Origin: a virus | Virus record (IMG/VR): IMGVR_UViG_3300029982_000012 | DNA length: 64,000 nucleotides | Strand: one strand, 5' to 3' | Shown: in pieces, positions 1 through 64,000 of the stretch | How positions within the stretch are numbered: the first letter of the stretch is position 1 | Layout: the number at the start of each line of letters is the position of its first letter | Program-made: the position numbers and the translations under genes | The notes under the pieces: model-generated | What the model saw: only the letters and a program-made list of their open reading frames with translations | What the model was told of the DNA's origin: nothing | Database searches by the model: none

Positions 1-1233
1 AATCCCAGACGTAATTTTTCCAATACGCTCTTCTAACCAAGAAGATTCTGCTTTTGATTCTGCTCTCTTAAGTTGTTTTTCGAGTTCTTCGGCACGATAT
101 TCAATATTGAATTCATCTGGTGTGCCATCTAAGGTACTTCTAAAGCGAGTAGACTCAAAACTTTCCATTCCACTTCCTAAATCTTCAAGCGTAGCCTCAT
201 GAATCTGATTTTTAAGACCAAACACTTTTGCTCCAGTAAAAGCTGCCAAATCGACCAACCAATGACTTTGGGCGTTCATGAATTGTGCCATAGGAGCCTT
301 AATTGGGAGTACCCGTAGAGTTCCTTTTTGTTCGAAGTTAAAAGAAAGAGTTGAGATTACAGATTCTGAAAATCCATTAGCAACCAATACGATGCTTTTC
401 AAGTCTTTTCCTGCCGCAGGATCTTCTTGGATTCTAGCCTCAATCGCATTAAAAAGAGGGCTCAACGATAATAGGTCTTGTATAGCGCCATCAAAAATTA
501 TAAATTTTGGGTTTTCCAAATAACAGCGTTGATTTCCCTGATCGTTGATAAAACTAGTAAAGTATTTACCATTACTTTCCTCAAGACCAATTGGAATTGG
601 GTATCCCTTAATTCGTTCAACCTTATAACCACTTGGACCAGGAAGTTCTCGGATTGTAACGTGACTATTTTCGCCAAATCCAACTTCTTCAAAACATTTA
701 AGTACAGCCTCCGCAAGAACCTTTTCTCCATTAACACTGACCGTAGCCACCTTTAATAATAATTCTTTGGATTCCTGAGTTACTGGAATGCTCTGTTCTT
801 TAATGTAGGGTAGCAGTATTTCTTCCATAACTTTTTTAATACGTCTTACGGTTTTCTGTGGACTTTCTTTGGGATTTCTTTCACAAAAACCAAAGATGTT
901 TTTGATTAGTTCATTCGCTAAAACTGCGGTTGTAGTCGTACCATCCCCAGCTTCATTTGCGGTTCTAAGTGAACAAGATCTAGCGACCTCAATAATACTA
1001 TGCTTAAATGAATTTTGATGAGCCATCGATTGGAATACAGAAATTCCGTCTTTGCTAATACGATCCGAAATGTCCTGGTGGTCCGACTCCAAAAGGCAAA
1101 GTTTGCCTCCGGGTCCTAAAGTGGCACCAACTAACAGACTGATATCGTTCATAGTTTCCAATACGATTGATTTAATTTTTTCTTTGTCTGCCAGATAAAG
1201 TTTAGGTGCCGTTTTTGCCTTACGATAAGCCAT
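1..1233 (-). CDS. groEL: GroEL/Cpn60-like chaperonin (5' part; runs off the window start)
   Basis: Not in the ORF track. Manual translation from ATG at 1233 gives MAYRKAKTAPKLY...VGATLGPGG...ISKDGISV...TANEAGDGTTTA...LENPKFIIFDG...LEERIGKITSGI. TLGPxG, KDG and the GDGTTT ATP-binding motifs are diagnostic, and the frame is open to position 1. Confidence 0.93.
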   Translation of the reverse strand, partial: MAYRKAKTAPKLYLADKEKIKSIVLETMNDISLLVGATLGPGGKLCLLESDHQDISDRISKDGISVFQSMAHQNSFKHSIIEVARSCSLRTANEAGDGTTTTAVLANELIKNIFGFCERNPKESPQKTVRRIKKVMEEILLPYIKEQSIPVTQESKELLLKVATVSVNGEKVLAEAVLKCFEEVGFGENSHVTIRELPGPSGYKVERIKGYPIPIGLEESNGKYFTSFINDQGNQRCYLENPKFIIFDGAIQDLLSLSPLFNAIEARIQEDPAAGKDLKSIVLVANGFSESVISTLSFNFEQKGTLRVLPIKAPMAQFMNAQSHWLVDLAAFTGAKVFGLKNQIHEATLEDLGSGMESFESTRFRSTLDGTPDEFNIEYRAEELEKQLKRAESKAESSWLEERIGKITSGI

Positions 1234-1477
1234 TTGTTTTCTCCAAAACTTCTTTTAGTGTAATAAAATCAATATCATGATCCGTAGGAAGACCAATAAT
1301 TGGGACTCGCCTATTGACATTCCCAAGAACTTCTTTGAAAGCTTGCGATAATTCATTAAGAATTCCGCTGTCGAGATCGTCGCCTCTCACAATAATGGCC
1401 AATGGTTCTCCATTTTCCGGTTTGATAATTTTTGTTTCACAAGTTTTTAGGTATTCAAGAATAGAATCGTTAGCCAT
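1220..1477 (-). CDS. hypothetical protein (85 aa) upstream of groEL
   Basis: ORF with AAGGAG SD; overlaps the groEL start, so probably the same operon. Confidence 0.7.
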   Translation of the reverse strand: MANDSILEYLKTCETKIIKPENGEPLAIIVRGDDLDSGILNELSQAFKEVLGNVNRRVPIIGLPTDHDIDFITLKEVLEKTNGLS

Positions 1478-1503
1478 TATAATCTCCTTGGTCTTTAAAT
1501 ATG

Positions 1504-1511
1504 TATATCAC
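1504..1511 (-). promoter_or_regulatory. RYGATATA motif (putative phage-specific promoter) for the groEL operon
   Basis: GTGATATA on the - strand 26 nt upstream of ORF 1477; the same motif recurs upstream of several other genes. Confidence 0.5.
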
Positions 1512-1521
1512 GAGAATTTAT

Positions 1522-1550
1522 TTGTATTTTAACATTTTTAGAGTTATATT
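1522..1550 (+). promoter_or_regulatory. sigma-70-type promoter (leaderless) for helicase
   Basis: TTGTAT-17 nt-TATATT ending 7 nt before GTG 1558; no SD. Confidence 0.6.
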
Positions 1551-1557
1551 CCTATAA

Positions 1558-3066
1558 GTGGACGTAACTATAGTATCTCCCATTAAAGCCTATATATCGA
1601 ATTATACAGAAGATGAACTTTATTCCCTAAGGAAAGAGCTCACTTATACCAATACCGCTATTCAGCATCTAATTAAGAGACATTCCGACAACTGGCGATG
1701 GAAAAATCAGAATATAAATTCTTGGGAAGCCCATCTAGAAGGTCTTAAAAAGGATCTAAAGAAATGTTTGGTATTCGAGGACGAACAAGGCTTCTATATT
1801 AGGCCAGGATCCATACCTCATTTATCAACTTTCAATTTACAAGTCGTAAACAACGTCCAGTACAAAAACTTCACCAAAATTCCTTGGAAGAACCCATTCA
1901 AATTTGAATTACATCCCTACCAAAAAGATTCTGTAAAGAATTTGATCGCGGAAAGACATGGAAATGTCAGTATTACTACAGGAGGAGGGAAAAGTGCTAT
2001 AATATTAAACCTTTGTAAGGAAATGGGCTTAAGAGCCTGCATCGTAGTTCCTGGTAAAGGAATATTCCATGAATCTATTGAAAATTTTGAACATCATTTA
2101 GGTAAGAAAAATGTAGGCTATTTAGGAGACGGAAAAAAGAAGTACGATAAAAGATTTACGATTGCTATTGGAGACTCTCTTGCGAATATTAAGGAGGGAA
2201 CTCCAGAATACGAATTCTTCTCGAATTTGGATGTATTGATTGTAGACGAATCCCATACTTTTGCGGCAGAATCCTTAGAGACAATCTGCCATGGAATTCT
2301 TGGTAAAATTCCCTACCGTATGTTTTTATCGGCAACCCAAAGCCGTGGAGATGGAAGTCTCCCACTATTACAGTCAATTATTGGCAAAACAGTATACGAA
2401 TTAACGACTCAGGAAGGAGTTGAAAAAGGGTACATCTGTGCACACGAGTTTAGGGTAGTGTCTTTAGAATCTTCTAATCCAAGTTTCAGCGCTAATGACG
2501 GTCTTGCCCAAAAAAGGGCTCATTTTTTAAATAATAAAAATATAGCTTCTTTTATTGCAAAATTAGCCAATGCAACTGCTATTTCTCAAGGAAAACAAAC
2601 TCTTGTTTTATGTGAAGAACTTAGCCAGATAGCCATGCTAATTCCTCTTCTGGAAATTCCTTATGCTATTGCACATAGCGAAAAGAATACCAAAAGACTC
2701 GCAGAATTGGGCCTACAAAAAGTAAAGGTCTCAGACAGTATTGAAAAATTCAATAAAAATGAAGTTAAGGTTCTAATTGGTACAAGTTGCCTACATGTGG
2801 GAGTAAATATATTTCCATGTCATTCTGTAGTAAATTGGTTTGGTGGAGCAAGCGATATCAAGGTAAAGCAGGCCGCCGTAGGCCGCAGCGTTAGGTTCGG
2901 AAAATCGAATCCTTGGGCGTCTAAGTGCATACCCAAAGATAAAGCAATTATCTACGATTTCCAGATTTTAAATAATCGTACTATGGAAAGACACTTGCAA
3001 TCACGAATAGAATGCTACTTGGATAGCGGACAAAACCTCATTAAATACATTAAATTAAAGACTTAA
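1558..3066 (+). CDS. superfamily II DEXH helicase (UvsW/Rad25-like)
   Basis: LHPYQ Q-motif, TTGGGKS Walker A, IVDESH, SAT motif III, QAAVGRSVR motif VI. Confidence 0.9.
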   Translation: MDVTIVSPIKAYISNYTEDELYSLRKELTYTNTAIQHLIKRHSDNWRWKNQNINSWEAHLEGLKKDLKKCLVFEDEQGFYIRPGSIPHLSTFNLQVVNNVQYKNFTKIPWKNPFKFELHPYQKDSVKNLIAERHGNVSITTGGGKSAIILNLCKEMGLRACIVVPGKGIFHESIENFEHHLGKKNVGYLGDGKKKYDKRFTIAIGDSLANIKEGTPEYEFFSNLDVLIVDESHTFAAESLETICHGILGKIPYRMFLSATQSRGDGSLPLLQSIIGKTVYELTTQEGVEKGYICAHEFRVVSLESSNPSFSANDGLAQKRAHFLNNKNIASFIAKLANATAISQGKQTLVLCEELSQIAMLIPLLEIPYAIAHSEKNTKRLAELGLQKVKVSDSIEKFNKNEVKVLIGTSCLHVGVNIFPCHSVVNWFGGASDIKVKQAAVGRSVRFGKSNPWASKCIPKDKAIIYDFQILNNRTMERHLQSRIECYLDSGQNLIKYIKLKT

Positions 3067-3075
3067 TTAAAATCC

Positions 3076-3083
3076 ATGATATA
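3076..3083 (+). promoter_or_regulatory. RYGATATA motif upstream of the sigma-factor gene
   Basis: ATGATATA in the 51-nt gap, followed by an AAGGA SD. Confidence 0.5.
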
Positions 3084-3117
3084 TATCTTTTAAGACAGCA
3101 ACTTAAAGGAACATATT

Positions 3118-4155
3118 ATGGCAAGACAACCTAGCAAAAAGTGGAAAGACTCTCATGATCCGTCTTTTGCCCAGTTAGCACTCGAAATTCAAAAAGCAAT
3201 TGAACGCAATAAAGACGGTACTACCCAAAAAGAACAAGTAGAGGAATTGGTATCGGCAGAGCAGGATTTTCACGCATTGGTACTGAGTTACCGAATAAGT
3301 ACTGAAATCTACAAAAGGTTTATTCAACTAATTCGAATTACAAACAACAATATCTTATCTGCTAGACCTTATTTTAGGGAATCCTCCATAACTTTTTCTG
3401 AAAAAATTACTCCTGCCTTAAAAACAAAGGATCCAGAGGCACTAAAGAAATTTAATGTAAACTACCATTTTGTTAAATTCTGCAAAGATCATTGGATTGG
3501 ACTCTGGCCAAAGAAGATTGAAATGCTATATCAAAGGGTTAAGAAGGCAAGAACCATCCTTATTGAAAACAACATGCCATTAGCTGTGAACCGGGCTAAA
3601 ATTTTCTATAGAAGCACGCCTAAAGGCCATCTAAGTTTTATGGATTTAGTTGAGGTAAGTTCCATGGGACTTGCTGCTGGTATTGATAAGTACACCGGCT
3701 CATACAAAAAGAATTACATGGGGGTAGCCATTGGTCGCATCGTTGGTAACCTAATCGACGCATACAGTGAGACCGTAATGCACTTTTATCCCTCAGATCG
3801 AAGAATCCTATACAGGGCCAACAGTATCCGTGGCAGGCAAGGAATTACGGATATAGAGGAGTTGACTAAAGCAGTCAATGAAAGTTTCGTAAAAGATCTT
3901 GAAGAAGGAAGAACCGCACCAAAACCAGTTACGGCCTCAGATCTATGGTATTTGATGTCTGCAGCTAGTCTTATTTCATCTGATTCAAATGATGGGGAAG
4001 AAGGGTTTGGGGTCTACAGTTATACTCCCGATAAAGCCGAAAATGCGGAAGAGACACTTAGCAAGAAACAACAAACTGAGCAAATTTCTGAAATTTCAAG
4101 AAGTATGCCGCTTATAAACCAAAAGGTGTTGAGACTTAAGGGTATTGAAATTTAA
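3118..4155 (+). CDS. sigma-70-family RNA polymerase sigma factor lacking region 4.2
   Basis: LIENNMPLAVNRAK...LSFMDLVEVSSMGLAAGIDKY matches region 2.1-2.2 (LIEANLRLVVSIAK...[21 protein letters not shown]). Colinear through region 3; ends at MPLINQKVLRLKGIEI, equivalent to region 4.1. Confidence 0.8.
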   Translation: MARQPSKKWKDSHDPSFAQLALEIQKAIERNKDGTTQKEQVEELVSAEQDFHALVLSYRISTEIYKRFIQLIRITNNNILSARPYFRESSITFSEKITPALKTKDPEALKKFNVNYHFVKFCKDHWIGLWPKKIEMLYQRVKKARTILIENNMPLAVNRAKIFYRSTPKGHLSFMDLVEVSSMGLAAGIDKYTGSYKKNYMGVAIGRIVGNLIDAYSETVMHFYPSDRRILYRANSIRGRQGITDIEELTKAVNESFVKDLEEGRTAPKPVTASDLWYLMSAASLISSDSNDGEEGFGVYSYTPDKAENAEETLSKKQQTEQISEISRSMPLINQKVLRLKGIEI

Positions 4156-4157
4156 TG

Positions 4158-4186
4158 TTGTTTTTTCTTTTAATTTAATATATGCT
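4158..4186 (+). promoter_or_regulatory. sigma-70-type promoter
   Basis: TTGTTT-17-TATGCT, then AAGGAG SD before ATG 4203. Confidence 0.5.
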
Positions 4187-4202
4187 AATTTAAGGAGAAT
4201 AT

Positions 4203-4403
4203 ATGGAATCAGAATTACAAATTGATTTAGATTGTCTGAAAGAAGATATTAATTTGGGTAATGTTAGGTCCGTACCTGCCAAAACAGTTATGGCCCTAGT
4301 AGACCGAATTGAAAGGTTAGAATATTATCTTGAACAAGAAAAAGTGATCAATAAATCTTTTTCTGAAATGGTAAAACTTTTGAAGCATGGAGCAGAATTG
4401 TGA
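4203..4403 (+). CDS. hypothetical protein (66 aa)
   Basis: Strong SD; overlaps the next gene by GTGA. Confidence 0.7.
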   Translation: MESELQIDLDCLKEDINLGNVRSVPAKTVMALVDRIERLEYYLEQEKVINKSFSEMVKLLKHGAEL

Positions 4404-4732
4404 TTTTTTCGTTGAATAACCGATTATTGCTAGAAGAGTATGTCAAAAAAGGTCTCGAATCAAAAGTCGTAGGCGGCATTGCGACTCCAGGCCAAAGAGA
4501 TGGTATCAAAAAATTAAAAATTCTAGCTGGAACTAGGCTTGCCGATGGAAGAGATATTCCTGCAGGATCGTATGCGTATTTAAGAGAAGAGGCCCTTCAT
4601 ACTCAAGCATGGTCATCTAAACTATTTACTTGCGAGGGCATTACTGGTAAATTCATCCTCGTTGATTTGCAATGGGTAGAATTTATTGAAACCAATTCCA
4701 CAATATCAAAAACTCCGAATCCAGGAGAATAG
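4400..4732 (+). CDS. groES: GroES/Cpn10-like co-chaperonin
   Basis: SLNNRLLLEEYVKKGLESKVVGGIATPG resembles GroES [25 protein letters not shown] (mobile loop GGI); ~100-aa beta-rich size fits. Confidence 0.65.
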   Translation: MIFSLNNRLLLEEYVKKGLESKVVGGIATPGQRDGIKKLKILAGTRLADGRDIPAGSYAYLREEALHTQAWSSKLFTCEGITGKFILVDLQWVEFIETNSTISKTPNPGE

Positions 4733-4745
4733 TTTTACCCATAAT

Positions 4746-4970
4746 ATGAGAATCGGACGACTCTACATCAATTTAATAGACGGATCTCTAGAATTTGGAT
4801 TGGAGACCTTTCCCTGTAAATGTAAGTGCATGAACTTAGGTTTCATTTACTTTATTTGGTCTGATGTAGACTGTAAATGTGCTGCCTGTAAACAGTTTGA
4901 GTGTATTTGTTCTTGCGAATGGTGTGATCAAAAATTTTATAAATGTGAATGTGGCGATGAATCTGCATGA
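4746..4970 (+). CDS. small Cys-rich protein (12 Cys; metal-binding)
   Basis: Probable start ATG 4746; CKCKC...CKCAAC...CICSCEWC...CEC; ATGA overlap with sbcD. Confidence 0.55.
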   Translation: MRIGRLYINLIDGSLEFGLETFPCKCKCMNLGFIYFIWSDVDCKCAACKQFECICSCEWCDQKFYKCECGDESA

Positions 4971-5950
4971 AAAAAATATTGAGATGCGGAGATCCGCACG
5001 TAAAACCCAATAATTTAGAAGAATCCACTAGACTTCTTCAATTCGTATTAGACCAAGCTTTAGAACATAAAGTTGATGTGGTAGAAATTCTTGGAGATCT
5101 TTTCGACACTCATGATATCGTAAGACTTCGAGTTTTAAAATTTTGGCAATATTGGTTTACAGAATTATCAAATCAATCTTTCGAAACACGCATACTGGTC
5201 GGAAACCATGATGTCACCGGAGAATATTCTGATCCATACAGCGCCCTTCACCCATTCCTATCATTGGAAAACGATAATTTTAAAATTATTCATGTACCTT
5301 ATTTAGATGGAATTTATGGCTATCTTCCCTATATCCACTCGAATGATAGGTTTATTGAAGAGGCAAATCTTCTTGCTGCTAATGGAGCAAGAGTTCTAGT
5401 AAGTCACCCTAATTATGAGGGTGCGGTTTACGACAACGGCACCCCTATTACTAGCGGTGTTGCCGATAGCGCATTAGATAGTCGGTATCTTCATCTAATT
5501 GGCGGCCATATTCATACAGAATTGGAAATTGGGCGTGTCTGGTATACAGGTAATCCGAGGTGGCTAACAAAGTCGTGCTCGAATAAGAAAAAAGGGATCT
5601 GGATATGCACTCATGATGACAGCGGCAAAATGACCGAAAAGCAGTTCATCTCAACAGAATCTGTCTGTACCCCGATCGTATCTGTGGTATGGAAAGAAGG
5701 CGAAGACAAACCTCAAATTCCAGAAAATGCCAAAGTTGATATCGAACTCATCGGCTCATCTGATTGGGTTACCAAAGAAAAACTTGCTCTAAAAGGTGTT
5801 AGTGTTTCTAGTAAAATTACCGATAGCAAAAGAAACAAAGAACGAAAAAGCGGTAGTAATTTACGAGATTTCATATTGAACCACTACAAGGCAGATGTTG
5901 AAAAAAGAACTAGAATCCTTAAATATTTAGGAGACTTAAACCTTGTCTGA
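4967..5950 (+). CDS. sbcD: SbcD/Mre11 (gp47-like) metallophosphoesterase nuclease
   Basis: GDPH, GDLFD, GNHD, SH and GHIH motifs; SbcC partner nearby. Confidence 0.9.
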   Translation: MKKILRCGDPHVKPNNLEESTRLLQFVLDQALEHKVDVVEILGDLFDTHDIVRLRVLKFWQYWFTELSNQSFETRILVGNHDVTGEYSDPYSALHPFLSLENDNFKIIHVPYLDGIYGYLPYIHSNDRFIEEANLLAANGARVLVSHPNYEGAVYDNGTPITSGVADSALDSRYLHLIGGHIHTELEIGRVWYTGNPRWLTKSCSNKKKGIWICTHDDSGKMTEKQFISTESVCTPIVSVVWKEGEDKPQIPENAKVDIELIGSSDWVTKEKLALKGVSVSSKITDSKRNKERKSGSNLRDFILNHYKADVEKRTRILKYLGDLNLV

Positions 5951-6263
5951 ATCCGAACCTACTAGCCTAAAAGACTTACGGAACCTCATGATGTTTTTTG
6001 GTCGTGTACCAGAAACGCACGTCAAGAATTTGCAATCACAACCTTTCATTTATTTCGATGGAGTCAAAGAAGCAAATGTTGATTACGATTTAGACACAAA
6101 AGCCAAAAGTTGGTTTGTTAAGTACGATCTTACTTTAGATAAAGAACCTGATTTCTTAACAGAAAGAAGTAAAGGGCTAGAAAAGGCCATTAGACTACTT
6201 TTTTGGAAAGAAGTCGTATTGCATATTGCAATAAACAATAAAGAGGTATATAAAAGTGAGTGA
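5943..6263 (+). CDS. hypothetical protein
   Basis: Packed ORF with GGAG SD and TTG start. Confidence 0.65.
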   Translation: MSESEPTSLKDLRNLMMFFGRVPETHVKNLQSQPFIYFDGVKEANVDYDLDTKAKSWFVKYDLTLDKEPDFLTERSKGLEKAIRLLFWKEVVLHIAINNKEVYKSE

Positions 6264-6960
6264 TCCGAAAGATTTATCCGTAATTCCACATAGCGATTTT
6301 ACCATGAGGGATCTTGAGTTGGTTGAGCAATTCAAAGAAGGGGGTATGCTCGGACTCCATACCTTAACAGACGTAGACGTAGAGAGAATGATGTCTCTTT
6401 ATATGGACGGTAAAAGTTACAGGCAAATTGCTGCTTTACTTAAGAAAAACAAGACGATAGTTCTTTTTTTAGCTCATAAATTCAAATGGTTTGAACTTCG
6501 CGCAGAATATTTAGACGAATTGCATGCGACCCTAAAGGGTAAAATTGTAGAGGCCAAATTACAGGATCAAGAATTTTTATTGCATTTAAGTCTTGCATAT
6601 AAGAAAAAAATAGGTAAAAATATAGATCAGTACTTAAGAACTGACAATTCTGAGTTTTACGACCAGATCAATAGTAGAGATCTAGGGACACTGATGAAAG
6701 TTATGGAAATGCTTCACAAATTAAATAGCGAGAATTTAGGCGAAAGACAGCCCCTTGTTGGTCTCAGTGGTATGAGTGAAGGTGTTAATATTACCAAAAC
6801 AGGCCCTAATTCTGTCGAAATTACTCCAAAACAGACACCATTTGCATCAAAACTTAAACAATTTGCAGAATTAAAGCGCGAACAAGAAAAACAAGAAGCT
6901 GCAGAAAAAAGTGATGATATAAACAAAGAGTCCGATAAAATAAAAAAAAGCAGAAAGTGA
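6256..6960 (+). CDS. HTH-containing protein (possibly terminase small-subunit-like)
   Basis: LYMDGKSYRQIAALLKKNKTIVLFLAHKFKW resembles an HTH followed by helical coiled coil. Confidence 0.5.
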   Translation: MSDPKDLSVIPHSDFTMRDLELVEQFKEGGMLGLHTLTDVDVERMMSLYMDGKSYRQIAALLKKNKTIVLFLAHKFKWFELRAEYLDELHATLKGKIVEAKLQDQEFLLHLSLAYKKKIGKNIDQYLRTDNSEFYDQINSRDLGTLMKVMEMLHKLNSENLGERQPLVGLSGMSEGVNITKTGPNSVEITPKQTPFASKLKQFAELKREQEKQEAAEKSDDINKESDKIKKSRK

Positions 6961-7844
6961 ATAGTAAAATGAATAAAATTGTGATTACCATCCTATTAGG
7001 ACTAGGAGTTGTCCTTATCCCCCACAACTCTATTTCCCAGGGAAAGAGTTCTCCAGATTTAACCCCCACTGTTACCCTAACAAGTAAAAATTTGCTTGTA
7101 TTGAGTGGTGAAGTAGATGGAGAAACAACTTCTGCTGTAATTTCAAGGGCTAAAGAACTTTGTGAAGTTAGTCAGGTTCAAAAATTGTTCGGAAAAAGAC
7201 CAAAACTTAAACTTTTTATCAATTCCCCAGGCGGAGGCATTCAACCTGGATTAGAAATGATTGAAGCTCTTAGGGGTACCGGTTGTCAAATCGATACAAT
7301 CACTACCTTTGCCGCAAGTATGGCTTTTCAAATTGTACAAAATCTGGATGACCGTTTAGTTCTTAAAAATGGCGTTATGATGAGTCACCACGCAGCCGGA
7401 GGCTTTGAAGGCTCTTTTGGTGGAGCTAAACCTTCACAACTAGATAGCCGGTATCAATTTTGGTTGGATCGTATTCGTGAACTTGATGAACAAACAGTAT
7501 CTCGTACCAAAGGAAAACAAACCTATGAAAGTTACCTTAAAGAATATGACCACGAGATGTGGTTAACTGGTACTAAATCGGTACAAGAAGGCTATAGTGA
7601 TGAAGTAGTACTGGTTAAATGCGATTCCAGTATTCAAGGTACTTCTAAGCATAGTTTGGATTTTATGGGAATTGCAATTTCTTATGAATTAGATAATTGC
7701 CCTCTAAATACTGCACCTATGAATATTAGTATGCTTCTTCCTCAAGGCAAGGAATTACCAACAGAAATTAAGAATGAGATTAAATCTAAGTTCTTAAATC
7801 AATTCTATAATTCTCAAAAACAAGAAATCCCAATGTACTGGTAA
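6957..7844 (+). CDS. clpP: ClpP-like (S14) serine protease with N-terminal signal/TM segment
   Basis: FINSPGG, FAASMA (catalytic Ser), MMSHH (His), EMWLT..SVQEGYSDEV; hydrophobic IVITILLGLGVVLIP at the N-terminus. ATGATATA at 6914-6921 upstream. Confidence 0.85.
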   Translation: MNSKMNKIVITILLGLGVVLIPHNSISQGKSSPDLTPTVTLTSKNLLVLSGEVDGETTSAVISRAKELCEVSQVQKLFGKRPKLKLFINSPGGGIQPGLEMIEALRGTGCQIDTITTFAASMAFQIVQNLDDRLVLKNGVMMSHHAAGGFEGSFGGAKPSQLDSRYQFWLDRIRELDEQTVSRTKGKQTYESYLKEYDHEMWLTGTKSVQEGYSDEVVLVKCDSSIQGTSKHSLDFMGIAISYELDNCPLNTAPMNISMLLPQGKELPTEIKNEIKSKFLNQFYNSQKQEIPMYW

Positions 7845-7847
7845 TCA

Positions 7848-8096
7848 ATGCCACTCATTAGCTATTCATGTACTTGCGGAATTAATTTCAAGAAGTACAA
7901 AAAAAATGCAACGGATGCACCACTTTCTCTCCCCTGCGAGTGTGGCCTAGAAGCTAAGAAGGCTTTTGGGCTCACTTCTTCTTCCCATAAAATTGTTATT
8001 GATAATGGCCTTATGTCTCGTAGACTTGAAATTGATCCAGAAATTATGGAGGTCAATGATGAACGATCAAAAAGAGATTACTCTGAAGAGGATTAA
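7848..8096 (+). CDS. FmdB-like zinc-ribbon protein
   Basis: MPLISYSCTCG...CECG resembles MPxYeYxCxxCG zinc ribbons. Confidence 0.65.
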   Translation: MPLISYSCTCGINFKKYKKNATDAPLSLPCECGLEAKKAFGLTSSSHKIVIDNGLMSRRLEIDPEIMEVNDERSKRDYSEED

Positions 8097-8097
8097 T

Positions 8098-8256
8098 ATG
8101 AGCAACCTAACCGAAGAAGAAATCGAAGAATTGGCCATTAAATCTTTTCAGAATATGGGTACCCCAGAAAAATTCCTGTGCGGTGAATGTGGTTGTTGGT
8201 ATAACAATCCAGAATTTTTTGAGCATCCTTGCGTAAAAGAACTTGAAAATAAATAA
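8098..8256 (+). CDS. small zinc-finger-like protein (52 aa)
   Basis: Likely start ATG 8098 after GAGG; CGECG...HPC. Confidence 0.55.
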   Translation: MSNLTEEEIEELAIKSFQNMGTPEKFLCGECGCWYNNPEFFEHPCVKELENK

Positions 8257-8271
8257 ATAGTATTATATTAT
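8243..8271 (+). promoter_or_regulatory. sigma-70-type promoter (leaderless) for sbcC
   Basis: TTGAAA-17-TATTAT ending 6 nt before GTG 8278; no SD. Confidence 0.6.
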
Positions 8272-8277
8272 TACAAA

Positions 8278-10617
8278 GTGCTTATACCAAAAAAACTAAA
8301 ATTTAAAGCTGTAGGTAGATTCGTAGAAGAACAAGTTCTGGACTTTACCGCTCTCGGTTCCTTCATTCAAGTTGACGCCAAGAACAATAACACTGGTGGA
8401 TCTTCTGGAAGTGGCAAGACTACTCTATTTAGAGTATTAGAGTATAACCTGGGCCTGAATGACCTGTCCACATCTCTCCTACAATCTAGGCTAACAAAAG
8501 ACTCCATTTCTACTACTGGCGAATACGATTGGGATGGCACTCCAGTCATAATTGAACGGAACAAATCGAAGTTATCGATTACAGTAGGCGATCAGGTAAC
8601 TACCGGTAGCTCTAAAATTACTGAAGAAAAGTTAGATGAAATTCTAGGTATGCCTAGAGATCTATTTAGAAAGATTCTCCATAAAAGACAGGGCGAGGGA
8701 GGATTTTTCTTGGACATGGGACCATCCGATGTCCACAAGTTTCTAACGAGTTGCTTGAAATTAGAAGATGAGCAAAAGAAAATCCTGAAACTGGACGATA
8801 TCCTCAAAAACCTATCTAGTAAAGAGATTTCTCTTAAATCAGAAGTCGAATCTAATAGAATGGGGCTTGAGGCATCAAGAAATGCCCTAAATAGCCTTGG
8901 AGAGACCCCTAAACCGTCTTTTAATGCAGATTACATCGAGTTGCTAAAGATTGAACACCTCAACGCTACTGACCGATATGATATCGCGGCGAGTGCTTAT
9001 CACAACGAAAAAATGGAACTGGAACGGTCTAGACCCATAACATCAGTGTCTCCTTTTGACAGAAGTTCAATAGAAAAGGCCGAAGTCGAGATCAAGGAAA
9101 TTCAAAAAAAGACGAGTGCCTTAGAATCTGCCGAACTTTCAAGACAATCTGAAGTCAAAAGTCAGATCGAACAGATTTCAAAGAAAATAGGTGATCTAGA
9201 GTTTTCGGAATCTTCAAGACAGTCTGAAGTTAGGAACAAAATAACTTCTTCACAATTGGAAATCTCCAATTTACAGAAAATTGAGCAAAATAGACAAGCG
9301 GAAATCAATGCTAAGATTTCTACCAATAGACTCGAATACAATAAAGCCTCAAATTTGGTTCAAAAAGGCGACCAGGCTAAAGAAGAGGCCAAGAAGTTGG
9401 CTGTGGAATTAAATAAGATTAGGGCCTCAATTTGCCCCACCTGTGAACAGGGATGGATTACAGAGTCCGTTAAGACCAAAGAAGCAGAGATCCTTAATAA
9501 ATTAGGAGAGCACAGGGCAACAGTCCTTGCTGGCGCTGAAGCCCAAAAGACCAAAGCAAGTCTGAATGAACAACACGCAGTTCTTCTTTTGGAAGTTGGT
9601 CCGCGTACAGTACCAGAAATCAATGATCTGACAAATAAGATCGCTCAATTAAGATTAGACTCAACTCCTAAAGAAATCCCAGAAGTTTCTGGTCTCAAAG
9701 CACAAATCGTTCAATTGAGATTGGACGGTACCCCTAAAGTTATTCCAGAAGTATTGGAACTTAAAGGACAATCTGAACTTAAAGAAAAAGAACTTCAAGC
9801 GTTTCGCCAACAAGAGCGAGATCATCAATCTAAAGAAAACACTAAAAATCAAGAAATACTTGCTGAATTTGCAAGAAAACAAACTCAACTGGTGGAAAAA
9901 CATGAACCAAACATCAAGGCGTTTTTAGAACAAAAGAATAAGGCTCTTTCAGACCGTGAGATGGCCGAACTTAAAATTAGATCGTTTGAAGCAGAACTTA
10001 AAAGATATTTAGATTCTTCAGTCAAACTCAATACCCAATTCGTCGATTACGCGCATATCGTGACTCAAAAATCAACTGATTTAGTTTCTATCCAAGAAGA
10101 AATCGAGATCGTAGAAGAATCCAAGAAAGCTATAAAAAGCCACTTATCCTGTTCATTCGATGATGCCCTAGAGTCTATTGGCGATAAGGCCACAAGGCTT
10201 ATTAGGCTAATCCCTAATATGTCCAATGCCACTATACAGTTTGAGGGCACCAAGGAGACCAAGGAAGGCAAGGTTAAGGAAGAAGTCGTCTGTATGGTTA
10301 GTATGGACGGTGAAATTGGAGTGCCTCTTAAATCGCTTTCTGGGGGCGAAAGATCTAGTTGTGACATGTGCGTAGATTTAAGTATCATTAAATTCATTGA
10401 AGAGACTACCGGTAAGGGTATTGGGATGTATATTATCGATGAGGGTTTCAATGGGCTAGATACCACCTGCATCCAGGATGCATTAGAGATGCTTAGAGAA
10501 TATAGTGTTGACAAAAAACTATTTTTAGTAGAACATAATCCTATAGTGTCTGAATCCATTGAAAATAGAATTTTAGTGGTGAGAGATGGTTTGACTAGTA
10601 AGATTATTCAGCAATAA
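8278..10617 (+). CDS. sbcC: SbcC/Rad50 (gp46-like) SMC-type ATPase
   Basis: SGSGKTT Walker A, long coiled coil with CPTC zinc hook, LSGGE signature, IIDEGF Walker B, VEH. Confidence 0.93.
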   Translation: MLIPKKLKFKAVGRFVEEQVLDFTALGSFIQVDAKNNNTGGSSGSGKTTLFRVLEYNLGLNDLSTSLLQSRLTKDSISTTGEYDWDGTPVIIERNKSKLSITVGDQVTTGSSKITEEKLDEILGMPRDLFRKILHKRQGEGGFFLDMGPSDVHKFLTSCLKLEDEQKKILKLDDILKNLSSKEISLKSEVESNRMGLEASRNALNSLGETPKPSFNADYIELLKIEHLNATDRYDIAASAYHNEKMELERSRPITSVSPFDRSSIEKAEVEIKEIQKKTSALESAELSRQSEVKSQIEQISKKIGDLEFSESSRQSEVRNKITSSQLEISNLQKIEQNRQAEINAKISTNRLEYNKASNLVQKGDQAKEEAKKLAVELNKIRASICPTCEQGWITESVKTKEAEILNKLGEHRATVLAGAEAQKTKASLNEQHAVLLLEVGPRTVPEINDLTNKIAQLRLDSTPKEIPEVSGLKAQIVQLRLDGTPKVIPEVLELKGQSELKEKELQAFRQQERDHQSKENTKNQEILAEFARKQTQLVEKHEPNIKAFLEQKNKALSDREMAELKIRSFEAELKRYLDSSVKLNTQFVDYAHIVTQKSTDLVSIQEEIEIVEESKKAIKSHLSCSFDDALESIGDKATRLIRLIPNMSNATIQFEGTKETKEGKVKEEVVCMVSMDGEIGVPLKSLSGGERSSCDMCVDLSIIKFIEETTGKGIGMYIIDEGFNGLDTTCIQDALEMLREYSVDKKLFLVEHNPIVSESIENRILVVRDGLTSKIIQQ

Positions 10618-10629
10618 TATGGGGTTACG

Positions 10630-11010
10630 GTGATACTACTTGAATTGACAGAAGAAGAACTAAATATTATTAAGAAAGCGATTATTACAGAGCATAAATT
10701 AGATGAACAGTTACTGTTTAACGAAAAACAGAAAAAAGAGCGTCTCTGCCTATCTACATTAACTAAAATCGAACTTACAACGCTCGCGCAAAAAGACACA
10801 CTGATTAAATACGATGACTTTGAAAATATGGTTAGCATAGCAAAACAAAACTACGTAAGGTTAGGGACAGAGGTCTTTCTTTCGAATAAGAAAGTGGAAG
10901 AGAATTATTTTGTCTATCTGTGTTTTTTAGAAGCTTTTACTTCTTGGTTAAACGAAAAGAATTTGCTTAAACGATTAGCCCGTTTTGATTTTACTGATAA
11001 AAGATGGTGA
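10630..11010 (+). CDS. hypothetical protein
   Basis: ORF in operon context. Confidence 0.65.
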   Translation: MILLELTEEELNIIKKAIITEHKLDEQLLFNEKQKKERLCLSTLTKIELTTLAQKDTLIKYDDFENMVSIAKQNYVRLGTEVFLSNKKVEENYFVYLCFLEAFTSWLNEKNLLKRLARFDFTDKRW

Positions 11011-11013
11011 TTT

Positions 11014-11358
11014 ATGAAATGTAAATGTGGAGAACAGGGAGAACTTAAAGTCTTTAATACTTTTCAGTATTATTTTTGCAATAAATGCAAAAAGGAGATA
11101 GAAGAGTGTAAAATTGAAGAAAATCCCAACAATGCTAGCGTTGATGATTTCTATCTTGATTTGGCAGAACAAAATATTAAAAGCGCCTTAAAGAACATAA
11201 ATGATTATTTTCAGCGTGATCAGGGCCAAAAAATAACCATTACTATTCCAACAAGTACCAAACTTCATTATAAAATTTATAGAAATACACAGGGTATTTA
11301 TAGAGAGTTACATGTCAAAAGTGACAGTAAAAACTGGGAAATAATCGAAAGGAAATAA
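11014..11358 (+). CDS. hypothetical protein with N-terminal zinc ribbon
   Basis: MKCKCG...YYFCNKCK. Confidence 0.6.
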   Translation: MKCKCGEQGELKVFNTFQYYFCNKCKKEIEECKIEENPNNASVDDFYLDLAEQNIKSALKNINDYFQRDQGQKITITIPTSTKLHYKIYRNTQGIYRELHVKSDSKNWEIIERK

Positions 11359-11359
11359 T

Positions 11360-11662
11360 ATGGGTCGTCCAAAAAAACAACCGTTATCAGAAATGCAGAA
11401 AATGGCTAAGAAAATTGGTACAGATGGAGAGGATGTTCTCCGAGAACTAGAAGGTATGTCTGTACCTGAAATCAATAAACGTATTGCGCAAGCAAATCAG
11501 GCTATCTCAGAAACCAAAGAGGAGTTGGAAGCTAACGATAAATATACGGCAGCAAAGAATGATGTTAAACTCCTCAGTTCTGGATTCCGTGAAGTAAAGG
11601 CTCGCCAGAACGCAATTATCGGTGTTGCAGTGAAACTTCGCCAAGAAAAAGGCGAGTCTTAA
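11360..11662 (+). CDS. hypothetical coiled-coil protein
   Basis: AAGGA SD; helical heptads. Confidence 0.7.
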   Translation: MGRPKKQPLSEMQKMAKKIGTDGEDVLRELEGMSVPEINKRIAQANQAISETKEELEANDKYTAAKNDVKLLSSGFREVKARQNAIIGVAVKLRQEKGES

Positions 11663-11671
11663 TTGGCTAAG

Positions 11672-11803
11672 ATGAAAGAATGGACTAAGATCAGGCTCAT
11701 GTATGTTCTTAGTCCAGTAATTTTTGTTGGAATTATAGCCTATGGAGCTATTCTCGACATTAGCGACCAAATTTCGACTAAATTGCGTAGGTTTAAGAAA
11801 TAG
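11672..11803 (+). CDS. small single-pass membrane protein (43 aa)
   Basis: Below the ORF-track cutoff: MKEWTKIRLMYVLSPVIFVGIIAYGAILDISDQISTKLRRFKK fills the gap exactly. Confidence 0.55.
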   Translation: MKEWTKIRLMYVLSPVIFVGIIAYGAILDISDQISTKLRRFKK

Positions 11804-11806
11804 GAT

Positions 11807-12472
11807 ATGGATACCAAACGAATACTTAGTATTGATCTCAGCACAAAAACAGGTTGGGCTTCAGTAATAAGTTCGGATGTGGGTATTGAATTGGAAGGTT
11901 ACGGTATGATTCCCCAAATTCCACAACCGAATGGTCCTTATCCATCATGTTTTATTGATTGGGCCTATTTGGTATTTAATGGTATAGAAGGACTTATAGA
12001 GAAATTTAGACCTGATATGCTTGCCATAGAAGAAACTGTGGCGGGATCAAAAGCAGTATATAGCCAAAAGATTTTAGAATATTCTCATTTTTTACTTGCT
12101 AAATACATAAAAGAGAATAATATAGAATCTATATACTTACTAACGGGCGCTTGGAGAAGTGAAGTTGGCTGCAAAATGACCAAAGAAGAATCTAAACATA
12201 ATAAGGAAGTTAGGGCCTATAAGACTAAACATGGCACCAAGTTAGCTCGTGATATAAACGGTAAGATTGTTGGTAAGTTAACCAAGAAGCATATCAATAT
12301 TAGGAGAGCAAATGAAGTGTTCGGTTCTTTTTTGAGAGAGCCTCTTAGAAAAAAGAATGAAGATGAAGCCGACGCACTTTTACTAGCGTTCGCACTACAT
12401 CTTAGAAGACTTAATAAAAATAAGTCTGAAGAAGTGACCATAGAAGAACTTTTAGAGAAAGATAAGTTATGA
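11807..12472 (+). CDS. RuvC-like Holliday junction resolvase
   Basis: ILSIDLSTKTGWA, LAIEE and DEADALLLA catalytic acidic motifs. Confidence 0.8.
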   Translation: MDTKRILSIDLSTKTGWASVISSDVGIELEGYGMIPQIPQPNGPYPSCFIDWAYLVFNGIEGLIEKFRPDMLAIEETVAGSKAVYSQKILEYSHFLLAKYIKENNIESIYLLTGAWRSEVGCKMTKEESKHNKEVRAYKTKHGTKLARDINGKIVGKLTKKHINIRRANEVFGSFLREPLRKKNEDEADALLLAFALHLRRLNKNKSEEVTIEELLEKDKL

Positions 12473-13341
12473 GTGGATTTTGGGAAAAAACGATTAATAC
12501 GGAATCAAATATAAGAGCCTACGAATCTATCGCGCCAGAACCTTTGGTGTTAGACGAAGAAGCTGTATCTGAAATTCAAGAAGAACACTTTGACGTATAT
12601 GAGGAAGAGGAAGATGACATTTCTGTAGTCATGGCAGATGCAAATCTTCGCCTTGAGATGGGTCGTCTATATCAAATGATTCTTGAAAATGATATTTTTG
12701 CCCAAACGAACGCTGATCCTCGTGCGATTAAAAACGTACAAAGAGAGATTCGTCGTCTGGTTAGAGAGAAACTGGAAATCATGCTAGGTATTCGCCAAGA
12801 TCAACCTACGCAACAACAAACCATTGTTTCGTCGCCATTTAACGATATGGAAGTTAGCGCCTTAAAAATGCTTGCTTCTAAGATCACAAAGGGAGCCACT
12901 GAAGAAGTTGAATATAGTCGAAATACCCCAGTACCAGTTCCACAACCTAAAAAGAACGGTATTACCGCAATTAGCGGTGAACTTAGACCACAGACTACTC
13001 CTGTACTAAAAGCACCTGAGCGACGCCCAGTAACCAAAAGTTCTTCGCAAACTCCTGCTAAAAGACCAGAGCCTAAAAAAGGTGAACCAATTATTAAGTC
13101 CGCAATATCAAATCCAGAAGGAGATTCGCTATTAAAAAAACCAATTAACGAAATGACCCCGGAAGAATTAGTGGAATATGATAAACAAGCGCTTGAGAGA
13201 CGGTCAAAAAACAAAGCCGCCTTACCTTCAAATCTTGTTCCTCATCCTTCACCCCAAGAATTAGAACTTAGATATATGGCCCATGCTGACCAATTTAGTG
13301 CGGTAGCAAACACCATAAATTTAATTTCTGGTAATAAATAA
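12469..13341 (+). CDS. hypothetical protein
   Basis: 290-aa ORF with ATGA overlap. Confidence 0.75.
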   Translation: MSGFWEKTINTESNIRAYESIAPEPLVLDEEAVSEIQEEHFDVYEEEEDDISVVMADANLRLEMGRLYQMILENDIFAQTNADPRAIKNVQREIRRLVREKLEIMLGIRQDQPTQQQTIVSSPFNDMEVSALKMLASKITKGATEEVEYSRNTPVPVPQPKKNGITAISGELRPQTTPVLKAPERRPVTKSSSQTPAKRPEPKKGEPIIKSAISNPEGDSLLKKPINEMTPEELVEYDKQALERRSKNKAALPSNLVPHPSPQELELRYMAHADQFSAVANTINLISGNK

Positions 13342-13372
13342 GTAGATAAATAAAAACAAGGAGAAAAATAAA

Positions 13373-14152
13373 ATGTCAGATAACAAAGATACACGAACTG
13401 CTGGTCAAAAAATTGAAGATCTTGAACGAGTGGTGTCAATGCTATATCAATCCGTAGGATCTCTAGATGGGGCCGTTAAATCCCTATTAGGAACCCAAAG
13501 GGATATGGTTTTGGTACGGGATGCTTTACGCCTACTAAACAAAAAAACCGAAGCAATTATTCAGACAGCAAAAGAAGAGTCTGGAATTTCTGCCTCTAAT
13601 GTATCGGCCCTAGTAATTCAAATGAATGTTGAGGATTTAAAAACTCAAGTCCAAGAATATATCAGCCGAGGAAATTTAACTCCAGCAGATGAAGTGTCTG
13701 CCACAAGTTACTTGGTTTGCGAAGAGCAAAATCTAGATGGAACAATTGCGAATCCACGAATTCAATTCCGTTTAGATTCTCAAGATGCGGATACCCAAGC
13801 TACCTTGACTGGTAAGAAAGTTGGAGATACAGTTTCTTTTGGTGAAGGAAAGTATAGCGCTAAGATTCTTGAAATCTACACTTTGGTAGACAATCCAGGT
13901 GCTGCTCAAAATGCTCCCGCTCCCGCTGCAGAGACTCAGGCCCCTACAGATCAAGCAAGTAGCGATACTTCTGCCCAATCAGCAGCGCCAGCCGATGAGA
14001 CTCCTGCTCCAACCCAAACTCCTCAAGCAGCAACACCTGCAGCCCCAGCACAAAACAGTCTTCCACAAGAAACTCCGGTAGCTTTTGGATTAAGTTTTCA
14101 TGGACAACCCGAAGCCGAACTATCTGCTCCGAGCACTCCAGGTCAGAATTAA
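13373..14152 (+). CDS. coiled-coil plus GreA/GreB-C-terminal/FKBP-like domain protein with Ala/Pro/Gln tail
   Basis: LTGKKVGDTVSFGEGKYSAKILEIY resembles Gre C-terminal LLGKKVGDTVEV...YEILEI; AAGGAG SD. Confidence 0.5.
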   Translation: MSDNKDTRTAGQKIEDLERVVSMLYQSVGSLDGAVKSLLGTQRDMVLVRDALRLLNKKTEAIIQTAKEESGISASNVSALVIQMNVEDLKTQVQEYISRGNLTPADEVSATSYLVCEEQNLDGTIANPRIQFRLDSQDADTQATLTGKKVGDTVSFGEGKYSAKILEIYTLVDNPGAAQNAPAPAAETQAPTDQASSDTSAQSAAPADETPAPTQTPQAATPAAPAQNSLPQETPVAFGLSFHGQPEAELSAPSTPGQN

Positions 14153-14173
14153 TCTGACTCCTACAACACAAAT

Positions 14174-14208
14174 AATAAGGGTAAAACATGGACGGTTTTA
14201 CCCTTATT
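14174..14208. terminator. perfect 14-bp inverted repeat (terminator or processing hairpin)
   Basis: AATAAGGGTAAAAC-atggacg-GTTTTACCCTTATT immediately after ORF 13373. Confidence 0.6.
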
Positions 14209-14223
14209 TAAGAAGGCTAAATC

Positions 14224-15048
14224 ATGAAAAAAGACGGACCAAAAATTTTAATATTTGATATTGAGACCGCGCCAATGTTGGCCTATGTTTGGAGTATTTG
14301 GGATCAAAATGTTGGTCTGAATCAAATTAAACAGGATTGGCATCTTCTTAGTTGGTCAGCAAAATGGCTGCAGTCCGAAGACCGAAAACGACTTTATGGT
14401 CCCCATTCCAAAATAATGTACATGGACCAATCTAAAGAAAAAGTTCTAACTAACGATAAGAAAATATTAGAGGGCATTTGGAAACTTCTTGATGAAGCAG
14501 ATATTGTCATTACCCAAAATGGGGTTAAATTTGACAGTAAAAAATTAAATGCACGGTTCGTTCTTAATGGAATGCAACCTCCAAGTTCTTATAAACATAT
14601 AGACACTTTTCAAATAGCTAAGAGATATTTTGGTTTTACTAGTAACAAACTAGAATATATGTCGGATAAACTTTGCGTTAAATACAAAAAACAAACAAAA
14701 CGTAAATATTCAGGCTTTGAACTATGGAAAGAATGCTTATCTGGGAACAAAGATGCCTGGAGAGAAATGCAAAAATACAATAAATACGATGTCTTATCCT
14801 TGGAAGAACTGTATCATAAGTTAATTCCATGGGATAATTCAATTAATTTCGATATTTACAGAGAAGACCATGAAATTACCTGTAAGTGTGGTAGCAAAGA
14901 ATTCCAAAGAAATGGGTACTTTTATACTGCAACTGCCAAATACCAACGATTTAAGTGCTCTAAGTGCGGGTCTGAAACCAGAAGTCGTAAGAATTTGCTT
15001 TCAAAAGAAAAAAACGAAACTATTAGAGCTAAAACTATTAGAACTTAA
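14224..15048 (+). CDS. DEDDy/RNase H-like 3'-5' exonuclease with C-terminal zinc ribbon
   Basis: IFDIET, QNGVKFD, YNKYDV; CKCG...CSKCG. Confidence 0.85.
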   Translation: MKKDGPKILIFDIETAPMLAYVWSIWDQNVGLNQIKQDWHLLSWSAKWLQSEDRKRLYGPHSKIMYMDQSKEKVLTNDKKILEGIWKLLDEADIVITQNGVKFDSKKLNARFVLNGMQPPSSYKHIDTFQIAKRYFGFTSNKLEYMSDKLCVKYKKQTKRKYSGFELWKECLSGNKDAWREMQKYNKYDVLSLEELYHKLIPWDNSINFDIYREDHEITCKCGSKEFQRNGYFYTATAKYQRFKCSKCGSETRSRKNLLSKEKNETIRAKTIRT

Positions 15049-15054
15049 CTTTTC

Positions 15055-15062
15055 ATGATATA
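15055..15062 (+). promoter_or_regulatory. RYGATATA motif upstream of the 15088/15479 operon
   Basis: ATGATATA (here also reads as an extended -10, TGATATAAT). Confidence 0.55.
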
Positions 15063-15087
15063 ATCTGTCTAAGGATAGGACGATTTC

Positions 15088-15477
15088 GTGAATAAAGCCG
15101 AAGAACTTGACAAATTAGATAAAGAAATAAAAACTGCTGAAACAAGCCAGAAGTCTATTCAGACCAATATTGATCAGTTATCCAAAGAAATCAATATATT
15201 AAATAAACAAAAAATAGAATTAGAACAAAATCTAGAATTCCATAAAAGAGTTGGTGTAATTCCGCTTGCTCATGAGTACGGGAAATCTAAGAGAGAATTA
15301 ACCAAAGTCACAAATCGTCTTAACCTTATTACGAGTGACCATAGTAAATCCGTCCAAGGTCTTGATCGTGTTAAGGAAATCATAGTAAAATTTAGAAGGG
15401 ACTACATGAGACTATTAAACTCAAATGAGGATAATGTCGTGCGAGCCATTTTTGGAGTTAAACGTGGAAAGAAGTGA
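15088..15477 (+). CDS. coiled-coil hypothetical protein
   Basis: Heptad-rich ORF with AGGA SD. Confidence 0.7.
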   Translation: MNKAEELDKLDKEIKTAETSQKSIQTNIDQLSKEINILNKQKIELEQNLEFHKRVGVIPLAHEYGKSKRELTKVTNRLNLITSDHSKSVQGLDRVKEIIVKFRRDYMRLLNSNEDNVVRAIFGVKRGKK

Positions 15478-15478
15478 A

Positions 15479-15679
15479 ATGGAAAAAAAAGTAAGAGAAG
15501 AAGATGATTTCATCCATTCTCCAAAGTTCGGGAATAGCATCAAAAGATTTTTAGCAAAAATGGAAAATCCACCAGAAAATACAACCATTGGGCGACTCCT
15601 TTTACTTTCAGAAGAAGAAGTCGAAAAACTATACCAGGAATCAGTTGTAATCCTTCGAGAAAAAATGCTTAATAAATAG
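15479..15679 (+). CDS. stand-alone sigma region-4-like HTH protein (66 aa)
   Basis: Start ATG 15479. TTIGRLLLLSEEEVEKLYQESVVILREKM fits the sigma-4.2 pattern xEIGxLLxxSxxxVxxxxxxAxxxLRxxL. Confidence 0.55.
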   Translation: MEKKVREEDDFIHSPKFGNSIKRFLAKMENPPENTTIGRLLLLSEEEVEKLYQESVVILREKMLNK

Positions 15680-15682
15680 ATA

Positions 15683-15712
15683 TTGACTTTAAGCCAAAAT
15701 ACCATATACTAT
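15683..15712 (+). promoter_or_regulatory. sigma-70-type promoter (leaderless)
   Basis: TTGACT-16/18-TATACT/TACTAT, 6-8 nt before ATG 15719. Confidence 0.6.
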
Positions 15713-15718
15713 TATGGT

Positions 15719-16354
15719 ATGTCAAATTACCTCTGTTGCATGGATAGTGAAACTGGCGGCCTAAATCCCAAAGAAGCAGATATCCTAACTCTGTTCATGG
15801 CCTTAACTGATGAAAATCTTAAGGTCATAGCTGAATTAGATCTAAAACTTAAACCCAATGATAGAAATCCCACAGCAGATGAGGGCGCTTTAAAGGTCAA
15901 TAAAATTGATATTAAGGCCCATCTAAACGATCCCAATACGATAACATATAAAGAAGCAAAAACTAAAATTATTGATTTTGTCACGCCATTCCTTAAAAAA
16001 ACTGGTCGTCATAGTAATTTGATTGTGCTCGGCCAGAATGTGGCTTTTGATTTGGATTTTATTTGGGAACATATCATTCCAAAAAATGAATGGAACGGCC
16101 TTTTTAGTTACAATGTAGAAGACACAAAGACAGCATCGTTATTCTTGAAAAGATGTGGATGGTTGCCCTCGGATATCGGTACTCTTAAGAGTTTGGTAGA
16201 ATTCTTTGGAATCGCAAAGCGTGAAGCCCATGAAGCTAAGGGCGACGTACATATGACAATCGATGTTTACAAGGCAATGATTTCTCTTATGGAAAGCAAA
16301 AAAGATAGCGGTGGCCAAACGCAAGATCTAATCAGTCTTCTGGAGGCAGAATGA
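15719..16354 (+). CDS. DEDDh (DnaQ/epsilon-like) 3'-5' exonuclease
   Basis: MDSETGG, GQNVAFDL, HEAKGDV; lies just upstream of dnaE. Confidence 0.88.
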   Translation: MSNYLCCMDSETGGLNPKEADILTLFMALTDENLKVIAELDLKLKPNDRNPTADEGALKVNKIDIKAHLNDPNTITYKEAKTKIIDFVTPFLKKTGRHSNLIVLGQNVAFDLDFIWEHIIPKNEWNGLFSYNVEDTKTASLFLKRCGWLPSDIGTLKSLVEFFGIAKREAHEAKGDVHMTIDVYKAMISLMESKKDSGGQTQDLISLLEAE

Positions 16355-16914
16355 ACATCAAAGTAACGCGCTCACAAACTGAAACCTACAAGGTCTATAT
16401 TGACAATCGTTGGCAGGCAACCATCATGATCGAAGATTCTTCTGGACTTCTTTCGATTCAATCGGAATATGGGCATTTTAGTCACTACTGGGGAACCGGT
16501 GGAAGATCAGCCGGAAACACTTTTAAACAGGAACTATTACGCTTTGGACTAGATTACGTACAAAATAAACTCAGTTACAATGACGATTTAGGTCATTGGT
16601 TTAATTTCGACGAAACAGTAAAAAGAATTAGACAAGACATTCTTGAGAAACGTAGAGAACGTAGAATTGAATCTCCAGATGCTAGAGTCTTGTGGTATGA
16701 AGCAGACAATCTTGAGGAATGCAAGACTTCATCGGAATTTGCCCATCAATTGTTTGCTAAATATAGCCTTATGACAGAGCTGTATGATGGAGACTATCTT
16801 GCTATCCCTATTATTACAGAAACACACCCAAGACTTAGGAAATTCATGGAAGTGGTTTACCCAATTTTTAAAGCAGAACTTGCTAAAGAAGAAGCGTGTT
16901 TGGAGACAGTATGA
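16351..16914 (+). CDS. hypothetical phage protein
   Basis: GGAGG SD, ATGA overlap. Confidence 0.75.
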   Translation: MNIKVTRSQTETYKVYIDNRWQATIMIEDSSGLLSIQSEYGHFSHYWGTGGRSAGNTFKQELLRFGLDYVQNKLSYNDDLGHWFNFDETVKRIRQDILEKRRERRIESPDARVLWYEADNLEECKTSSEFAHQLFAKYSLMTELYDGDYLAIPIITETHPRLRKFMEVVYPIFKAELAKEEACLETV

Positions 16915-17126
16915 AAATATGGTTTGATTATTGTAGCATGGAACATTTCCATGATGATTTTTACAACATAAAACTTGGTATTGGTTGGTATCGTCACGCC
17001 AAAACACACAAATGGTGGGGTTTTACGGTAGAATTTTATTTCTTTAAGTGGGTTGTATTCGTAAACTACGTAAGTAATTGGAATGAATATGACAAGAAAG
17101 TCAATTATAGAAAATACAAAAAATGA
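16911..17126 (+). CDS. aromatic-rich hypothetical protein
   Basis: ATGA-coupled at both ends. Confidence 0.6.
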   Translation: MKIWFDYCSMEHFHDDFYNIKLGIGWYRHAKTHKWWGFTVEFYFFKWVVFVNYVSNWNEYDKKVNYRKYKK

Positions 17127-20100
17127 CATTACTGATATCGCCTCACACGCATTGCGAGTCTAAACTTACTGGATCACCGCTACCCTCAATGATTAAAAGG
17201 GCAGTAGATCTTGGTCGAACCCATTTTTCCTATACAGATTTGGGTCATCTATCAAGTTGTCTCAAAGCTTATGGGCAGGCCAAGGCCGCAAATTTAAAAT
17301 TTGCTGCAGGTATAGAATTCTTTTTTAAGGATTCTTCTTGTCCGATTGTTGTGGGTACTAAAGCCGATCGATGTAAGTATTTTAATGCATCTATTTTTGC
17401 AAAGAATCAAGATGCCTATCAAGAAATCGTAAGAGTTGTTTCCTCAAATGATATGCCCAAAATCAAGATCAGAGATGAATTGGAATCTCTTTGGTCTTGG
17501 AAGGATCTTGAGCGCCTAAGTAAATCTGATACCCTCCTTGTCCTAGGCGGCCCTCATTGTATGGTTGGTAAAGCGATGCTTGCCGATACTCCTGAATTGG
17601 CAGAAAAGATCCTATTAAAGATCCATAGTCTTTTCCAAGATCGACTATCTATGTCCCTAACCTGCGAACCATGGGAAAAGAAGTATGCGACAGTCATAAA
17701 AATCAAATACAAAGATGGAACTTCTGACTCACTTCTTTCCTCGGATCTGGTTACCACCAATAAGGCCAGAAAAATTAAGGCTAGCGATTTAACTAATAGA
17801 AGTGGGCACTTTTTGGTTAAGTCGAAAGTGGTTGGAAATACATTTCATCAAGTAGATAAAGAAATTGCGGAAGTGACGGAACATAGAGGATTCCTTCCCC
17901 TTCCAGTAGATGTTACTTCAACTATCAATAAGTTTTTCGTGGAAATGCACAAGAAGCACGGCATTAAATTGCTTGCTTCGGACTACGCTTTTTATTCAGA
18001 AAAAGAAGACCACATTGTTCAGACCATGGTTCTTGAGGGCGAAAATAAACTAAAAGCTAATCTGCACATGAAATCTGCGCAGGAAATCCAAGAATATTTA
18101 ACCCATAAACTTGGCCTAACAGAAGAAGAGTCTACTAAAATTATCGGAAATAATAACGAATGGGCAAAAAATTTTGATAATTTCGAACTAAAATACAAAT
18201 GGCGGCTTGCTGATGCAGGGGAAAACCCACTACAACAATGCTTAGAAATTATTAAGAAAAAAGGATTAATGAGATGGAAAGACACTATTTGGGTTGGCAG
18301 GCTAAAAGAAGAGATTGAAGTTCTGGCCAAGAACGGTATCTTCGATTTATCCCCCTATTTCCTTCCTATTCACGATGTAATCAACCATTATGAAGAGAAT
18401 GGTAGGTTGCCAGGTCCAGGACGAGGAAGCGCTGCTGGGAGCCTTGTAGCCTATCTAATGGGCGTCACCAAAGTAAATCCTTTTACCTACGACCTTAGCT
18501 TTAACAGGTTTTATTCAATGGATCGGATTAAAGCTCTTAAACTCGCCGATATTGACTCAGATTTGGAATCCAGAGATCTTTTGGTGGGAGAAGATGGAAA
18601 AAGCGGATACCTTTACAAGAGATGGGGAAATAAGGCTGCCCAGATCAGTACCAGAACTAAGATTAGACTTAAATCTGCTATTAAAGACACTAACAGATAC
18701 ATTAATGGGTCTGTCGAGAAATCCATTGAAGTATTTGCAAAATCTCTTCCAGATGCAGACCAAGGTATCACAGATGAGCAGTTCATTTTTGGTATGGAAG
18801 ATGACGATGGAAATCATATTGATGGGTTAATCGAAACTTCAGAGCCACTTCAGAAATATGCAAATGATAGACCTAAAGAGTGGGCGATCGTTAGGCAAGC
18901 ACTTGGTATTACAAGAGCATTCTCACGTCATGCCTGCGCCTTTGTTATTGCTGATAAGCCTATCTCAGAGATCGTACCCATTAAAGATGGTAATGTGGTT
19001 CAATACGAGGCAACTGCAGCAGAAACGGCTGGACTAATTAAGTACGACTTCTTGGTCATTAGTCAGTTGAAGGATATTAGGGTTTGCTTAGATCTGATCA
19101 ATAAAAAGAATAAAGAAAAGCATAAGACCGGTTACTTCACGAATAATGGGGTTTTGACCTATATCTGGGATTTACCTACTGACCAAAAGACATATGAAAG
19201 CGTGTGGGGAGGCAGTACAGAATCATGCTGGCAAATTAACACGAACTCAATGATCCCTTTTGTTAAGGGCATAAAACCTACAAGTATTGAAGATTTATCG
19301 ATTATTCTATCCCTAGTTCGTCCAGGCCCTCTCGATTATATTGACAAAGAAACAGGGCGTAGTATGGCCGAAGAATATGTTCATAGACGCGATGGTGGTG
19401 AATATAAAGACGTTGAGATTCTAAAAGAATTGATTCCTGAAACCCATTCGGTTCTAGTCTACCAAGAACAGGTTACTAAAATCGCAAAGCAACTTGCCGG
19501 ATTTTCTGGATCGGCTGCCGAAAACTTACGAGAAGCCATTGGTAAGAAAAAACGCGCAACTATCTTAAAAATTAAGCCCGATTTTATTGCTGGATGCTTA
19601 AAGTCCAATAAAATTACGGAAGAAGAAGCTCAAATATTATGGGATCGTATCGTAACCTTTGGTCGGTATGCATTCAATAAATCTCATGGTGTTTCATACG
19701 CATTCGTTACATACGCCTGTATCTTTCTGAAACACAATTACTCATTAGAATGGTGGGCCGCAGTTCTTACTAATGCAAAAGAAAAAGAGATTTCCGGTAA
19801 GTTGTGGCCATATGTTAAGCACTTGGTTGCGGCTCCAGACATCAATCTTTCAACAGATGAAATGGAAATCGATTATGCTAATGGGAAAATTAGAGCTAAA
19901 CTTGGCGTCATTAAAGGTATGGCCGCCGCTACGATTGATCCAATTGTTGCTGGGAGACCGTATAAAGACATAGAAGATTTTGTAAACAAAGAAGTCGCCG
20001 GAGATGCGGTAACAAGAAAACTCATCCATGTAGGAGTATTAGACTCATTGTTCCCTCCAAAACTTGAACTATTGCAAAAAATGCAACTGTTCGAGGATCT

Positions 20101-20737
20101 ACTTGAAACCAATAAATTTAACAATAAAATTGCTAGATCTAAAGAAGAAGGCAAAAAGACTAGATTAGAGGCTCCCAATAAGGGCGTAATCAAAGAAGAA
20201 TATTTGGAAATTGAAAAGTATCCTTTGAAAAATGCCGCAGTTCAAAAATCAATTTTGCCAAGTCTTTTGGTTGGTCTAACAAATTTGGGCATAAATCACT
20301 CAAGTCTAATGGACCGAAAGACAATGTTTAAACAGGCAGTAATGACAAAAAAGGCCAGAAAAAAACGCCAAGACAACCCCAACGCTAAATTAAACCGAGA
20401 TGATGGCGACCATTTGCCCCTATTAAACGGAGAAGAATTTGAATTCGTTGATCAAAAATCAGCAGAAGCATCAGTTAAAGACATTGAATTTGCGGTATTT
20501 GGATATGTTGTGGGTACGAGCTTCTTTGACTATAGTGCAAACACAAAACAGGCCTTGAAAGTAATTATTGATGTAGATGGGTATGTAAAAGAACATGTTA
20601 TGTGGCCTAATTACTATTCCGAAAAACTTGAGCATCCTAAAGAATTAAAAAAGGGCAATATATGTATGTTTTTAATGAAGAAACGCCAGGGTAGCGGTGA
20701 TCCTGCCGCAATTGAAGAAATCGTAATTGAGGCTTGA
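17123..20737 (+). CDS. dnaE: DNA polymerase III alpha subunit (family C)
   Basis: PHP HTH motif, GPGRGSAAGSLVAY, ADIDSD, KYDFL, LVRPGP, VYQEQV, YAFNKSH, PDINLS; C-terminal OB fold. Confidence 0.96.
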   Translation: MTLLISPHTHCESKLTGSPLPSMIKRAVDLGRTHFSYTDLGHLSSCLKAYGQAKAANLKFAAGIEFFFKDSSCPIVVGTKADRCKYFNASIFAKNQDAYQEIVRVVSSNDMPKIKIRDELESLWSWKDLERLSKSDTLLVLGGPHCMVGKAMLADTPELAEKILLKIHSLFQDRLSMSLTCEPWEKKYATVIKIKYKDGTSDSLLSSDLVTTNKARKIKASDLTNRSGHFLVKSKVVGNTFHQVDKEIAEVTEHRGFLPLPVDVTSTINKFFVEMHKKHGIKLLASDYAFYSEKEDHIVQTMVLEGENKLKANLHMKSAQEIQEYLTHKLGLTEEESTKIIGNNNEWAKNFDNFELKYKWRLADAGENPLQQCLEIIKKKGLMRWKDTIWVGRLKEEIEVLAKNGIFDLSPYFLPIHDVINHYEENGRLPGPGRGSAAGSLVAYLMGVTKVNPFTYDLSFNRFYSMDRIKALKLADIDSDLESRDLLVGEDGKSGYLYKRWGNKAAQISTRTKIRLKSAIKDTNRYINGSVEKSIEVFAKSLPDADQGITDEQFIFGMEDDDGNHIDGLIETSEPLQKYANDRPKEWAIVRQALGITRAFSRHACAFVIADKPISEIVPIKDGNVVQYEATAAETAGLIKYDFLVISQLKDIRVCLDLINKKNKEKHKTGYFTNNGVLTYIWDLPTDQKTYESVWGGSTESCWQINTNSMIPFVKGIKPTSIEDLSIILSLVRPGPLDYIDKETGRSMAEEYVHRRDGGEYKDVEILKELIPETHSVLVYQEQVTKIAKQLAGFSGSAAENLREAIGKKKRATILKIKPDFIAGCLKSNKITEEEAQILWDRIVTFGRYAFNKSHGVSYAFVTYACIFLKHNYSLEWWAAVLTNAKEKEISGKLWPYVKHLVAAPDINLSTDEMEIDYANGKIRAKLGVIKGMAAATIDPIVAGRPYKDIEDFVNKEVAGDAVTRKLIHVGVLDSLFPPKLELLQKMQLFEDLLETNKFNNKIARSKEEGKKTRLEAPNKGVIKEEYLEIEKYPLKNAAVQKSILPSLLVGLTNLGINHSSLMDRKTMFKQAVMTKKARKKRQDNPNAKLNRDDGDHLPLLNGEEFEFVDQKSAEASVKDIEFAVFGYVVGTSFFDYSANTKQALKVIIDVDGYVKEHVMWPNYYSEKLEHPKELKKGNICMFLMKKRQGSGDPAAIEEIVIEA

Positions 20738-20762
20738 TTTTAAACAAAATAGATGGTACTAT
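20734..20762 (+). promoter_or_regulatory. sigma-70-type promoter (leaderless)
   Basis: TTGATT-17-TACTAT, 6 nt before ATG 20769. Confidence 0.6.
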
Positions 20763-20768
20763 CTTAAT

Positions 20769-21542
20769 ATGAGACTTACTCCTCTCCTTTTAACCCTACT
20801 GTTTGGTCTAACGCAAAACGCGCATTCGGTAGGGTTATCTGGAAAATGTGTCAAGCGCCAAATACGGATAGCCGTAATCGATACGGGATTTGGCTATAGT
20901 GGAATCAAAAAAGACACAAAGCTTTGTGGTATAGGCCATACAGATTTCTCAAAGGATCATAATTTTATATATATGAGACCACTTAGTAATTTGATCCCCA
21001 AAGACACAGTTGGACATGGTACCAATATTGTTGGGATCATAGAGAATTACGCCAAAAAATCCAATGTAGATTATTGTATCGTGATCCTTAAATTCTATTC
21101 GAAAGATCAAACCGATAAGCAAAATTTGAAAGCTAGCATCGCTGCAATACAATTCGCTACCGAACTTAAAGCGGATTTTATCAATTATTCAGGTGGAGGC
21201 CCATCAGAAAACGCAGAAGAAGGACGGGCAGTAAGGAAGTTTCTAGATCAGGGCGGAAAGTTCATTGCTGCGGCTGGTAATGATGGAGAAGAGATTGGAA
21301 CGGGAGATACAGACTTTTATCCAGCAATGTATGACAAACGAATAGTTGTTGTGGGTAATTTGGACAAGTATGGCGTAAGATCTAAAACATCTAATTACGG
21401 CAGATTTGTAAATAGATGGGAAATGGGCGAAGACGTTACGGGTTACGGGATCAAACTTTCTGGAACTTCGCAAGCAACGGCTGTAGCAACGGGCAAAATA
21501 CTTGCCGCTAGTGAAAATAAATGCACCTTAAAGAAGAAATAA
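20769..21542 (+). CDS. subtilisin-like S8 peptidase with signal peptide
   Basis: IAVIDTG, GHGT, AAAGN, SGTSQAT; MRLTPLLLTLLFGLTQNAHS signal peptide. Confidence 0.9.
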   Translation: MRLTPLLLTLLFGLTQNAHSVGLSGKCVKRQIRIAVIDTGFGYSGIKKDTKLCGIGHTDFSKDHNFIYMRPLSNLIPKDTVGHGTNIVGIIENYAKKSNVDYCIVILKFYSKDQTDKQNLKASIAAIQFATELKADFINYSGGGPSENAEEGRAVRKFLDQGGKFIAAAGNDGEEIGTGDTDFYPAMYDKRIVVVGNLDKYGVRSKTSNYGRFVNRWEMGEDVTGYGIKLSGTSQATAVATGKILAASENKCTLKKK

Positions 21543-21543
21543 G

Positions 21544-21571
21544 TTGCATAAAAACAAAATAAGAGTAGGAT
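21544..21571 (+). promoter_or_regulatory. possible sigma-70-type promoter
   Basis: TTGCAT-16-TAGGAT. Confidence 0.4.
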
Positions 21572-21579
21572 AGATAAAG

Positions 21580-21828
21580 ATGGATTTCAAAGAAGACTTT
21601 AAGTTAATAAAAAGTAAAGAGATCGATACCGATACCTTTCTTAAAATTAGTAAAAATTTGATGAGTGGAAGAATTTTCGTAGAATTTTCTTGTAAAAATC
21701 CAAATCTCATGATACAAAAGAACTTTGAGGATTCATTATACGGGAAGAAATTGGCCGATACTTTCTCAAGAAGTATCAAGAACGCAGATCAAATCAGAAA
21801 ACATTTTGGAATAAAAACGGAGAAATAA
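21580..21828 (+). CDS. hypothetical protein
   Basis: ORF following the promoter. Confidence 0.7.
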   Translation: MDFKEDFKLIKSKEIDTDTFLKISKNLMSGRIFVEFSCKNPNLMIQKNFEDSLYGKKLADTFSRSIKNADQIRKHFGIKTEK

Positions 21829-21830
21829 AT

Positions 21831-22604
21831 ATGTCACTAAGCACAATCCTTCAAGAAATTGAAAAAACATTACCGGTCGCAACACAAGATCTTACTTTGG
21901 GAAATGAAAGTACTTTCCGTGGTAGACAAGGAATGAAACGAGCTGCCGTTGATCGTATTGAACAACTAAAGACAGATTACAAAAAGGCTCTTATCGAATC
22001 TACATTTTTTATTATTCTAACAGGTGCCAATCGCACTCTATTTAATGAAGTGGCTTCTAATCCCGATTTTGAATGCTTTTCGGTAGATCCAGACAGTTTT
22101 TACGATGACTTATCGTCTCGTGTGGACGCCAAACTGTTTGGTCGTGAGTCTACCAAATACCTATTCAATATTGCAAATAATGCTCTCTACGATAAGGCCT
22201 TAGAAATTGGTGTAAGCAGGAATTCTATCATGGAAATCAAATTCGATGAAAGATACAATAGAGCAGTGAAAAACCATCAAGAATTAGCTAACCTATTAAA
22301 ACTCGCAGTAAATGACCAAATTGGTTCGGAAATCGTTGGGTTAGATGCTCTCAGTTCAATTGTTGATAGGGCTCTAGCAAAAAAACATGCCGGGTCTATC
22401 ACCCCAGTATTACTTAATACAGGAGATGAAAATTTCGCCCTAGATCTACAAAAAAATCTTACGCGATTAAAGACCAAAACCTTTATTGTGGTTGCTGGAA
22501 AGGCATCTAAAACTCTTCAAAATCTTCCTGGAGCGTTTGTTGTTAAAAATGTTACGGAAGAAAGTGTTGGCGAAACGCTTAAGTCTATTCGCAGTAAAAT
22601 CTAA
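21831..22604 (+). CDS. hypothetical protein (possible degenerate P-loop fold)
   Basis: GGAG SD; IILTGA strand without an intact Walker A. Confidence 0.7.
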   Translation: MSLSTILQEIEKTLPVATQDLTLGNESTFRGRQGMKRAAVDRIEQLKTDYKKALIESTFFIILTGANRTLFNEVASNPDFECFSVDPDSFYDDLSSRVDAKLFGRESTKYLFNIANNALYDKALEIGVSRNSIMEIKFDERYNRAVKNHQELANLLKLAVNDQIGSEIVGLDALSSIVDRALAKKHAGSITPVLLNTGDENFALDLQKNLTRLKTKTFIVVAGKASKTLQNLPGAFVVKNVTEESVGETLKSIRSKI

Positions 22605-22611
22605 GGGAAAT

Positions 22612-22788
22612 ATGGAAAACAATAATAGAGTTGATCTAGAGACACCGGTAATTACCGCACTAGCAGTGGCATCTAAAACACCATTCTTAACGGCCTTTAA
22701 AGCTACTTTAGGTATTGGTTTAGCAAGATTCCTGATGTTTTTTGGTGTAGTAACAACAATCGTTTTGGCAGTTAAAGTTTTAAAATAA
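22612..22788 (+). CDS. small membrane protein (58 aa)
   Basis: Start 22612 after AAGGG; hydrophobic C-terminal helix. Confidence 0.6.
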   Translation: MENNNRVDLETPVITALAVASKTPFLTAFKATLGIGLARFLMFFGVVTTIVLAVKVLK

Positions 22789-22797
22789 GGAGAAAAT

Positions 22798-23850
22798 ATG
22801 GAAGCGACATTTGGAAAAAGAGATTATGCAAAGAAGAATTATTTTAGTCAAAAAGACGGAAATGTAATTTTTCGAATTATTAAGCCTTTAGAACAATACA
22901 CGAAAGATACGCATGGATGGGCAAAATTTCACGCAGTAATATTTGGCTACAAGAACAGTGAAGGAAAACTACGTCCTTTTCAAAGCGCTCAAGTTAAACG
23001 TGATGGGGTAGTATTGGTCGAATGTCCTGCAATGAAACGAATTGAGGAACTTACTGCAAAATTAAATAAGGCCAAAGAAGAAGGAAATGATGATTTGGTT
23101 GCTAAACTCAGTAAGATAGTGGGTTACGGTGGAAACTACAGTGTTGACAAAAATTTTCATATGAATGTTATTGATTTGCAAGGAAATATTGGAGTTTTAA
23201 AGCTCAGATCAAAAGCAAAACAGGCATTGGAGGATGAACTTATTAGGCTTGAACAAGAAGAAGGCGTCAATGCGCTTTCCGATGAAAACGGACGCTTTTT
23301 CGTATTCAATCGTTCTGGATCTGGGAATACTACTTCTTTTAAAGTAAGTGTTTATAAAGAAAAAATTGATGTACCTAATGTAGGTCGCGTTGAACGAGAT
23401 GTTATTCATAAAATTACTCCAGAACTAAGAGCAAAAATCGACCGTGAAGCTCAAGATTTAAACAAAATTGCAGCAAAACTTACCGTTGAAGAAATTGCAA
23501 GAATTGTTGCTTCAGCAGATATTGCTACGGGCAAGACCCCTGTTTGTGATGAACTGTTCGACAATCGCTGGAAAGCAGAACGGGAAGCTCGTGGAGGTTC
23601 AAACAATCGTCGCCAAGAAAGTGCTCCGGCAGCTAGTGCTCAAACACAAGCTCCTGCTGCAGCAGCCTCTACACCGGCCCCTGCAACTCAAACTGCGGCT
23701 CCCACTTTTACTGCACCTTCATATGCAGCCCCAGCTACACCTGCAGCGCAAGCCCCAGTTACGGCTACGACTCCAGCAGCCCCTACATTTGCTGCAGAAC
23801 AAAGCCACGAAGACTGGTTAAAAGAAATCGGAATTGATCCAAATAGCTAA
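22798..23850 (+). CDS. gp32-like single-stranded DNA-binding protein
   Basis: GNVIFRII, CP motif, GRFFVFNRSGSG..TSFKV; Ala/Pro/Thr linker and acidic tail; directly upstream of UvsY/RecA. Confidence 0.7.
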   Translation: MEATFGKRDYAKKNYFSQKDGNVIFRIIKPLEQYTKDTHGWAKFHAVIFGYKNSEGKLRPFQSAQVKRDGVVLVECPAMKRIEELTAKLNKAKEEGNDDLVAKLSKIVGYGGNYSVDKNFHMNVIDLQGNIGVLKLRSKAKQALEDELIRLEQEEGVNALSDENGRFFVFNRSGSGNTTSFKVSVYKEKIDVPNVGRVERDVIHKITPELRAKIDREAQDLNKIAAKLTVEEIARIVASADIATGKTPVCDELFDNRWKAEREARGGSNNRRQESAPAASAQTQAPAAAASTPAPATQTAAPTFTAPSYAAPATPAAQAPVTATTPAAPTFAAEQSHEDWLKEIGIDPNS

Positions 23851-23858
23851 GGAGACTT

Positions 23859-24245
23859 ATGGAATTAAATCCAGAAGTAGATCTGTCCGTAGATATTCAT
23901 AATCTAACTACAGAGTTTAGAAATTTGCCAGGGCTATTGTTTCGTTACTACCAATATAAAGCAAAAATTGAGGCGGTACGAGACAATGCCAAGGCTAGAT
24001 TAAAAGAAACTAGAGCTGTAGTTTATAAGACCATAAAAAGCGATGTTTCCGTAAAACATAGCGAAAATAGTATGGAAGCCCAAATTGATTCTCATCCAGA
24101 TGTTCTAAAGGCCCTAATGAACCTGGTTAAAGCCGAACATGATGCGACTACCTGGGCAGGTGCAGTAGATTCAATGAAAGCCAAAAAGGATTGTCTAATC
24201 CAGCTGGGCTCGGATCGTCGAAAAGAAATCATAGGTTCAAACTAG
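23859..24245 (+). CDS. UvsY-like recombination mediator
   Basis: DLSVDIHNLTTEFRNLP..., helical, KHSENSMEAQI; lies between SSB and recombinase. Confidence 0.65.
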   Translation: MELNPEVDLSVDIHNLTTEFRNLPGLLFRYYQYKAKIEAVRDNAKARLKETRAVVYKTIKSDVSVKHSENSMEAQIDSHPDVLKALMNLVKAEHDATTWAGAVDSMKAKKDCLIQLGSDRRKEIIGSN

Positions 24246-24253
24246 GAGAATAA

Positions 24254-25156
24254 ATGGCAAAGCAAGAAGTGTCTTTAGTAGACCGCATTCGTAATCGATT
24301 AAACGAAGAGGCCGGTAAAGAATTAGTAAAGACTTATGGAGAAGATGATGAATTGCTCCAAGTCAAATCATGGATTACATTAAAGCCCTTCTTTAAAGAA
24401 GGTACCGGTGGAGAAGGGTTTCCATGCGGGCACATTACTCAGATTATTGGAAAGACCGATAGCGGTAAAACCACTCTGGTAATGGAAGGAATGGTACAGT
24501 GCCAAAAAGATGGCGGTGTATGTTTCTTAATCGATTCAGAGCATAAATTCTCCATGAAACGTCTAGCTTTGATGGGCGGCAAACCCAAAGAAGTTCTGGT
24601 TACTCCTTGCGAAAACCTAGAAGAGGCGTGGACCGCGATCGAGAAGATTTTGACTGAAGCTAAAACCCTTAGAGAAGAAGGTTTTACTGGACCTCTCATG
24701 ATGGTATGGGACTCGGTTGCTGCTTCGGTACCGGAATCAATTATGGATTCGGAAGCTGGTGATCATCACGTTGCGGTTGAGGCCAAACTGAACAATAAGA
24801 ACGTTCGTCGTCTACGTCAAGCTATTGGAGAAACTGGACTTGCTTGCGTATTTATTAATCACTACTATATGACCCAACCTAAAAATAAGTATGAACAGTC
24901 AGAACTCATTATTAAAGGTGGAGAAGAATTAAGTTTCTTTTCTACACTTATCTTAATCACCAAAAAAGGTGCCAAAATTACTCGTACAATTAAGAACGAG
25001 GAACAACAAATTGGTCGTACCACACGATATACAGTACACAAAGGCCATTTCCATGGTCGTACAATAGTAAAAGATGTATCGGTAGTCGATATCGGTATCT
25101 TGGATACCCCAGAAGCTCTGGAAGCGTACAAGAAGTCTCTTCGTGGAGAATACTAA
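24254..25156 (+). CDS. recA: RecA/UvsX recombinase
   Basis: GFPCGHITQIIGKTDSGKTT, LIDSEH, VWDSVAA, FINH, KGGEELSF. Confidence 0.92.
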   Translation: MAKQEVSLVDRIRNRLNEEAGKELVKTYGEDDELLQVKSWITLKPFFKEGTGGEGFPCGHITQIIGKTDSGKTTLVMEGMVQCQKDGGVCFLIDSEHKFSMKRLALMGGKPKEVLVTPCENLEEAWTAIEKILTEAKTLREEGFTGPLMMVWDSVAASVPESIMDSEAGDHHVAVEAKLNNKNVRRLRQAIGETGLACVFINHYYMTQPKNKYEQSELIIKGGEELSFFSTLILITKKGAKITRTIKNEEQQIGRTTRYTVHKGHFHGRTIVKDVSVVDIGILDTPEALEAYKKSLRGEY

Positions 25157-25444
25157 ATGAAATATTTGGCGCTATTTGCTTTAATGTCAGGATGCTCTCT
25201 AATTAAAATTCAAGAGGCTCCTCAGCCAGAAAAGCATCGTTCTCAGATTATTACGGTAATGGAATATACCTGTGGTGGCGATTCAAAAGAATGTCAGGCA
25301 GATTCTACAGTACGAATTTCAAGGGATAAAATTATTTTTTATACTGAGTTTTCAAAAACTTGCTATGTGCAACTAGCAGGTTACCAAACACTTCATGTAT
25401 TAAAAATGACTTGTTCCGAATTTGATCAATTATTAAATCAATAA
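25157..25444 (+). CDS. putative lipoprotein
   Basis: MKYLALFALMSGC lipobox. Confidence 0.65.
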   Translation: MKYLALFALMSGCSLIKIQEAPQPEKHRSQIITVMEYTCGGDSKECQADSTVRISRDKIIFYTEFSKTCYVQLAGYQTLHVLKMTCSEFDQLLNQ

Positions 25445-25459
25445 ATTCTCGAAAGAGAA

Positions 25460-25671
25460 CGTAAGCGGAGTGGAAAGCTGTGGGGACCGGACTTGGTTGA
25501 AATGACTACCAAGCCTAGCCTACTAGAGACACTCTCAGACAGCCAGACCTTTTACGGCGACGAGCAGAGCCATGATTGAAGAATCAGCGAAGTGACACTC
25601 GACGTGCTGAAGCCATACTTAACTTGAGTATGCTAGAAAATAAGGTTGCCAGAGTCGCGTCTGGCCTTACG
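25460..25671 (+). ncRNA. candidate structured, tRNA-like non-coding RNA or leader (~210 nt)
   Basis: Longest non-coding gap in the left arm and GC-richer than its flanks. Closing helix CGTAAG/CTTACG, D-arm-like GGAGTG-GAA...AGA-CACTCT, T-arm-like GCCAGA-gtcgcg-TCTGGC, plus several internal hairpins. Preceded by a TTCTC-GAAA-GAGAA GNRA hairpin at 25446-25459. Confidence 0.7.
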
Positions 25672-25690
25672 CTAAAATTAGGAGTCCGCC

Positions 25691-26596
25691 ATGATACAGG
25701 TTGATAGACCAGCACCAGAGAAACGCAAAATCAGTAGTAAAGACGATTTCGAATTATGTTACTTAAGACATCAGTATCTTCGTAAAGCTAAGGGCAATCC
25801 TAGTATTGAAGAGATGGCTCCTTACATGAAAATTGTTGAGAATCTCTCAAGAAAAACTTTCTTTACCTATTACAATCTGTTTAAAACCGTTGGGATGTAT
25901 CTAGATGACGTAACAAGCATTGGCCAAGTTCATTTGGTTTCTTTTTTAAATCTATTTACATTAGAAAAAATGGAAGAGAAAAACGATGAATGGATTGAAA
26001 AATGGCTGTTAAGACATGAAGGCAATCCTCCTGAACCTAAAGATTTCTTACAACAAAACAGGGCAAATTTTTCTATTTTTTATAAACAAAGAATGGAAGA
26101 TCTAGTAAGGATTTGTAAGAAAAAATTAAGAAATATTAAGGGTCAGTCATCAGAGGAATATTTGGCTTTTACAGGCAATTCTGAACTTCCACGATATCCA
26201 ACAAAATTAATTAAGAATTATGCGGATTATGGATTCAAAAAAATCGATTTTCCAACATTCAAATCAATTAGAAAAAAAGCGAATGTAAAAAACAGTGTAA
26301 CAGCCTTTCAATTCGATGAGTCCTGGTACATATGTTTTCCAATACAACAAAGGGATCTACAAATTGAAGATTTAATCGTTTCTGATGTCAATCCTTATTG
26401 TAATCTCTACAATAAACGCCCAGATCAGGTTTATAATGCCGATGAACTTCAAAAGTTCATGAATAGATTTGACAATAAGCCTAATGATAAAAAGGCGCTT
26501 ATTTTGAAGAAATTCATTGCAAAAAATAGAAATAAGAGCGAATATAGAAAAGAAGTGTCTACAGCCAAAAAACTTCTAAAATCAATCGGGGCGTAA
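25691..26596 (+). CDS. hypothetical protein, possible divergent sigma-factor-like (region 2)
   Basis: PYMKIVENLSRK...GMYLDDVTSIGQVHLVSFL...ANFSIFYKQRMEDLVR resembles sigma regions 2.1-2.4; AGGAG SD. Confidence 0.45.
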   Translation: MIQVDRPAPEKRKISSKDDFELCYLRHQYLRKAKGNPSIEEMAPYMKIVENLSRKTFFTYYNLFKTVGMYLDDVTSIGQVHLVSFLNLFTLEKMEEKNDEWIEKWLLRHEGNPPEPKDFLQQNRANFSIFYKQRMEDLVRICKKKLRNIKGQSSEEYLAFTGNSELPRYPTKLIKNYADYGFKKIDFPTFKSIRKKANVKNSVTAFQFDESWYICFPIQQRDLQIEDLIVSDVNPYCNLYNKRPDQVYNADELQKFMNRFDNKPNDKKALILKKFIAKNRNKSEYRKEVSTAKKLLKSIGA

Positions 26597-26597
26597 C

Positions 26598-27152
26598 GTG
26601 GAAGACGAAAAATTCTCAATAGAAGATATAATGCTAGCATGGAAGGAAAAGTATGGAGTTAACCGTACTTCTGAACGTGGCAAGCAATATACAGAAGTTT
26701 CAAGAACTGATCGAGAAGAACATTTCCACTATCTCTATTCTACTCTAATAGCATACGGATATACCCCTAAAGAAATTATTAAACCCCATGTATGCTTTTT
26801 CCTTGCCGAACTGTGTTGGTCAGAGGAAATTCAAAAACTTTCAAAAACTATAGTCGAAAGAAAACGAAAAGAAGAAATTAAGACCTGGAAAGGCATTGTT
26901 TTAGAAAAACAGATTAATTTCAGTGAAAATGCTCCTCCCAAGAAAATAGAGAAGCTATCTCCATCACTTACGGGAGGGTACAGGAATCCAGAAGAAGATA
27001 TCCCAGATTTGGAAGTAGCTCTTAAGCCAGTAAAATATATTGATGACGATCCAAAATACGATACATCTGATTTAGAGCCAATGCAAGTTAACGAAGATTT
27101 ATTGGCAGAATTAAATGCTATCAAGACAACTTTTAGGAACAGCAATGAGTAA
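26598..27152 (+). CDS. hypothetical protein
   Basis: Packed ORF upstream of the helicase. Confidence 0.7.
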   Translation: MEDEKFSIEDIMLAWKEKYGVNRTSERGKQYTEVSRTDREEHFHYLYSTLIAYGYTPKEIIKPHVCFFLAELCWSEEIQKLSKTIVERKRKEEIKTWKGIVLEKQINFSENAPPKKIEKLSPSLTGGYRNPEEDIPDLEVALKPVKYIDDDPKYDTSDLEPMQVNEDLLAELNAIKTTFRNSNE

Positions 27153-28287
27153 AGAGTTAGACGATTTTGATAAAAAACTAGTAATGGATAAGGAAAACGA
27201 TGAACGCAAAAAGAACGTTCAGGCGAAAGCCCTTATTTTACAAGAACATAGAGTTGAACGAGATCTCAATATTTTACAGCAAAATAAAGAAGAACTCGAA
27301 AAAGGTAAGAATGTAGATTTTTCGCACCTATCCAAAGAATATGTTGAGGGATTGATAAGTTCTAGTAATGAGTATATTGAGGCTGCAAAAAAATCTATGT
27401 CATTTATGAATGATAGTTTTAGAAAGATAGTCCCTTTTTTTAGAAAAAATCTTATTTTGATTGGAGCAGATACAGGAGACGGTAAATCAACAGCGGTAGC
27501 AAATATTATTTACTCTACTGTTACCAATATCAATCCAGCTACAGGAAAGCCAGGAAGAGTCCTTGTTCTATCTAACGAGGAAGCCCCAGAAGACTTCTAC
27601 AATCGTATTACGGCAGTACATTTAGGGTTAAAGTACACCAATCACAATGAAATTACAGGCGAAGAAAAAGATCAGTACGCTAAATTCATTCCACTTTGGT
27701 GTAAGAATGACACCCTATCCATTATCGGAGATACTTATCAGGGAATCTCTGGATGGACAACAACTCTTGAAGGTATCGAGAGAATCTTTACGAGTTTACT
27801 CGAAAGCGGTAACCCTCCAGATGTAGTTATTCTTGATTATTACCAAAACGTAAAGGTATCTAGGAATAATACCGATTTAGATCAGTACAAAGTTCAGGCA
27901 ATGTTTGCCGCATTTCTAGATAAAATGAAGTTAGTTTATCCAGGCCCGATTGTCGTAATGGCTCAAATGAAACGATTAGTTAACGAAGAAGATACTACCC
28001 CATTCAACGTGCGATTAAAGGGAAGCAAAGAAATATGCGATAAGGCCACTTTCATTGCTGAAATTTCTCCAGAGCGTGCTTATTTGAGAAGTAAATGGAA
28101 AGTGTGGAAGAGCCGATTTAATGATTCTGTAGGCGAAACTATTTATGTAGGATATGAACGTGGTAAGTTCGTTAAATACGACGAAAAATTTCAATTAAGA
28201 GTGGCCAAAATAGTACAAGAAAATTTAGAGAAGAAATACAAAAGTGACATAGGCTTGCCTAAAAAAGACGAAAAGAGTGAAGAATAA
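27145..28287 (+). CDS. DnaB-like (SF4) replicative helicase
   Basis: LILIGADTGDGKS, SNEE, ILDYYQ, MAQ, LKGSKEI, KSRF. Confidence 0.85.
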   Translation: MSKELDDFDKKLVMDKENDERKKNVQAKALILQEHRVERDLNILQQNKEELEKGKNVDFSHLSKEYVEGLISSSNEYIEAAKKSMSFMNDSFRKIVPFFRKNLILIGADTGDGKSTAVANIIYSTVTNINPATGKPGRVLVLSNEEAPEDFYNRITAVHLGLKYTNHNEITGEEKDQYAKFIPLWCKNDTLSIIGDTYQGISGWTTTLEGIERIFTSLLESGNPPDVVILDYYQNVKVSRNNTDLDQYKVQAMFAAFLDKMKLVYPGPIVVMAQMKRLVNEEDTTPFNVRLKGSKEICDKATFIAEISPERAYLRSKWKVWKSRFNDSVGETIYVGYERGKFVKYDEKFQLRVAKIVQENLEKKYKSDIGLPKKDEKSEE

Positions 28288-28454
28288 TGTGTGTTGTGTG
28301 CGTGTTATGGGAAAAAGAGAAATTAACGAATAAAGAGGCATTGTCCGCTTTATTTGAAATGGTTGAAAACAAAGATGTAAGCGATCAACATATTGAAGAA
28401 GTTTACATTAAAATAAGTGAAAAAGAGGAGAAAGAAAATGGAATACAAGACTAG
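28287..28454 (+). CDS. small hypothetical protein (55 aa, CxxC)
   Basis: Below the cutoff; TAATG-coupled to the helicase: MCVVCVLWEKEKLTNKEALSAL... Confidence 0.55.
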   Translation: MCVVCVLWEKEKLTNKEALSALFEMVENKDVSDQHIEEVYIKISEKEEKENGIQD

Positions 28455-28836
28455 ACAGGAATTAAATGAATTGTCACTAAAAGCTTTTGGGGCATCTTCG
28501 CGTTGGCAGAAGTTTGTCAATAGGGGGGTACCACAACTTTACGAACGCGATCGTGAAGTGGTCTTGGCCGACCAAATGGGTAAATTAGGAAAGAAAGTAT
28601 TTACAGATCAAAAAGTTGTAATTCATCGTTTTACCGTTGAAGAAGTTAAAAAGCATATGATGCAAATATTGGAAGATAGACATACACGAGAAAAACTTCA
28701 GAAAGAAATTGCAGAACAACAAGCCTTAGAAGCAACACAGAAAGATTTAGAGGCAGCATCAAAAGATAGCGCTGGGCAGAAGTTAATAGTGGATCCAACT
28801 ACATTTACTGCTTTACAAGAATTAGCTAAAAAATAA
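28438..28836 (+). CDS. hypothetical protein
   Basis: GAGGAG SD before ATG 28438. Confidence 0.7.
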   Translation: MEYKTRQELNELSLKAFGASSRWQKFVNRGVPQLYERDREVVLADQMGKLGKKVFTDQKVVIHRFTVEEVKKHMMQILEDRHTREKLQKEIAEQQALEATQKDLEAASKDSAGQKLIVDPTTFTALQELAKK

Positions 28837-28838
28837 GT

Positions 28839-29699
28839 ATGAATGAAAAGACACAAGATTTTTTTAAATTGCTATTTAATGCAAATGAAAAAGTTTGTGT
28901 CCAGAATTCTCTTTATGCGACCGAGCCAGTTCCATTAGAAGAAGTGTTGGGGGGTAAGGTTACACTTATCCCCAAGGATCCTAAATACACCAAAATCGTA
29001 AATAGCGATAAGTTAATAATGGTAGCTCTAAATCCAATGAAAGGATTTAGGTGCGATGAAGGTGTGGATAAATTTAGATCCTTTTTGGTTGAATTAGATG
29101 TTGGCACCCTAAAAGAGCAGATCAACACGATCAATCACCTAAAAATGCCTTTTACGGCCCAAGTATTTAGTGGAAATAAGTCTATCCATACCGTAATTAC
29201 CCTAGACGAGGATCTAAAGGATAGGACTCAATATGGTTTGATTGCGCAATGGATCTTTGCTATAATAACTACTGCTGATAAGGCTTGTGCCAATCCATCT
29301 AGGTGTGTTAGGATCCCAGAAGTATTCCGAGAACCGGGTAAAAGGCAAAGACTGGTTCGATTAAAGAAAAGGGTAAGTCACAAAGAACTCTTCGCTTGGC
29401 TTCATAAATGGCCTCACTTATCCCCTAAGTTAAAAACTAAGAGGGCTATTCCTGAAGGCGAGGGTGACTACGACAAACTTTCTACATGGGCTAAATACCA
29501 ACTCAAGAACGGTATAGTTTTTAAGAACGGGCGTAATCAGACTTGGTTCGCTTTGGCCTACGATTTTGCTTTAGCTGGGTACTCAGAAGACGACGCTACT
29601 GCCGAATTAAGCAAATATTATCAAGAAGAAAGAGATTTTAAGGAAAAAGAATGGTTAAGCGCTATAGCAAGCGCATTTAAAAGCATTGATAAAAAATAA
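28839..29699 (+). CDS. AEP-type (RepB-like) DNA primase with PriCT-like C-terminal domain
   Basis: FLVELD, VFSGNKSIH, DKACANPSRCVRIP; GRNQTWFALAYDF helical C-terminal domain. Confidence 0.75.
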   Translation: MNEKTQDFFKLLFNANEKVCVQNSLYATEPVPLEEVLGGKVTLIPKDPKYTKIVNSDKLIMVALNPMKGFRCDEGVDKFRSFLVELDVGTLKEQINTINHLKMPFTAQVFSGNKSIHTVITLDEDLKDRTQYGLIAQWIFAIITTADKACANPSRCVRIPEVFREPGKRQRLVRLKKRVSHKELFAWLHKWPHLSPKLKTKRAIPEGEGDYDKLSTWAKYQLKNGIVFKNGRNQTWFALAYDFALAGYSEDDATAELSKYYQEERDFKEKEWLSAIASAFKSIDKK

Positions 29700-29701
29700 A
29701 C

Positions 29702-29730
29702 TTGCTTAAATTTTTCAAAAATGGTATATT
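29702..29730 (+). promoter_or_regulatory. sigma-70-type promoter
   Basis: TTGCTT-17-TATATT, then GAGGG SD and ATG 29753. Confidence 0.55.
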
Positions 29731-29752
29731 GGTACTAACTAGAGGGAAACCG

Positions 29753-30874
29753 ATGCAAGAATTGTTCACTTTCGATGATGTCCTAATTGTTCCAAAATTC
29801 TCAACGATTTCAAGTAGAAAAGACGTAGATCTACGTGTATCTACTAATCATAAGGTATTCCGTGATATCGGATGTAATTTCCCAGTAATTTCGGCTAATA
29901 TGGACACTATTACCGATGTAAAAATGGCTCATGCTATGTTAAATTACGGTGCCCAAGCATGCCTTCATAGATTTTGTACAATTGAAGAAAACGCCAAAAT
30001 GTTCGACGAAGCTATGATCATCGAGGATATGGAATGTATTTACAGGCCTATGGTTTCTGTTGGTATTGGCGACCATGAATTCGAAAGAGCTGAAGCGTTG
30101 TATTGCATGGGTGCCATTGTATTTATAGTCGATGTTGCTCACGGTGCTCAAGAAGCAGTTCTGAATCAAGTAAAAAGGTTGAGAGAACGTTTCCGAGATA
30201 ACGCTGCCATAATCGTTGGTAATTTCGCAACAGGCGAAAGCCTTAAGCCATTTTTAGGCCAAGTATCAATTGACGGATTTAAGGTAGGTATTGGTCCAGG
30301 TAGTGCGTGTACTACTCGTATTAAGACCGGTGTAGGTTATCCTCAACTATCAGCCGTGACTAGCGTAGTAAATGCTTTAGAAGGCACAGGAATCCCAACC
30401 ATTGCAGATGGGGGAATGAAGACTCCGGGAGACATCGCTAAAGCTTTGGGTGCTGGGGCTAGTCTGGTAATGCTTGGCGGAATGCTTGCTGGAACTGATG
30501 AAACGCCAGGAGATGTAGTGTATATTCATGAAGGGACTTCTGAGATGCTTACCAAAGAACAATTTGAAAATGGTATTGCTGGTGGCTATCTTAGGCCTAA
30601 CTGGAAAGCTCTAAAGAAATACCGTGGATCAGCCTCCAAAGAAGCTTACGATTCTCAAGGCAAGACCGGCACACACAGGACTACTGAAGGTGAATCCTTC
30701 CTTGTGCCATACAAAGGATCAGTAAAAGATGTTTTGGACGATATTCAGGGGGGCTTACGAAGCGCATTTTCCTATGTGGGCGCTAAAAACCTAGAAGAAT
30801 TTCACGCAAGAGTTGAATTCGTTAGAATTAGTCGTGCCACAAGAACAGAAAATGGATCGCACTGGCGCACTTAA
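29753..30874 (+). CDS. IMPDH/GMP reductase family enzyme (CBS-less; GMP-reductase-like)
   Basis: [46 protein letters not shown]. Confidence 0.92.
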
Positions 30875-30882
30875 GGGATGTT

Positions 30883-31416
30883 ATGATTAGAGATGAAGAA
30901 TTAAGCCGTTTAACGAAATACGCACAAGGAATGGGCGTTAAAGTATCGTTTAGTGGTCAAAAATCGGGAGATGCCGGTGGATGGCTCTTAGACGGTTCTG
31001 AAATTCTTATTTATAAAAAACATCAAAGTTCTAAAACTGAAACCGTTATATCTCTAATACATGAGATAGCCCACCACCTATGGTTTATCCATGAAAAGAA
31101 TAGGCAACCAGATTTAAAATTCGAAGATGCCATCCATAGGCAGAATTTATTTGAAGATGAAATCTATGAAACTCCAGCCCCAAAGACTTTAAGGAAAAAG
31201 ATTTACGATGTTGAGGTAGCTGGAACCCAATATTGGGAAACCATATACAAAGAAACGAATTTAAAGTTTCCAAAATGGAAATTGTATGCGTCCATGGAAT
31301 TTGATACCTGGATGTATGAAGTTTATTATGAAACAGGAGAATTTCCGAATAGGAAAGAGAAAATAGAAAAAAATAAGGAAATCAACAATAAGCATAAAAA
31401 TGTTAAATATGAATGA
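30883..31416 (+). CDS. HEXXH zinc-metallopeptidase-like protein (ImmA/IrrE-like)
   Basis: SLIHEIAHH with downstream E (DVEVAG). Confidence 0.6.
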   Translation: MIRDEELSRLTKYAQGMGVKVSFSGQKSGDAGGWLLDGSEILIYKKHQSSKTETVISLIHEIAHHLWFIHEKNRQPDLKFEDAIHRQNLFEDEIYETPAPKTLRKKIYDVEVAGTQYWETIYKETNLKFPKWKLYASMEFDTWMYEVYYETGEFPNRKEKIEKNKEINNKHKNVKYE

Positions 31417-31423
31417 AAAAGAC

Positions 31424-31452
31424 TTGTATTTAACACAATAGCGTGCTAGTAT
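31424..31452 (+). promoter_or_regulatory. sigma-70-type promoter (leaderless)
   Basis: TTGTAT-17-TAGTAT, 6 nt before ATG 31459. Confidence 0.6.
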
Positions 31453-31458
31453 ACTATT

Positions 31459-32046
31459 ATGGCCGAAGAACATAAATTTCTTGAAATAGAATGCAAGTAT
31501 AATGGAGATGACATCAACCGCATCGCCTTTAAGGATTTGGCCAAAAGTTTAAACCCTAAAAGTTTTATCTATGTAGAATCCAAAGATGTCTACTATGTCA
31601 GACAAGAAAACGAATTTCTAAGGTATAGAATGGCCGCCGAAAATAAAATGGGTGGTGAAGACGAACATCGTTCAGAACTTACTTTTAAAAAGAAACATAT
31701 TGATCAAAACAATTGGGTTCGCACTGAAGTGAATTTGAGAATTGACAAGAATGATCCAGCATTAATCGTAGCGTTTTGCGAAGGACTTGGTTACATTAAA
31801 AATTTTAGTATCGATAAGGCCTGCGATATCTACTTCTTTGATGATGCAGACATTGTTTATTATACCGTAAAGAATGAAGATGGCAAATACGCTACATTCG
31901 TTGAGATTGAAGCCGGTGAAAATATCGGAATGACCACAGAACAAGCTTGGGAAGTCATTTTAAAGTACGAAAAACTACTTGCCCCACTCGGTATTACGGC
32001 ACAAAAGAGAAAACGACTGTCTCTATTTGAGATGTATAAAAAGTAA
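31459..32046 (+). CDS. CYTH domain protein (class IV adenylate cyclase/triphosphatase fold)
   Basis: EIECK (ExExK), DVYY, LRYR, ELTFK, RTEVN, FVEIE. Confidence 0.85.
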   Translation: MAEEHKFLEIECKYNGDDINRIAFKDLAKSLNPKSFIYVESKDVYYVRQENEFLRYRMAAENKMGGEDEHRSELTFKKKHIDQNNWVRTEVNLRIDKNDPALIVAFCEGLGYIKNFSIDKACDIYFFDDADIVYYTVKNEDGKYATFVEIEAGENIGMTTEQAWEVILKYEKLLAPLGITAQKRKRLSLFEMYKK

Positions 32047-32047
32047 T

Positions 32048-32104
32048 ATGGTGTTTTTCTTGATGTTACTATTTATTGATTTGTTAATCACTATTTTTCT
32101 ATGA
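32048..32104 (+). CDS. putative 18-aa hydrophobic micropeptide
   Basis: MVFFLMLLFIDLLITIFL fills the gap; starts 1 nt after the CYTH stop and is ATGA-coupled to the next gene. Confidence 0.45.
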   Translation: MVFFLMLLFIDLLITIFL

Positions 32105-32403
32105 AAACTTACTACGATTCTAAACTTAGACCAATCCATAAAGGTGACGTACTAAAAGTATTTCATTTTACTGGCTCTAGAAACAAGAAATACTATATGT
32201 ACAAGGTCGTAATGGATTTTGGATATGACTTTCTTTTTGGGGTAAGCCTTTCAGATGTTGGGTTAAAGGATTTGAAAGAATGCCATAAATACCCAATTAG
32301 TTATGGTGCTGATGGGCGTAATGTAATTGAAGGAACAGAAATAGTAGAAGGGTTCCATGGTGGAGACTTCGAAGACAGAGAAAGGCTAGAAAATGGAAAA
32401 TAA
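32101..32403 (+). CDS. hypothetical protein (YopX-like N-terminus)
   Basis: YYDSKLRPIHKGDVLKV. Confidence 0.6.
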   Translation: MKTYYDSKLRPIHKGDVLKVFHFTGSRNKKYYMYKVVMDFGYDFLFGVSLSDVGLKDLKECHKYPISYGADGRNVIEGTEIVEGFHGGDFEDRERLENGK

Positions 32404-32680
32404 TATTTATCAGATCTCAGCTCGAATTAAGAATGCGGCTGCTAAAAACGATCACGCGTTTTCAGCCCAGGGAATGGCTCTTTGTAATATGTATACCCAT
32501 GTGATTAAGGCTCTATATGACTTTTCAGACACTTTGGAAGACAGGGATGCCGCCGCTAGATTGAATGATGTCATTTTAAAGCAAGAAGACTTCCCAGCAA
32601 AGCTTTTAGATTTATTTGTTCCAGTACAGGAAAAGATAGAAGAAATCGACTTACTGGGAATCGATGATGACGAAGCGTAA
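32393..32680 (+). CDS. hypothetical protein
   Basis: Packed ORF. Confidence 0.65.
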   Translation: MENNIYQISARIKNAAAKNDHAFSAQGMALCNMYTHVIKALYDFSDTLEDRDAAARLNDVILKQEDFPAKLLDLFVPVQEKIEEIDLLGIDDDEA

Positions 32681-33047
32681 AGCCATTCCTAAGAAGATTA
32701 GGGATCAAGTAAAAGCAAAATACAATGGTCATTGCGGCTATTGCGGTACAAAGCCTGAAAAGCTTCAAGTAGACCACATTATTCCCCATGCTAGATCTCA
32801 TCAGCATGCCCGAAAAGGTGTGGATTTGGACGCCATTGAAAATTTAATGCCAGCATGCGCTCAATGCAACAACTACAAGATCAGCTACTCCCTAGAAGAA
32901 TTTAGGTCCTTGGTTACTCGTCAAGTAGAATTGGCCAGGAAATCTAGTGTGAATTTTAGAACCGCAGAACGTTTCGGTTTACTTCAAGTAAAGCCAGTAG
33001 AAAGAGTAGTGTTTTTCTTTGAACTATCAGTAGGGTACGCAACATGA
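32664..33047 (+). CDS. HNH endonuclease
   Basis: CGYCG...VDHIIP...NLMPACAQCNNYK. Confidence 0.9.
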   Translation: MMTKRKAIPKKIRDQVKAKYNGHCGYCGTKPEKLQVDHIIPHARSHQHARKGVDLDAIENLMPACAQCNNYKISYSLEEFRSLVTRQVELARKSSVNFRTAERFGLLQVKPVERVVFFFELSVGYAT

Positions 33048-33325
33048 CATATCGTAAATGTAGAAATCCTCATCCTACCCCAGAAGGTGAAGAGCCAATT
33101 ACTGAGGCCGAGATCATTGAGATGGCTATCAAATGTTTTGGTTGGGATCGCAAGAAGGTAAAGAGCTGGTACCTTAAAGAGAACCCAAGACTACGTAAAG
33201 CTAGACCCTCAGAATTGGTTGATCGTGGACAGGGACATCTCGTGGTGGAATTTTTGAAACTTAAGAACGAAGAGCGGTTAGCCAACGAAAGAGCTGACCA
33301 GAAGAGGAAAGATGACAAAATTTGA
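33044..33325 (+). CDS. MbcA/ParS/Xre-type antitoxin C-terminal domain protein (orphan)
   Basis: FGWDRKKVKSWYLKENPRLRKARPSELVDRGQGHLVVEFL resembles FGDEEKARxWLxxPNxALGGxRPxDLL..G...V..L. Confidence 0.7.
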   Translation: MTYRKCRNPHPTPEGEEPITEAEIIEMAIKCFGWDRKKVKSWYLKENPRLRKARPSELVDRGQGHLVVEFLKLKNEERLANERADQKRKDDKI

Positions 33326-34310
33326 CTTGGGTTGGGGAGAATCGGTTGCAGTAAGAAAAGCTTTCGTAGAAGCATCTGGAAATTTCTTTATACCTTTCAA
33401 TAACAAAGATATTGTGGAAATGGGATATACTCCTCATGAAGGAGATCCCGCCATGATTGAGGCCACACGTAAGGTTATAGAGCGTCAGACTGGTATTCGG
33501 TACGATTACATAGTTCTGACACACGGAGCCACAGGCGGCCTTCACGTTGCTCTAAATGCCCTCAAACAGCAGGTGAGATACGAATCAGTTGTCACTGCAC
33601 CAGCACCTTTCTTTAGAATGTATCCTAGCATCATTAAAAGTGCAGGATTTGAGCATGAAGAAGAAGTTAATTTCTCTAAGATCGACCGAAGTGCTGTCAT
33701 ATTAGTAGATTCTCCTAGCAATCCTATCGGTAATTTGTGGACTGGAGACCTTGGAATGGTCAGGACAGACAATAAGATGGTGGTTTGGGATTCCGTGTAT
33801 CATACAGGTTCCTATCTCCCTAAAATCCATTTACCGCCTCCAAATCATGTCTTGAATGTAGGCAGTTTTAGTAAGATGACCGGCATAAATGGCATTAGAG
33901 TAGGTTGGGTAGCGACCAACAACGGATCTCTCTATGAGCGCCTCAAAGAATGTGTTGCCACAGAATATTGCGGACTAAGCAGTGCCCAGAATCGCATCAT
34001 TTTGGACTTAGTAAAACATTGCGACTGGGATGCTTTCGAACAGGGTGCAAGGCGCAAGTTAGATGGAAATCGCGAAGAATGGTCTAAATTAGAGAAATAC
34101 TTTGGGGACACAACCGTTTACCCAATTGGCATGTTTTATTATAGTAGAGCAGATCAGTCATGTAAAGATCTTCTAGATAGAGCGGGTATTACATATTTTC
34201 CTGGCTCAAAACTTTACCACAATGATGATTTCATAAGAATCAATTTAGGCCAAGATGTAGAGTTAGTCAGAGATGCTGTAAAGGCTATTTTGGCGGAGGA
34301 TAAGATATGA
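33312..34310 (+). CDS. PLP-dependent aminotransferase class I/II
   Basis: THGATGGL, DSPSNPIG, WDSVY, GSFSKMTGINGIRVGW (PLP lysine), FIRIN. Confidence 0.9.
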   Translation: MTKFDLGWGESVAVRKAFVEASGNFFIPFNNKDIVEMGYTPHEGDPAMIEATRKVIERQTGIRYDYIVLTHGATGGLHVALNALKQQVRYESVVTAPAPFFRMYPSIIKSAGFEHEEEVNFSKIDRSAVILVDSPSNPIGNLWTGDLGMVRTDNKMVVWDSVYHTGSYLPKIHLPPPNHVLNVGSFSKMTGINGIRVGWVATNNGSLYERLKECVATEYCGLSSAQNRIILDLVKHCDWDAFEQGARRKLDGNREEWSKLEKYFGDTTVYPIGMFYYSRADQSCKDLLDRAGITYFPGSKLYHNDDFIRINLGQDVELVRDAVKAILAEDKI

Positions 34311-34738
34311 GTGAAGATATTCCAGAAGGCGTAAAACAAATAATGGGCTCCCTTAACGAATTTAGTCAGCAGTTTGAAGAACATCGAAAGCCAAAAGAAA
34401 AATTGGTTCGAGATAATATGACAGAACTTTGCAACTCAACACCTGGTATGACACCAATGACATATCGTGTGGCTTCCGAAGAGGAAATGTACGGCCTTCT
34501 AATGAATAAACTATATGAAGAAGTTGGAGAACTTGGGCACTTAATTTTCCATGAGCGCGGTAAGGGTACGAAGACTCTTCACGATCTAGGCGAAGAATTA
34601 GCCGATGTCAAAGAAGTTCTAGAAGCAATTGCTGTAAGTGCTGGCTTGTTTCCTACTGACATTGAAATTATCCAAAATGAGAAGAAAGCCAAAAAAGGCG
34701 CATTCAAGAAACGTATCGTATGGGATGGCAATTTATGA
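34307..34738 (+). CDS. MazG-like NTP pyrophosphohydrolase (HisE-like)
   Basis: KLVRD...KLYEEVGEL...EELADVKEV...KKGAFKK. Confidence 0.85.
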   Translation: MSEDIPEGVKQIMGSLNEFSQQFEEHRKPKEKLVRDNMTELCNSTPGMTPMTYRVASEEEMYGLLMNKLYEEVGELGHLIFHERGKGTKTLHDLGEELADVKEVLEAIAVSAGLFPTDIEIIQNEKKAKKGAFKKRIVWDGNL

Positions 34739-35019
34739 GTTGGTATAAAGACAGAGATTTTCCAGAATTAAAAAGAGATGTACACAACGAGCCTAGCGAA
34801 ATCTTAGCTATTATTCCCAATCCAAAAGAATTAGATGCGGTCATTAAGGCTCATAATGATGAGGTTTTACAACTCCTAAATCTTGCTGAGGAATGGCGAG
34901 ATGCTTATAACGATGAGACTAAAAGATTAAAGATTGAAAATGTTCATCTCAAACAAACAATTGAAGATTTAGAATATGATTTTAATGCCAGAATAAGAGA
35001 AAGAGAAGATGATAACTGA
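34735..35019 (+). CDS. hypothetical coiled-coil protein
   Basis: ATGA-coupled. Confidence 0.65.
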   Translation: MSWYKDRDFPELKRDVHNEPSEILAIIPNPKELDAVIKAHNDEVLQLLNLAEEWRDAYNDETKRLKIENVHLKQTIEDLEYDFNARIREREDDN

Positions 35020-35080
35020 TTTGGCTTGGACCATCATCGCATTTTTTGTGATTAGTGCCTTCGTATTATTTTTAGGCTAA
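35009..35080 (+). CDS. putative 23-aa membrane micropeptide
   Basis: MITDLAWTIIAFFVISAFVLFLG; last ORF of the + arm. Confidence 0.45.
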   Translation: MITDLAWTIIAFFVISAFVLFLG

Positions 35081-35848
35081 TCTGTAAGTCCAAAAATCTT
35101 CTGCCAAATTGGGATTTGTAACGAAACTATAGGGTAAATAAAAATAACCTTTATCTCCCCAATCTGCTCCCCAACTATTTCTGCATATTAGCCAACTGTT
35201 TTTATCATCGAAGCCAACGCAAGTAATTTCGTGACCTCCTTGACAACTTTCAGAAGGTAAAGGAAGAGGCACTTTCCCAGTTTGAGCTACTTGTTCGCTT
35301 TCAAATGAATCATAGACATCAATGCCCATGATAAAAGGGTAACCATTGGCCAAACAATCCTTCATTTGATCCAAACTAACAATTCTAAAATTATCTTTGA
35401 TTTTATTGTTTGCTGCGCTTTTATAGCAATCATCTGAGGGCTTAACCGTCATATCATTATTGGTATAAGGCCACATACTTTCTGGGCAGACCCCATATTG
35501 GCTTAAAGCAAAAATGATATCTCTTAATTCCGCTCCAGAATCTTGCTGAACCGTATTCTCATCTGTACGCTCGTTATAGTAAACAAACTGCCTACTACCA
35601 GGAGCAAATACCGATAAGGGATCTACGTGTGGGTTTACAATTCTTATATTTTTTAATTGAAGAAAATCGTAAACACCAGATACAGATGCTTGGGCTGTAC
35701 AACTACCTTCTTGGCCCTGATCTACAACTGGGGGACAAAGATGTCTTAAGTCAACCAATGAAGGCAATGATCCTTGAAAACTATTCTGGTAAATAGGATC
35801 TGAAATATTCTTTGAATCTTTCATCCGAGAATAGTTGTATTTTTTCAT
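35072..35848 (-). CDS. papain-like C1A cysteine protease
   Basis: LPSLVDLR, DQGQEGSCTA (Cys), GGHEITCVGF (His), RNSWG (Asn); likely start 35848. Confidence 0.92.
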   Translation of the reverse strand: MKKYNYSRMKDSKNISDPIYQNSFQGSLPSLVDLRHLCPPVVDQGQEGSCTAQASVSGVYDFLQLKNIRIVNPHVDPLSVFAPGSRQFVYYNERTDENTVQQDSGAELRDIIFALSQYGVCPESMWPYTNNDMTVKPSDDCYKSAANNKIKDNFRIVSLDQMKDCLANGYPFIMGIDVYDSFESEQVAQTGKVPLPLPSESCQGGHEITCVGFDDKNSWLICRNSWGADWGDKGYFYLPYSFVTNPNLAEDFWTYRLA

Positions 35849-35852
35849 ACAA

Positions 35853-38258
35853 TTATTGATAGAACTCTTCAACAGCAATATAACCTGATCCACCGTTACC
35901 ACCAGTTTGGCCACTAGTACCCGCTCCGCCCCCATTTCCGCCAGCACCAACTGCATAACTATATGTTCCTGATGGATTATTGATAATCGCTACTATCCCT
36001 CCACCTGATCCTCCGCCGCTTCCAGTGACTTGATTAATTATATTGTTACCGCCTCCGCCTGAACCACCACCACCCGTATTGGATGGAGCATTGATGCCTG
36101 GGTTTGCAGAATATACTTGAGCGGCTCCACCACCGAGCATTGAGGATCCTCCAATACCGCCAGATAAGACCACTGTAGTCCCACTATCCGACATTGCACT
36201 ACCACCGCCGCCACCCGTTACTGCTACAACTTGAACGGCTGGACTTGAAACCGTAACAGTTCCACCAGTTGCCCCAGGAGAACCATAAACTCCTTGGATA
36301 CCTCCATTGGCTGTCAATAAACTTGTTCCGAATGTAGTAGTACCGCCAGCTGTGGCAACTGAACCAGTTGCTGTTCCGCTACCGGCTCCGCCACCACCAC
36401 CGCCTACCATTGTTACTTTGATATATAGTGGAGTTCTTGGAGAAGTAGGAGTAGTATATGTTCCAGAACCTGAAGTAAATTTTTGAACTGTTGGTGCTGT
36501 AAGATTTGCATTACTTAGAAGTCCAGTAATAGTTGTAGCAGTTCCTACTGAACCGTTAGCATAGTATTCTGTTACTTCTATGTAACCAGAGCCACCTGCT
36601 CCACCTGCGCTCATACTGGTTCCTGCTGTACCACCTGTACCCGCTGTGCCAATTGAGTAAGAATAGGTTGCTGAAGGTGCTAGGATAATAGCTTCAATAT
36701 AACCACCTGCTCCACCACCTGATCCTGCGTATCCAGTAGCACTTCCGGTACCGCTGCCACCACCGCCAGAACCAGTATTAGCTATTGCTGCAAATCCTAC
36801 AGCACCGGTTGCGCCACCCGCTTGAGATCCACCTTGACCACCGAAAGGTGATGCAGCTCCAGATCCTCCAGGTTGTCCTGTAGTTGCGTTTCCTATACCT
36901 TGGCCTGATCCACCTTGAACTGCGACAACTTGTAACACAGTAGAACTACTTGTTACAGTTGCTGTGCCACCTGGGCCACCACCACCAGTACCAACGCCGC
37001 CACCAGTACCACCGACTGCTGTCAATAGACTTGTTCCGAATGTAGTAGTACCACCTGTACCGCCTGTACCAGCGTTTTGTGTGCTCGCGAGTTCCGATCC
37101 ACCTCCGCCACCACCACCGCCAACTAATTTAACTTGTATGTAAATTACGTTTGCTGGAGTGGTATATGTTCCTGATCCAGATAAGAATTTTTGAACTGTT
37201 GGGGTATAAGCTCCGCCACCATTTGCTGCCGCAGCAGTTGGAGCATAAAATTCAGTAACGATAACGACACCGCTACCACCAGCAGCACCTGCGTCGGCAC
37301 CACCACTAGCTGCACCACCTGCTCCACCACCACCAATTGAATAAGCGTAAGAGGCTAAAGGAGAAGTAATAATGGCTTTGATGTAACCACCAGCACCGCC
37401 TCCGGCACCACCACCAAAGGAACTACTACCACCTTGTCCACCGCCACCAGAACCTGAGTTAGGTATACCGGGAGTAGGAGAATTTACGCCCGTGCCTGGA
37501 ACTGTATTGTTAAGTCCACCGCAACCTGCGCCGCCAAATGGAGTAACTCCACCGTTACCTCCGCCTGACGCTCCAGTTGCTCCGAATATCGATTGTGGAT
37601 TACCAGAGCCTCCTTGCAATGCTATCAATGCTACCGCAGGAGAATTTACAGTTACTGTACCACCGTTTGATATTCCGCCTGAGCCTGCTCCTCCACCGTT
37701 CGCGCCACCACCACCATTAGCGGTTAATAAACTTGTTCCGAAAGTAGTCGCAGAACCATTGCTACCGGCGTTTGATGAACCGGCATTTTCTCCACCACCA
37801 CCACCACCAACCATTTCAACTTGAATGAAGAGAACGTTTGCTGGAGTAGTATATGTTCCAGAACCTGATAAAAATCTTTGAACTGTTGGAGAATACGGAC
37901 CTGCACCTGCTGCTGCAGAAGATGAAAGAACTGCCCAAGTACCTGCAGACGTAGCATTAGTTTGAAGAACGATGAAAAGGGATGTGTGTGCTGCAATGGT
38001 ACTGTAATTTGTTCCAAATGCATCGGTGAATGCTCCGCCGCCGTTAAACTCTAAGGTAAGGTTTCCAGTTGATTGATTGAATATTTCGTATTTTTGACCA
38101 ACGACCATTGTAGTCGCGTTAGGCAAAACAATAGTTTGGGTTGTTGAACCCGTAAAAATTTCAATTTGTTTTGAGGTATTGACTAGCGTAGTTGTACCAG
38201 CCGCTGTTGCGGTGATTGCGATCTGCTCTACTAAGCCTCCGAGTTGGAACGTAGCCAT
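35853..38258 (-). CDS. glycine-rich tail fibre/virion protein with three tandem Gly-rich domains
   Basis: Three copies of PTVQxFxSGSGTYTTP...VGGGGGG...GGSGxxxVxEY; AAGGAG SD. Confidence 0.8.
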   Translation of the reverse strand: MATFQLGGLVEQIAITATAAGTTTLVNTSKQIEIFTGSTTQTIVLPNATTMVVGQKYEIFNQSTGNLTLEFNGGGAFTDAFGTNYSTIAAHTSLFIVLQTNATSAGTWAVLSSSAAAGAGPYSPTVQRFLSGSGTYTTPANVLFIQVEMVGGGGGGENAGSSNAGSNGSATTFGTSLLTANGGGGANGGGAGSGGISNGGTVTVNSPAVALIALQGGSGNPQSIFGATGASGGGNGGVTPFGGAGCGGLNNTVPGTGVNSPTPGIPNSGSGGGGQGGSSSFGGGAGGGAGGYIKAIITSPLASYAYSIGGGGAGGAASGGADAGAAGGSGVVIVTEFYAPTAAAANGGGAYTPTVQKFLSGSGTYTTPANVIYIQVKLVGGGGGGGGSELASTQNAGTGGTGGTTTFGTSLLTAVGGTGGGVGTGGGGPGGTATVTSSSTVLQVVAVQGGSGQGIGNATTGQPGGSGAASPFGGQGGSQAGGATGAVGFAAIANTGSGGGGSGTGSATGYAGSGGGAGGYIEAIILAPSATYSYSIGTAGTGGTAGTSMSAGGAGGSGYIEVTEYYANGSVGTATTITGLLSNANLTAPTVQKFTSGSGTYTTPTSPRTPLYIKVTMVGGGGGGAGSGTATGSVATAGGTTTFGTSLLTANGGIQGVYGSPGATGGTVTVSSPAVQVVAVTGGGGGSAMSDSGTTVVLSGGIGGSSMLGGGAAQVYSANPGINAPSNTGGGGSGGGGNNIINQVTGSGGGSGGGIVAIINNPSGTYSYAVGAGGNGGGAGTSGQTGGNGGSGYIAVEEFYQ

Positions 38259-38271
38259 AAAACTCCTTTAA

Positions 38272-38811
38272 TTACAGATATTTGAATCTGAATCCTTTTG
38301 TATGTGAATAAATATTGTTACAAACTTTACTTACTGCAGATGGGTCCAAGCCCAAATATTTGGCCGCATTATTGGCAGAAACGTATTTCCTAGAATCATT
38401 AAAGCAAAGAACAGGTTTTGCACTACCAGAACTTTTACCCCAATTTGGATGCTTGGTTTTATCTGAAAGCATTTTTTTTCTAGATTCAGATTGTTTTCTT
38501 TTTGTTTCTTCAGAGCGTATTTTGTTTTTCCCACCTGATTCAGCATTGTATCCATTTGGAACTAAACTATTGAATTTATTAATATAAAATTGTTCTTTTT
38601 TATTTAAATCTTCCAAATCAACTGCCCTATCTACAAAATAAAAGTCAAAATTTTCAAATCCGTAACTAGCAACGGCATTATGGAACGGTAAATTATTGGT
38701 TCTTTTAGAGGCAGCATATTTATGCTCTCTAATGCGTTCGTTCAAACTCCTAATGGTTTGTCCTATATACGCCTTACCGTTAATTTTATTAACCGCTCTA
38801 TAAATAATCAT
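38272..38811 (-). mobile_element. free-standing GIY-YIG homing endonuclease gene (NUMOD3/NUMOD1-like)
   Basis: IIYRAVNKINGKAYIGQT, GYN, SEETKRKQSES, C-terminal HTH; AT-richer than flanking structural genes. Confidence 0.85.
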
Positions 38812-38830
38812 ATATCCTTACCTGTATATA

Positions 38831-38845
38831 TATATCATAAGATTG
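38831..38845 (-). promoter_or_regulatory. overlapping CAATCTTA and ATGATATA motifs
   Basis: CAATCTTATGATATA on the - strand upstream of the GIY-YIG gene. Confidence 0.6.
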
Positions 38846-38852
38846 TCGGCCC

Positions 38853-39902
38853 TTATTGAAATCCGGCAAGTTGCCATGCAACACGATAATTATTCGTATC
38901 TACGGGCATATTCCATTTAACGGTAAAGGTCGTAGTAGTCTTGTTTGTCACAGTAATTGGTTGAAATTGTGGGGTAGCGTCGGTATAATTAGCCAATTCT
39001 GCAGTAACTACATAACTACTTGAACTCATGGGAACATTTAAAGTAATGGTAGCCGTTACTTCGCCCATAGTTAAAGGAAATTCCCCTACTTGCTCGATTG
39101 TACCGGCACCAACTAAATAATCGAGTTTGTAATTTGCCGTATCTAGAGGCATATTCCAGGTAGCAGTGAATCCCGTAGTTGTTTTGTTGGTAATTGTAAT
39201 CGGCTGAAATTCTGGATCAGGATCAGTAGTATTTACCAATTGTGCGATTACCACATAGGTATTACTGCCTTGAGGAGTAACAAAAGTAACATTTACAGTA
39301 GTAGTACCTTGGCTTAGAGCGACCTCATTAGCTGCTCCGCCTCCGCCACCACCTGATCCGCCTCCACCAACAAATTGAAAAATAGTGCTTTGGGTAATAT
39401 TTTGAATGGTTCCAGCATTATTAAAAATTGTAATATATGCAAATGGAAGAGTGCTATTTAAAGGAGTGGGAATTGCTGCATCTGCCGCAATAGCATTAGG
39501 AGTACCAGTAGTAGCAATTAAATTACCACTTTGATCCAGGGATAAAAGAACTTGCATGTACTCATTTGATGGCAAAGTAAGTAATGTAGAGCCCCCAGTT
39601 GAAGTCGTAATATTTCCACCGCTAGCAGAAGGAAAAGTTACTGTTCCAGAAGCGAAAGCAGGAATAACATTATTAATAAAAGAGATTGATCTATTTCTAT
39701 TGGATTCAGGATTTGAAACAATAGCTGGTCCAATATCTACTACTAGACTTGGAGTGCTTGTTGCATCAACTCTAAGTGGCACAGTAAGATCTGCATTAAT
39801 TGAAGCAAGTAAAATATCTAAGGTTTCACCGGCAACATATGGGAATAGTTGCTGGAGGATCCCTCTATACTCTATCTGTCTTGCATCTAACTCGATACTC
39901 AT
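38853..39902 (-). CDS. virion structural protein with two C-terminal lectin-like beta repeats
   Basis: Two copies of NxTDxxPxFQPITxTNKTTTxFTxxWNMPxDTxNY; the same module ends the 39920 gene product. Confidence 0.75.
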   Translation of the reverse strand: MSIELDARQIEYRGILQQLFPYVAGETLDILLASINADLTVPLRVDATSTPSLVVDIGPAIVSNPESNRNRSISFINNVIPAFASGTVTFPSASGGNITTSTGGSTLLTLPSNEYMQVLLSLDQSGNLIATTGTPNAIAADAAIPTPLNSTLPFAYITIFNNAGTIQNITQSTIFQFVGGGGSGGGGGGAANEVALSQGTTTVNVTFVTPQGSNTYVVIAQLVNTTDPDPEFQPITITNKTTTGFTATWNMPLDTANYKLDYLVGAGTIEQVGEFPLTMGEVTATITLNVPMSSSSYVVTAELANYTDATPQFQPITVTNKTTTTFTVKWNMPVDTNNYRVAWQLAGFQ

Positions 39903-39910
39903 ATAAACCT

Positions 39911-39918
39911 TATATCAC
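39911..39918 (-). promoter_or_regulatory. RYGATATA motif 8 nt before ATG (leaderless)
   Basis: GTGATATA in the 17-nt gap. Confidence 0.5.
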
Positions 39919-39919
39919 A

Positions 39920-42900
39920 TTAATTATTAACAATTGCTTGCCAAAATAATGAATAATTTGCAGTTGCTACAGGATAGTTCCATGTAGCGGTAAAACCGGT
40001 AGTTGACTGTGCAGTTATAGTAATTGGTTGAAATTCTGGATTTGTATCTGTAGAATTAAACATATTGCAAGTAACTGAATAACTTGTACTTGGCAATCCT
40101 GAACTAAAAGTAACGGATACACTTGTACCAGCACTAGAAATTGCTTGAGAACCTGATCTGATACCCGCAGCAGTTAAAAGTTGAGCAGCGGTACTAGCAA
40201 CCAATAGGCCCGTAGAAGTAGCAGCAACAGGTCTTGTACCAGTACCAGCTAAACCTGCTATGGTCACATTTTGTGTACTGTCAACGGTAACTGCAGTTGT
40301 TAAGGTATTGGGAGTAGCTGCACTACTTCCAGCAGCAGGAGCCGTTTGGATTATTACAGATCCGCCTGCACCCGTACCAGTAGAGTTACCACCAGCGATG
40401 GTCATAGTTGCACCGGCAGTATTGCTTGTGCCTGTTATGATAGGAGAAGGTTGAATAGATGCATTGGTCGCAGTTGCACTTCCTTTAGCGCCTTGACCAA
40501 GAAACATGCTACTGATAGGTACTGTAGGTGAACCAATACTAAATTGACTTGCTGCTGTCGTTGTAGCTGTTGCTGTAATGCTACCAATACTGCCCAATGC
40601 TATGGAGGCAAAAGCGTTCTTTTGTCCAGAACCGATAGCGATACCATCTGTTTCAGAAGAAGTTGTAGAACCAATCGCAATAGTCCTAAGTGAACTAGCT
40701 GAGTTTGAATTAGCGGTAAAGCCTAGGAATACGTTATCGTGACCTGATGTTAAGGTTCCACCAGTCGTAGAGCCAACGGCTGTATTTTGTGCTCCAGTAG
40801 TAATTGTTCCAATTAAGTTTGGTAGTGATCCAAAACCGATAGCGGTATTATCTGTAGCAACCGTATTGCTACCCAATGCAGAAGAACCTACTGCTGTATT
40901 GTCTGTACCCTGTGTATTATTGCCAAGTGCATTTTGTCCAATAGCAACGATCGTACCTGTAGTATTTGATGCACCGGCCAAATTTCCTACTGCTGTATTA
41001 TTCGCTGCAGTATTGAGTTGTAAGGCGGCAGAACCTATCGCGGTATTGCCATTATGGGTGGTTACAGCGGCAAGTGCGTTTTGTCCAATAGCAGTATTAT
41101 CGGTCCCACTTGAAACAAGTATTCCGGCATCCCAACCAAAAAAACTGTTGTTTCCGCCTGCTGCTAGAGCATTACCTGCAGAAACACCTACAACGGTGTT
41201 GTGACCGCCTGTAAAAGATAGAGTGGTGTTAGTTCCACCGTATACAGAAGTATTACTAGATAAATATAAGAATCCATTACTACTTGCAGCAGTTGCCCAT
41301 GCTGGTACTCCAGAAACTACTGTTAATACTTGACCAGTGGTACCGATAGCAAGTCTAGATGCGGTATTGGTTGCAGACTCATATTCTATATCACCGGTAG
41401 TAGTCATCGGTGATAGTGCATTATATGCCGCTGCAGCAGTAGTTTGTCCAGTACCACCATTTGCTATTGGAAGAGCCGTTCCAGAAAGAGTGACCGCTAA
41501 AGTTCCAGAAGTAGTAATGGGAGAACCAGAAACACTTAAAAAAGAAGGAACGCTTAAAGCAACGCTGGTAACTGTCCCATTAGTAGCAGGATTTACCCAA
41601 GCAGGGAGACCAGAAACTACCGTCAATACTTGGCCGGTAGATCCAATTGCTAATCTAGCCGGAGCAGGAGTTGCATTTTCATAAATAATATCACCGGCAG
41701 TTGTAAGAGGAGATAAAGCAACAAATGCTGACGCTGCGGTAGTTTGGCCAGTTCCGCCATGTGCAATTGCAATTGTTGTCCCATTCCAAGTACCAGAAGT
41801 AATGGTTCCAACAGATGATAGGCTTGATGCTGTTGTTAAGGCTGAAAGTGTGGTTAAAGTTGCATTGCTAGTTGCAACCAAAGAAGTTGCATTTCCAACT
41901 GAAGTTACGTTTCCAGTTAAGTTAGCGTTGGTAGTTACTGTACCAGCAGTAAAACTAGCAGCAGTTCCAGTGATATTTGTACCGACCAATGTGCTTGGGG
42001 TACCTAAATTTGGGGTAACTAATGTTGGAGACGTTGCGAGTACGACTGCTCCAGAACCAGTAGTTGAGGCAGCGGAAATTGCTGTTCCGTTACCCTGTAA
42101 AATACCGGTAATAGTGGTGGATACAGTTAAAGTTGTTCCGCTATATGTTCCTGCAAAACCATTTGCCGATGCCATCGACATAATTACTGCGCCATAAGCT
42201 CCATTGACAGAACTTACACCAGCAGCAGGGGTAGTGAGTTCCCATGCAGTACCGTTATAAATCGCTAGATCACCTACAGAGAAATTAAGACTAGCGCCAC
42301 CGAATGCACCAGCTACTATTCCATTAAAGGCAGTACTTACGTAATAAACTTGACCAGTAGTACCTGTTCCATCTGCAAGCGCTGGAACGTTAGTCGCTGG
42401 ATCGTAAAGACCCTGGTAAACAAACACGCCATTTGGCAACTGGGCGACTGGAACTTTTCCGCCGCTATCTAATGACGCAACGCCATTTGCGGCTCCCACT
42501 TCAGATTGCGTAACGTAAGTAGCGGATAGGCTCGGAATATCAGCGGCTACTAAAGCGCGGAAAGTGGGTTCAGCAGCAGAACCAGAACTTGGACCAGCAA
42601 ATACCTTATTTGCCGTCTGAGTTTCTAAAGTAAGTGTCAAATTACCGGTGCTAGTAATTGGACTATTCGAAATCGCATAGATCGGAGTAGTACTCGCATC
42701 GGCTAAACCAACAGAAGAAACTGTACCGCTAGTCGCTGGAGTTTCCCAAGCAGGAACACCCGAAACAACGGTTAAAATTTGCCCAGTCGAACCAATTGGA
42801 AGACGTGCTGGGGCAGGAGTTGCATTTTCATAGATGATGTCTCCTTTTGTAGTCATTAGACCAGATGAAATCGTGGTCGTATCTACATAATTTTTAGTTG

Positions 42901-44203
42901 CTGCACCTTGTGCAGTGGTAGGATCAGCCATGTTGGTGATCTGATTTGCACCCATGTTGATCGCGCCTGACATTGTTCCGCCTGAAAGCAGAAGGTAAGT
43001 TGCAGATAAACTAGGAATATCAGCAGCAACCAGAGACCTAAATGTAGGTTGTGCAGCGCTTCCTGAGGAAGGTCCTGCGAAGACAGTATTCGCAGATTGA
43101 GTAGTAAGAGTCTGAGTTAAGGTACCTGAACTAGTTACTGGAGAGCCAGAAATACTATAGATTGGGGTTGTACTTGCATCAGCAAAAGCTACTGAAGTAA
43201 CACCCGTAGCCGGTGCATTCGCCCATGCCGGTAAACCAGAAACGACTGTTAATATTTGACCGGTTGAACCAATACCAAGTCTTGCAGCTCCAGGAGTTGA
43301 ATTTTCGTAAATAATATCGCCAGCGGTCGTCATTGGATTCGTAAATCCGCCCGAAGCCGCTTGCCATGTTGGATTCGCTCCAGCGCCATTAGATGTGAGG
43401 ACGAAACCTGAAGTTCCAAGTCCAGAAACTTGTTCTAATGGACCAGTAGAAGTTGTTCCGCCTACTATGACGGCATATGGAGTGAAAGCTTCTTGTCCAG
43501 TTCCACCTTCAGGAACTGTAAGCGGAAGTTCTGTAGGACTTCCTCCTCCACCAATCCCCATCATTTGCCCGTCAATCCAAATATTTGTGGTTGACATTAC
43601 GATACCGATTTTAAGATCGGCTTCGCTACCACCACTAGGGGCAACTACGCTAAACGCACCATCGGTTGTTAGCCAAACAGGGTCACCGGTATTAATTACA
43701 TTAAATGGGGTGTCCGAAGAACCTAAGGTATAAGAACCAAAAGAATAAACCGTGATATTTTGGCCAGCAGTAACGGCTGTTGTGGAGAATGCAATCCCGA
43801 TTCCCCAGAATTCATCCATGCTTACAGTACTATAGTCAGCTTTATATACTGTATCTGTAGTTTCTGAAAGTGAATTCATTGCCCAACGAACAACAAATGA
43901 AGTATTAGCGGCAAAATTTTCGCCAGCAGTAAAAACATTGGAAATAGCAGGACAACTAGAGACTGGGGACCAGGTTAGATTACCCGAACCATCATTTTGA
44001 AGAAAAGAAGAGGCTGCACCTTGAGCTCCTGGGAGACTAACTGAATACGCGCTTCCCGTGGCAGAAGCATTGATAGTAACACTTCCAGAAGTAGAACCTA
44101 CTAGTTCTATAGCTGAAGTGCCCAAAACATTTCCGCTTACGGAGAAATCTACTGTTCTTGGAACTCCGTTAATAAGCGATAAAATTTTACTATAAACAGT
44201 CAT
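39920..44203 (-). CDS. long modular tail fibre/adhesin-like protein
   Basis: Likely start 44203 (GGAG SD); 4x TTxGDIxYExxT..RLxIGxTGQxLTVVSG, 2x ADASTTPIY...PTFRxLVAADIP, and NTAxG beta-helix repeats. Confidence 0.85.
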   Translation of the reverse strand: MTVYSKILSLINGVPRTVDFSVSGNVLGTSAIELVGSTSGSVTINASATGSAYSVSLPGAQGAASSFLQNDGSGNLTWSPVSSCPAISNVFTAGENFAANTSFVVRWAMNSLSETTDTVYKADYSTVSMDEFWGIGIAFSTTAVTAGQNITVYSFGSYTLGSSDTPFNVINTGDPVWLTTDGAFSVVAPSGGSEADLKIGIVMSTTNIWIDGQMMGIGGGGSPTELPLTVPEGGTGQEAFTPYAVIVGGTTSTGPLEQVSGLGTSGFVLTSNGAGANPTWQAASGGFTNPMTTAGDIIYENSTPGAARLGIGSTGQILTVVSGLPAWANAPATGVTSVAFADASTTPIYSISGSPVTSSGTLTQTLTTQSANTVFAGPSSGSAAQPTFRSLVAADIPSLSATYLLLSGGTMSGAINMGANQITNMADPTTAQGAATKNYVDTTTISSGLMTTKGDIIYENATPAPARLPIGSTGQILTVVSGVPAWETPATSGTVSSVGLADASTTPIYAISNSPITSTGNLTLTLETQTANKVFAGPSSGSAAEPTFRALVAADIPSLSATYVTQSEVGAANGVASLDSGGKVPVAQLPNGVFVYQGLYDPATNVPALADGTGTTGQVYYVSTAFNGIVAGAFGGASLNFSVGDLAIYNGTAWELTTPAAGVSSVNGAYGAVIMSMASANGFAGTYSGTTLTVSTTITGILQGNGTAISAASTTGSGAVVLATSPTLVTPNLGTPSTLVGTNITGTAASFTAGTVTTNANLTGNVTSVGNATSLVATSNATLTTLSALTTASSLSSVGTITSGTWNGTTIAIAHGGTGQTTAASAFVALSPLTTAGDIIYENATPAPARLAIGSTGQVLTVVSGLPAWVNPATNGTVTSVALSVPSFLSVSGSPITTSGTLAVTLSGTALPIANGGTGQTTAAAAYNALSPMTTTGDIEYESATNTASRLAIGTTGQVLTVVSGVPAWATAASSNGFLYLSSNTSVYGGTNTTLSFTGGHNTVVGVSAGNALAAGGNNSFFGWDAGILVSSGTDNTAIGQNALAAVTTHNGNTAIGSAALQLNTAANNTAVGNLAGASNTTGTIVAIGQNALGNNTQGTDNTAVGSSALGSNTVATDNTAIGFGSLPNLIGTITTGAQNTAVGSTTGGTLTSGHDNVFLGFTANSNSASSLRTIAIGSTTSSETDGIAIGSGQKNAFASIALGSIGSITATATTTAASQFSIGSPTVPISSMFLGQGAKGSATATNASIQPSPIITGTSNTAGATMTIAGGNSTGTGAGGSVIIQTAPAAGSSAATPNTLTTAVTVDSTQNVTIAGLAGTGTRPVAATSTGLLVASTAAQLLTAAGIRSGSQAISSAGTSVSVTFSSGLPSTSYSVTCNMFNSTDTNPEFQPITITAQSTTGFTATWNYPVATANYSLFWQAIVNN

Positions 44204-44247
44204 CTTTGGCTCCAACTATGGTGTGATTAATTTCACCTTATACTTCA

Positions 44248-44255
44248 TATATCAT
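44248..44255 (-). promoter_or_regulatory. RYGATATA motif downstream of a terminator
   Basis: ATGATATA directly after the terminator U-tract. Confidence 0.55.
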
Positions 44256-44257
44256 GG

Positions 44258-44297
44258 AAAATAAAGTGGGGGCCACATTCTATAGGAGTGGCCCCCA
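44258..44297 (-). terminator. intrinsic terminator after the 913-aa fibre gene
   Basis: TGGGGGCCAC/GTGGCCCCCA 10-bp stem followed on the - strand by CTTTATTTT. Confidence 0.8.
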
Positions 44298-44304
44298 GTT
44301 ATTA

Positions 44305-47046
44305 TTAAGCAATTCCCATCATCTGCCCGTTGACAAATATGGTGGTCGTAGTTTCCATCATTCCAACTTTGAAATTGGCATATCCAGAAGTAGAAGGAGG
44401 GGTCATAGTAAAAGTACCAGCAGAAGACAAGTAAGCTGGTTTACCTGCAACTGCAGTACCAGTAAACGCTGTATCTCCTGATCCGAAAGTATAAGTTCCT
44501 AATGAAACTACATCGATAGGACTTCCTTGGGCAACACCGGCAGCAGAGAATGCGATACCGATAACCCAAAAATTATCTGTAGTATTAGCGTTATCACTAG
44601 CTGCGACAACTTGTCCGGCCACAAATCCTGAATCGCCAGACATTGACATACGAACTGCATAACTGGTGTTAGCTGCGAATGTTTGACCCGCAATGAACAT
44701 TTGACTAGTAACTGGAGAACTTGCAACATATGCAGGAGTTCCAGCACCGCCCATAATAGTAACTTGGTCAAATGCACCAGTCGCTAATTGGGTAGCAGAA
44801 ACACCGGCAGCCTTGATTTCAAGGGTCCCACCAGCACCACTTTGATCAAGGGTGACGCCATCAGTAACAGTTCCTAATTTAGAAGCCGTTACTTTACCAG
44901 CACCAATAGTCGTAACACCAGCATTGCTGATGGTTACATCGCCAGTAGGTGTAACTGCTGCTGCAACGTTTGAGCCATTGCCGACAAAAATTTCACCAGA
45001 AGCTAATACGGAAGTAAGTTTGTTGTTGAATGTCGTCCAATCAGTTGATGACAAATAACCGTTTTGAGAGCCGCTCGCTTGCGCTTGAGCGATTGAAGTT
45101 CCAGATCCAATAACTGCACCTATACCATTGGTAACGATGATGCCATCAGTTCCAACGTCGGTAAGATTACCAAATGTCAGGGCAGATTGTTTATTGTTGA
45201 AGGTAGTCCAATCAGCAGAATCTAAGGCTCCGTTTGTAGAACCTGATGCTAATGCCAAAGATAGGATTTGACCAGAAAGACTTAGACCATTTGCAGTACC
45301 GATTGTGACATCGCCAGTATTGGTTCCACTTGAACTTCCAGAGAAGTTAGAAGCAGAAATCGCACCAGAGAAGTTAGAGGCTGCTGCAGTAATAGTTCCA
45401 GTGAAAGTAGGACTTGCACTGAAAACGACGTTTCCGCTACCTGTTGTTCCACTAACAGTTGTTCCTTGGATTTTTGCAACTGTTGCGGCTTCGGATTGTG
45501 ATCCGCTAGCAGCACTTGTAGTTACATCACCAGTTAATTGATTAATCGCATTAACTGTTACGGCACCTTGAGATCCGTTAACGCTACTGACACCAGCAGC
45601 TGGGGTAACAAGTACCCATGCTGAACCATTGTAAATAACGAGATCGCCAATTTGGAAATTGGTCATCGAAGGATCGTTTAATCCGCTTACTGGACTTGCA
45701 TCAGCAGCAGATACCCAATAAGTATAACCAGTAACGCCTGTACCATCTACGAGGGTAGGTGTATTGGTATTTGGATTCCAGTTACCTTTGAACTCCATGA
45801 GAGTAGCAGGGAGTTGGGAAAGAGGAACTTTTCCGCTTCCATCCAAAGAAGCTACGCCAGATGCTGCGCCGACTTCGGATTGAAGAACGTAAGTCGCAGA
45901 TAATGAAGGAATATCAGCGGCTACTAAAGCTCTAAATGTAGGTTGTGCTGCACTTCCTGAAGCAGGACCGGCGAACACTGCATTCGCGGATTGCGTTTCA
46001 AGAGTAATAGCAAGAGTTCCAGTGCTTGTAACTGGGCTACCACTGATAGAATAGATCGGAGTAGTGCTATCATCAGCAAAAGCAACGCTGGTAACTGTAC
46101 CGCTAGTCGCTGGACTTGCCCATGAAGGGGTACCACTACCAGAAACGGTGAGAACTTGGCCAGTAGTACCAATAGCGAGTCTAGATGCAGTATTAGTTGC
46201 ACTTTCATACTCGATATCGCCTTTTGTGGTCATTGGGCTTAAAGCATTATATGCTGCAGCAGCCGTTGATTGGCCAGTACCACCGTTTGCAATTGGAAGA
46301 ATTCCAGATACTTGGCTAGTAAGAGCAATAGATCCAGATAATTGTGAAGTAGGTAAACTTAATGCTGAAAGAGTCGTTAAAGTTGAATTGGATGTAGCAA
46401 CTAAACTAGTGGCAAAACTACCAGCAGTTGTTGTAATGTCACCAGTCAATGCTGGGAAATTTGAAGCCTGGATAGTCCCAGTTAACTGAGAGGTTGGGAG
46501 ACTTAAACTTGACAGAGTAGTCAATGTTGAATTGCTAGTTGCTGTAATGTTTGAAGCAGTACCGGTCGTATTCTGATTTAAAGTAGGAATATCAGCGGCT
46601 ACAATTGCTCTAAATGTAGGAGCGCCACTTGATCCATTAGGAGCAGCAAAGAATGTATTGGCAGCCTGACTAGCAAGAACAGCTGTCAAAGTACCACTAG
46701 AAGTAATTGGGGAAACCGTAACCGTGAAAACGCTAGAAGGAAGACTAAGGCCTACGCTGGTAACTGAACCGGCAGAAGCACTGGCCCAACTTAATACGCC
46801 TGTTCCATCGTTGGATAATACGTAACCAGAAGAAGCCGCCTGAGCAGGTGGCAATGTGAGTGTATAGGTACTTGTTACTGCTGAAGCATTGAGAATTACA
46901 TTTCCCGATGTAGAGCCATTTAATTCGATATTACCGGATACATCTAAGCCCCCAGCAACGGTTAAGATGTTGTTAGCATTGGAGAAATCGACCGTTCGAG
47001 GTACGCCGTTAATAAGCGATAAAAGCTTAGATACATAATTTGCCAT
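44305..47046 (-). CDS. modular tail fibre-like protein, paralogous to the 39920 gene
   Basis: Shared N-terminus SKxLSLINGVPRTVDFS and shared internal modules; Ser/Thr/Gly/Ala rich. Confidence 0.85.
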   Translation of the reverse strand: MANYVSKLLSLINGVPRTVDFSNANNILTVAGGLDVSGNIELNGSTSGNVILNASAVTSTYTLTLPPAQAASSGYVLSNDGTGVLSWASASAGSVTSVGLSLPSSVFTVTVSPITSSGTLTAVLASQAANTFFAAPNGSSGAPTFRAIVAADIPTLNQNTTGTASNITATSNSTLTTLSSLSLPTSQLTGTIQASNFPALTGDITTTAGSFATSLVATSNSTLTTLSALSLPTSQLSGSIALTSQVSGILPIANGGTGQSTAAAAYNALSPMTTKGDIEYESATNTASRLAIGTTGQVLTVSGSGTPSWASPATSGTVTSVAFADDSTTPIYSISGSPVTSTGTLAITLETQSANAVFAGPASGSAAQPTFRALVAADIPSLSATYVLQSEVGAASGVASLDGSGKVPLSQLPATLMEFKGNWNPNTNTPTLVDGTGVTGYTYWVSAADASPVSGLNDPSMTNFQIGDLVIYNGSAWVLVTPAAGVSSVNGSQGAVTVNAINQLTGDVTTSAASGSQSEAATVAKIQGTTVSGTTGSGNVVFSASPTFTGTITAAASNFSGAISASNFSGSSSGTNTGDVTIGTANGLSLSGQILSLALASGSTNGALDSADWTTFNNKQSALTFGNLTDVGTDGIIVTNGIGAVIGSGTSIAQAQASGSQNGYLSSTDWTTFNNKLTSVLASGEIFVGNGSNVAAAVTPTGDVTISNAGVTTIGAGKVTASKLGTVTDGVTLDQSGAGGTLEIKAAGVSATQLATGAFDQVTIMGGAGTPAYVASSPVTSQMFIAGQTFAANTSYAVRMSMSGDSGFVAGQVVAASDNANTTDNFWVIGIAFSAAGVAQGSPIDVVSLGTYTFGSGDTAFTGTAVAGKPAYLSSAGTFTMTPPSTSGYANFKVGMMETTTTIFVNGQMMGIA

Positions 47047-47094
47047 TTGTTATATTTCCTTTAAGATAATTTCTCCAGTTTATTTCTATAAATT

Positions 47095-47102
47095 TAAGAT
47101 TG
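47095..47102 (-). promoter_or_regulatory. CAATCTTA putative late promoter
   Basis: Exact motif shared by five - strand gaps upstream of genes in the virion region. Confidence 0.65.
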
Positions 47103-47160
47103 TGGTGCTTCCTGGGGCCTATTTAAAAACTAAAATAAATTAATAACTTACAAAAATACT

Positions 47161-47610
47161 CTACAATGTTGCTACCATTTGAGTAAATAGGGCTATATCT
47201 ATCTCAGAAGGATTGGCTTCATTAGGGACTAAAACGCCCATAAAAATTACCATATCGCCGCTTACAAACCCATTTACTCCAACTGAAGGAATGATATTTG
47301 TAGGATTTCCGTTCGTATCTATATAAAGCGCGGTTCCAATGGCATAAGAAGTGGTGATATTCTGTAAGCGACCATTTGCGATAATTGGTCCTTGAGCAGA
47401 AGCTGGTATGCGGACATTAGCGTAACCCACGAAATTTTGCCAACTTGCCTGATTTGAAACATCCAAAGGAACTAATGTTCCTGAATTGTTAATTGAACAC
47501 GCCTGAGCTTGAGGAATCGCAACGCTCGCTGAAAAATTGGTATAATCAGTTACTAGTGAAGTTGCACTACCTAAACTCTCTGGATTAAAACTGAAAGGAG
47601 TATATGACAT
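47161..47610 (-). CDS. virion protein (capsid-cement/decoration-like beta domain)
   Basis: VGYA...GPIIANGRL...YAIGTALYIDTNG pattern. Confidence 0.6.
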   Translation of the reverse strand: MSYTPFSFNPESLGSATSLVTDYTNFSASVAIPQAQACSINNSGTLVPLDVSNQASWQNFVGYANVRIPASAQGPIIANGRLQNITTSYAIGTALYIDTNGNPTNIIPSVGVNGFVSGDMVIFMGVLVPNEANPSEIDIALFTQMVATL

Positions 47611-47611
47611 A

Positions 47612-50551
47612 TTAGAATACCCACCATTGTCCACCGGATGAAATTAATGATACGGATTGATATTGAAAACCTACCACGAAAGAACTTATATCGTTGATAG
47701 TATCTACTCCGCTTCCTACTATTGTTAGGGCATTTGCAGAACTATCTCCTTTTCGGCAATAAAAAATTCGTCCGGTATTTCCTGCAGCGGGAGGTAGAGT
47801 AAAAGTAATTGCTCCAGAAGTACAGTCAGCCGTTAAAAAACAGTCGCTGGTCAGAATGGTATAATTACCAACCTTAGTTGACACTGCAACTGGACCACCG
47901 GCAGCATTGAAGCCTGCTGGACCTGCGGGACCTGTTGGACCGGCTGGACCTGCGGGACCAACGCCACCGCCTCCACCGCCTCCTCCGCCGCCGCCAAGTC
48001 TGAATTCTAAACTATCTCCAGCAACTAAGCCGCCTCCTGGCATTGCTAAAATTTCGATTGTGCTACTTGGAGTGTTTGGAGCACCAACTTCTTCGTATGC
48101 TCCTGTTTCGATATCTAAAAATTGTCCATTTAAAAATACTTGGAGCGTTCCTTTTCCTACAGTATACTGTGCAGGAATATTTCCTTCTCTTGAATTATTT
48201 GGTAAGGTAATGATTGAACCATTGGCAACTGGGCCAATAATAGAAGAAGGAGGTGTTGCACCACTTGCAACAACTGAAACTATTTCATCGTATGTTGGAG
48301 AATCAAGAGATGCATATAAATTACCAAACGCTTGGTCGAGTTCTTTGATAGCTAAAGTTAAATTATCGCCATCATGAATTACATAGTTACCAGATCCAGT
48401 TCCTACTTGTGTTGTAGAAACCGCAAAAGGCGTGCCTACATTACCATTACTCGTTGCATTAGCAGTACCGGCAGAAGTATTAGTTACTGTTACAATTCCA
48501 ACACCTGCTACTGCACTAAAATTTCCAGATGCTTCGGTATTTAAGACGGTAGCCAATTTTGAGGCAACTGTGGTTGCACTGTCAGCACTAGAAACATCGA
48601 CTTCTAAATAAGAATTAACGCCTGCTACTACTGGCTTGCCACCACCGCTATTGACATTAAACCAGACAGCATACTGCATTGCGTTTGCAGAAGAATTAAT
48701 AAGAAAATATTCACCAGTAGTAATTGTAGAGCCTGCACCAACAGTAATGGCCGTAATTTGTGGAATAGAATTTGGATTTACCGAATTAACATACTGAGGT
48801 TGAGAAGATGCGCTTGATGAGGCCCCAATATATTGAAGCAATTCTTTTGAGGTCGTACCGCTAATTTCAACTGATTCTCCATTGTCAAGTTCTTGACCTA
48901 AAAATCTAACATAGACTCGTGGGCTTCCACCATTGTCCTCGCGTAAAAATAACCAAAACAAATTACCAGAAACCGGTACTGCATTTCGAGCAGCAATATA
49001 GATGTTACGATTGGTAGATGGAGTTGGAGCTGCTGTATAGGTACCAAACGCATATTTTGCTTGTGCGCCACCAATTCCAGTATTGTCGCCAACCACAACA
49101 TTTGTTTTTAAGGTCACTGTATACGCATTGTTTACAGTTTCAATCTGGTAATATCCAGCAGATGTATTTGAAGCAACTTTAATGTAGTCGCCAGCTAATA
49201 AGCCTGAAGTCCAAGAAACAGAGCCTACTGAAGTTACGGTAGGGGATCCACCAACAAAAATTAAATTAGGTCCAATCACTACATCCCGTACCAAAGTAAT
49301 ATAGGCTACTTCATCGTCGGTAAGAGTGATATCTGCAGAAGAAGGATTTGCAGTTAAACTATATGTCAAAGAAGATCCAATTACTCGAATTTCAATGTCT
49401 TGATCCCAGTTAATTTGACCTGGAGTAGTGATAACGCTTGGAGAGTAAAAAGTAAGTGAAGCACCGGTAATTGTAAGCGTGGCTTCTTGGCTCATCGTGA
49501 TAGTTGAACCAGAAATATTTATGATAGTGGTATTTTGAGGAATTCCTGTACCAAAAATGTAGTCGCCATTTACAAGACCTACTGTAGACGCCAGGGTCGA
49601 AATCGTGTTGTTACCCGTGGAGATATTCCCTGAAGTCCCAAGGACAGGATCTGAATTTGGCAGGATACCATTTGAAATCTCTCCAGATCCGGTAACAACA
49701 GTATTACCTAGATCTTGAAAAATACTTTGAAGGGAAGGAGGCGCTCCTCCTCCAGATGGCCCAGAGAACCAATATGGAGTTCCTTTGATCTCCAAAAGGG
49801 TAGTCATTATGGCATTTTCCCAATCCTTAGCACATGTAAGTTGCTTATCGCCACCACTAAATGGATCTACTGAATTTGAAGTAGTAGTAACTGGAGCCTG
49901 ATTTCTACCTGCTGCCCAAGGGTACATATAACTTGGATTTGGATTGAGTCCACCTGTCTCAAGGCTATAAAGCATCCAACGGCAATCAGAGATGGAAGTA
50001 ACATTACCATTTGAGTCGGTAGTTACTATAGCAATAGGGAGCACATTAATCGCCCATACTGAAGTTGTAATGTAAAGTTTGAAAGTTAATGTTTGTGCCG
50101 CAGGAGCGATTGTAGTGATCTCGTTGATTGCAGCAGCACTCCAAATATATTTAGTTTCATCTGTTGACGAATCTGCAAATCTATTGTAATCTATACCTAC
50201 GTAATTAGTGGAATTTGGAGCAAAAGATCCAGATACATTCGTATTCGTAGCAGCGTTCAGTACTTGATTTGGAGTACCTGTAGGAGTTTGAAAAATGGTC
50301 CCTGAGACAGAAGCATTGATGTTTATTACGCTACCCGGATCCACTACTAATTGGAGTCCGTTTGCAGGAGCTCCGATTGCTCCAGAGACTAAGATATTGA
50401 ATCCACGAACGATGTACCCTTGGGTCGTATTCGTCCAAAGAGCGGTTACCATCGTATCAAAATCGTTACGAACCCCAGATTCTATCCGTCTGGCATCGCT
50501 AATGTTATAACGCTGTTCGCTTAATAGATTTGAGGTAGTTAATATGGCCAT
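47612..50551 (-). CDS. baseplate/tail-associated structural protein with short collagen-like segment
   Basis: 979 aa; poly-Gly then GPAGPAGPTGPAGPAG; contains modules shared with the baseplate genes. Confidence 0.75.
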   Translation of the reverse strand: MAILTTSNLLSEQRYNISDARRIESGVRNDFDTMVTALWTNTTQGYIVRGFNILVSGAIGAPANGLQLVVDPGSVININASVSGTIFQTPTGTPNQVLNAATNTNVSGSFAPNSTNYVGIDYNRFADSSTDETKYIWSAAAINEITTIAPAAQTLTFKLYITTSVWAINVLPIAIVTTDSNGNVTSISDCRWMLYSLETGGLNPNPSYMYPWAAGRNQAPVTTTSNSVDPFSGGDKQLTCAKDWENAIMTTLLEIKGTPYWFSGPSGGGAPPSLQSIFQDLGNTVVTGSGEISNGILPNSDPVLGTSGNISTGNNTISTLASTVGLVNGDYIFGTGIPQNTTIINISGSTITMSQEATLTITGASLTFYSPSVITTPGQINWDQDIEIRVIGSSLTYSLTANPSSADITLTDDEVAYITLVRDVVIGPNLIFVGGSPTVTSVGSVSWTSGLLAGDYIKVASNTSAGYYQIETVNNAYTVTLKTNVVVGDNTGIGGAQAKYAFGTYTAAPTPSTNRNIYIAARNAVPVSGNLFWLFLREDNGGSPRVYVRFLGQELDNGESVEISGTTSKELLQYIGASSSASSQPQYVNSVNPNSIPQITAITVGAGSTITTGEYFLINSSANAMQYAVWFNVNSGGGKPVVAGVNSYLEVDVSSADSATTVASKLATVLNTEASGNFSAVAGVGIVTVTNTSAGTANATSNGNVGTPFAVSTTQVGTGSGNYVIHDGDNLTLAIKELDQAFGNLYASLDSPTYDEIVSVVASGATPPSSIIGPVANGSIITLPNNSREGNIPAQYTVGKGTLQVFLNGQFLDIETGAYEEVGAPNTPSSTIEILAMPGGGLVAGDSLEFRLGGGGGGGGGGGVGPAGPAGPTGPAGPAGFNAAGGPVAVSTKVGNYTILTSDCFLTADCTSGAITFTLPPAAGNTGRIFYCRKGDSSANALTIVGSGVDTINDISSFVVGFQYQSVSLISSGGQWWVF

Positions 50552-50569
50552 GTATTAGTCCTTAGATAA

Positions 50570-50611
50570 TAAGATTGTCATTAAGGTTATATCGTATTAA
50601 CTTGAATCTTA
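50570..50611. promoter_or_regulatory. divergent promoter region: CAATCTTA (-, 50570-50577), ACGATATA (-, 50588-50595), AATCTTA (+, 50605-50611)
   Basis: Motifs read directly between divergent ORFs 50551(-) and 50639(+). Confidence 0.6.
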
Positions 50612-50638
50612 TAGGTAGAAGTAACCTAGAGGTACCCG

Positions 50639-51034
50639 GTGGGCAAAACTAGAATTGGCCGCAAAGAATACAACACCATACAGGAATTTAAGCATAAAAT
50701 TCAAGCACTTAAGCGTGAAAACGACGATTTGCGTAAACGACTGGCGAGAATAAAACTCGATGAATACGGTCAATTAAAGAAAACTATCAAAAAACACTAT
50801 AAAAAGGAAGAAACTCAGCAAGGCAATGATATACTTGATAAAGTTAGGCAAGAATGGCGTTGTAAGGAACCAAATTGTGCTGGCTTTTTGGAGATTTTTT
50901 TGTATAATAAACTGAGCGAGACTTGGTACTTTAGACGCTGTAGTGAAAATATGTGTAAAAATAGAACGAAAGCCAAGAAATACGATCCAAATTCAGTAAA
51001 AGGCATCATCAAGAAAGAAACAAAAAGTGAGTAA
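50639..51034 (+). CDS. coiled-coil plus zinc-ribbon hypothetical protein
   Basis: CKEPNC...CSENMC; GAGGT SD. Confidence 0.7.
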   Translation: MGKTRIGRKEYNTIQEFKHKIQALKRENDDLRKRLARIKLDEYGQLKKTIKKHYKKEETQQGNDILDKVRQEWRCKEPNCAGFLEIFLYNKLSETWYFRRCSENMCKNRTKAKKYDPNSVKGIIKKETKSE

Positions 51035-51224
51035 ATTCAAAGAAGGCGATGTAGTAATGGTAAGCACCTGTCAGGCAGGAACGATTTGTGGCTTTATCAA
51101 TGGAGTTATGGTTTTGTTGCAAAATAAAGATATTTGGTACGGAAAAGAATCTGAATGCTGGGAACCGACTAGTCCAGAGGAATTAGCAGCCGCAAAATTA
51201 GATTTCGATCGATTTAAGAAGTAA
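51027..51224 (+). CDS. small SH3/KOW-like hypothetical protein
   Basis: KFKEGDVVMV...GTICG. Confidence 0.6.
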   Translation: MSKFKEGDVVMVSTCQAGTICGFINGVMVLLQNKDIWYGKESECWEPTSPEELAAAKLDFDRFKK

Positions 51225-51229
51225 AATCA

Positions 51230-51288
51230 ACTATTTACATTTTTACTAACGATATTCTGAAATTTTTGAATATAGCGTTGATAAATAG
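51230..51288. terminator. imperfect AT-rich hairpin between convergent genes
   Basis: ACTATTTA/TAAATAGT enclosing AACG-ATATTC/GAATAT-ag-CGTT. Confidence 0.35.
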
Positions 51289-51299
51289 TATATACGTAA

Positions 51300-52052
51300 T
51301 TACTCAGTAATCCAATATTTGGCGTAGGGATTGGTTACTTTAGGTTGATAATAAATTTGACAAACATCAGTCATGCCTAAAGGATAAGCGTTATAAAGCC
51401 TTCTAAGCCATATTTTAGAAGCTAACCAACAAAGAAGACTTGTGGGGGCAGTCGCCTGAATTAAGTGCCAAGCAAGTCTCCTAGCATCGGTATTTCCAAC
51501 ATCGGTACCCATACAACTTAAGGCTATTACAAATGCAGCGTACCAATAAAATAAATGGGCGCTTAATCTGGCAAGCCAATGTAACGGATTCCATAGACTG
51601 GGAAAGGCTCCAGAAACCATACATGCTACTAATTGAGGCTGTCTGAGTAACCAGGCGTCCCAATTCCCGATATGGCCTGGATTGGTGCTATCCATAAAAC
51701 CCAAATATTTTATCATTGCCAAAAGGAATTTGCGAGGAATTTTAGTATTTCTTAAATTTTTACATCCTGAAAGCACGCCATAATAATCGTCAACCGACTC
51801 CAATGAATCGATCTGAGTGACAGGAACTCTATTTAAAATTCCTTGTGGAAAAATACACTGCTCGATTTTTTGATTATAGTCAATTTTGTCCTGATCGCTT
51901 AACATGCTATTTTTTGCAAGAATTACGTAGTATTCTGCAGTGAAACAGGTGCCATTATCCGAACCCTTACCTGTTGATGGTTGAGATTGTGGGTTTGGGG
52001 CCATTAAACCGTTTCCATCGATATAAATACAAAAATCAGAACGAAGTGTCAT
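51300..52052 (-). CDS. hypothetical protein (250 aa, Trp-rich hydrophobic C-terminal half)
   Basis: ORF with CAATCTTA 7 nt upstream of its ATG. Confidence 0.7.
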   Translation of the reverse strand: MTLRSDFCIYIDGNGLMAPNPQSQPSTGKGSDNGTCFTAEYYVILAKNSMLSDQDKIDYNQKIEQCIFPQGILNRVPVTQIDSLESVDDYYGVLSGCKNLRNTKIPRKFLLAMIKYLGFMDSTNPGHIGNWDAWLLRQPQLVACMVSGAFPSLWNPLHWLARLSAHLFYWYAAFVIALSCMGTDVGNTDARRLAWHLIQATAPTSLLCWLASKIWLRRLYNAYPLGMTDVCQIYYQPKVTNPYAKYWITE

Positions 52053-52059
52053 ATCTACT

Positions 52060-52067
52060 TAAGATTG
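52060..52067 (-). promoter_or_regulatory. CAATCTTA putative late promoter (leaderless)
   Basis: Ends 7 nt before ATG 52052. Confidence 0.65.
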
Positions 52068-52083
52068 CAGCCCTTTAAAGACC

Positions 52084-52112
52084 TTGTCAAATGCCTATAT
52101 GTCAGGTATTAT
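52084..52112 (+). promoter_or_regulatory. sigma-70-type promoter
   Basis: TTGTCA-17-TATTAT, then GGAGGT SD. Confidence 0.65.
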
Positions 52113-52130
52113 ATGTTATGGAGGTATTGA

Positions 52131-52559
52131 ATGAACTATTATTCAATCATTTTTTCTGCAGCAAAGGCTGCTAAGGTATCGGGACTGCTTCTCTACGCAA
52201 TCTGTGGATACGAATCAAACGATTTCACCCAAACGTATGTAGCCCAAGATCACGGATCTCCAAGTGTAGGAATCTGTATGGTGAAATTAAATACAGCTCA
52301 GATGCTTGGCTATAAAGGTACATTGGTAGATCTACAAAAACCAGAAGTTAACGCAAAGTATGCTGCTCTTTATTTGAAATACCAACAAGATCGTTATGGA
52401 TCTGATGATTGGTGTAAAATTTCTGCCGCTTATAATTCGGGAAGTTTCCTTGAAAGTAAGAAGGCTCCAGGAAAACCAAAAAATCTAGAGTATGTAAAAA
52501 GAGTTCAGAAAAAACTTGCCGAGGACATAAGAGACAAGTTATCATGTGATAAGGAGTAA
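52131..52559 (+). CDS. lytic transglycosylase (SLT domain)
   Basis: AICGYES (catalytic Glu), GICMVKLNTA, PEVNAKYAALYL, SAAYNSG, YVKRV. Confidence 0.85.
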   Translation: MNYYSIIFSAAKAAKVSGLLLYAICGYESNDFTQTYVAQDHGSPSVGICMVKLNTAQMLGYKGTLVDLQKPEVNAKYAALYLKYQQDRYGSDDWCKISAAYNSGSFLESKKAPGKPKNLEYVKRVQKKLAEDIRDKLSCDKE

Positions 52560-52560
52560 T

Positions 52561-53244
52561 ATGAGATATTTCACTTCAGATCCCCACTACTACCATAAAA
52601 ATGTCATTAGATATTGTAACCGCCCATTCACCAGGAATGTCGATAAATTAACGGAACTAACTGGTGGATTTGCTCCAGCGTTTGAACTTAATTTGGCTAT
52701 CGAAAGAGATGTCGTGGAAATGAATGGGGCTCTCATAGCTAATTGGAACTCAATAGTGACTCCAGAAGACGAGGTTGTTGTAGTTGGAGATTTTTCCATG
52801 GCTTTGAGGCCTGTTGAACTATATACGAATCGCCTCAACGGGCGTAAAATTCTCGTTGCTGGAAATCACGATTTTTGTCATCCCGCACATAAAAAATCCA
52901 AGAATCCAGAAAATCAAAAGAAGTGGACCGACAAATACCTATATTGGGGATGGTCTGAAGTACACCTAAAAATGGAATTAGATCTTCCCGGTATTGGTTT
53001 GGTCAATGTATCTCATATGCCATATAAAGGTGGAAGCGATTCAGGTGACGAAGAACGTCACGAAAAGCATCGATTGGATGATGACGGAAAAATTCTTATT
53101 CATGGACATATTCATGAAAAAGGATTGATTACAAGATCCCGTAAAGGAACCTTACAGTTAAATGTAGGCGTAGATGTTTGGGGCATGAAACCAGTTTCTG
53201 AAGAAGAAGTAATTAGGGCTATTTTAAATGCAAAAAGAAATTAA
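52561..53244 (+). CDS. calcineurin-like metallophosphoesterase
   Basis: TSDPH, VGDFS, AGNHD, SHMP, HGHIH, NVGVD. Confidence 0.9.
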   Translation: MRYFTSDPHYYHKNVIRYCNRPFTRNVDKLTELTGGFAPAFELNLAIERDVVEMNGALIANWNSIVTPEDEVVVVGDFSMALRPVELYTNRLNGRKILVAGNHDFCHPAHKKSKNPENQKKWTDKYLYWGWSEVHLKMELDLPGIGLVNVSHMPYKGGSDSGDEERHEKHRLDDDGKILIHGHIHEKGLITRSRKGTLQLNVGVDVWGMKPVSEEEVIRAILNAKRN

Positions 53245-53788
53245 GCCAATTGAAATTTTCACTTCTTTGGATTTGGAGATGAACAATAAAGAAGGCAAGA
53301 AGATCATTCAGATTGGTGCTGTTGTGGGGAATATCACGACAGGCGAAATTTTAGAAACACTATCCATAATTGTAAACCCTAAAGAGCAACTTACCGATTT
53401 CATAATTGGACTTACTGGAATCACTCAAAATGATGTTGACAATGGCGTAACTTTAGAAGAAGCTTATTTAAAATTAAAAGAAATGCATTTAAGACACAAA
53501 AGTTTTATTAATTGTATCACTTGGGGCGGAGGAGACTCACACGAACTTGCAGAACAACTCCTGAAAGAGAATCCAAATTTTACGGGCTGGTATTTTGGGC
53601 GTCGTTGGATTGATGCAAAAACCTTATTTGTGTCATGGCGTTTTGCAAACGGCCAACCTATTCAGGGTGGTCTTGCCCGAAGTATGACAAAAGTTGGACT
53701 AAAATTTAAAGGTCGTAAACACAACGCTCTAGATGACGCCACAAATACGTTCCATATGTATAGAGCGATGCTTGGAAAACTTAAATGA
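53228..53788 (+). CDS. DEDDh 3'-5' exonuclease (ERI-1/KapD-like)
   Basis: LDLEM, LTGITQ, TWGGGD, FKGRKHNALDDA. Confidence 0.88.
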   Translation: MQKEIKPIEIFTSLDLEMNNKEGKKIIQIGAVVGNITTGEILETLSIIVNPKEQLTDFIIGLTGITQNDVDNGVTLEEAYLKLKEMHLRHKSFINCITWGGGDSHELAEQLLKENPNFTGWYFGRRWIDAKTLFVSWRFANGQPIQGGLARSMTKVGLKFKGRKHNALDDATNTFHMYRAMLGKLK

Positions 53789-54249
53789 GTAAATTGGTTA
53801 GACTTCTAAAGCTTGCCCACTCAATTGAAATTGGTGCGTACCATGCCTATGAGGGTCACTGGCGTAACACCAAAGATCCGACAACACGAAAGAGATTGCA
53901 AGAAATCCAAGAGGAAGAGAATTTCCATAGGCAGCAAGTACGCTTCATGCTCAGCGAAGTAAAATCTAGTCCCAATTTCTTTCTAGATTTTTCCATGTAT
54001 TTGGTGGGGAAATCGGTATCTGTATCTTGCTATGTTATGGGATATAAAGCAGCAATGTGGGGAGCCAAGATCTTTGAAATATTAGGTTCAAACATTTACC
54101 GAAAATTGTCGAGAGAGGCTTTTAAGGAAGGACACTGTTTTATGTCCAATCTTTTATACAAAATGAATAGGACTGAATTAGAGCACGAAGAGTTCTTCAG
54201 AACGTGTCTTATGAAAGGTCAAGAGGCCAAAAAAGTACTTGACCCATAA
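53785..54249 (+). CDS. ferritin-like di-iron protein (Coq7/demethoxyubiquinone hydroxylase-like)
   Basis: AHSIEIGAYHAYEGH...EEENFH...FE...TELEH, i.e. E, ExxH, E, ExxH di-iron ligands. Confidence 0.7.
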   Translation: MSKLVRLLKLAHSIEIGAYHAYEGHWRNTKDPTTRKRLQEIQEEENFHRQQVRFMLSEVKSSPNFFLDFSMYLVGKSVSVSCYVMGYKAAMWGAKIFEILGSNIYRKLSREAFKEGHCFMSNLLYKMNRTELEHEEFFRTCLMKGQEAKKVLDP

Positions 54250-54640
54250 AATCAAAGTTCAATTTATATGTGCTCTTAACTTGGCCAGATTCATTAACCT
54301 TAGTAATTTTGGCTTTTGGAATACTCCAAATAGTTTCCCCTGTAGAACGATCTTCTAAACGAAGGCTAACATAATTTGATGCCGCAAGATCGGAAAATAA
54401 AGGCCTCAAGTTTTGCCCTTGAACACCACCGGATTGTTTTACCCTTAATCCTCTCACTGAGCCTCTGGTGGCCACTTGACCTCCTCCAGCCAGTTCTTGG
54501 GGATAAGGGGAGTTGATACCATAAATGGCGTATTCTCCAGTATCAAGTTCTAAAGTGACGCTTTGTGCGACTTTATAAATTTGATTATTAACATACAATC
54601 TAACCAAAGCTCCTGATAAAATTATACTTTGTTGTGCCAT
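54209..54640 (-). CDS. tail tube-like protein
   Basis: 143 aa beta-rich; AQSVTLELD.GEYAIYGINSPYPQEL pattern; baseplate context. Confidence 0.6.
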   Translation of the reverse strand: MAQQSIILSGALVRLYVNNQIYKVAQSVTLELDTGEYAIYGINSPYPQELAGGGQVATRGSVRGLRVKQSGGVQGQNLRPLFSDLAASNYVSLRLEDRSTGETIWSIPKAKITKVNESGQVKSTYKLNFDFMGQVLFWPLDLS

Positions 54641-54648
54641 AAAATTCC

Positions 54649-56589
54649 TTAAGGTCCGTACACATACGAAATTTCATTCGCTCCAGGTATGGGACTTTCC
54701 CAGCCGCCCAACCCAATTGAGTTTGGATACAGCACCGTGTATATGACGGTTACACCGGCAGCAACGATAGTATCAATCAAGTTCTGTGCATATACCCGAC
54801 CACTTGCTGTATCTGTCAAATATGGCTGATAGGCACTTCCATCTGTAGGAAGTACAATTGGACTTTTGCTCGCAACCAATAAAACAGAAGCGCCTTCAGC
54901 ATGAGCCTGTTGAATGAAATATGCTGGACTAATCAACAATGTTCCACTTGAAGGAGCGGCAATATACGGAATTGGTCCTTCTTGATCGCTACATCCATAA
55001 TTGATTATTAAATACCCTGTAGTATTTGGAAAATCGGTAGAATTCGCAACATTAATGATCTGTCCTGTTTCGCCATTTACTGCGGAAGTTAGCGTTGTAG
55101 AGGCCCCACCAATTGTAAAGCCTTGGCTCGTATCATAGATATATGGCCCTAAAGTTGTTGGTTGGGACGGTCCATTATCGGATGCTGTTGAAGCCGTTTC
55201 TGATATCAAAATAATTGCATTATTTGATATAGAAAGGGTTAAAGTAGGAGCCGCTATAGCGATTGCGGTATAGGCACTTTGGGCTACTGTATTTGCGGTA
55301 TCTTCAGGATTTGCACTAACTTCAATTCCGGTAAATCCAGGTATCGCTGGATCAGTATTACTTCCACCAGAAACATTAAACCAAACATAGTATTGGTTAG
55401 AATTTCCCAAATCGCCAATTAAATAGTAACTTCCGGCCCCAATCGTATTAAAATTACTTGCAGCTTCAAAAATCAATTGAGTCTGTGGCATTTCAGAAAT
55501 ACCGTGTAGGTGGGCAGATCCAATCCTGGTTCTTTGGATTACCTGTGTTGTAGCCGGAACAAATATTTGTAAGATATTGGCTTGAGTCTGATATACGGCA
55601 GCATAATAAGATTTACTTAAAATAGTTTCCCTGATTGGAACGAAAAATTGAATAGCAGAATCTATTCCTTGAACAATAATTCCAGGACTTCCTGTTGGAT
55701 TGTTAATCTCGAAATATGAAGAATTAATTGCGCCACCTTCGGCAGATACAATAGTATAAGTACCTTCATTATTGGAAGATGTAAATCCACCACCGTAAAT
55801 ATTTACATACTGTCCAGGTTCTACATCGCCAACCCCAGGATCTGCGCCGCCAGTCCAAGTAAATCTTAAATTCCCACCGGGCTGTTGGGAAATGGTCCAT
55901 TGCGTAGAAAAGTTTCCTGCTGTCGGAACAGTTGCTGGGAAAAGGAGTACGTTTTGTGCTCGACCTCCATAAACCGTAATGGAAGAGGAAGCCCCAATTG
56001 TATCACTAAGCAACTGAACATAATTACCATTACCATCGTTATTTAAAATTGCGCTACCGGAAACACCTAAATTGCTTAGCCCAATTGAAATTGCATTAGC
56101 TACTTCTTGTGCGGTTGCCGCTGCTATATTTGTAAATTGACTAGTAGAAAAAGTAACCGTATAAGTTCCAGTACCATCAAAATTGATCATTAAGGTATCG
56201 CCATCTTGAAGGGCATACGGCTCAAAATTCTGAGAATTACTAGTTGTTTTTACGAATTGATCACCAAAAACGGCGTCTAAGATTTTGTTGATTAAATCGC
56301 GTACCTGTTTTCTGTTTTTGACTTGAATTCCAATTGTTCGAAAGATATCATCGCTAAGACCAATAGTTGGGTCTCTCACGATACCGTAGTTGGATAAAAC
56401 TAGATCTAAATAGTTGCCTTGGGCAGTTGCTACGTAAAGACTGTCATTTACTGCCTGAACGTTGTTTACTAAATAGGCAGAATTCGTAGCCAAAGCATTT
56501 AATACGGCATCGACTTTTGGACCCTTCATAAAAGGATTCAAGTAAGAACGCAGTCTTTTGTATTCTTGTGCTTGTGTTGTTACTGCCAT
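54649..56589 (-). CDS. baseplate wedge protein (P2 gpI/T4 gp7-like N-terminus) with inserted domains
   Basis: TAQGNYLDLVLSNYGIVRD...LSDDIFR; C-terminal IVAAGVTV. Confidence 0.7.
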   Translation of the reverse strand: MAVTTQAQEYKRLRSYLNPFMKGPKVDAVLNALATNSAYLVNNVQAVNDSLYVATAQGNYLDLVLSNYGIVRDPTIGLSDDIFRTIGIQVKNRKQVRDLINKILDAVFGDQFVKTTSNSQNFEPYALQDGDTLMINFDGTGTYTVTFSTSQFTNIAAATAQEVANAISIGLSNLGVSGSAILNNDGNGNYVQLLSDTIGASSSITVYGGRAQNVLLFPATVPTAGNFSTQWTISQQPGGNLRFTWTGGADPGVGDVEPGQYVNIYGGGFTSSNNEGTYTIVSAEGGAINSSYFEINNPTGSPGIIVQGIDSAIQFFVPIRETILSKSYYAAVYQTQANILQIFVPATTQVIQRTRIGSAHLHGISEMPQTQLIFEAASNFNTIGAGSYYLIGDLGNSNQYYVWFNVSGGSNTDPAIPGFTGIEVSANPEDTANTVAQSAYTAIAIAAPTLTLSISNNAIILISETASTASDNGPSQPTTLGPYIYDTSQGFTIGGASTTLTSAVNGETGQIINVANSTDFPNTTGYLIINYGCSDQEGPIPYIAAPSSGTLLISPAYFIQQAHAEGASVLLVASKSPIVLPTDGSAYQPYLTDTASGRVYAQNLIDTIVAAGVTVIYTVLYPNSIGLGGWESPIPGANEISYVYGP

Positions 56590-56590
56590 A

Positions 56591-59500
56591 TTATGAGCCT
56601 ATCAAAGAAACCGAAATATCTGAAATTTGATTTGCAATGAAAGCTTTCTCGCCAGTTACTAACTGAATCTCATCTGAAGCAACTGTGTAGGCAGGATTTG
56701 TGATCACAACAGATATAACTCCAGGAATTGCTCTAACTGCTTCAACGATGGAAGACAAATCGATACTTTGACCTAACGGATTAGATTGAATGAGGGCATA
56801 TACAGTAGACTGAATTTGGCTAGTAATTTGCGCAAAAGACACGCCGATATTTGTCCTGATTGCAAGAGAAATCTGAATATTCTTTAAAAGCGGTTCTCTA
56901 ATGAAAATATCTGTTCCTGCGGCATTTACACCAGGATAAGTAATAGAGTCTCTTGGATCTCCATAAATAACCCTGTTTGCTTCTCCAATAAGACCTATAT
57001 CGAAATTGTAACTATCGATACCACTTCTAAAAGTTGTTGGAAAGTTTAATTTACCTAAAGATGTGAGCCCTACATTTGCAGATAAATTAATTTTATCGTA
57101 TTGTGCAGAAGTATTAAGCACAATATTGTTAAAATTAGTTGTTCCAGGCTGAGGAGAAATATACGCAACTTGTTTGTATCCAGTATAAACTTTTCCTTCT
57201 TGCACAGACAAAGAAACTGAATTTGTGGATAGATTGGTATTGTATTGCGTAGAAACAACACCGGCAATAATTGCCGTAGTTGGACTTAGAACTTCAAGGA
57301 TTTCATAGGTTCCAGCATTTCCTGTACCTAAAACCGATCCATTAATTACTAACTTATCGCCAGGAATAGTTGCGTCATATTGGAAAAATTGGATTTGCGG
57401 TCTACTTACAGAGAAGGTAACCGCAGACATGCTAGATTGATTAACGGCTTCTGGACTAATTACGGTTAAGAACGATTCTTGCCCTGTTTGAGTAACAACA
57501 AAACTGAAAGCTGCTGGCATCGATACATCAACAGGAGAGTTAGTAGCAGCAGAAACAGTATTGGTAGCCGTAACAACATTAGATGCAACAGATACGTTTA
57601 TTGCAGTCAGATGTCCGTTAAGGGCATTGTATAATTCGTTTGCTACAGTAGTAGAGGAATCGGAAGCGTTAATGGTTACTTCGATGCCAGTAAACCCAAC
57701 AGGTGCTGGATCAGTATTACTTCCACCAGAAACATTAAACCAAACATAGTATTGGTTAGAATTTCCACCATTATAGAGTTCAAAATAATCAGCAGCGCCA
57801 GAAGAAGAAAATGTACTACCGGCTGGCATAGTGAATTGAGTAATTTGTACCTGTGAAGGTCCAGAATTTGTAACCATGAAACTGCCTTGGTTATCGATAT
57901 TAAATCCAGTTCCAAAAGTAACAACATCTCCTGGTAATACGTTTTGTAAATTAGGAGGTGTTCCAGTCCCTGTCCAGACCAATTCTTGTGTGCCTAAAGA
58001 GGTGACTACATTGAATACGGATGTTGAGTCATAACCAGTAGAAATTGGATTAACTACGCAAGTAATTTCTTCTTCTATTGCATTATCATTTTCGTACCAG
58101 ATACTGTTGTTAAACATTCTGATAACTCTATAAGTTCCTTGATTTAAAGGAGAGAAAGGAGAGGCAAGAATTACGCTATCTCCTTCTGAAACAGAAGAAG
58201 TTGAAGTAAAGGCTCCTGCAGCAATTGCAGTACCACTCTCAGCCACTGCATTTGGATTAGATACAGTAAAAGAATTTCCTGTAAGACCTTCTACAAAGAA
58301 AGTACCATTATTGCCTGCATTGGCAGCGCCAGTAACAGTAACTAAATCGCCGATTGATAACTCAGAAAAATTTGTATTTCCAGATGCAACGGTATATGTT
58401 CCAGTAGCGGATACATTTAGGGTCCATCCTCCAGAATCATTAAAATTTAAATTTGTACTAAAATTAGGAGATGATCCAACACCATTCCAACTCAAACAAG
58501 CAAGGGATCCTTGCTTTTCAATTCTGAAAGTGTCACCCTCTACCCTTACATAATTTCTTGGGCTACCAAAGTAAAGTTGATCCGCTGTTTGGTTTTCCAA
58601 AATAACGGTTGATTCGCCAGAAATTGGGGTATTGCTTAAAACAGTAACGCTCGTATTAGACGAGAAACCGGTATTCTTATTTTGATAATTTTGTGCCGCT
58701 GCTCTAAACCATTGATCGCTCGCCACAGCTTGACTTGCGATACTATTGGCAGAGAATATCATTTCGTTATTGCCTAACAACTCTCCAGAAGTAAGAACTG
58801 GCACAACATACTCATTACCGCTTCCGCCCACAATTTGAATTGATCCTACAGATCCAACTGTATTGGTTGCTAATTGGAGATGCGTACCTCTATCAGAAAC
58901 TTCAACATTTCCTACGGTAGTAAAGCCAGTTACTGCCAAAATAGACCAGAATTTCTGTACTTGATCCATTGTGGTTGGGACTAATACCACTGTGTCTCCG
59001 GCATTAAAAGAATATCCTGTATCGCTTGGATAGGTTAACGGTTTTTTAAAGGTAAACTGAGGAGTTACACCAATAGAAGAGTAAGCGATTGTTGTGTCTC
59101 CTACTCCACTTCCACTTACTTTAGTAAGCACTCCAGATGCTGGCGGAGTACCGATTGATCCAGTGGTGGTAAGGGATGTTCCAGCACTAATAGAAGATGT
59201 GACCGTAAAATATTGTAATTGATTATTACTATTGAAAGTTGTATATACTGCTCCTACAGTAGCATTCGCAGCACCAACAGCAAATACATACTGACCATCA
59301 TTGGCAATCCAGTTAATCCCGTCTTTCAAGAAATAAAATGGGATCGTGAATCCACTATCTTCATAGGTACTTAACACAATAATACCTGAACCAGAAGTTC
59401 CGCCATCATTCACGATTGTAGTCGTAAAATAATTAGACAAATTTGCGTTCACATAAGTATTAATTTGGGCTGCAGTAGTTGGAGATGATTGGTAAAAATA

Positions 59501-62500
59501 AATACCATTCAAAACACTGGTCGTAACATTGGTTTGAGCAACTGCAACTCCGTCAGGTCTTTGCACTGTAAATGAAGTTGAGGTTGGCGCAAATCCTGCA
59601 GCAGTTGAGATCCTGAAAGTTCCAGTATTATTTACATTAAATCCAGTAGAAGGCAATATCGTTACATATTCTCCACCAGACAAAGTAAGTGCTGGAGATG
59701 TACCGGTTCCACTAAAGGAAAATGAAGAGAAAGTAATGGTGGTATCACCTGTACCACTAGTTTTCGTTAATGTTCCAGAAGCGGGAGGCGCCCCATTAGA
59801 TCCGGTAGAAACTAAAGTTGTGCCGCCAGCTATCGTAGTAGTTACAGTAAAGTTTTGGCCGTTGCTACTTACATATGTGGCACCTGCAGTTGCGTTTGCA
59901 GAACTAACAGTAAAGGTATATTGGCCTGCCCAATTATATGTTACTTGATCGATTCCTGCTGTAGGAGTGTTTGGAGTTATAGTAACATTCCATTTCGTAT
60001 TCGAGGAAATATTTGTTGTAATTGGATTTCCAGAAGCCAAACTAATTTGTACACTTACATTGTTTGCTGAAGTAACTGAGATACTAGAATTAATAGCCTG
60101 ATTAGCCGAACTTGGATAGACATAAGAAACATTTATATACTCCCCGCTTGCTCCCCAAGCAGTAGATCTATAAAGAAGAGCTGTTTGGGTGTTTGATCCT
60201 TGCAATACATATTTTGCTTGCAATAACGCTTTAAAGTTTGAAAAGTCAAACCCAGTGAAATTGGTAGAAAAGCTAGCAGTTGGTCCAGTTGCGGTGTCGT
60301 ATGCATTAAAACTGTAATTGTTTATTGCGTATGTGCTATTTACTAACGCATTTCTATAAAGAGGAAGAGTATAGGTCTCACCAAGGGTATTATTGTCTAC
60401 AATTACAACTACAGAATCGTTATATCCAAAATCCAAAGGATTTGCTATATAAAATCTGTCTGCCACTCTTAATCTACGAACATCTGGGTATTCTGGTAGG
60501 ATTGTAATGGCACTTCCAGCCGTTTCTGACATCTGAACGGTTTCACCGGAAGGCTGTTCATCATCAAGAATGGTTCCTGGAACTATTCCGTATGGGTTTA
60601 GGAATTGAATTAGTTCATTAGGGTCAAAAGAAGATACCGAAATAGCTGAAGAGAAATTGGTTACATAGGTGTCAATCGGTTCAGCATATGAATCAGAACT
60701 GATTGTTGAATGAAAAAACAAAGGAAGTTCTGCTTGGGCAGACTGAGTCTCATAATATGCAATTAATGCACTTTGACTTACACTATTAAGTCCGCTCTTG
60801 AAGTTTAAAAGAGATCCGGCAGTATCAGAAGTAACTACAGTAATTTGTCCATTTAAGTCATCAGAATTCGAAGTAATGGTAATGTTAGTATTGTCAATAA
60901 TATTAAATTGTAATTGATCGGTTTGAGTTTGTAGTTCAATAGCAATTGCATTCAGTGTTTTGGTTCCTGCTTGAACTCTAAATTTTTGCGGAACATTGCT
61001 GGTTCTTACGACAGCAAAGCCAGAAATATAAGAATTATTTGCAGAAGCAGAAGCTATAGCGTATTCTGCTGCGGTAACTTTAATATCTAAAGTGCTACCA
61101 GTGTTTGCATGAACTCTTCCTTCGAGTTGATCCCCAGACGGTACTTGAGGAGACCAAACAATTACATAGTCTCCCGGTAATACATTTGAGAATGCGGAAG
61201 AAGAATTACTTGTATACCTAACAGTATTTGAGCCTACAAGTGTTACCGACAAGAGAGATCCCGAAATAATAGTCGGTATAAGAACTGCATTTGTATCAAT
61301 TGAAATCCATATGTGGGCATCTGACGAAAGCGTTAAGGAGCCTGAAGAAATGGCTGAAGATTCGATATTGGCTTGGGTAACTGGAGTTCCTGCAGACAGA
61401 GAATCTCCCGCAACTAATGCTGTTACTAATTCAATTTGGGCTGTGTTTCTATCTAATATATAATCCGATGCTACCCCTTTAGAGAAAAGATCGCTAATGC
61501 TGATGACGCCTTTTGCAATTAAAGAAGTGGGATTTGATGCTGGAGTACTCACTACCAACAGAGTGCCGCCACTAATAGTAACGCCTACGGTAAATGTAGC
61601 GCCATTATTGGTATAAGTGGCTCCAGCAGTAGCGTTTGTACTGGATACTGTAAAGGCATATTGCCCATCAGATAATTGTAAGAAAGTAGAATAACTAATT
61701 GATGCGTCTCCACTTCCACTTACTTTAGTAAGCACCCCAGGACCTGTAATTGGGGTGTACAGAGTATTAACGATATTAATCTGAGCTCTATCAATTGCTC
61801 CTAAGTTACTGGTAATTTCAATTGTAGATCCCACAATAGATGCGGTGATGCCGGAAACTACGCTATTTAGAACATTTACCCAAGATTGTAGGCTGTTTGA
61901 ATAGGAAAGGGTCGTATAGGTTCCTTCAGCAACAAAGTCGGCATCCGTTAAAGTATAAGTAATAGGGCTCGTTCCATCAACTCCAATACTTAAAGTTTCT
62001 CCAGAAGCTAGAGTAGGAGACCAAAGACTTTGTTCTTGTGTAAAAATTGATGCAGTAGACCCATCTTCTGTTAGGAGTTTACCGTTCTTGTAAAGCCTTA
62101 AGGTTTCTGCTATTTGTGAAGGGAATTCCAAAACAGAGTTTGCATCTGTTACAGAAGAACTTGCGGGAGTTGTGACCTGAATCTTATTTGTGACTTCATC
62201 TTCTGGTCTGATAACTACATATGTTCCGCCACCAGCAGTTACTGCCTCAAAATTAAGTAGTGTATCTGCATTTATGCTTGCGCATACTTCATATGCAGTT
62301 GCACTACCAGGATTCGCGAAATCGGTAGATGCAAAAGTGTGTTCGTAAGTAATATTACCAACAACAACCGTAAGTACCTCACCGCCAGATAAAGCAAAAG
62401 GTTCTAGCGCTACAGTTTGAAGGAAAGCCTTGGTTACAGAAGTTTGTTCTCCGCCAGTAACCAATTGAAAAAATTTCTCTCCACCTAAAGCTGAGTTTAC

Positions 62501-63763
62501 GATGGTCTCAATGGCAACACCGGTATGGGTTGCTTCTAATCCAGCCCCATTATCAATATAGACAGTAGTATTTGTAGCCGAATTCAATACGTCCGTACTT
62601 ACAATTGTGTCTGATCCAGTTGGGTCTTGGACTCCTTGAAGAGCGGATTCAATTGCGGTAACGGTACCTAGACCGGTAGAAGCTAAAGCATTCTTGATGT
62701 TGATTCTTAATTCGTCATCTGTTTCAGTATCTAGCCCTGTAGTAATACCAAGCGGATTTGTTACAAAGGCATTTGGAAGACCGGTAGGATTCCCAGAAAA
62801 TTCAGAGATTGCACCTGCAGGAACATTCGCTGCGGATCCCGGTAAGACGGCGACGATTGGAATATTGGTTACAGTCGTTTCTCCATCTAAAATAATTCCA
62901 CTTTGGGTTACAGAATATTGAATATCTGGAGTTGTTCCAATTCCTGGACTAATTACTATAGTGTTTACTGGTACGGTTCTAACGCCACCTTGGGAAAGAA
63001 TCACTGTCTCGCTGATATTATGAAATTTTGTAGTTGGACTATCTAATGTTATTTCCCAAAAACTTCCAATTTGAACTGGTGGGGCCTTATAAGTAAATGC
63101 AGTACCATTGGTCGATGCCGTATTGCTGATATGGATCTGACTTGAAGAGTCAATAGAAGAAATTGTTGTTCCAGTTGGGATTCCGGCTCCAAAGACAGTA
63201 AATCCTACTAGTAAATTGGCCGTAGAAGGGATTCCTGAAATAATATTGGACGCTATAGAACTAACTCCAGTAAATCCAGTAGAGTTCGCTCCATAAGAAA
63301 TGGGACCTTCTACGTTAACACTTCCTCGACCGATATAAATTGCGCCTGTGGCAGGAAAGGAAGAGGCATTACTTACAAAAATAGTGGTAGAGCCAGCGAT
63401 TGGGGGATTCGCTCCTGCATAAATTAGAGTAGATATTTTTTGAAAAGAAAGATCGGTAACTGTTACGAAACTCGTAGCAGCGGAAGCTCCAACAACCGGA
63501 ACATTGAATTCGGCGGCCAAATTCTTTAAAGCTGGTCCAGTAGCACGATCTAGGTTGTAATCTCTTAAAATCTGGAATATGTCCCCACTTGCACGGGCTA
63601 CCATAAGAGCAACAACTTTAAAGAAACTTACGTTTGCCGACCCAATGTTTAGATCGTTGATCCCCAATGCAGACGCATAACTACTCGATGATTGACCAAG
63701 TAAGTCTTCATAGGACTGGGGCTGTGGTAAAGACGAACTTGGGGGAGTTGGGCTAGTTGCCAT
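56591..63763 (-). CDS. giant baseplate J-like (gp6-like) wedge protein, 2390 aa
   Basis: LDRATGPALKNLA, PGSAANVPAGAI, VTNP..ITTGLDTETDDELR, GTVTAI; C-terminal NPLGQSIDLSSIV...IPGVISV. Confidence 0.85.
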   Translation of the reverse strand: MATSPTPPSSSLPQPQSYEDLLGQSSSSYASALGINDLNIGSANVSFFKVVALMVARASGDIFQILRDYNLDRATGPALKNLAAEFNVPVVGASAATSFVTVTDLSFQKISTLIYAGANPPIAGSTTIFVSNASSFPATGAIYIGRGSVNVEGPISYGANSTGFTGVSSIASNIISGIPSTANLLVGFTVFGAGIPTGTTISSIDSSSQIHISNTASTNGTAFTYKAPPVQIGSFWEITLDSPTTKFHNISETVILSQGGVRTVPVNTIVISPGIGTTPDIQYSVTQSGIILDGETTVTNIPIVAVLPGSAANVPAGAISEFSGNPTGLPNAFVTNPLGITTGLDTETDDELRINIKNALASTGLGTVTAIESALQGVQDPTGSDTIVSTDVLNSATNTTVYIDNGAGLEATHTGVAIETIVNSALGGEKFFQLVTGGEQTSVTKAFLQTVALEPFALSGGEVLTVVVGNITYEHTFASTDFANPGSATAYEVCASINADTLLNFEAVTAGGGTYVVIRPEDEVTNKIQVTTPASSSVTDANSVLEFPSQIAETLRLYKNGKLLTEDGSTASIFTQEQSLWSPTLASGETLSIGVDGTSPITYTLTDADFVAEGTYTTLSYSNSLQSWVNVLNSVVSGITASIVGSTIEITSNLGAIDRAQINIVNTLYTPITGPGVLTKVSGSGDASISYSTFLQLSDGQYAFTVSSTNATAGATYTNNGATFTVGVTISGGTLLVVSTPASNPTSLIAKGVISISDLFSKGVASDYILDRNTAQIELVTALVAGDSLSAGTPVTQANIESSAISSGSLTLSSDAHIWISIDTNAVLIPTIISGSLLSVTLVGSNTVRYTSNSSSAFSNVLPGDYVIVWSPQVPSGDQLEGRVHANTGSTLDIKVTAAEYAIASASANNSYISGFAVVRTSNVPQKFRVQAGTKTLNAIAIELQTQTDQLQFNIIDNTNITITSNSDDLNGQITVVTSDTAGSLLNFKSGLNSVSQSALIAYYETQSAQAELPLFFHSTISSDSYAEPIDTYVTNFSSAISVSSFDPNELIQFLNPYGIVPGTILDDEQPSGETVQMSETAGSAITILPEYPDVRRLRVADRFYIANPLDFGYNDSVVVIVDNNTLGETYTLPLYRNALVNSTYAINNYSFNAYDTATGPTASFSTNFTGFDFSNFKALLQAKYVLQGSNTQTALLYRSTAWGASGEYINVSYVYPSSANQAINSSISVTSANNVSVQISLASGNPITTNISSNTKWNVTITPNTPTAGIDQVTYNWAGQYTFTVSSANATAGATYVSSNGQNFTVTTTIAGGTTLVSTGSNGAPPASGTLTKTSGTGDTTITFSSFSFSGTGTSPALTLSGGEYVTILPSTGFNVNNTGTFRISTAAGFAPTSTSFTVQRPDGVAVAQTNVTTSVLNGIYFYQSSPTTAAQINTYVNANLSNYFTTTIVNDGGTSGSGIIVLSTYEDSGFTIPFYFLKDGINWIANDGQYVFAVGAANATVGAVYTTFNSNNQLQYFTVTSSISAGTSLTTTGSIGTPPASGVLTKVSGSGVGDTTIAYSSIGVTPQFTFKKPLTYPSDTGYSFNAGDTVVLVPTTMDQVQKFWSILAVTGFTTVGNVEVSDRGTHLQLATNTVGSVGSIQIVGGSGNEYVVPVLTSGELLGNNEMIFSANSIASQAVASDQWFRAAAQNYQNKNTGFSSNTSVTVLSNTPISGESTVILENQTADQLYFGSPRNYVRVEGDTFRIEKQGSLACLSWNGVGSSPNFSTNLNFNDSGGWTLNVSATGTYTVASGNTNFSELSIGDLVTVTGAANAGNNGTFFVEGLTGNSFTVSNPNAVAESGTAIAAGAFTSTSSVSEGDSVILASPFSPLNQGTYRVIRMFNNSIWYENDNAIEEEITCVVNPISTGYDSTSVFNVVTSLGTQELVWTGTGTPPNLQNVLPGDVVTFGTGFNIDNQGSFMVTNSGPSQVQITQFTMPAGSTFSSSGAADYFELYNGGNSNQYYVWFNVSGGSNTDPAPVGFTGIEVTINASDSSTTVANELYNALNGHLTAINVSVASNVVTATNTVSAATNSPVDVSMPAAFSFVVTQTGQESFLTVISPEAVNQSSMSAVTFSVSRPQIQFFQYDATIPGDKLVINGSVLGTGNAGTYEILEVLSPTTAIIAGVVSTQYNTNLSTNSVSLSVQEGKVYTGYKQVAYISPQPGTTNFNNIVLNTSAQYDKINLSANVGLTSLGKLNFPTTFRSGIDSYNFDIGLIGEANRVIYGDPRDSITYPGVNAAGTDIFIREPLLKNIQISLAIRTNIGVSFAQITSQIQSTVYALIQSNPLGQSIDLSSIVEAVRAIPGVISVVITNPAYTVASDEIQLVTGEKAFIANQISDISVSLIGS

Positions 63764-63782
63764 TTAAAAACCTCTTATACAG

Positions 63783-63823
63783 TAAGATTGAGGGTATGTA
63801 AGTCCTCGTATATATTATATCGC
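63783..63823 (-). promoter_or_regulatory. CAATCTTA (63783-63790) and GCGATATA (63816-63823) upstream of baseplate J
   Basis: Motifs read directly in the gap; GAGGT SD follows. Confidence 0.6.
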
Positions 63824-63840
63824 CAGAAAATTCTTAAAAT

Positions 63841-64000
63841 CTAATTAGTTGTAGGTAAAGTAAAAGCAACCGGAAAAACCCCTTGAATTCCGGCTAGTTG
63901 AACCAATAGATTAATTCCCAAACTAGGTCCATTTAATGTGACCTGTAATCCGTCAACTGCGGAGAACCTTGGGTCTGCGGTAACCATATTTACGATTTGT
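63841..64000 (-). CDS. 3' end of a probable gp25-like baseplate wedge/sheath-initiator protein (partial)
   Basis: Manual translation QIVNMVTADPRFSAVDGLQVTLNGPSLGINLLVQLAG...PTTN*; DPR motif and position upstream of baseplate J. Confidence 0.55.
   Translation of the reverse strand, partial: QIVNMVTADPRFSAVDGLQVTLNGPSLGINLLVQLAGIQGVFPVAFTLPTTN

Follow-up and report, generated by a model that had tools for sequence, protein, structure and literature searches.

The virus analysed here, uncultured and related to Myxococcus phage Mx1, has two phage-specific classes of promoter that consist of a single box without a -35 element, beside a few canonical promoters, and it encodes a sigma factor that halts after region 4.1 (3118; genes and their products are named here by start coordinate). 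With our confidence evenly balanced, we propose that the virus retargets the host core enzyme through its own sigma-like proteins, in a timed programme of the T4 and SPO1 style. The window, a stretch of 64,000 nucleotides (IMG/VR record IMGVR_UViG_3300029982_000012), belongs to a 114.5-kb contig rated 71% complete, which was the genome analysed and in which about 4% of bases are non-coding. A search of phage-record DNA with 6 kb of the window gave no match. The comparison set comprised the contig itself (G000), complete relatives, among them G001-G003, and the circular Mx1 genome.

All 14 RYGATATA and 6 CAATCTTA sites that the first-pass annotation had listed in the window were found again at the same positions. 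Their raw counts are not above those in shuffles (14 vs. 8.6 and 6 vs. 4.0, respectively); their placement is far from chance. In the 114.5-kb contig 14 of the 15 copies of CAATCTTA are intergenic (p about 6e-19), as are, over their whole length, about 13 of the 25 copies of RYGATATA, whose core is TGATATA, and the intergenic copies of both boxes share the strand of the gene that follows, 5-66 nt upstream of its start. In G000, G001 and G002 alike, no 8-mer is more strongly enriched between genes than CAATCTTA. Late-box variants include CAATCTTA and CAATCTTTA.

The late box, CAATCTT(A), was found upstream of virion genes only and is retained in relatives with around 50% protein identity. The five intergenic copies of CAATCTTA in the window all precede minus-strand genes of the virion block (tail, baseplate and the GIY-YIG endonuclease heading the fibre unit), the sixth, at 12262, being intragenic. 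This agrees with the earlier claim that the late motif stands before virion genes, several of them with both motifs, as is the case for 38811, 50551 and 63763. In G003 the variant CAATCTT[TA]A lies upstream of large structural genes, and of the 32 CAATCTT copies in Mx1, 6 are intergenic (p 0.02), two of them 6 nt from an ATG. TGATATA precedes the genes for the chaperonin and ClpP, the polymerase operon, 3118, 15479 and some virion genes; the class was not found in Mx1. The first-pass annotation had placed RYGATATA upstream of groEL, clpP, 3118 and the 15479 operon, and it does occur there, at 1504, 6914, 3076 and 15055, clpP (6957-7844) being supported by a Pfam CLP_protease match. Co-occurrence of motifs and genes, which had been suggested as a check, is kept in relatives, where G000-G003 all have TGATATA ahead of the 3118 orthologue and G000-G002 have it ahead of the 15088/15479 operon. 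The claim that host promoters drive the replication genes could not be confirmed: a TGATATA box precedes the polymerase operon, and canonical -35/-10 matches are just about 1.7-fold enriched between genes.

Table 1. Coordinates of promoter boxes, genes and the structured RNA in the window
Feature	Position	Strand	Remarks
TGATATA-class box	1504-1511	-	before 85-aa gene in groES position (1220-1477) and GroEL (1-1233)
TGATATA-class box	3076-3083	+	34 nt upstream of 3118 start; also before 3118 orthologues of three complete relatives
Sigma-70-family protein, 345 aa	3118-4155	+	regions 1.2, 2, 3, 4.1
TGATATA-class box	6914-6921	+	within preceding gene, 35 nt upstream of clpP
TGATATA-class box (TGATATAAT)	15055-15062	+	before 15088-15479-DnaQ(15683)-16351-DnaE(17123) operon; kept in G001, G002
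66-aa acidic protein, candidate detached sigma-4 or co-activator	15479-15679	+	C-terminal half resembles sigma region 4.2 helix-turn-helix (weak likeness)
Structured RNA, about 212 nt, tRNA-like outline	25459-25672	+	covariation
301-aa protein, candidate second specificity factor	25691-26596	+	sigma-2-like fold
Host-type promoter TTGTAT-17-TAGTAT	31424-31452	+	6 nt from ATG at 31459; leaderless geometry
CAATCTTA and TGATATA, overlapping	38831-38845	-	before GIY-YIG endonuclease/fibre/papain-like protease unit (38811 downwards)
TGATATA box	39911-39918	-	8 nt from ATG at 39902; leaderless geometry
TGATATA box	44248-44255	-	before gene of 1431-aa virion protein (start 44215)
CAATCTTA late box	47095-47102	-	before gene of 913-aa tail protein (start 47046)
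TGATATA-class box (ACGATATA) and CAATCTTA	50570-50595	-	before 979-aa gene (start 50551)
CAATCTTA	52060-52067	-	7 nt from ATG at 52052; no Shine-Dalgarno; leaderless geometry
Canonical host-type promoter TTGTCA-17-TATTAT	52084-52112	+	before small-gene block 52131-54249
GCGATATA and CAATCTTA	63783-63823	-	before 2390-aa baseplate/fibre gene (start 63763)

For both classes the distance from box to start codon is bimodal, at either 5-9 nt or at least 16 nt. Among 57 CAATCTT boxes, 15 lie at 5-8 nt, none at 9-15 nt and the remainder at 16 nt or more, while 15 of 44 TGATATA boxes lie at 6-9 nt and none at 10-17 nt. Such distances fit -10-type boxes with some of the messages leaderless; judging from the sequence, boxes 5-9 nt from the start codon fit leaderless messages and those at least 16 nt away fit a leader with a Shine-Dalgarno. 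TGATATA would then occupy about -15 to -9 and CAATCTT(A) about -13 to -6, the AATCTT hexamer retaining A at -11 and T at -7, and neither class has a conserved base near -35. With its restriction to late genes, CAATCTT(A) is a single -10 box of the T4 type. The two boxes were also considered as a fixed -35/-10 pair, which was rejected since their spacing runs from overlap to 25 nt and their order is at times reversed.

The truncated sigma factor proposed in the first-pass annotation was upheld by several lines of evidence. A profile of 3118 homologues, searched against the PDB, matched numerous sigma factors in region 2.1-2.2 (E 2e-3 to 1e-2), and 3118 itself matched a sigma family in PHROG (3e-5). 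With the AF2 model, the best 50 matches listed by Foldseek were all sigma factors, the primary sigmas sigmaA, HrdB and sigma70 aligning over nearly the whole length (E 1e-4, probability 1.00), and VIA matched domain 2 of Taq sigmaA with a Z of 11.7 and an rmsd of 3.3 over 148 residues. The protein thus contains a sigma-2 domain (regions 1.2-2.4), the part of a sigma factor that contacts core polymerase and the -10 element, and it lacks the region 4.2 helix-turn-helix that reads the -35 element, as its C-terminus (...QKVLRLKGIEI) stops short of it. The last helices (310-340) could be aligned to Taq sigmaA no further than residue 391, in the first part of sigma-4, a position that from the protein length we take to be short of the region 4.2 helix-turn-helix. 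The end ...LPLINQKVLRLKGIEI is common to all 16 aligned homologues and to the Mx1 orthologue, and the sigma family as a whole had 558 matches, clustered at 90% identity. Searches of the whole contig with Sigma70_r4 and Sigma70_r2 gave no match, and for the three proteins 3118, 25691 and 15479, as for their homologues, Pfam returned nothing useful at E values as high as 10. The 66-aa gene adjoining 3118 (4203-4403) was considered as the missing sigma-4 and rejected, having no homologue in relatives.

It was also claimed that 15479 is sigma-4-like, a likeness that proved weak. A narrow profile found no match in the PDB; a broad profile of 46 members matched, through profile positions 36-73, region 4.2 of sigma-28 and WhiG, the hits to FliA, WhiG, other sigma C-termini and NarL having E values of 0.12-0.45, which is below significance. 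The recognition helix (EEEVEKLYQES; family consensus EEEVExxYxxA) is acidic and not, as contact with a -35 element would call for, basic, which makes DNA reading unlikely. The family, with 275 representatives at 50% identity, is made up of stand-alone proteins of about 70 residues; the best 150 of the 275 are short and stand-alone except for two longer ones, and none of these 150 is fused to a sigma. In a predicted complex with the C-terminus of 3118 the ipSAE was 0.37, compared with 0.00 for the best control, where 58 of 80 solved complexes pass the mark, as do 2 of 110 mismatched pairs, and values at or below 0.60 belong to just 7 of the 80 solved complexes and to both passing mismatches. 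At least 77% of contacts agreed over three runs, with a partner pLDDT of at least 65. The modelling is thus a weak indication that 15479 may bind the C-terminus of 3118. Homologues were found in the 4 other genomes examined, invariably beside DnaQ/DnaE, a location that would equally fit a replication accessory protein.

The protein 25691, which lies downstream of the structured RNA and the uvsX operon, was likewise described as sigma-like, and this description found a possible basis in its fold (Z 5-6) and none in its sequence, which has no similarity to regions 2 or 4 of any sigma factor. In the AF2 model (pLDDT 77) an N-terminal helical sigma-2-like domain (34-145) is followed by a small domain of alpha/beta type and, C-terminally, by a part with three helices. 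When residues 34-145 were compared by VIA-wide, about 20 of the best 50 matches were sigma-2 domains, with Z values of 4.6-6.3, which by the tool's own scale are common among helical domains; these matches included SigE-N (Z 6.3) and pro-sigmaK (Z 5.9, rmsd 2.0 over 74 residues), and further sigma70, sigmaB and sigma28. Foldseek gave no match at E up to 0.001, nor did Pfam or PHROG, a profile search of the PDB found no sigma factor, and hhalign against the 3118 family gave a probability of 0.1. Homologues are present in all 4 other genomes examined (three complete relatives and Mx1), the differences in cross-genome identity between 3118 and 25691 being too small to assign a box to either.

The RNA upstream of 25691 had been proposed as an element acting at the first switch of the cascade. 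That it is structured was substantiated. It consists of a closing stem of 6-7 bp, CG, GCGUG-GAAAG-CUGUGG, a variable hairpin, CCACUGGAGACACGC, a variable part, a hairpin with the loop AGU(C/A)GCG and the closing strand, and a small GNRA hairpin (25446-25459) lies ahead of it. About 40 distinct instances of the family occur in viral contigs; in their alignment 97% of cells are paired and 16 of 23 pairs are changed on both sides, covariation that none of 500 shuffles equalled. The folding energy (z -1.6) is uninformative alone. Neither the window nor 16 related loci had an Rfam match at gathering score, searches at E up to 10 gave nothing plausible, and ARAGORN called no tRNA gene for the RNA. 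With no Rfam match, its identification as a riboswitch, cobalamin box, RNase P, tmRNA, 6S, Y RNA or retron RNA was rejected. The covariance model detected 3 copies in the 114.5-kb contig and, in two complete relatives, a copy far from the 25691 homologue; it found none in two other complete relatives or in Mx1. As one of three paralogous stand-alone copies, the RNA is no leader specific to 25691, and the switch role was not supported.

It is possible, at somewhat less than even confidence, that there are two tiers rather than three, with the host primary sigma reading TGATATA as an extended -10 (TGnTATAnn), only CAATCTT(A) requiring 3118, and 25691 being no sigma. TGATATA stands in the exact extended -10 register (TGnTATA, -15 to -9) relative to the leaderless starts, and two boxes of this type (those of RNA copy 3 and of a gene that starts beyond the window, at 79703) have a perfect TTGACT at 17 bp, so that the class shades into host-type extended -10 promoters. 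The absence of TGATATA from Mx1, whose host is GC-rich, is as expected of a host-dependent signal, and nothing in the sequence of 25691 links it to sigma factors. However, T at -7 is usually among the best-kept -10 positions of sigma-70 promoters, and the 48 TGATATA sites have no T preference there (A15 C12 G9 T12), which argues against a primary sigma. Compared with the canonical promoters in these genomes, the TG and TATA are also far better kept (A at -13 being fixed by the search design), and the sigma-2-like 25691 is conserved in all five genomes. A precedent for host reading is found in the late extended -10 promoters of Thermus phages, which are read by the host enzyme once gp39 has shifted sigma-4 (PMC4124052, PMC3950348). 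On this reading a phage factor, for which 15479 is a candidate, may first disable -35 recognition in the manner of P23-45 gp39 or T4 AsiA.

Two further explanations were considered. That the boxes act on RNA, as processing sites or as binding sites of a translational regulator near start codons, is suggested by their being strand-specific and close to starts, in some cases 5-8 nt from the ATG. We consider it very improbable, as the gap at 9-15 nt and the sharp peak at discriminator length point to transcription initiation rather than to a ribosome-site signal, divergent gene pairs have one box for each direction, the boxes resemble -10 hexamers, and canonical -35/-10 matches of the same genomes peak likewise at 5-7 nt. 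We find it hardly credible that a very divergent, undetected phage RNA polymerase, encoded in the missing 29% or among proteins of unknown function, is the reader of either box or of both. With the contig 71% complete there would be room for one, and several large proteins lack a family match, but the latter are located in the virion block, and two sigma-like proteins would be purposeless without the host core enzyme. The first-pass annotation had itself named a phage-encoded polymerase as what would overturn its proposal, and none was found: the Rpb1 (PF00623) and T7-type (PF00940) families had no match in the contig, four 100%-complete relatives or Mx1, and Rpb2 (PF00562) had none in the 114.5-kb contig, although Pfam models may miss very divergent phage polymerases. 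A DxDGD-type catalytic motif was likewise absent from every ORF of five genomes.

In the retargeted-host-enzyme model that we favour, a large myovirus of the Mx1 group without an RNA polymerase of its own would redirect the host core by means of phage sigma-like proteins. TGATATA would be read earlier, either by 25691 through its sigma-2-like N-terminal domain or, as an extended -10, by the host sigma, and 3118 would be made from such a promoter. By its sigma-2 domain alone, like T4 gp55, 3118 may then bring the core to the CAATCTT(A) late promoters, while 15479, supplied by the polymerase operon, might sit on the beta flap in place of sigma-4 without contacting DNA, like T4 gp33. The reader of each box is a guess, and the temporal order of the classes is an inference. 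Of the three-tier cascade first put forward, the two -35-less classes, the late box and 3118 stood; 25691 as the reader of TGATATA and 15479 as the part completing 3118 are candidates, and the tiers are perhaps two. A more specific version, in which a sigma split within region 4 (3118 and a detached, non-DNA-binding 15479) yields replication-linked, leaderless late CAATCTT messages and a fast-evolving 25691 sets a relative-specific middle class, here TGATATA, is tentative and on balance rather unlikely.

Timed sigma programmes are textbook matter for T4 and SPO1, yet the phage groups for which one has been elucidated are very few. Of the SPO1- and T4-like logic suggested earlier, the single late box and the gene of a truncated sigma behind a TGATATA box were found; 25691 is a candidate middle factor. 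With the T4 late system (sigma gp55, co-activator gp33, clamp gp45; TATAAATA box) the present virus shares a single 8-bp -10 box without a -35, a phage sigma without a DNA-reading sigma-4, and a separate small acidic protein, 15479, that could occupy the flap and whose gene sits among replication genes; 3118 also matched the gp45-dependent activation complex in fold (7d7d chain F, Z 6.8). 15479 is likened to gp33 by its putative role and its setting. Unlike T4, the box sequence is another, many messages are putatively leaderless, and 3118 is much more complete than gp55 (regions 1.2, 2, 3 and 4.1). Like SPO1 (gp28, then gp33/gp34), the virus may have sequential classes, with the gene of the putative later sigma, 3118, behind the putative earlier one. 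SPO1 promoters have both a -35 and a -10, whereas there is one box only here, and the likeness is one of logic. The late specificity factor of SPO1 consists of two parts (bioRxiv 10.64898/2026.10.01.756105), as that of the present virus may.

In SigO-RsoA of B. subtilis and Sig7-8 of Tn916, sigma-2 and sigma-4 reside on separate RNA polymerase-binding polypeptides (PMC10141391; bioRxiv 10.64898/2026.10.01.756105), and a similar division of the two functions between two proteins may exist here. In those systems the genes are adjacent and both -10 and -35 are read, whereas here the genes are 11 kb apart, there is no -35, and the split point is within region 4, between 4.1 and 4.2. The Thermus phages P23-45 and phiYS40 also have -35-less extended -10 promoters against start codons, from which leaderless middle and late messages arise, with the small phage protein gp39 at the sigma-4/flap interface (PMC4124052, PMC3950348), but they rely on host sigma-A and encode no sigma, unlike the virus described here, whose late box, moreover, is no extended -10.

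The closest cultured relative, Mx1 (OR576727; sigma 39% and DnaE 32% identical), has the same helicase-sigma-phosphoesterase order, the same sigma truncation, and homologues of 25691 and 15479, and differs in its GC content of 55%, its 170-kb genome, and the lack of a TGATATA class and of a detected RNA copy. The Mx1 genome announcement is silent on transcription (PMC10720576), and there is no published work on transcription in this group, which occurs widely in metagenomes of soil, peat and freshwater. If true, the model would supply a sigma factor that nature has divided between regions 4.1 and 4.2, sigma-4-like proteins that form a large detached family, and compact promoters of 7-8 bp yielding leaderless messages. 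These features are open to testing in Mx1 on Myxococcus xanthus and might be of use as orthogonal promoter and sigma parts.

The window runs from base 29794 to base 93793 of a viral contig of 114.5 kb whose completeness was rated 71% and of which about 4% is non-coding. Among cultured phages its nearest relative is Myxococcus phage Mx1 (39% identity in the sigma factor, 32% in DnaE, same local gene order), in whose genome note transcription is not mentioned. It was proposed that two boxes, TGATATA (the core of RYGATATA) and the late box CAATCTT(A), whose 8-mer form is CAATCTTA, mark the later steps of a three-tier sigma cascade. All motif sites reported in the first-pass annotation were confirmed in place. 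Raw motif counts were not above those of shuffled sequences and placement was decisive: in the contig, 14 of 15 copies of CAATCTTA and about half of the 25 RYGATATA sites are intergenic and share the strand of the gene that follows. In an unbiased 8-mer scan no word was more enriched between genes than CAATCTTA, both here and in the complete relatives G001 and G002 (p 1e-16 to 1e-19), whose proteins are only about 50-64% identical to those of this genome. A further relative, G003, has CAATCTT[TA]A as a variant ahead of the large structural genes, and in Mx1 the CAATCTT enrichment is weak (6/32 intergenic, p 0.02), with two copies 6 nt before ATG. TGATATA enrichment was found in this genome, G002 and G003. 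The sole CAATCTTA in coding sequence, on the minus strand, lies 6 nt from GTGATATA on the plus strand; the pair could be due to chance, or be an internal or antisense promoter. Other intergenic repeats were also seen. G001 (loci L248-L256) carries 12-13 copies of a ~25-nt repeat with GTGATACGGATGGCAGAAAAG and TTAGGTGA words, which may correspond to the middle promoter there or be some other repeat, and the top intergenic k-mer of G003 (loci L273-L281) comes from tandem 9-nt words, (G/C)AAAATAAG-nAAATAAG, in about 20 intergenic copies.

Box-to-start-codon distances, taken over four genomes, are bimodal for both classes. CAATCTT lies at 5-8 nt in 15 of 57 cases, never at 9-15 nt, and otherwise at 16 nt or more, and TGATATA at 6-9 nt in 15 of 44, never at 10-17 nt, with the others at 18 nt or more. 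This spacing is that expected of a -10-type element with the message starting 6-8 nt downstream of the box, which would give close-set boxes a start codon as the first base of the message and distant boxes a leader with room for a ribosome site; the close-set genes have no Shine-Dalgarno sequence. Counted back from the leaderless starts, TGATATA falls at -15 to -9, in the register of an extended -10, and CAATCTT spans -13 to -7, placing A at -11 and T at -7. Around -35 there is no conserved position. Since neither spacing nor order is fixed where both boxes occur, the two are independent promoters. Canonical TTGnnn-17-TAnnnT promoters are also present, modestly over-represented between genes and showing the same leaderless peak.

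Site positions agree with the proposed placing of TGATATA before GroEL, ClpP, sigma 3118 and the 15479 operon, and CAATCTT(A) was indeed found ahead of virion-block genes only, some of the TGATATA-bearing virion genes having both boxes. All four AT-rich genomes keep TGATATA ahead of their 3118 orthologue, and three of them keep it before the 15088/15479 operon. The 234-aa protein encoded before clpP, with its weak HTH_38 match, could be another regulator.

Features of the contig and of related loci (window coordinates unless a locus or genome is named)
Feature	Location	Strand	Content or remark
Replication/housekeeping block		+	helicase, sigma, phosphoesterase, ClpP, SbcC-like, DnaQ-like exonuclease, DnaE-type polymerase, UvsX-like recombinase, DnaB-like helicase
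Tail, baseplate and fibre genes	within window	-	
Head, portal, terminase genes	left of window		
TGATATA targets			groES-position gene and GroEL; sigma 3118; ClpP; 15088-15479-DnaQ-DnaE operon; several virion genes
GTGATATA/CAATCTTA pair	12249-12269	+/-	within gene 11807-12472
234-aa protein	6256-6960	+	just 5' of clpP; weak HTH_38 match (E 7e-4)
GIY-YIG homing endonuclease	38272-38811	-	HNH-like tail; heads fibre gene unit; both boxes present
801-aa fibre-like gene	35853-38258	-	region 50% GC vs 38% in surroundings
Papain-family cysteine protease	35072-35956	-	downstream of 801-aa gene
RNA copy	75813-76015; L246:12607-12809	+	covariance model
RNA copy	83418-83579; L247:13212-13373	-	covariance model
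Nucleotidyltransferase	L246:14639-15649	-	PHROG 388, E 4e-70
25691 homologue	Mx1 147212-148837 (L271)		up to 541 aa

The description of 3118 as a truncated sigma factor was borne out by profile and fold. The profile of its homologues (558 at 90% clustering) matches sigma region 2.1-2.2, and its AF2 model (pLDDT 76) aligns with primary sigma factors across nearly the full length, with domain 2 and region 1.2 at Z 11.7, residues 223-288 as the sigma-3 part, and the last two helices aligning with the beginning of sigma-4 only. Every homologue, Mx1 included, has the C-terminal pattern LP...KVLRLKG, positioned at the junction of region 4.1 and the 4.2 helix-turn-helix. As 3118 ends before this helix-turn-helix, it is a sigma factor unable to read a -35 element, which agrees with the lack of such an element in the promoters.

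The small protein 15479 was present in all four other genomes examined, always adjoining DnaQ/DnaE. Its family holds 275 representatives at 50% identity; the best 150 stand alone and are about 60-130 residues long, with two longer exceptions, and none of these 150 is joined to a sigma. Its claimed likeness to sigma-4 was reflected in sub-significant matches only (E 0.12-0.45), by a broad profile, to region 4.2, at the very C-terminus, of FliA, WhiG and other sigmas, and also to NarL; the aligned stretch starts where 3118 stops, and the recognition helix is acidic. A predicted complex with 3118 residues 225-345 gave an ipSAE of 0.37 against 0.00 for the best control (contact agreement between runs at least 77%, partner pLDDT at least 65), the mark being reached by 58/80 solved complexes and 2/110 mismatches, and scores of 0.60 or less comprising 7/80 and both mismatches. 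The model hints that 15479 might pair with the C-terminal part of 3118. For 25691, no sequence method used gave a link to sigma factors. A hint of its proposed sigma-like character came from fold comparison, in which residues 34-145 of the model (pLDDT 77) drew sigma-2 domains in about 20 of the 50 best matches, at Z 4.6-6.3, the tool's caution range, suggestive of a sigma-2-like fold in the N-terminal part. Only this part is conserved in the Mx1 homologue, whose C-terminal half has CxxC zinc-ribbon-like motifs.

The 246-nt GC-rich gap before 25691 contains structured RNA, previously proposed to act at the first switch. In viral contigs, about 40 distinct examples follow one layout, in order a 7-bp closing stem, CG, GCGUG-GAAAG-CUGUGG, a variable hairpin, CCACUGGAGACACGC, a variable part, a hairpin with loop AGU(C/A)GCG, and the closing strand. 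Among 18 sequences 97% of cells pair and 16 of 23 pairs change both sides, which no shuffle equals; complementarity was used to locate the closing stem, but not the last hairpin. Neither Rfam nor tRNA matches were obtained. A covariance model found three copies in this genome, two of them outside the window, and the copy at 83418-83579 is preceded by a consensus TTGACT-17-TATATT promoter whose end lies 7 nt from the closing stem. With the same model G001 and G003 each gave a single copy, remote from the 25691 homologue, and G002 and Mx1 gave none; in seven loci the RNA is directly upstream of that homologue. The three copies, the separate promoter and the remote positions in relatives argue for a multi-copy, independently transcribed RNA family, and against a switch element tied to 25691. 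The family is tRNA-like in outline and acts like a small paralogous gene family. At L004, L010, L011, L013, L014, L019 and L021 a GC-rich structured region lying ~200 nt before the 25691 homologue is without the GUGGAAAG/GGAGACACG core and has a closing stem TTGGCGG...CCGCCAA, a terminal hairpin and T-arm-like GGTTCGAnTCC loops; RNAs with and without the core possibly form a wider superfamily. The tRNA-like RNAs of this genome have no encoded CCA end, and the nucleotidyltransferase that it encodes may be a CCA-adding enzyme.

A phage-encoded RNA polymerase had been named as another possible source of the motifs. Multisubunit catalytic-domain and T7-type Pfam families had no match in the contig, Rpb1 and T7-type families had none in Mx1 or in four relatives with a completeness rating of 100%, and no ORF of five genomes has a DxDGD-type motif. 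The search thus gave no sign of such an enzyme, and very divergent ones could escape it. Best supported is a programme dependent on the host core, in which 3118, itself expressed from a TGATATA promoter, would be the reader of the conserved late box, with 15479 possibly standing in for sigma-4. The number of tiers turns on the reader of TGATATA, either 25691, giving three, or the host sigma using the box as an extended -10, giving two. The host sigma is favoured by the register of the box, by two instances with a perfect -35 and by the absence of the box class from Mx1, whereas T at -7 is not preferred among 48 sites, which speaks against it. Precedents are found in T4 gp55/gp33, SPO1 gp28 then gp33/34, SigO-RsoA, Tn916 Sig7-8 and Thermus phage gp39.

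Follow-up and report, generated by a model that had tools for sequence, protein, structure and literature searches.

The DNA analysed was a stretch of 64,000 nucleotides (the window) of the IMG/VR virus record IMGVR_UViG_3300029982_000012, which belongs to a large uncultured phage. Two of its genes, one for a 345-residue protein of the sigma-70 family (P0001) and one for an acidic 66-residue protein resembling region 4.2 of sigma factors (P0002), are considered here together with their surroundings (Table 1). Both transcription units are preceded by the motif ATGATATA, as had been claimed in the initial annotation. The copy ahead of the sigma gene is intergenic, lying between the stop codon of a helicase gene (3066) and the ATG at 3118; the other copy precedes a unit in which the 66-residue protein is encoded by the second gene, after an ORF of 129 residues. 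The total number of ATGATATA sites in the window (6, with 3.46 expected) is not above chance, and four of the six fall in intergenic DNA (∼5% of the window), 18–35 nt upstream of a start codon.

Table 1. Positions of the genes, protein segments and motifs discussed in the text (numbering of the window).
Feature	Position	Strand	Basis or remark
ATGATATA motif, extended -10-like (TGnTATA)	3076..3083	+	35 nt ahead of sigma start codon
Sigma-70-family protein gene (P0001), 345 aa, without region 4.2 helix-turn-helix	3118..4155	+	profile, homologues, AF2 model
Region 1.2-like segment, residues ∼78–100, NILxARPYFRE conserved	3349..3417	+	conserved columns
Region 2, residues ∼130–220, including core-binding 2.2 motif GL..G.DK	3505..3777	+	profile alignment
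Region 3 (residues ∼225–283), then low-confidence 3.2-like linker (residues ∼284–309)	3790..4044	+	profile alignment
Sigma-4 remnant: region 4.1 helix (310–329) and first 4.2 helix (332–340)	4045..4137	+	profile, model
SbcD/gp47-like nuclease gene, downstream of sigma gene	4967..5950	+	found in 80 related loci
SbcC/gp46-like gene	8278..10617	+	context
ATGATATA motif, here TGATATAAT, matching the extended -10 pattern perfectly	15055..15062	+	25 nt ahead of GTG at 15088
129-aa ORF, function unassigned, first gene of unit	15088..15477	+	GTG start
Acidic sigma-4.2-like protein gene (P0002), 66 aa, true start MEKKV	15479..15679	+	conservation in relatives
Family-specific N-terminal part, residues 1–27; D10, P15, N19-S20-L21 conserved	15479..15559	+	family alignment
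Sigma-4 HTH half, residues 28–64: short helix IGRLL, turn, recognition helix SEEEVEKLYQESVVILR	15560..15670	+	
DnaQ-like 3'-5' exonuclease gene, usual downstream neighbour of small gene	15683..16354	+	context

The sigma-like protein and its C-terminus

A profile of 74 homologues of the 345-residue protein was compared with sigma factors in the PDB. RpoD/SigA was matched from region 2.1 onwards (E 2.7e-11) in a single unbroken alignment, which has regions 3 and 4.1 in canonical order and runs through the first helix of region 4.2, to 'LTAREAKVLRMRFGID', where the family stops; the protein itself ends 5 residues past this helix. Within the 2.2 motif, D190 and K191 are invariant and G184 and L185 almost so, as judged from the conserved columns, and the likeness of the motif at residues ∼78–100 to sigma70 region 1.2 suggests that this segment is region 1.2-like. 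The AF2 model of the protein had a pLDDT of 89.6 (only 50–63 across residues 281–310). The 50 best Foldseek matches to this model were all group-1 or group-2 sigmas, and VIA-align repeatedly placed model residues 9–345 on residues 90–566 of E. coli sigma70. These results bear out the initial annotation, in which the protein had been aligned with RpoD regions 2, 3 and 4.1 up to an abrupt stop and a fold search had been proposed. PHROG_351 matched the protein as well (E 3e-5). None of the Pfam sigma models, including PF04542, reached it; it lacks the region 4.2 helix-turn-helix (HTH), and PF04545 gave no match in the whole record. By profile and modelled fold, the product of ORF 3118–4155 is a sigma-70-family protein of the primary type, and it is predicted to bind core RNA polymerase and to direct promoter-specific initiation.

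The homologues of the 345-residue protein form 397 clusters (50% identity), nearly all of ∼340–355 aa, and they align through query residue ∼344. The C-termini of all 26 homologues inspected end in ...LKG[IV]x[ILF]. The end of a 414-aa variant likewise falls just past the first 4.2 helix, and the extra length of forms of 589–824 aa is due to inteins, with no region 4.2. These data support a natural truncation of the sigma ahead of its -35-reading HTH; a sequencing frameshift, which had been named as a threat to this reading, is ruled out by the length and C-terminus that the homologues share. That the truncation is artefactual (a frameshift or an assembly error), or that the 66-residue ORF is not a gene, has a negligible probability: we found no points in its favour, hundreds of sigma homologues have an identical length and C-terminus, and in 25 genomes the small ORF has an uninterrupted frame and conserved columns, at identities down to 26–31%. 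A weak search for an unsplit ancestor or a fused form of the sigma did not find one.

The 66-residue protein and the halves of sigma-4

The 66-residue ORF, whose ATG lies one base past the stop codon of the preceding ORF, is a real, conserved gene. The match of its family profile to sigma-4 is confined to the HTH half (columns 46–82; hhalign, P 2–3e-4), with a score of 24.7 compared to 11.3 and 9.2 for reversed controls and at most 14.1 for 60 column shuffles. The best matches in the PDB were FliA, another sigma and WhiG, each at the region 4.2 HTH, with E-values of just 0.12–1.3. PF04545 matched 5 of 30 family members (best E 0.0064, below the curated cut-offs), and the weak matches in Pfam and PHROG were to Sigma70_r4, GerE and sigma-factor families. 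According to language-model features, the nearest named clusters are small viral Sigma70_r4 proteins (score 0.93, 177–178 of 256 features); these ESM Atlas clusters contain proteins of 69–79 aa, and PF04545 is present in 63–83% of the members. The likeness of the 66-residue protein to the region 4.2 HTH, judged from sequence, exceeds chance. The first Sigma70_r4 helix (L..RE..VL.LR) is absent from this protein and present on the large one. Its residues 1–27 have no counterpart in sigma-4 and possibly serve as a docking element. The AF2 model of the protein alone was poor (pLDDT 65).

In the initial annotation, the pattern missing from the sigma had been noticed in this ORF, with an acidic recognition helix. 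The hhalign controls uphold the first part of this claim and the family alignment the second: positions 45–49 of the recognition helix read E-E-E-V-E in at least 19 of 30 family members, and most members have a pI of 4.3–5.6. Arginines of the sigma70 recognition helix contact the -35 box; the profile alignment places glutamates of the small protein at the positions of R584, R586 and R588, and a basic or polar recognition helix of the -35-contacting kind was not found in the family. At the C-terminus, the family members are acidic and differ from one another; no hydrophobic tail that could act as a clamp-binding motif is conserved.

The large family matches columns 7–42 of the E. coli sigma-4 profile (hhalign, P 4.4e-4), so that the two families cover adjacent halves of sigma-4 without overlap and their break points agree within about three columns. 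Taken by itself, each half-domain match to sigma-4 is modest (P ∼3e-4). Concatenation of the two proteins, paired by genome and with the small protein trimmed, gave one unbroken sigma-4 alignment of 76 columns (Prob 94.5, P 7.4e-8); with the small protein untrimmed, the values were Prob 81 and P 1.2e-5, and residues 1–27 appeared as one insertion. The small protein has the appearance of an HTH half split off from a genuine sigma-4, a resemblance that points to fission of one sigma as the origin of the two families.

We infer a physical association of the two proteins. A complex of the sigma-4 remnant with the 66-residue protein was predicted with an ipSAE of 0.52 (0.51–0.54 between runs; 0.00 for the best of three controls), which the tool grades as weak support, the ipSAE mark being reached by 58 of 80 solved complexes and 2 of 110 mismatched pairs, and passes at 0.60 or less comprising just 7 of the 80 solved complexes plus both passing mismatches. 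The pLDDT of the partner was 77 and the contact agreement at least 94%.

Co-occurrence and gene neighbourhood

Of 26 related records, 25 contain both genes, as do all 18 records that are at least 90% complete, among them that of Myxococcus phage Mx1; the co-occurrence in related phages, which had been put forward as a check, was thus observed. Another contig of 124 kb, found via the small gene, has the sigma too, and on contigs of sufficient length the small family was seen only alongside the truncated sigma. The co-occurrence could just reflect two core genes of one clade. The sigma family is common in environmental metagenomes, with hundreds of clusters and contigs of 150–177 kb.

The two genes are 11 kb apart in the phage studied here and 10–32 kb apart in relatives, and never adjacent. 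In Mx1 (OR576727.2) they lie on opposite strands, with the annotated sigma at 2071–3078 and the small ORF at 157479–157679 on the minus strand. In ∼20 of 25 related loci the exonuclease gene comes directly after the small gene, a homologue of the 129-residue ORF precedes the small gene in 9 of 25, and a gene for a DNA polymerase of 1204 aa is near. The linkage to the DnaQ-like exonuclease gene would also fit a role of the small protein in the replisome.

A proposed two-part sigma, its rivals and known systems

Since the sigma ends before the HTH and a separate gene encodes the missing piece, the functional sigma probably consists of two polypeptides, with the cut at a previously undescribed point. 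From the homology, the truncation point, the complementary halves and the co-occurrence, we consider the chances about even that the phage builds its own sigma from two polypeptides, of which the small one completes the sigma-4 module on the beta flap; the two proteins would bind each other and the flap. The large subunit, keeping regions 1.2, 2 and 3, the 3.2 linker, region 4.1 and the first 4.2 helix, would suffice for binding to core RNA polymerase and for reading and melting a -10 or extended -10 element. The small subunit would contribute the last two helices of sigma-4 (the HTH), behind a putative N-terminal docking piece, and jointly the subunits would rebuild a sigma-4-like module able to sit on the beta flap. 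Because glutamates replace the -35-contacting arginines in the recognition helix, this module probably reads no -35 box, and the promoters used by the holoenzyme would accordingly have just one element, near -10. The position of the small gene inside a DNA-polymerase gene cluster suggests that full sigma activity may need the expression of replication genes. A more specific proposal, which we advance somewhat more tentatively, is that sigma-4, severed in the loop that joins its second helix to the HTH, is reassembled without a covalent link from the products of two genes in separate modules across a large clade of ∼150–177 kb phages, and that the detached half, being acidic and travelling with DNA-polymerase genes, may act as a replication-linked transcription switch.

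Alternatively, the large protein could be a self-sufficient -10-only sigma and the small protein an independent sigma-4-like factor acting on host RNA polymerase or sigma, or a small regulator with its own partner; such a factor might, for example, silence host -35-dependent promoters through competition for an activator surface or for the beta flap. We regard this as rather unlikely, although several observations would suit it. Sigma70 without region 4 is reported to function at extended -10 promoters (Kumar et al. 1993), which would favour self-sufficiency of the large protein. The small protein is sigma-4.2-like and acidic, the two genes are distant and in different modules, and stand-alone viral Sigma70_r4 mini-proteins make sizeable clusters. 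However, flap binding by sigma70 relies partly on region 4.1 and the first 4.2 helix, and exactly these parts are missing from the small protein and kept on the large one; moreover, the break points fit within about three columns, and the small family occurs only in genomes with the truncated sigma, where the contig is long enough. A free-standing sigma-4 mimic that displaces host sigma, offered in the initial annotation as a second possibility, has become less likely, because the helices contributing to flap binding stay on the large protein.

It is improbable, on the same kind of weighing, that the small protein belongs to the phage replisome as an accessory factor, such as a theta-like partner of the DnaQ-type exonuclease, with a likeness to sigma-4.2 that is generic to HTH proteins. 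The exonuclease gene just downstream in most loci and the nearby DNA polymerase gene are consistent with such a role, as are the small size, the helical and acidic character and the recognition helix unsuited to DNA, and every similarity score to sigma-4 is modest. Against it, the best sequence, profile and feature matches are to sigma region 4.2 and to no replisome family, the sigma-4 match starts where the truncated sigma stops, and the complex score with the sigma remnant, weak support as it is, exceeds that of the controls. T4 gene 33 is likewise located among replication genes, so that such a position is no argument against a role in transcription.

If the two-part sigma is correct, the small domain sigma-4 can be assembled from two chains, and a natural sigma-4 module would stay in position on RNA polymerase although it reads no DNA. 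The pair would be a form intermediate between an ordinary sigma and the T4 gp55/gp33 arrangement, suggesting how an ordinary sigma could give rise to -10-only systems that have an accessory flap-binding protein (the T4 late type). Mx1, a cultured phage, carries both genes, so that the pair can be put to the test.

In the large protein, the order of regions 1.2, 2, 3, 4.1 and the first 4.2 helix is that of RpoD/SigA and RpoS (groups 1–2), from which the present system differs in having sigma-4 divided over two genes 11 kb apart and, compared to sigma70, glutamates for the three arginines. The stand-alone viral Sigma70_r4 mini-proteins are the nearest neighbours of the small protein in language-model features. 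T4 late transcription uses gp55 (sigma-2-like), the flap-binding co-activator gp33 and the gp45 clamp (PMC7892883, PMC2988020). The present pair shares with gp55/gp33 a likely -10-only logic and, as predicted here, a small acidic protein that takes the sigma-4 position and leaves the -35 box unread; SbcD-like and SbcC-like genes come after the sigma gene in the same direction, in the manner of genes 55, 47 and 46 of T4. Sequence similarity was found neither between the small protein and gp33 (hhalign P 0.11, 9 columns) nor between the large protein and gp55 (hhalign P 0.063, 27 columns, outside region 2). The large protein retains regions 3 and 4.1, which are absent from gp55, and the small one is sigma-4.2-like and its family has no conserved hydrophobic C-terminal tail (a possible clamp-binding motif), whereas gp33 is reported to be structurally unrelated to sigma region 4 (PMC7892883). 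Of the earlier proposal of an independently evolved two-part sigma, the two-part sigma is favoured by the truncated sigma, the missing pattern, the co-occurrence and the joint sigma-4 alignment, and the small protein as an independently evolved analogue of gp33 was not supported.

Known split sigmas include B. subtilis SigO/RsoA, Tn916 Sig7/Sig8 and SPO1 gp34/gp33 (bioRxiv 10.64898/2026.10.01.756105). As in these systems, the promoter-specificity functions of one sigma would be distributed over two polypeptides, each of which would need to associate with RNA polymerase. SigO/RsoA and Sig7/Sig8 jointly supply regions 2 and 4 (bioRxiv 10.64898/2026.10.01.756105), which we read as a division between domains 2 and 4. 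In the present pair, the genes are not neighbours, and the cut lies inside sigma-4 itself, between the second helix and the HTH.

The sigma factor and its truncation

Taken alone, the 345-aa sigma-like protein (P0001) reached no Pfam model in the family scan and gave a single short match to a PHROG 'sigma factor' family, located over region 2. The family is large: a word-indexed search gave 558 homologues, and an exhaustive search gave 397 clusters at 50% identity. From 74 diverse members of the large family a profile (A2) was built, which matched RpoD/SigA chains in the PDB at an E-value of 2.7e-11, in a single alignment from region 2.1 to 'LTAREAKVLRMRFGID'. Opposite this stretch of RpoD/SigA the family consensus stops, at '...LsllerKiLkLkGve'. 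A Foldseek search with the AF2 model of P0001 (pLDDT 89.6), one of the checks proposed in the initial annotation, returned sigma factors for all of the 50 best matches. VIA-align placed residues ~9–345 of the model on residues ~90–566 of sigma70 in dozens of holoenzyme structures; the corresponding span was 53–281 of RpoS and 78–376 of Thermus SigA. This coverage of sigma70 indicates that P0001, as modelled, holds everything from region 1.2 to region 4.1, together with the opening helix of region 4.2, and is without the last ~47 residues, which form the HTH. Both the profile match and the end point of the overlay thus agree with the initial annotation, in which the sigma factor was said to stop ahead of this HTH.

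The homologues of P0001 are nearly all 340–355 aa long, with alignments reaching query residue ~344, and the C-terminus reads LKG[IV]x[ILF] in each of the 26 tails extracted. These features exclude a frameshift or an assembly error; the truncation is natural. Longer homologues were rejected as carriers of region 4.2: the forms of 589–824 aa contain inteins, and a 414-aa variant stops after the same helix as the 345-aa form. The inteins (PF14890 or Hint) were seen in about fifteen sigma homologues of 590–824 aa (e.g. P0198, P0213 and P0291); their insertion point lies near residue 217–225 of P0001 (about window 3766–3792), next to P225, a nearly invariant residue where regions 2 and 3 meet.

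The small protein as the proposed remainder of sigma-4

The small protein (P0002, 66 aa) starts at an ATG (MEKKV...) one base past the stop of a 129-aa ORF. Pfam and PHROG scans of the protein alone were nearly blank and tblastn gave no matches; the word-indexed search gave 25 close homologues. By profile search of whole records, the small gene was found in 25 of the 26 sigma-bearing records and in 18 of the 18 that are at least 90% complete, the gene of phage Mx1 being detected at an E-value of 1e-9. Searching from the divergent small proteins with a sub-alignment pattern yielded one further contig, of 124 kb, in which the sigma factor is present too. A weak search for the small protein in fused or extended form found none. 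In a 30-member alignment of the small family (A3), a conserved N-terminal part (D10, P15 and N19-S20-L21) is followed by ...(P)DGVE(N/D)xxIA(R/K)LLxxSEEEVExIYQEAVxxLR. In the PDB, the family profile was matched best by the HTH of region 4.2 in FliA, in another sigma factor and in WhiG (E-values of 0.12–1.3), and single members gave weak matches to Sigma70_r4, GerE, PhyR sigma-like and PHROG sigma families. A language-model feature search placed the small protein next to viral PF04545 clusters of 69–79 aa (score 0.93; 177–178 of 256 features). The AF2 model of the small protein alone had a pLDDT of 65, and the fold search was uninformative, giving only unrelated helical matches with Z-scores of 6 or below.

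Both families were aligned to a sigma-4 profile built from E. coli RpoD, RpoS, RpoH, FliA and RpoE (A5). The large family matched columns 7–42 (P 4.4e-4) and the small family columns 46–82 (P 3e-4); the score of the latter was 24.7, compared with 11.3 and 9.2 for reversed sequences and at most 14.1 for 60 column shuffles. When the C-terminal 45 residues of the sigma factor were joined to the small protein from residue 28 onwards, paired per genome, a single continuous alignment of 76 columns to sigma-4 was obtained (Prob 94.5, P 7.4e-8). With the small protein uncut the alignment was still single, its N-terminal 33 residues forming one insertion (Prob 81, P 1.2e-5). The cut falls within a loop whose sequence in sigma70 is GIDMNTDYT.

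Complex formation was assessed in a single prediction with residues 296–345 of the large protein and the small protein, both supplied as alignments. The ipSAE was 0.52 (0.51–0.54 between runs) and 0.00 in all three controls, which we regard as weak support, a mild increment only, for binding of the pair; the prediction had a partner pLDDT of 77 and at least 94% agreement in contacts. Among 80 solved complexes, 58 reached the mark set for ipSAE, only 7 of them at 0.60 or under; among 110 mismatched pairs, 2 reached it, both at 0.60 or under.

Several other candidates and readings were rejected. A split intein or trans-splicing, prompted by the nearly invariant N19-S20, does not agree with the large protein, which has only 3 residues past the conserved Gly and no Cys/Ser nucleophile. 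The 66-aa ORF directly 3' of the sigma gene is present in only the three closest relatives. The 234-aa ORF did not reach significance when compared with the sigma-4 profile (P 0.13); it has a weak N-terminal HTH (HTH_38 at E 7e-4, and a Sigma70_r4_2-like stretch at E 0.02). The 301-aa ORF, considered as a second sigma-like gene, gave nothing supportive in PHROG, the PDB, hhalign against the sigma family or the feature search.

Genome setting and candidate promoters

The IMG/VR virus record of which the window is a piece measures 114.5 kb, with an estimated completeness of 71%. Megablast of 13 kb of window DNA against the phage collection gave no matches, and Myxococcus phage Mx1 was the sole cultured relative found. 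The Mx1 protein annotated as 'putative RNA polymerase sigma factor' (335 aa) shares 38.6% identity with P0001, and the gene likewise lies downstream of a helicase gene; in many relatives the sigma gene abuts the helicase gene. The region of the sigma factor and the small protein is a block of DNA-metabolism genes on the plus strand. The GC content of the window is 37–45%, with values of 0.435–0.447 over 36001–48000, where very large genes (801, 1431 and 913 aa) form a block on the minus strand, and 0.37–0.39 elsewhere. The 110-aa ORF directly 3' of the sigma gene is kept in 56 related loci, including Mx1, and had no match in Pfam or PHROG. The 94-aa ORF overlapping its 3' end is kept in 11 related loci; the C-terminal half of its product is very rich in Cys, with stretches like CKCKC and CICSCEWC.

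Features of the window, with coordinates and strand
Feature	Position	Strand
Helicase gene	1558–3066	+
Sigma-like gene	3118–4155	+
66-aa ORF	4203–4403	
110-aa ORF	4400–4732	
94-aa ORF	4686–4970	
SbcD-like nuclease gene	4967–5950	+
234-aa ORF	6256–6960	
Protease-like gene	6957–7844	+
SbcC-like gene	8278–10617	+
RuvC-like resolvase gene	11807–12472	+
Exonuclease-like gene, first of two	14224–15048	+
Small-protein gene	15479–15679	+
Exonuclease-like gene, second of two	15683–16354	+
DNA polymerase gene (1204 aa)	17123–20737	+
301-aa ORF	25691–26596	
ATGATATA(W), extended -10-like	18–35 nt upstream of starts 3118, 15088, 38811 (-) and 44215 (-)	
CAATCTTA	38838–38845, 47095–47102, 50570–50577, 52060–52067, 63783–63790	-

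The motif ATGATATA, reported initially upstream of the transcription units of both proteins, was indeed found before starts 3118 and 15088. Among relatives, ATGATATA or TGnTATAAT occurs upstream of the sigma gene in a minority only. Five minus-strand genes, one of them for a 2390-aa protein, have CAATCTTA 7–48 nt upstream of their start codons, and 5 of the 6 copies of this motif in the window are intergenic; judged from sequence, the motif may represent a class of single-element promoters. The total counts of ATGATATA(W) and CAATCTTA in the window were not above chance, and the sites are concentrated in the intergenic ~5%. We speculate that the host sigma factor reads the extended -10 sites, that both subunits are made in this way, and that they then serve the other promoter class.

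Proposed function and comparison with known systems

We propose that the large and the small protein form one sigma factor, cut inside sigma-4. The recognition helix of the small protein has Glu aligned with R584, R586 and R588 of sigma70, and the pI of most small-family members is 4.3–5.6; given these substitutions and the low pI, the rebuilt sigma-4 would probably not recognise a -35 box. It would be likely to occupy the flap and to complete the sigma–core interface, and the expected promoters would have one element, near -10. The small protein could also be part of the replisome, a role considered because its gene usually adjoins a DnaQ-like exonuclease gene. That it is an independent sigma-4 mimic acting on the host polymerase is possible but fits less well, since the helices that contact the flap stay on the large protein.

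T4 gp33 clamps the flap tip helix, and its acidic residues are directed at the zinc-binding domain of beta-prime (PMC7892883). The rebuilt sigma-4 would be comparable to gp33 in function, although homology between gp33 and the small protein was not detected. T4 gene 33, like the small gene, sits among replication genes. The sigma, SbcD-like and SbcC-like genes are co-directional (window 3118–10617), in the order of genes 55, 47 and 46 of T4 (L136), but a relationship of the large protein to gp55 is not detectable. The published split sigma factors are SigO/RsoA, Tn916 Sig7/Sig8, SPO1 gp34/gp33 and T4 gp55/gp33, and in SigO/RsoA and Sig7/Sig8 regions 2 and 4 are supplied jointly by two proteins (bioRxiv 10.64898/2026.10.01.756105). 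The literature search found no description of a sigma factor split inside domain 4. SigO/RsoA and Sig7/Sig8 appear to be divided between regions 2 and 4, whereas the cut proposed here lies inside sigma-4 itself.
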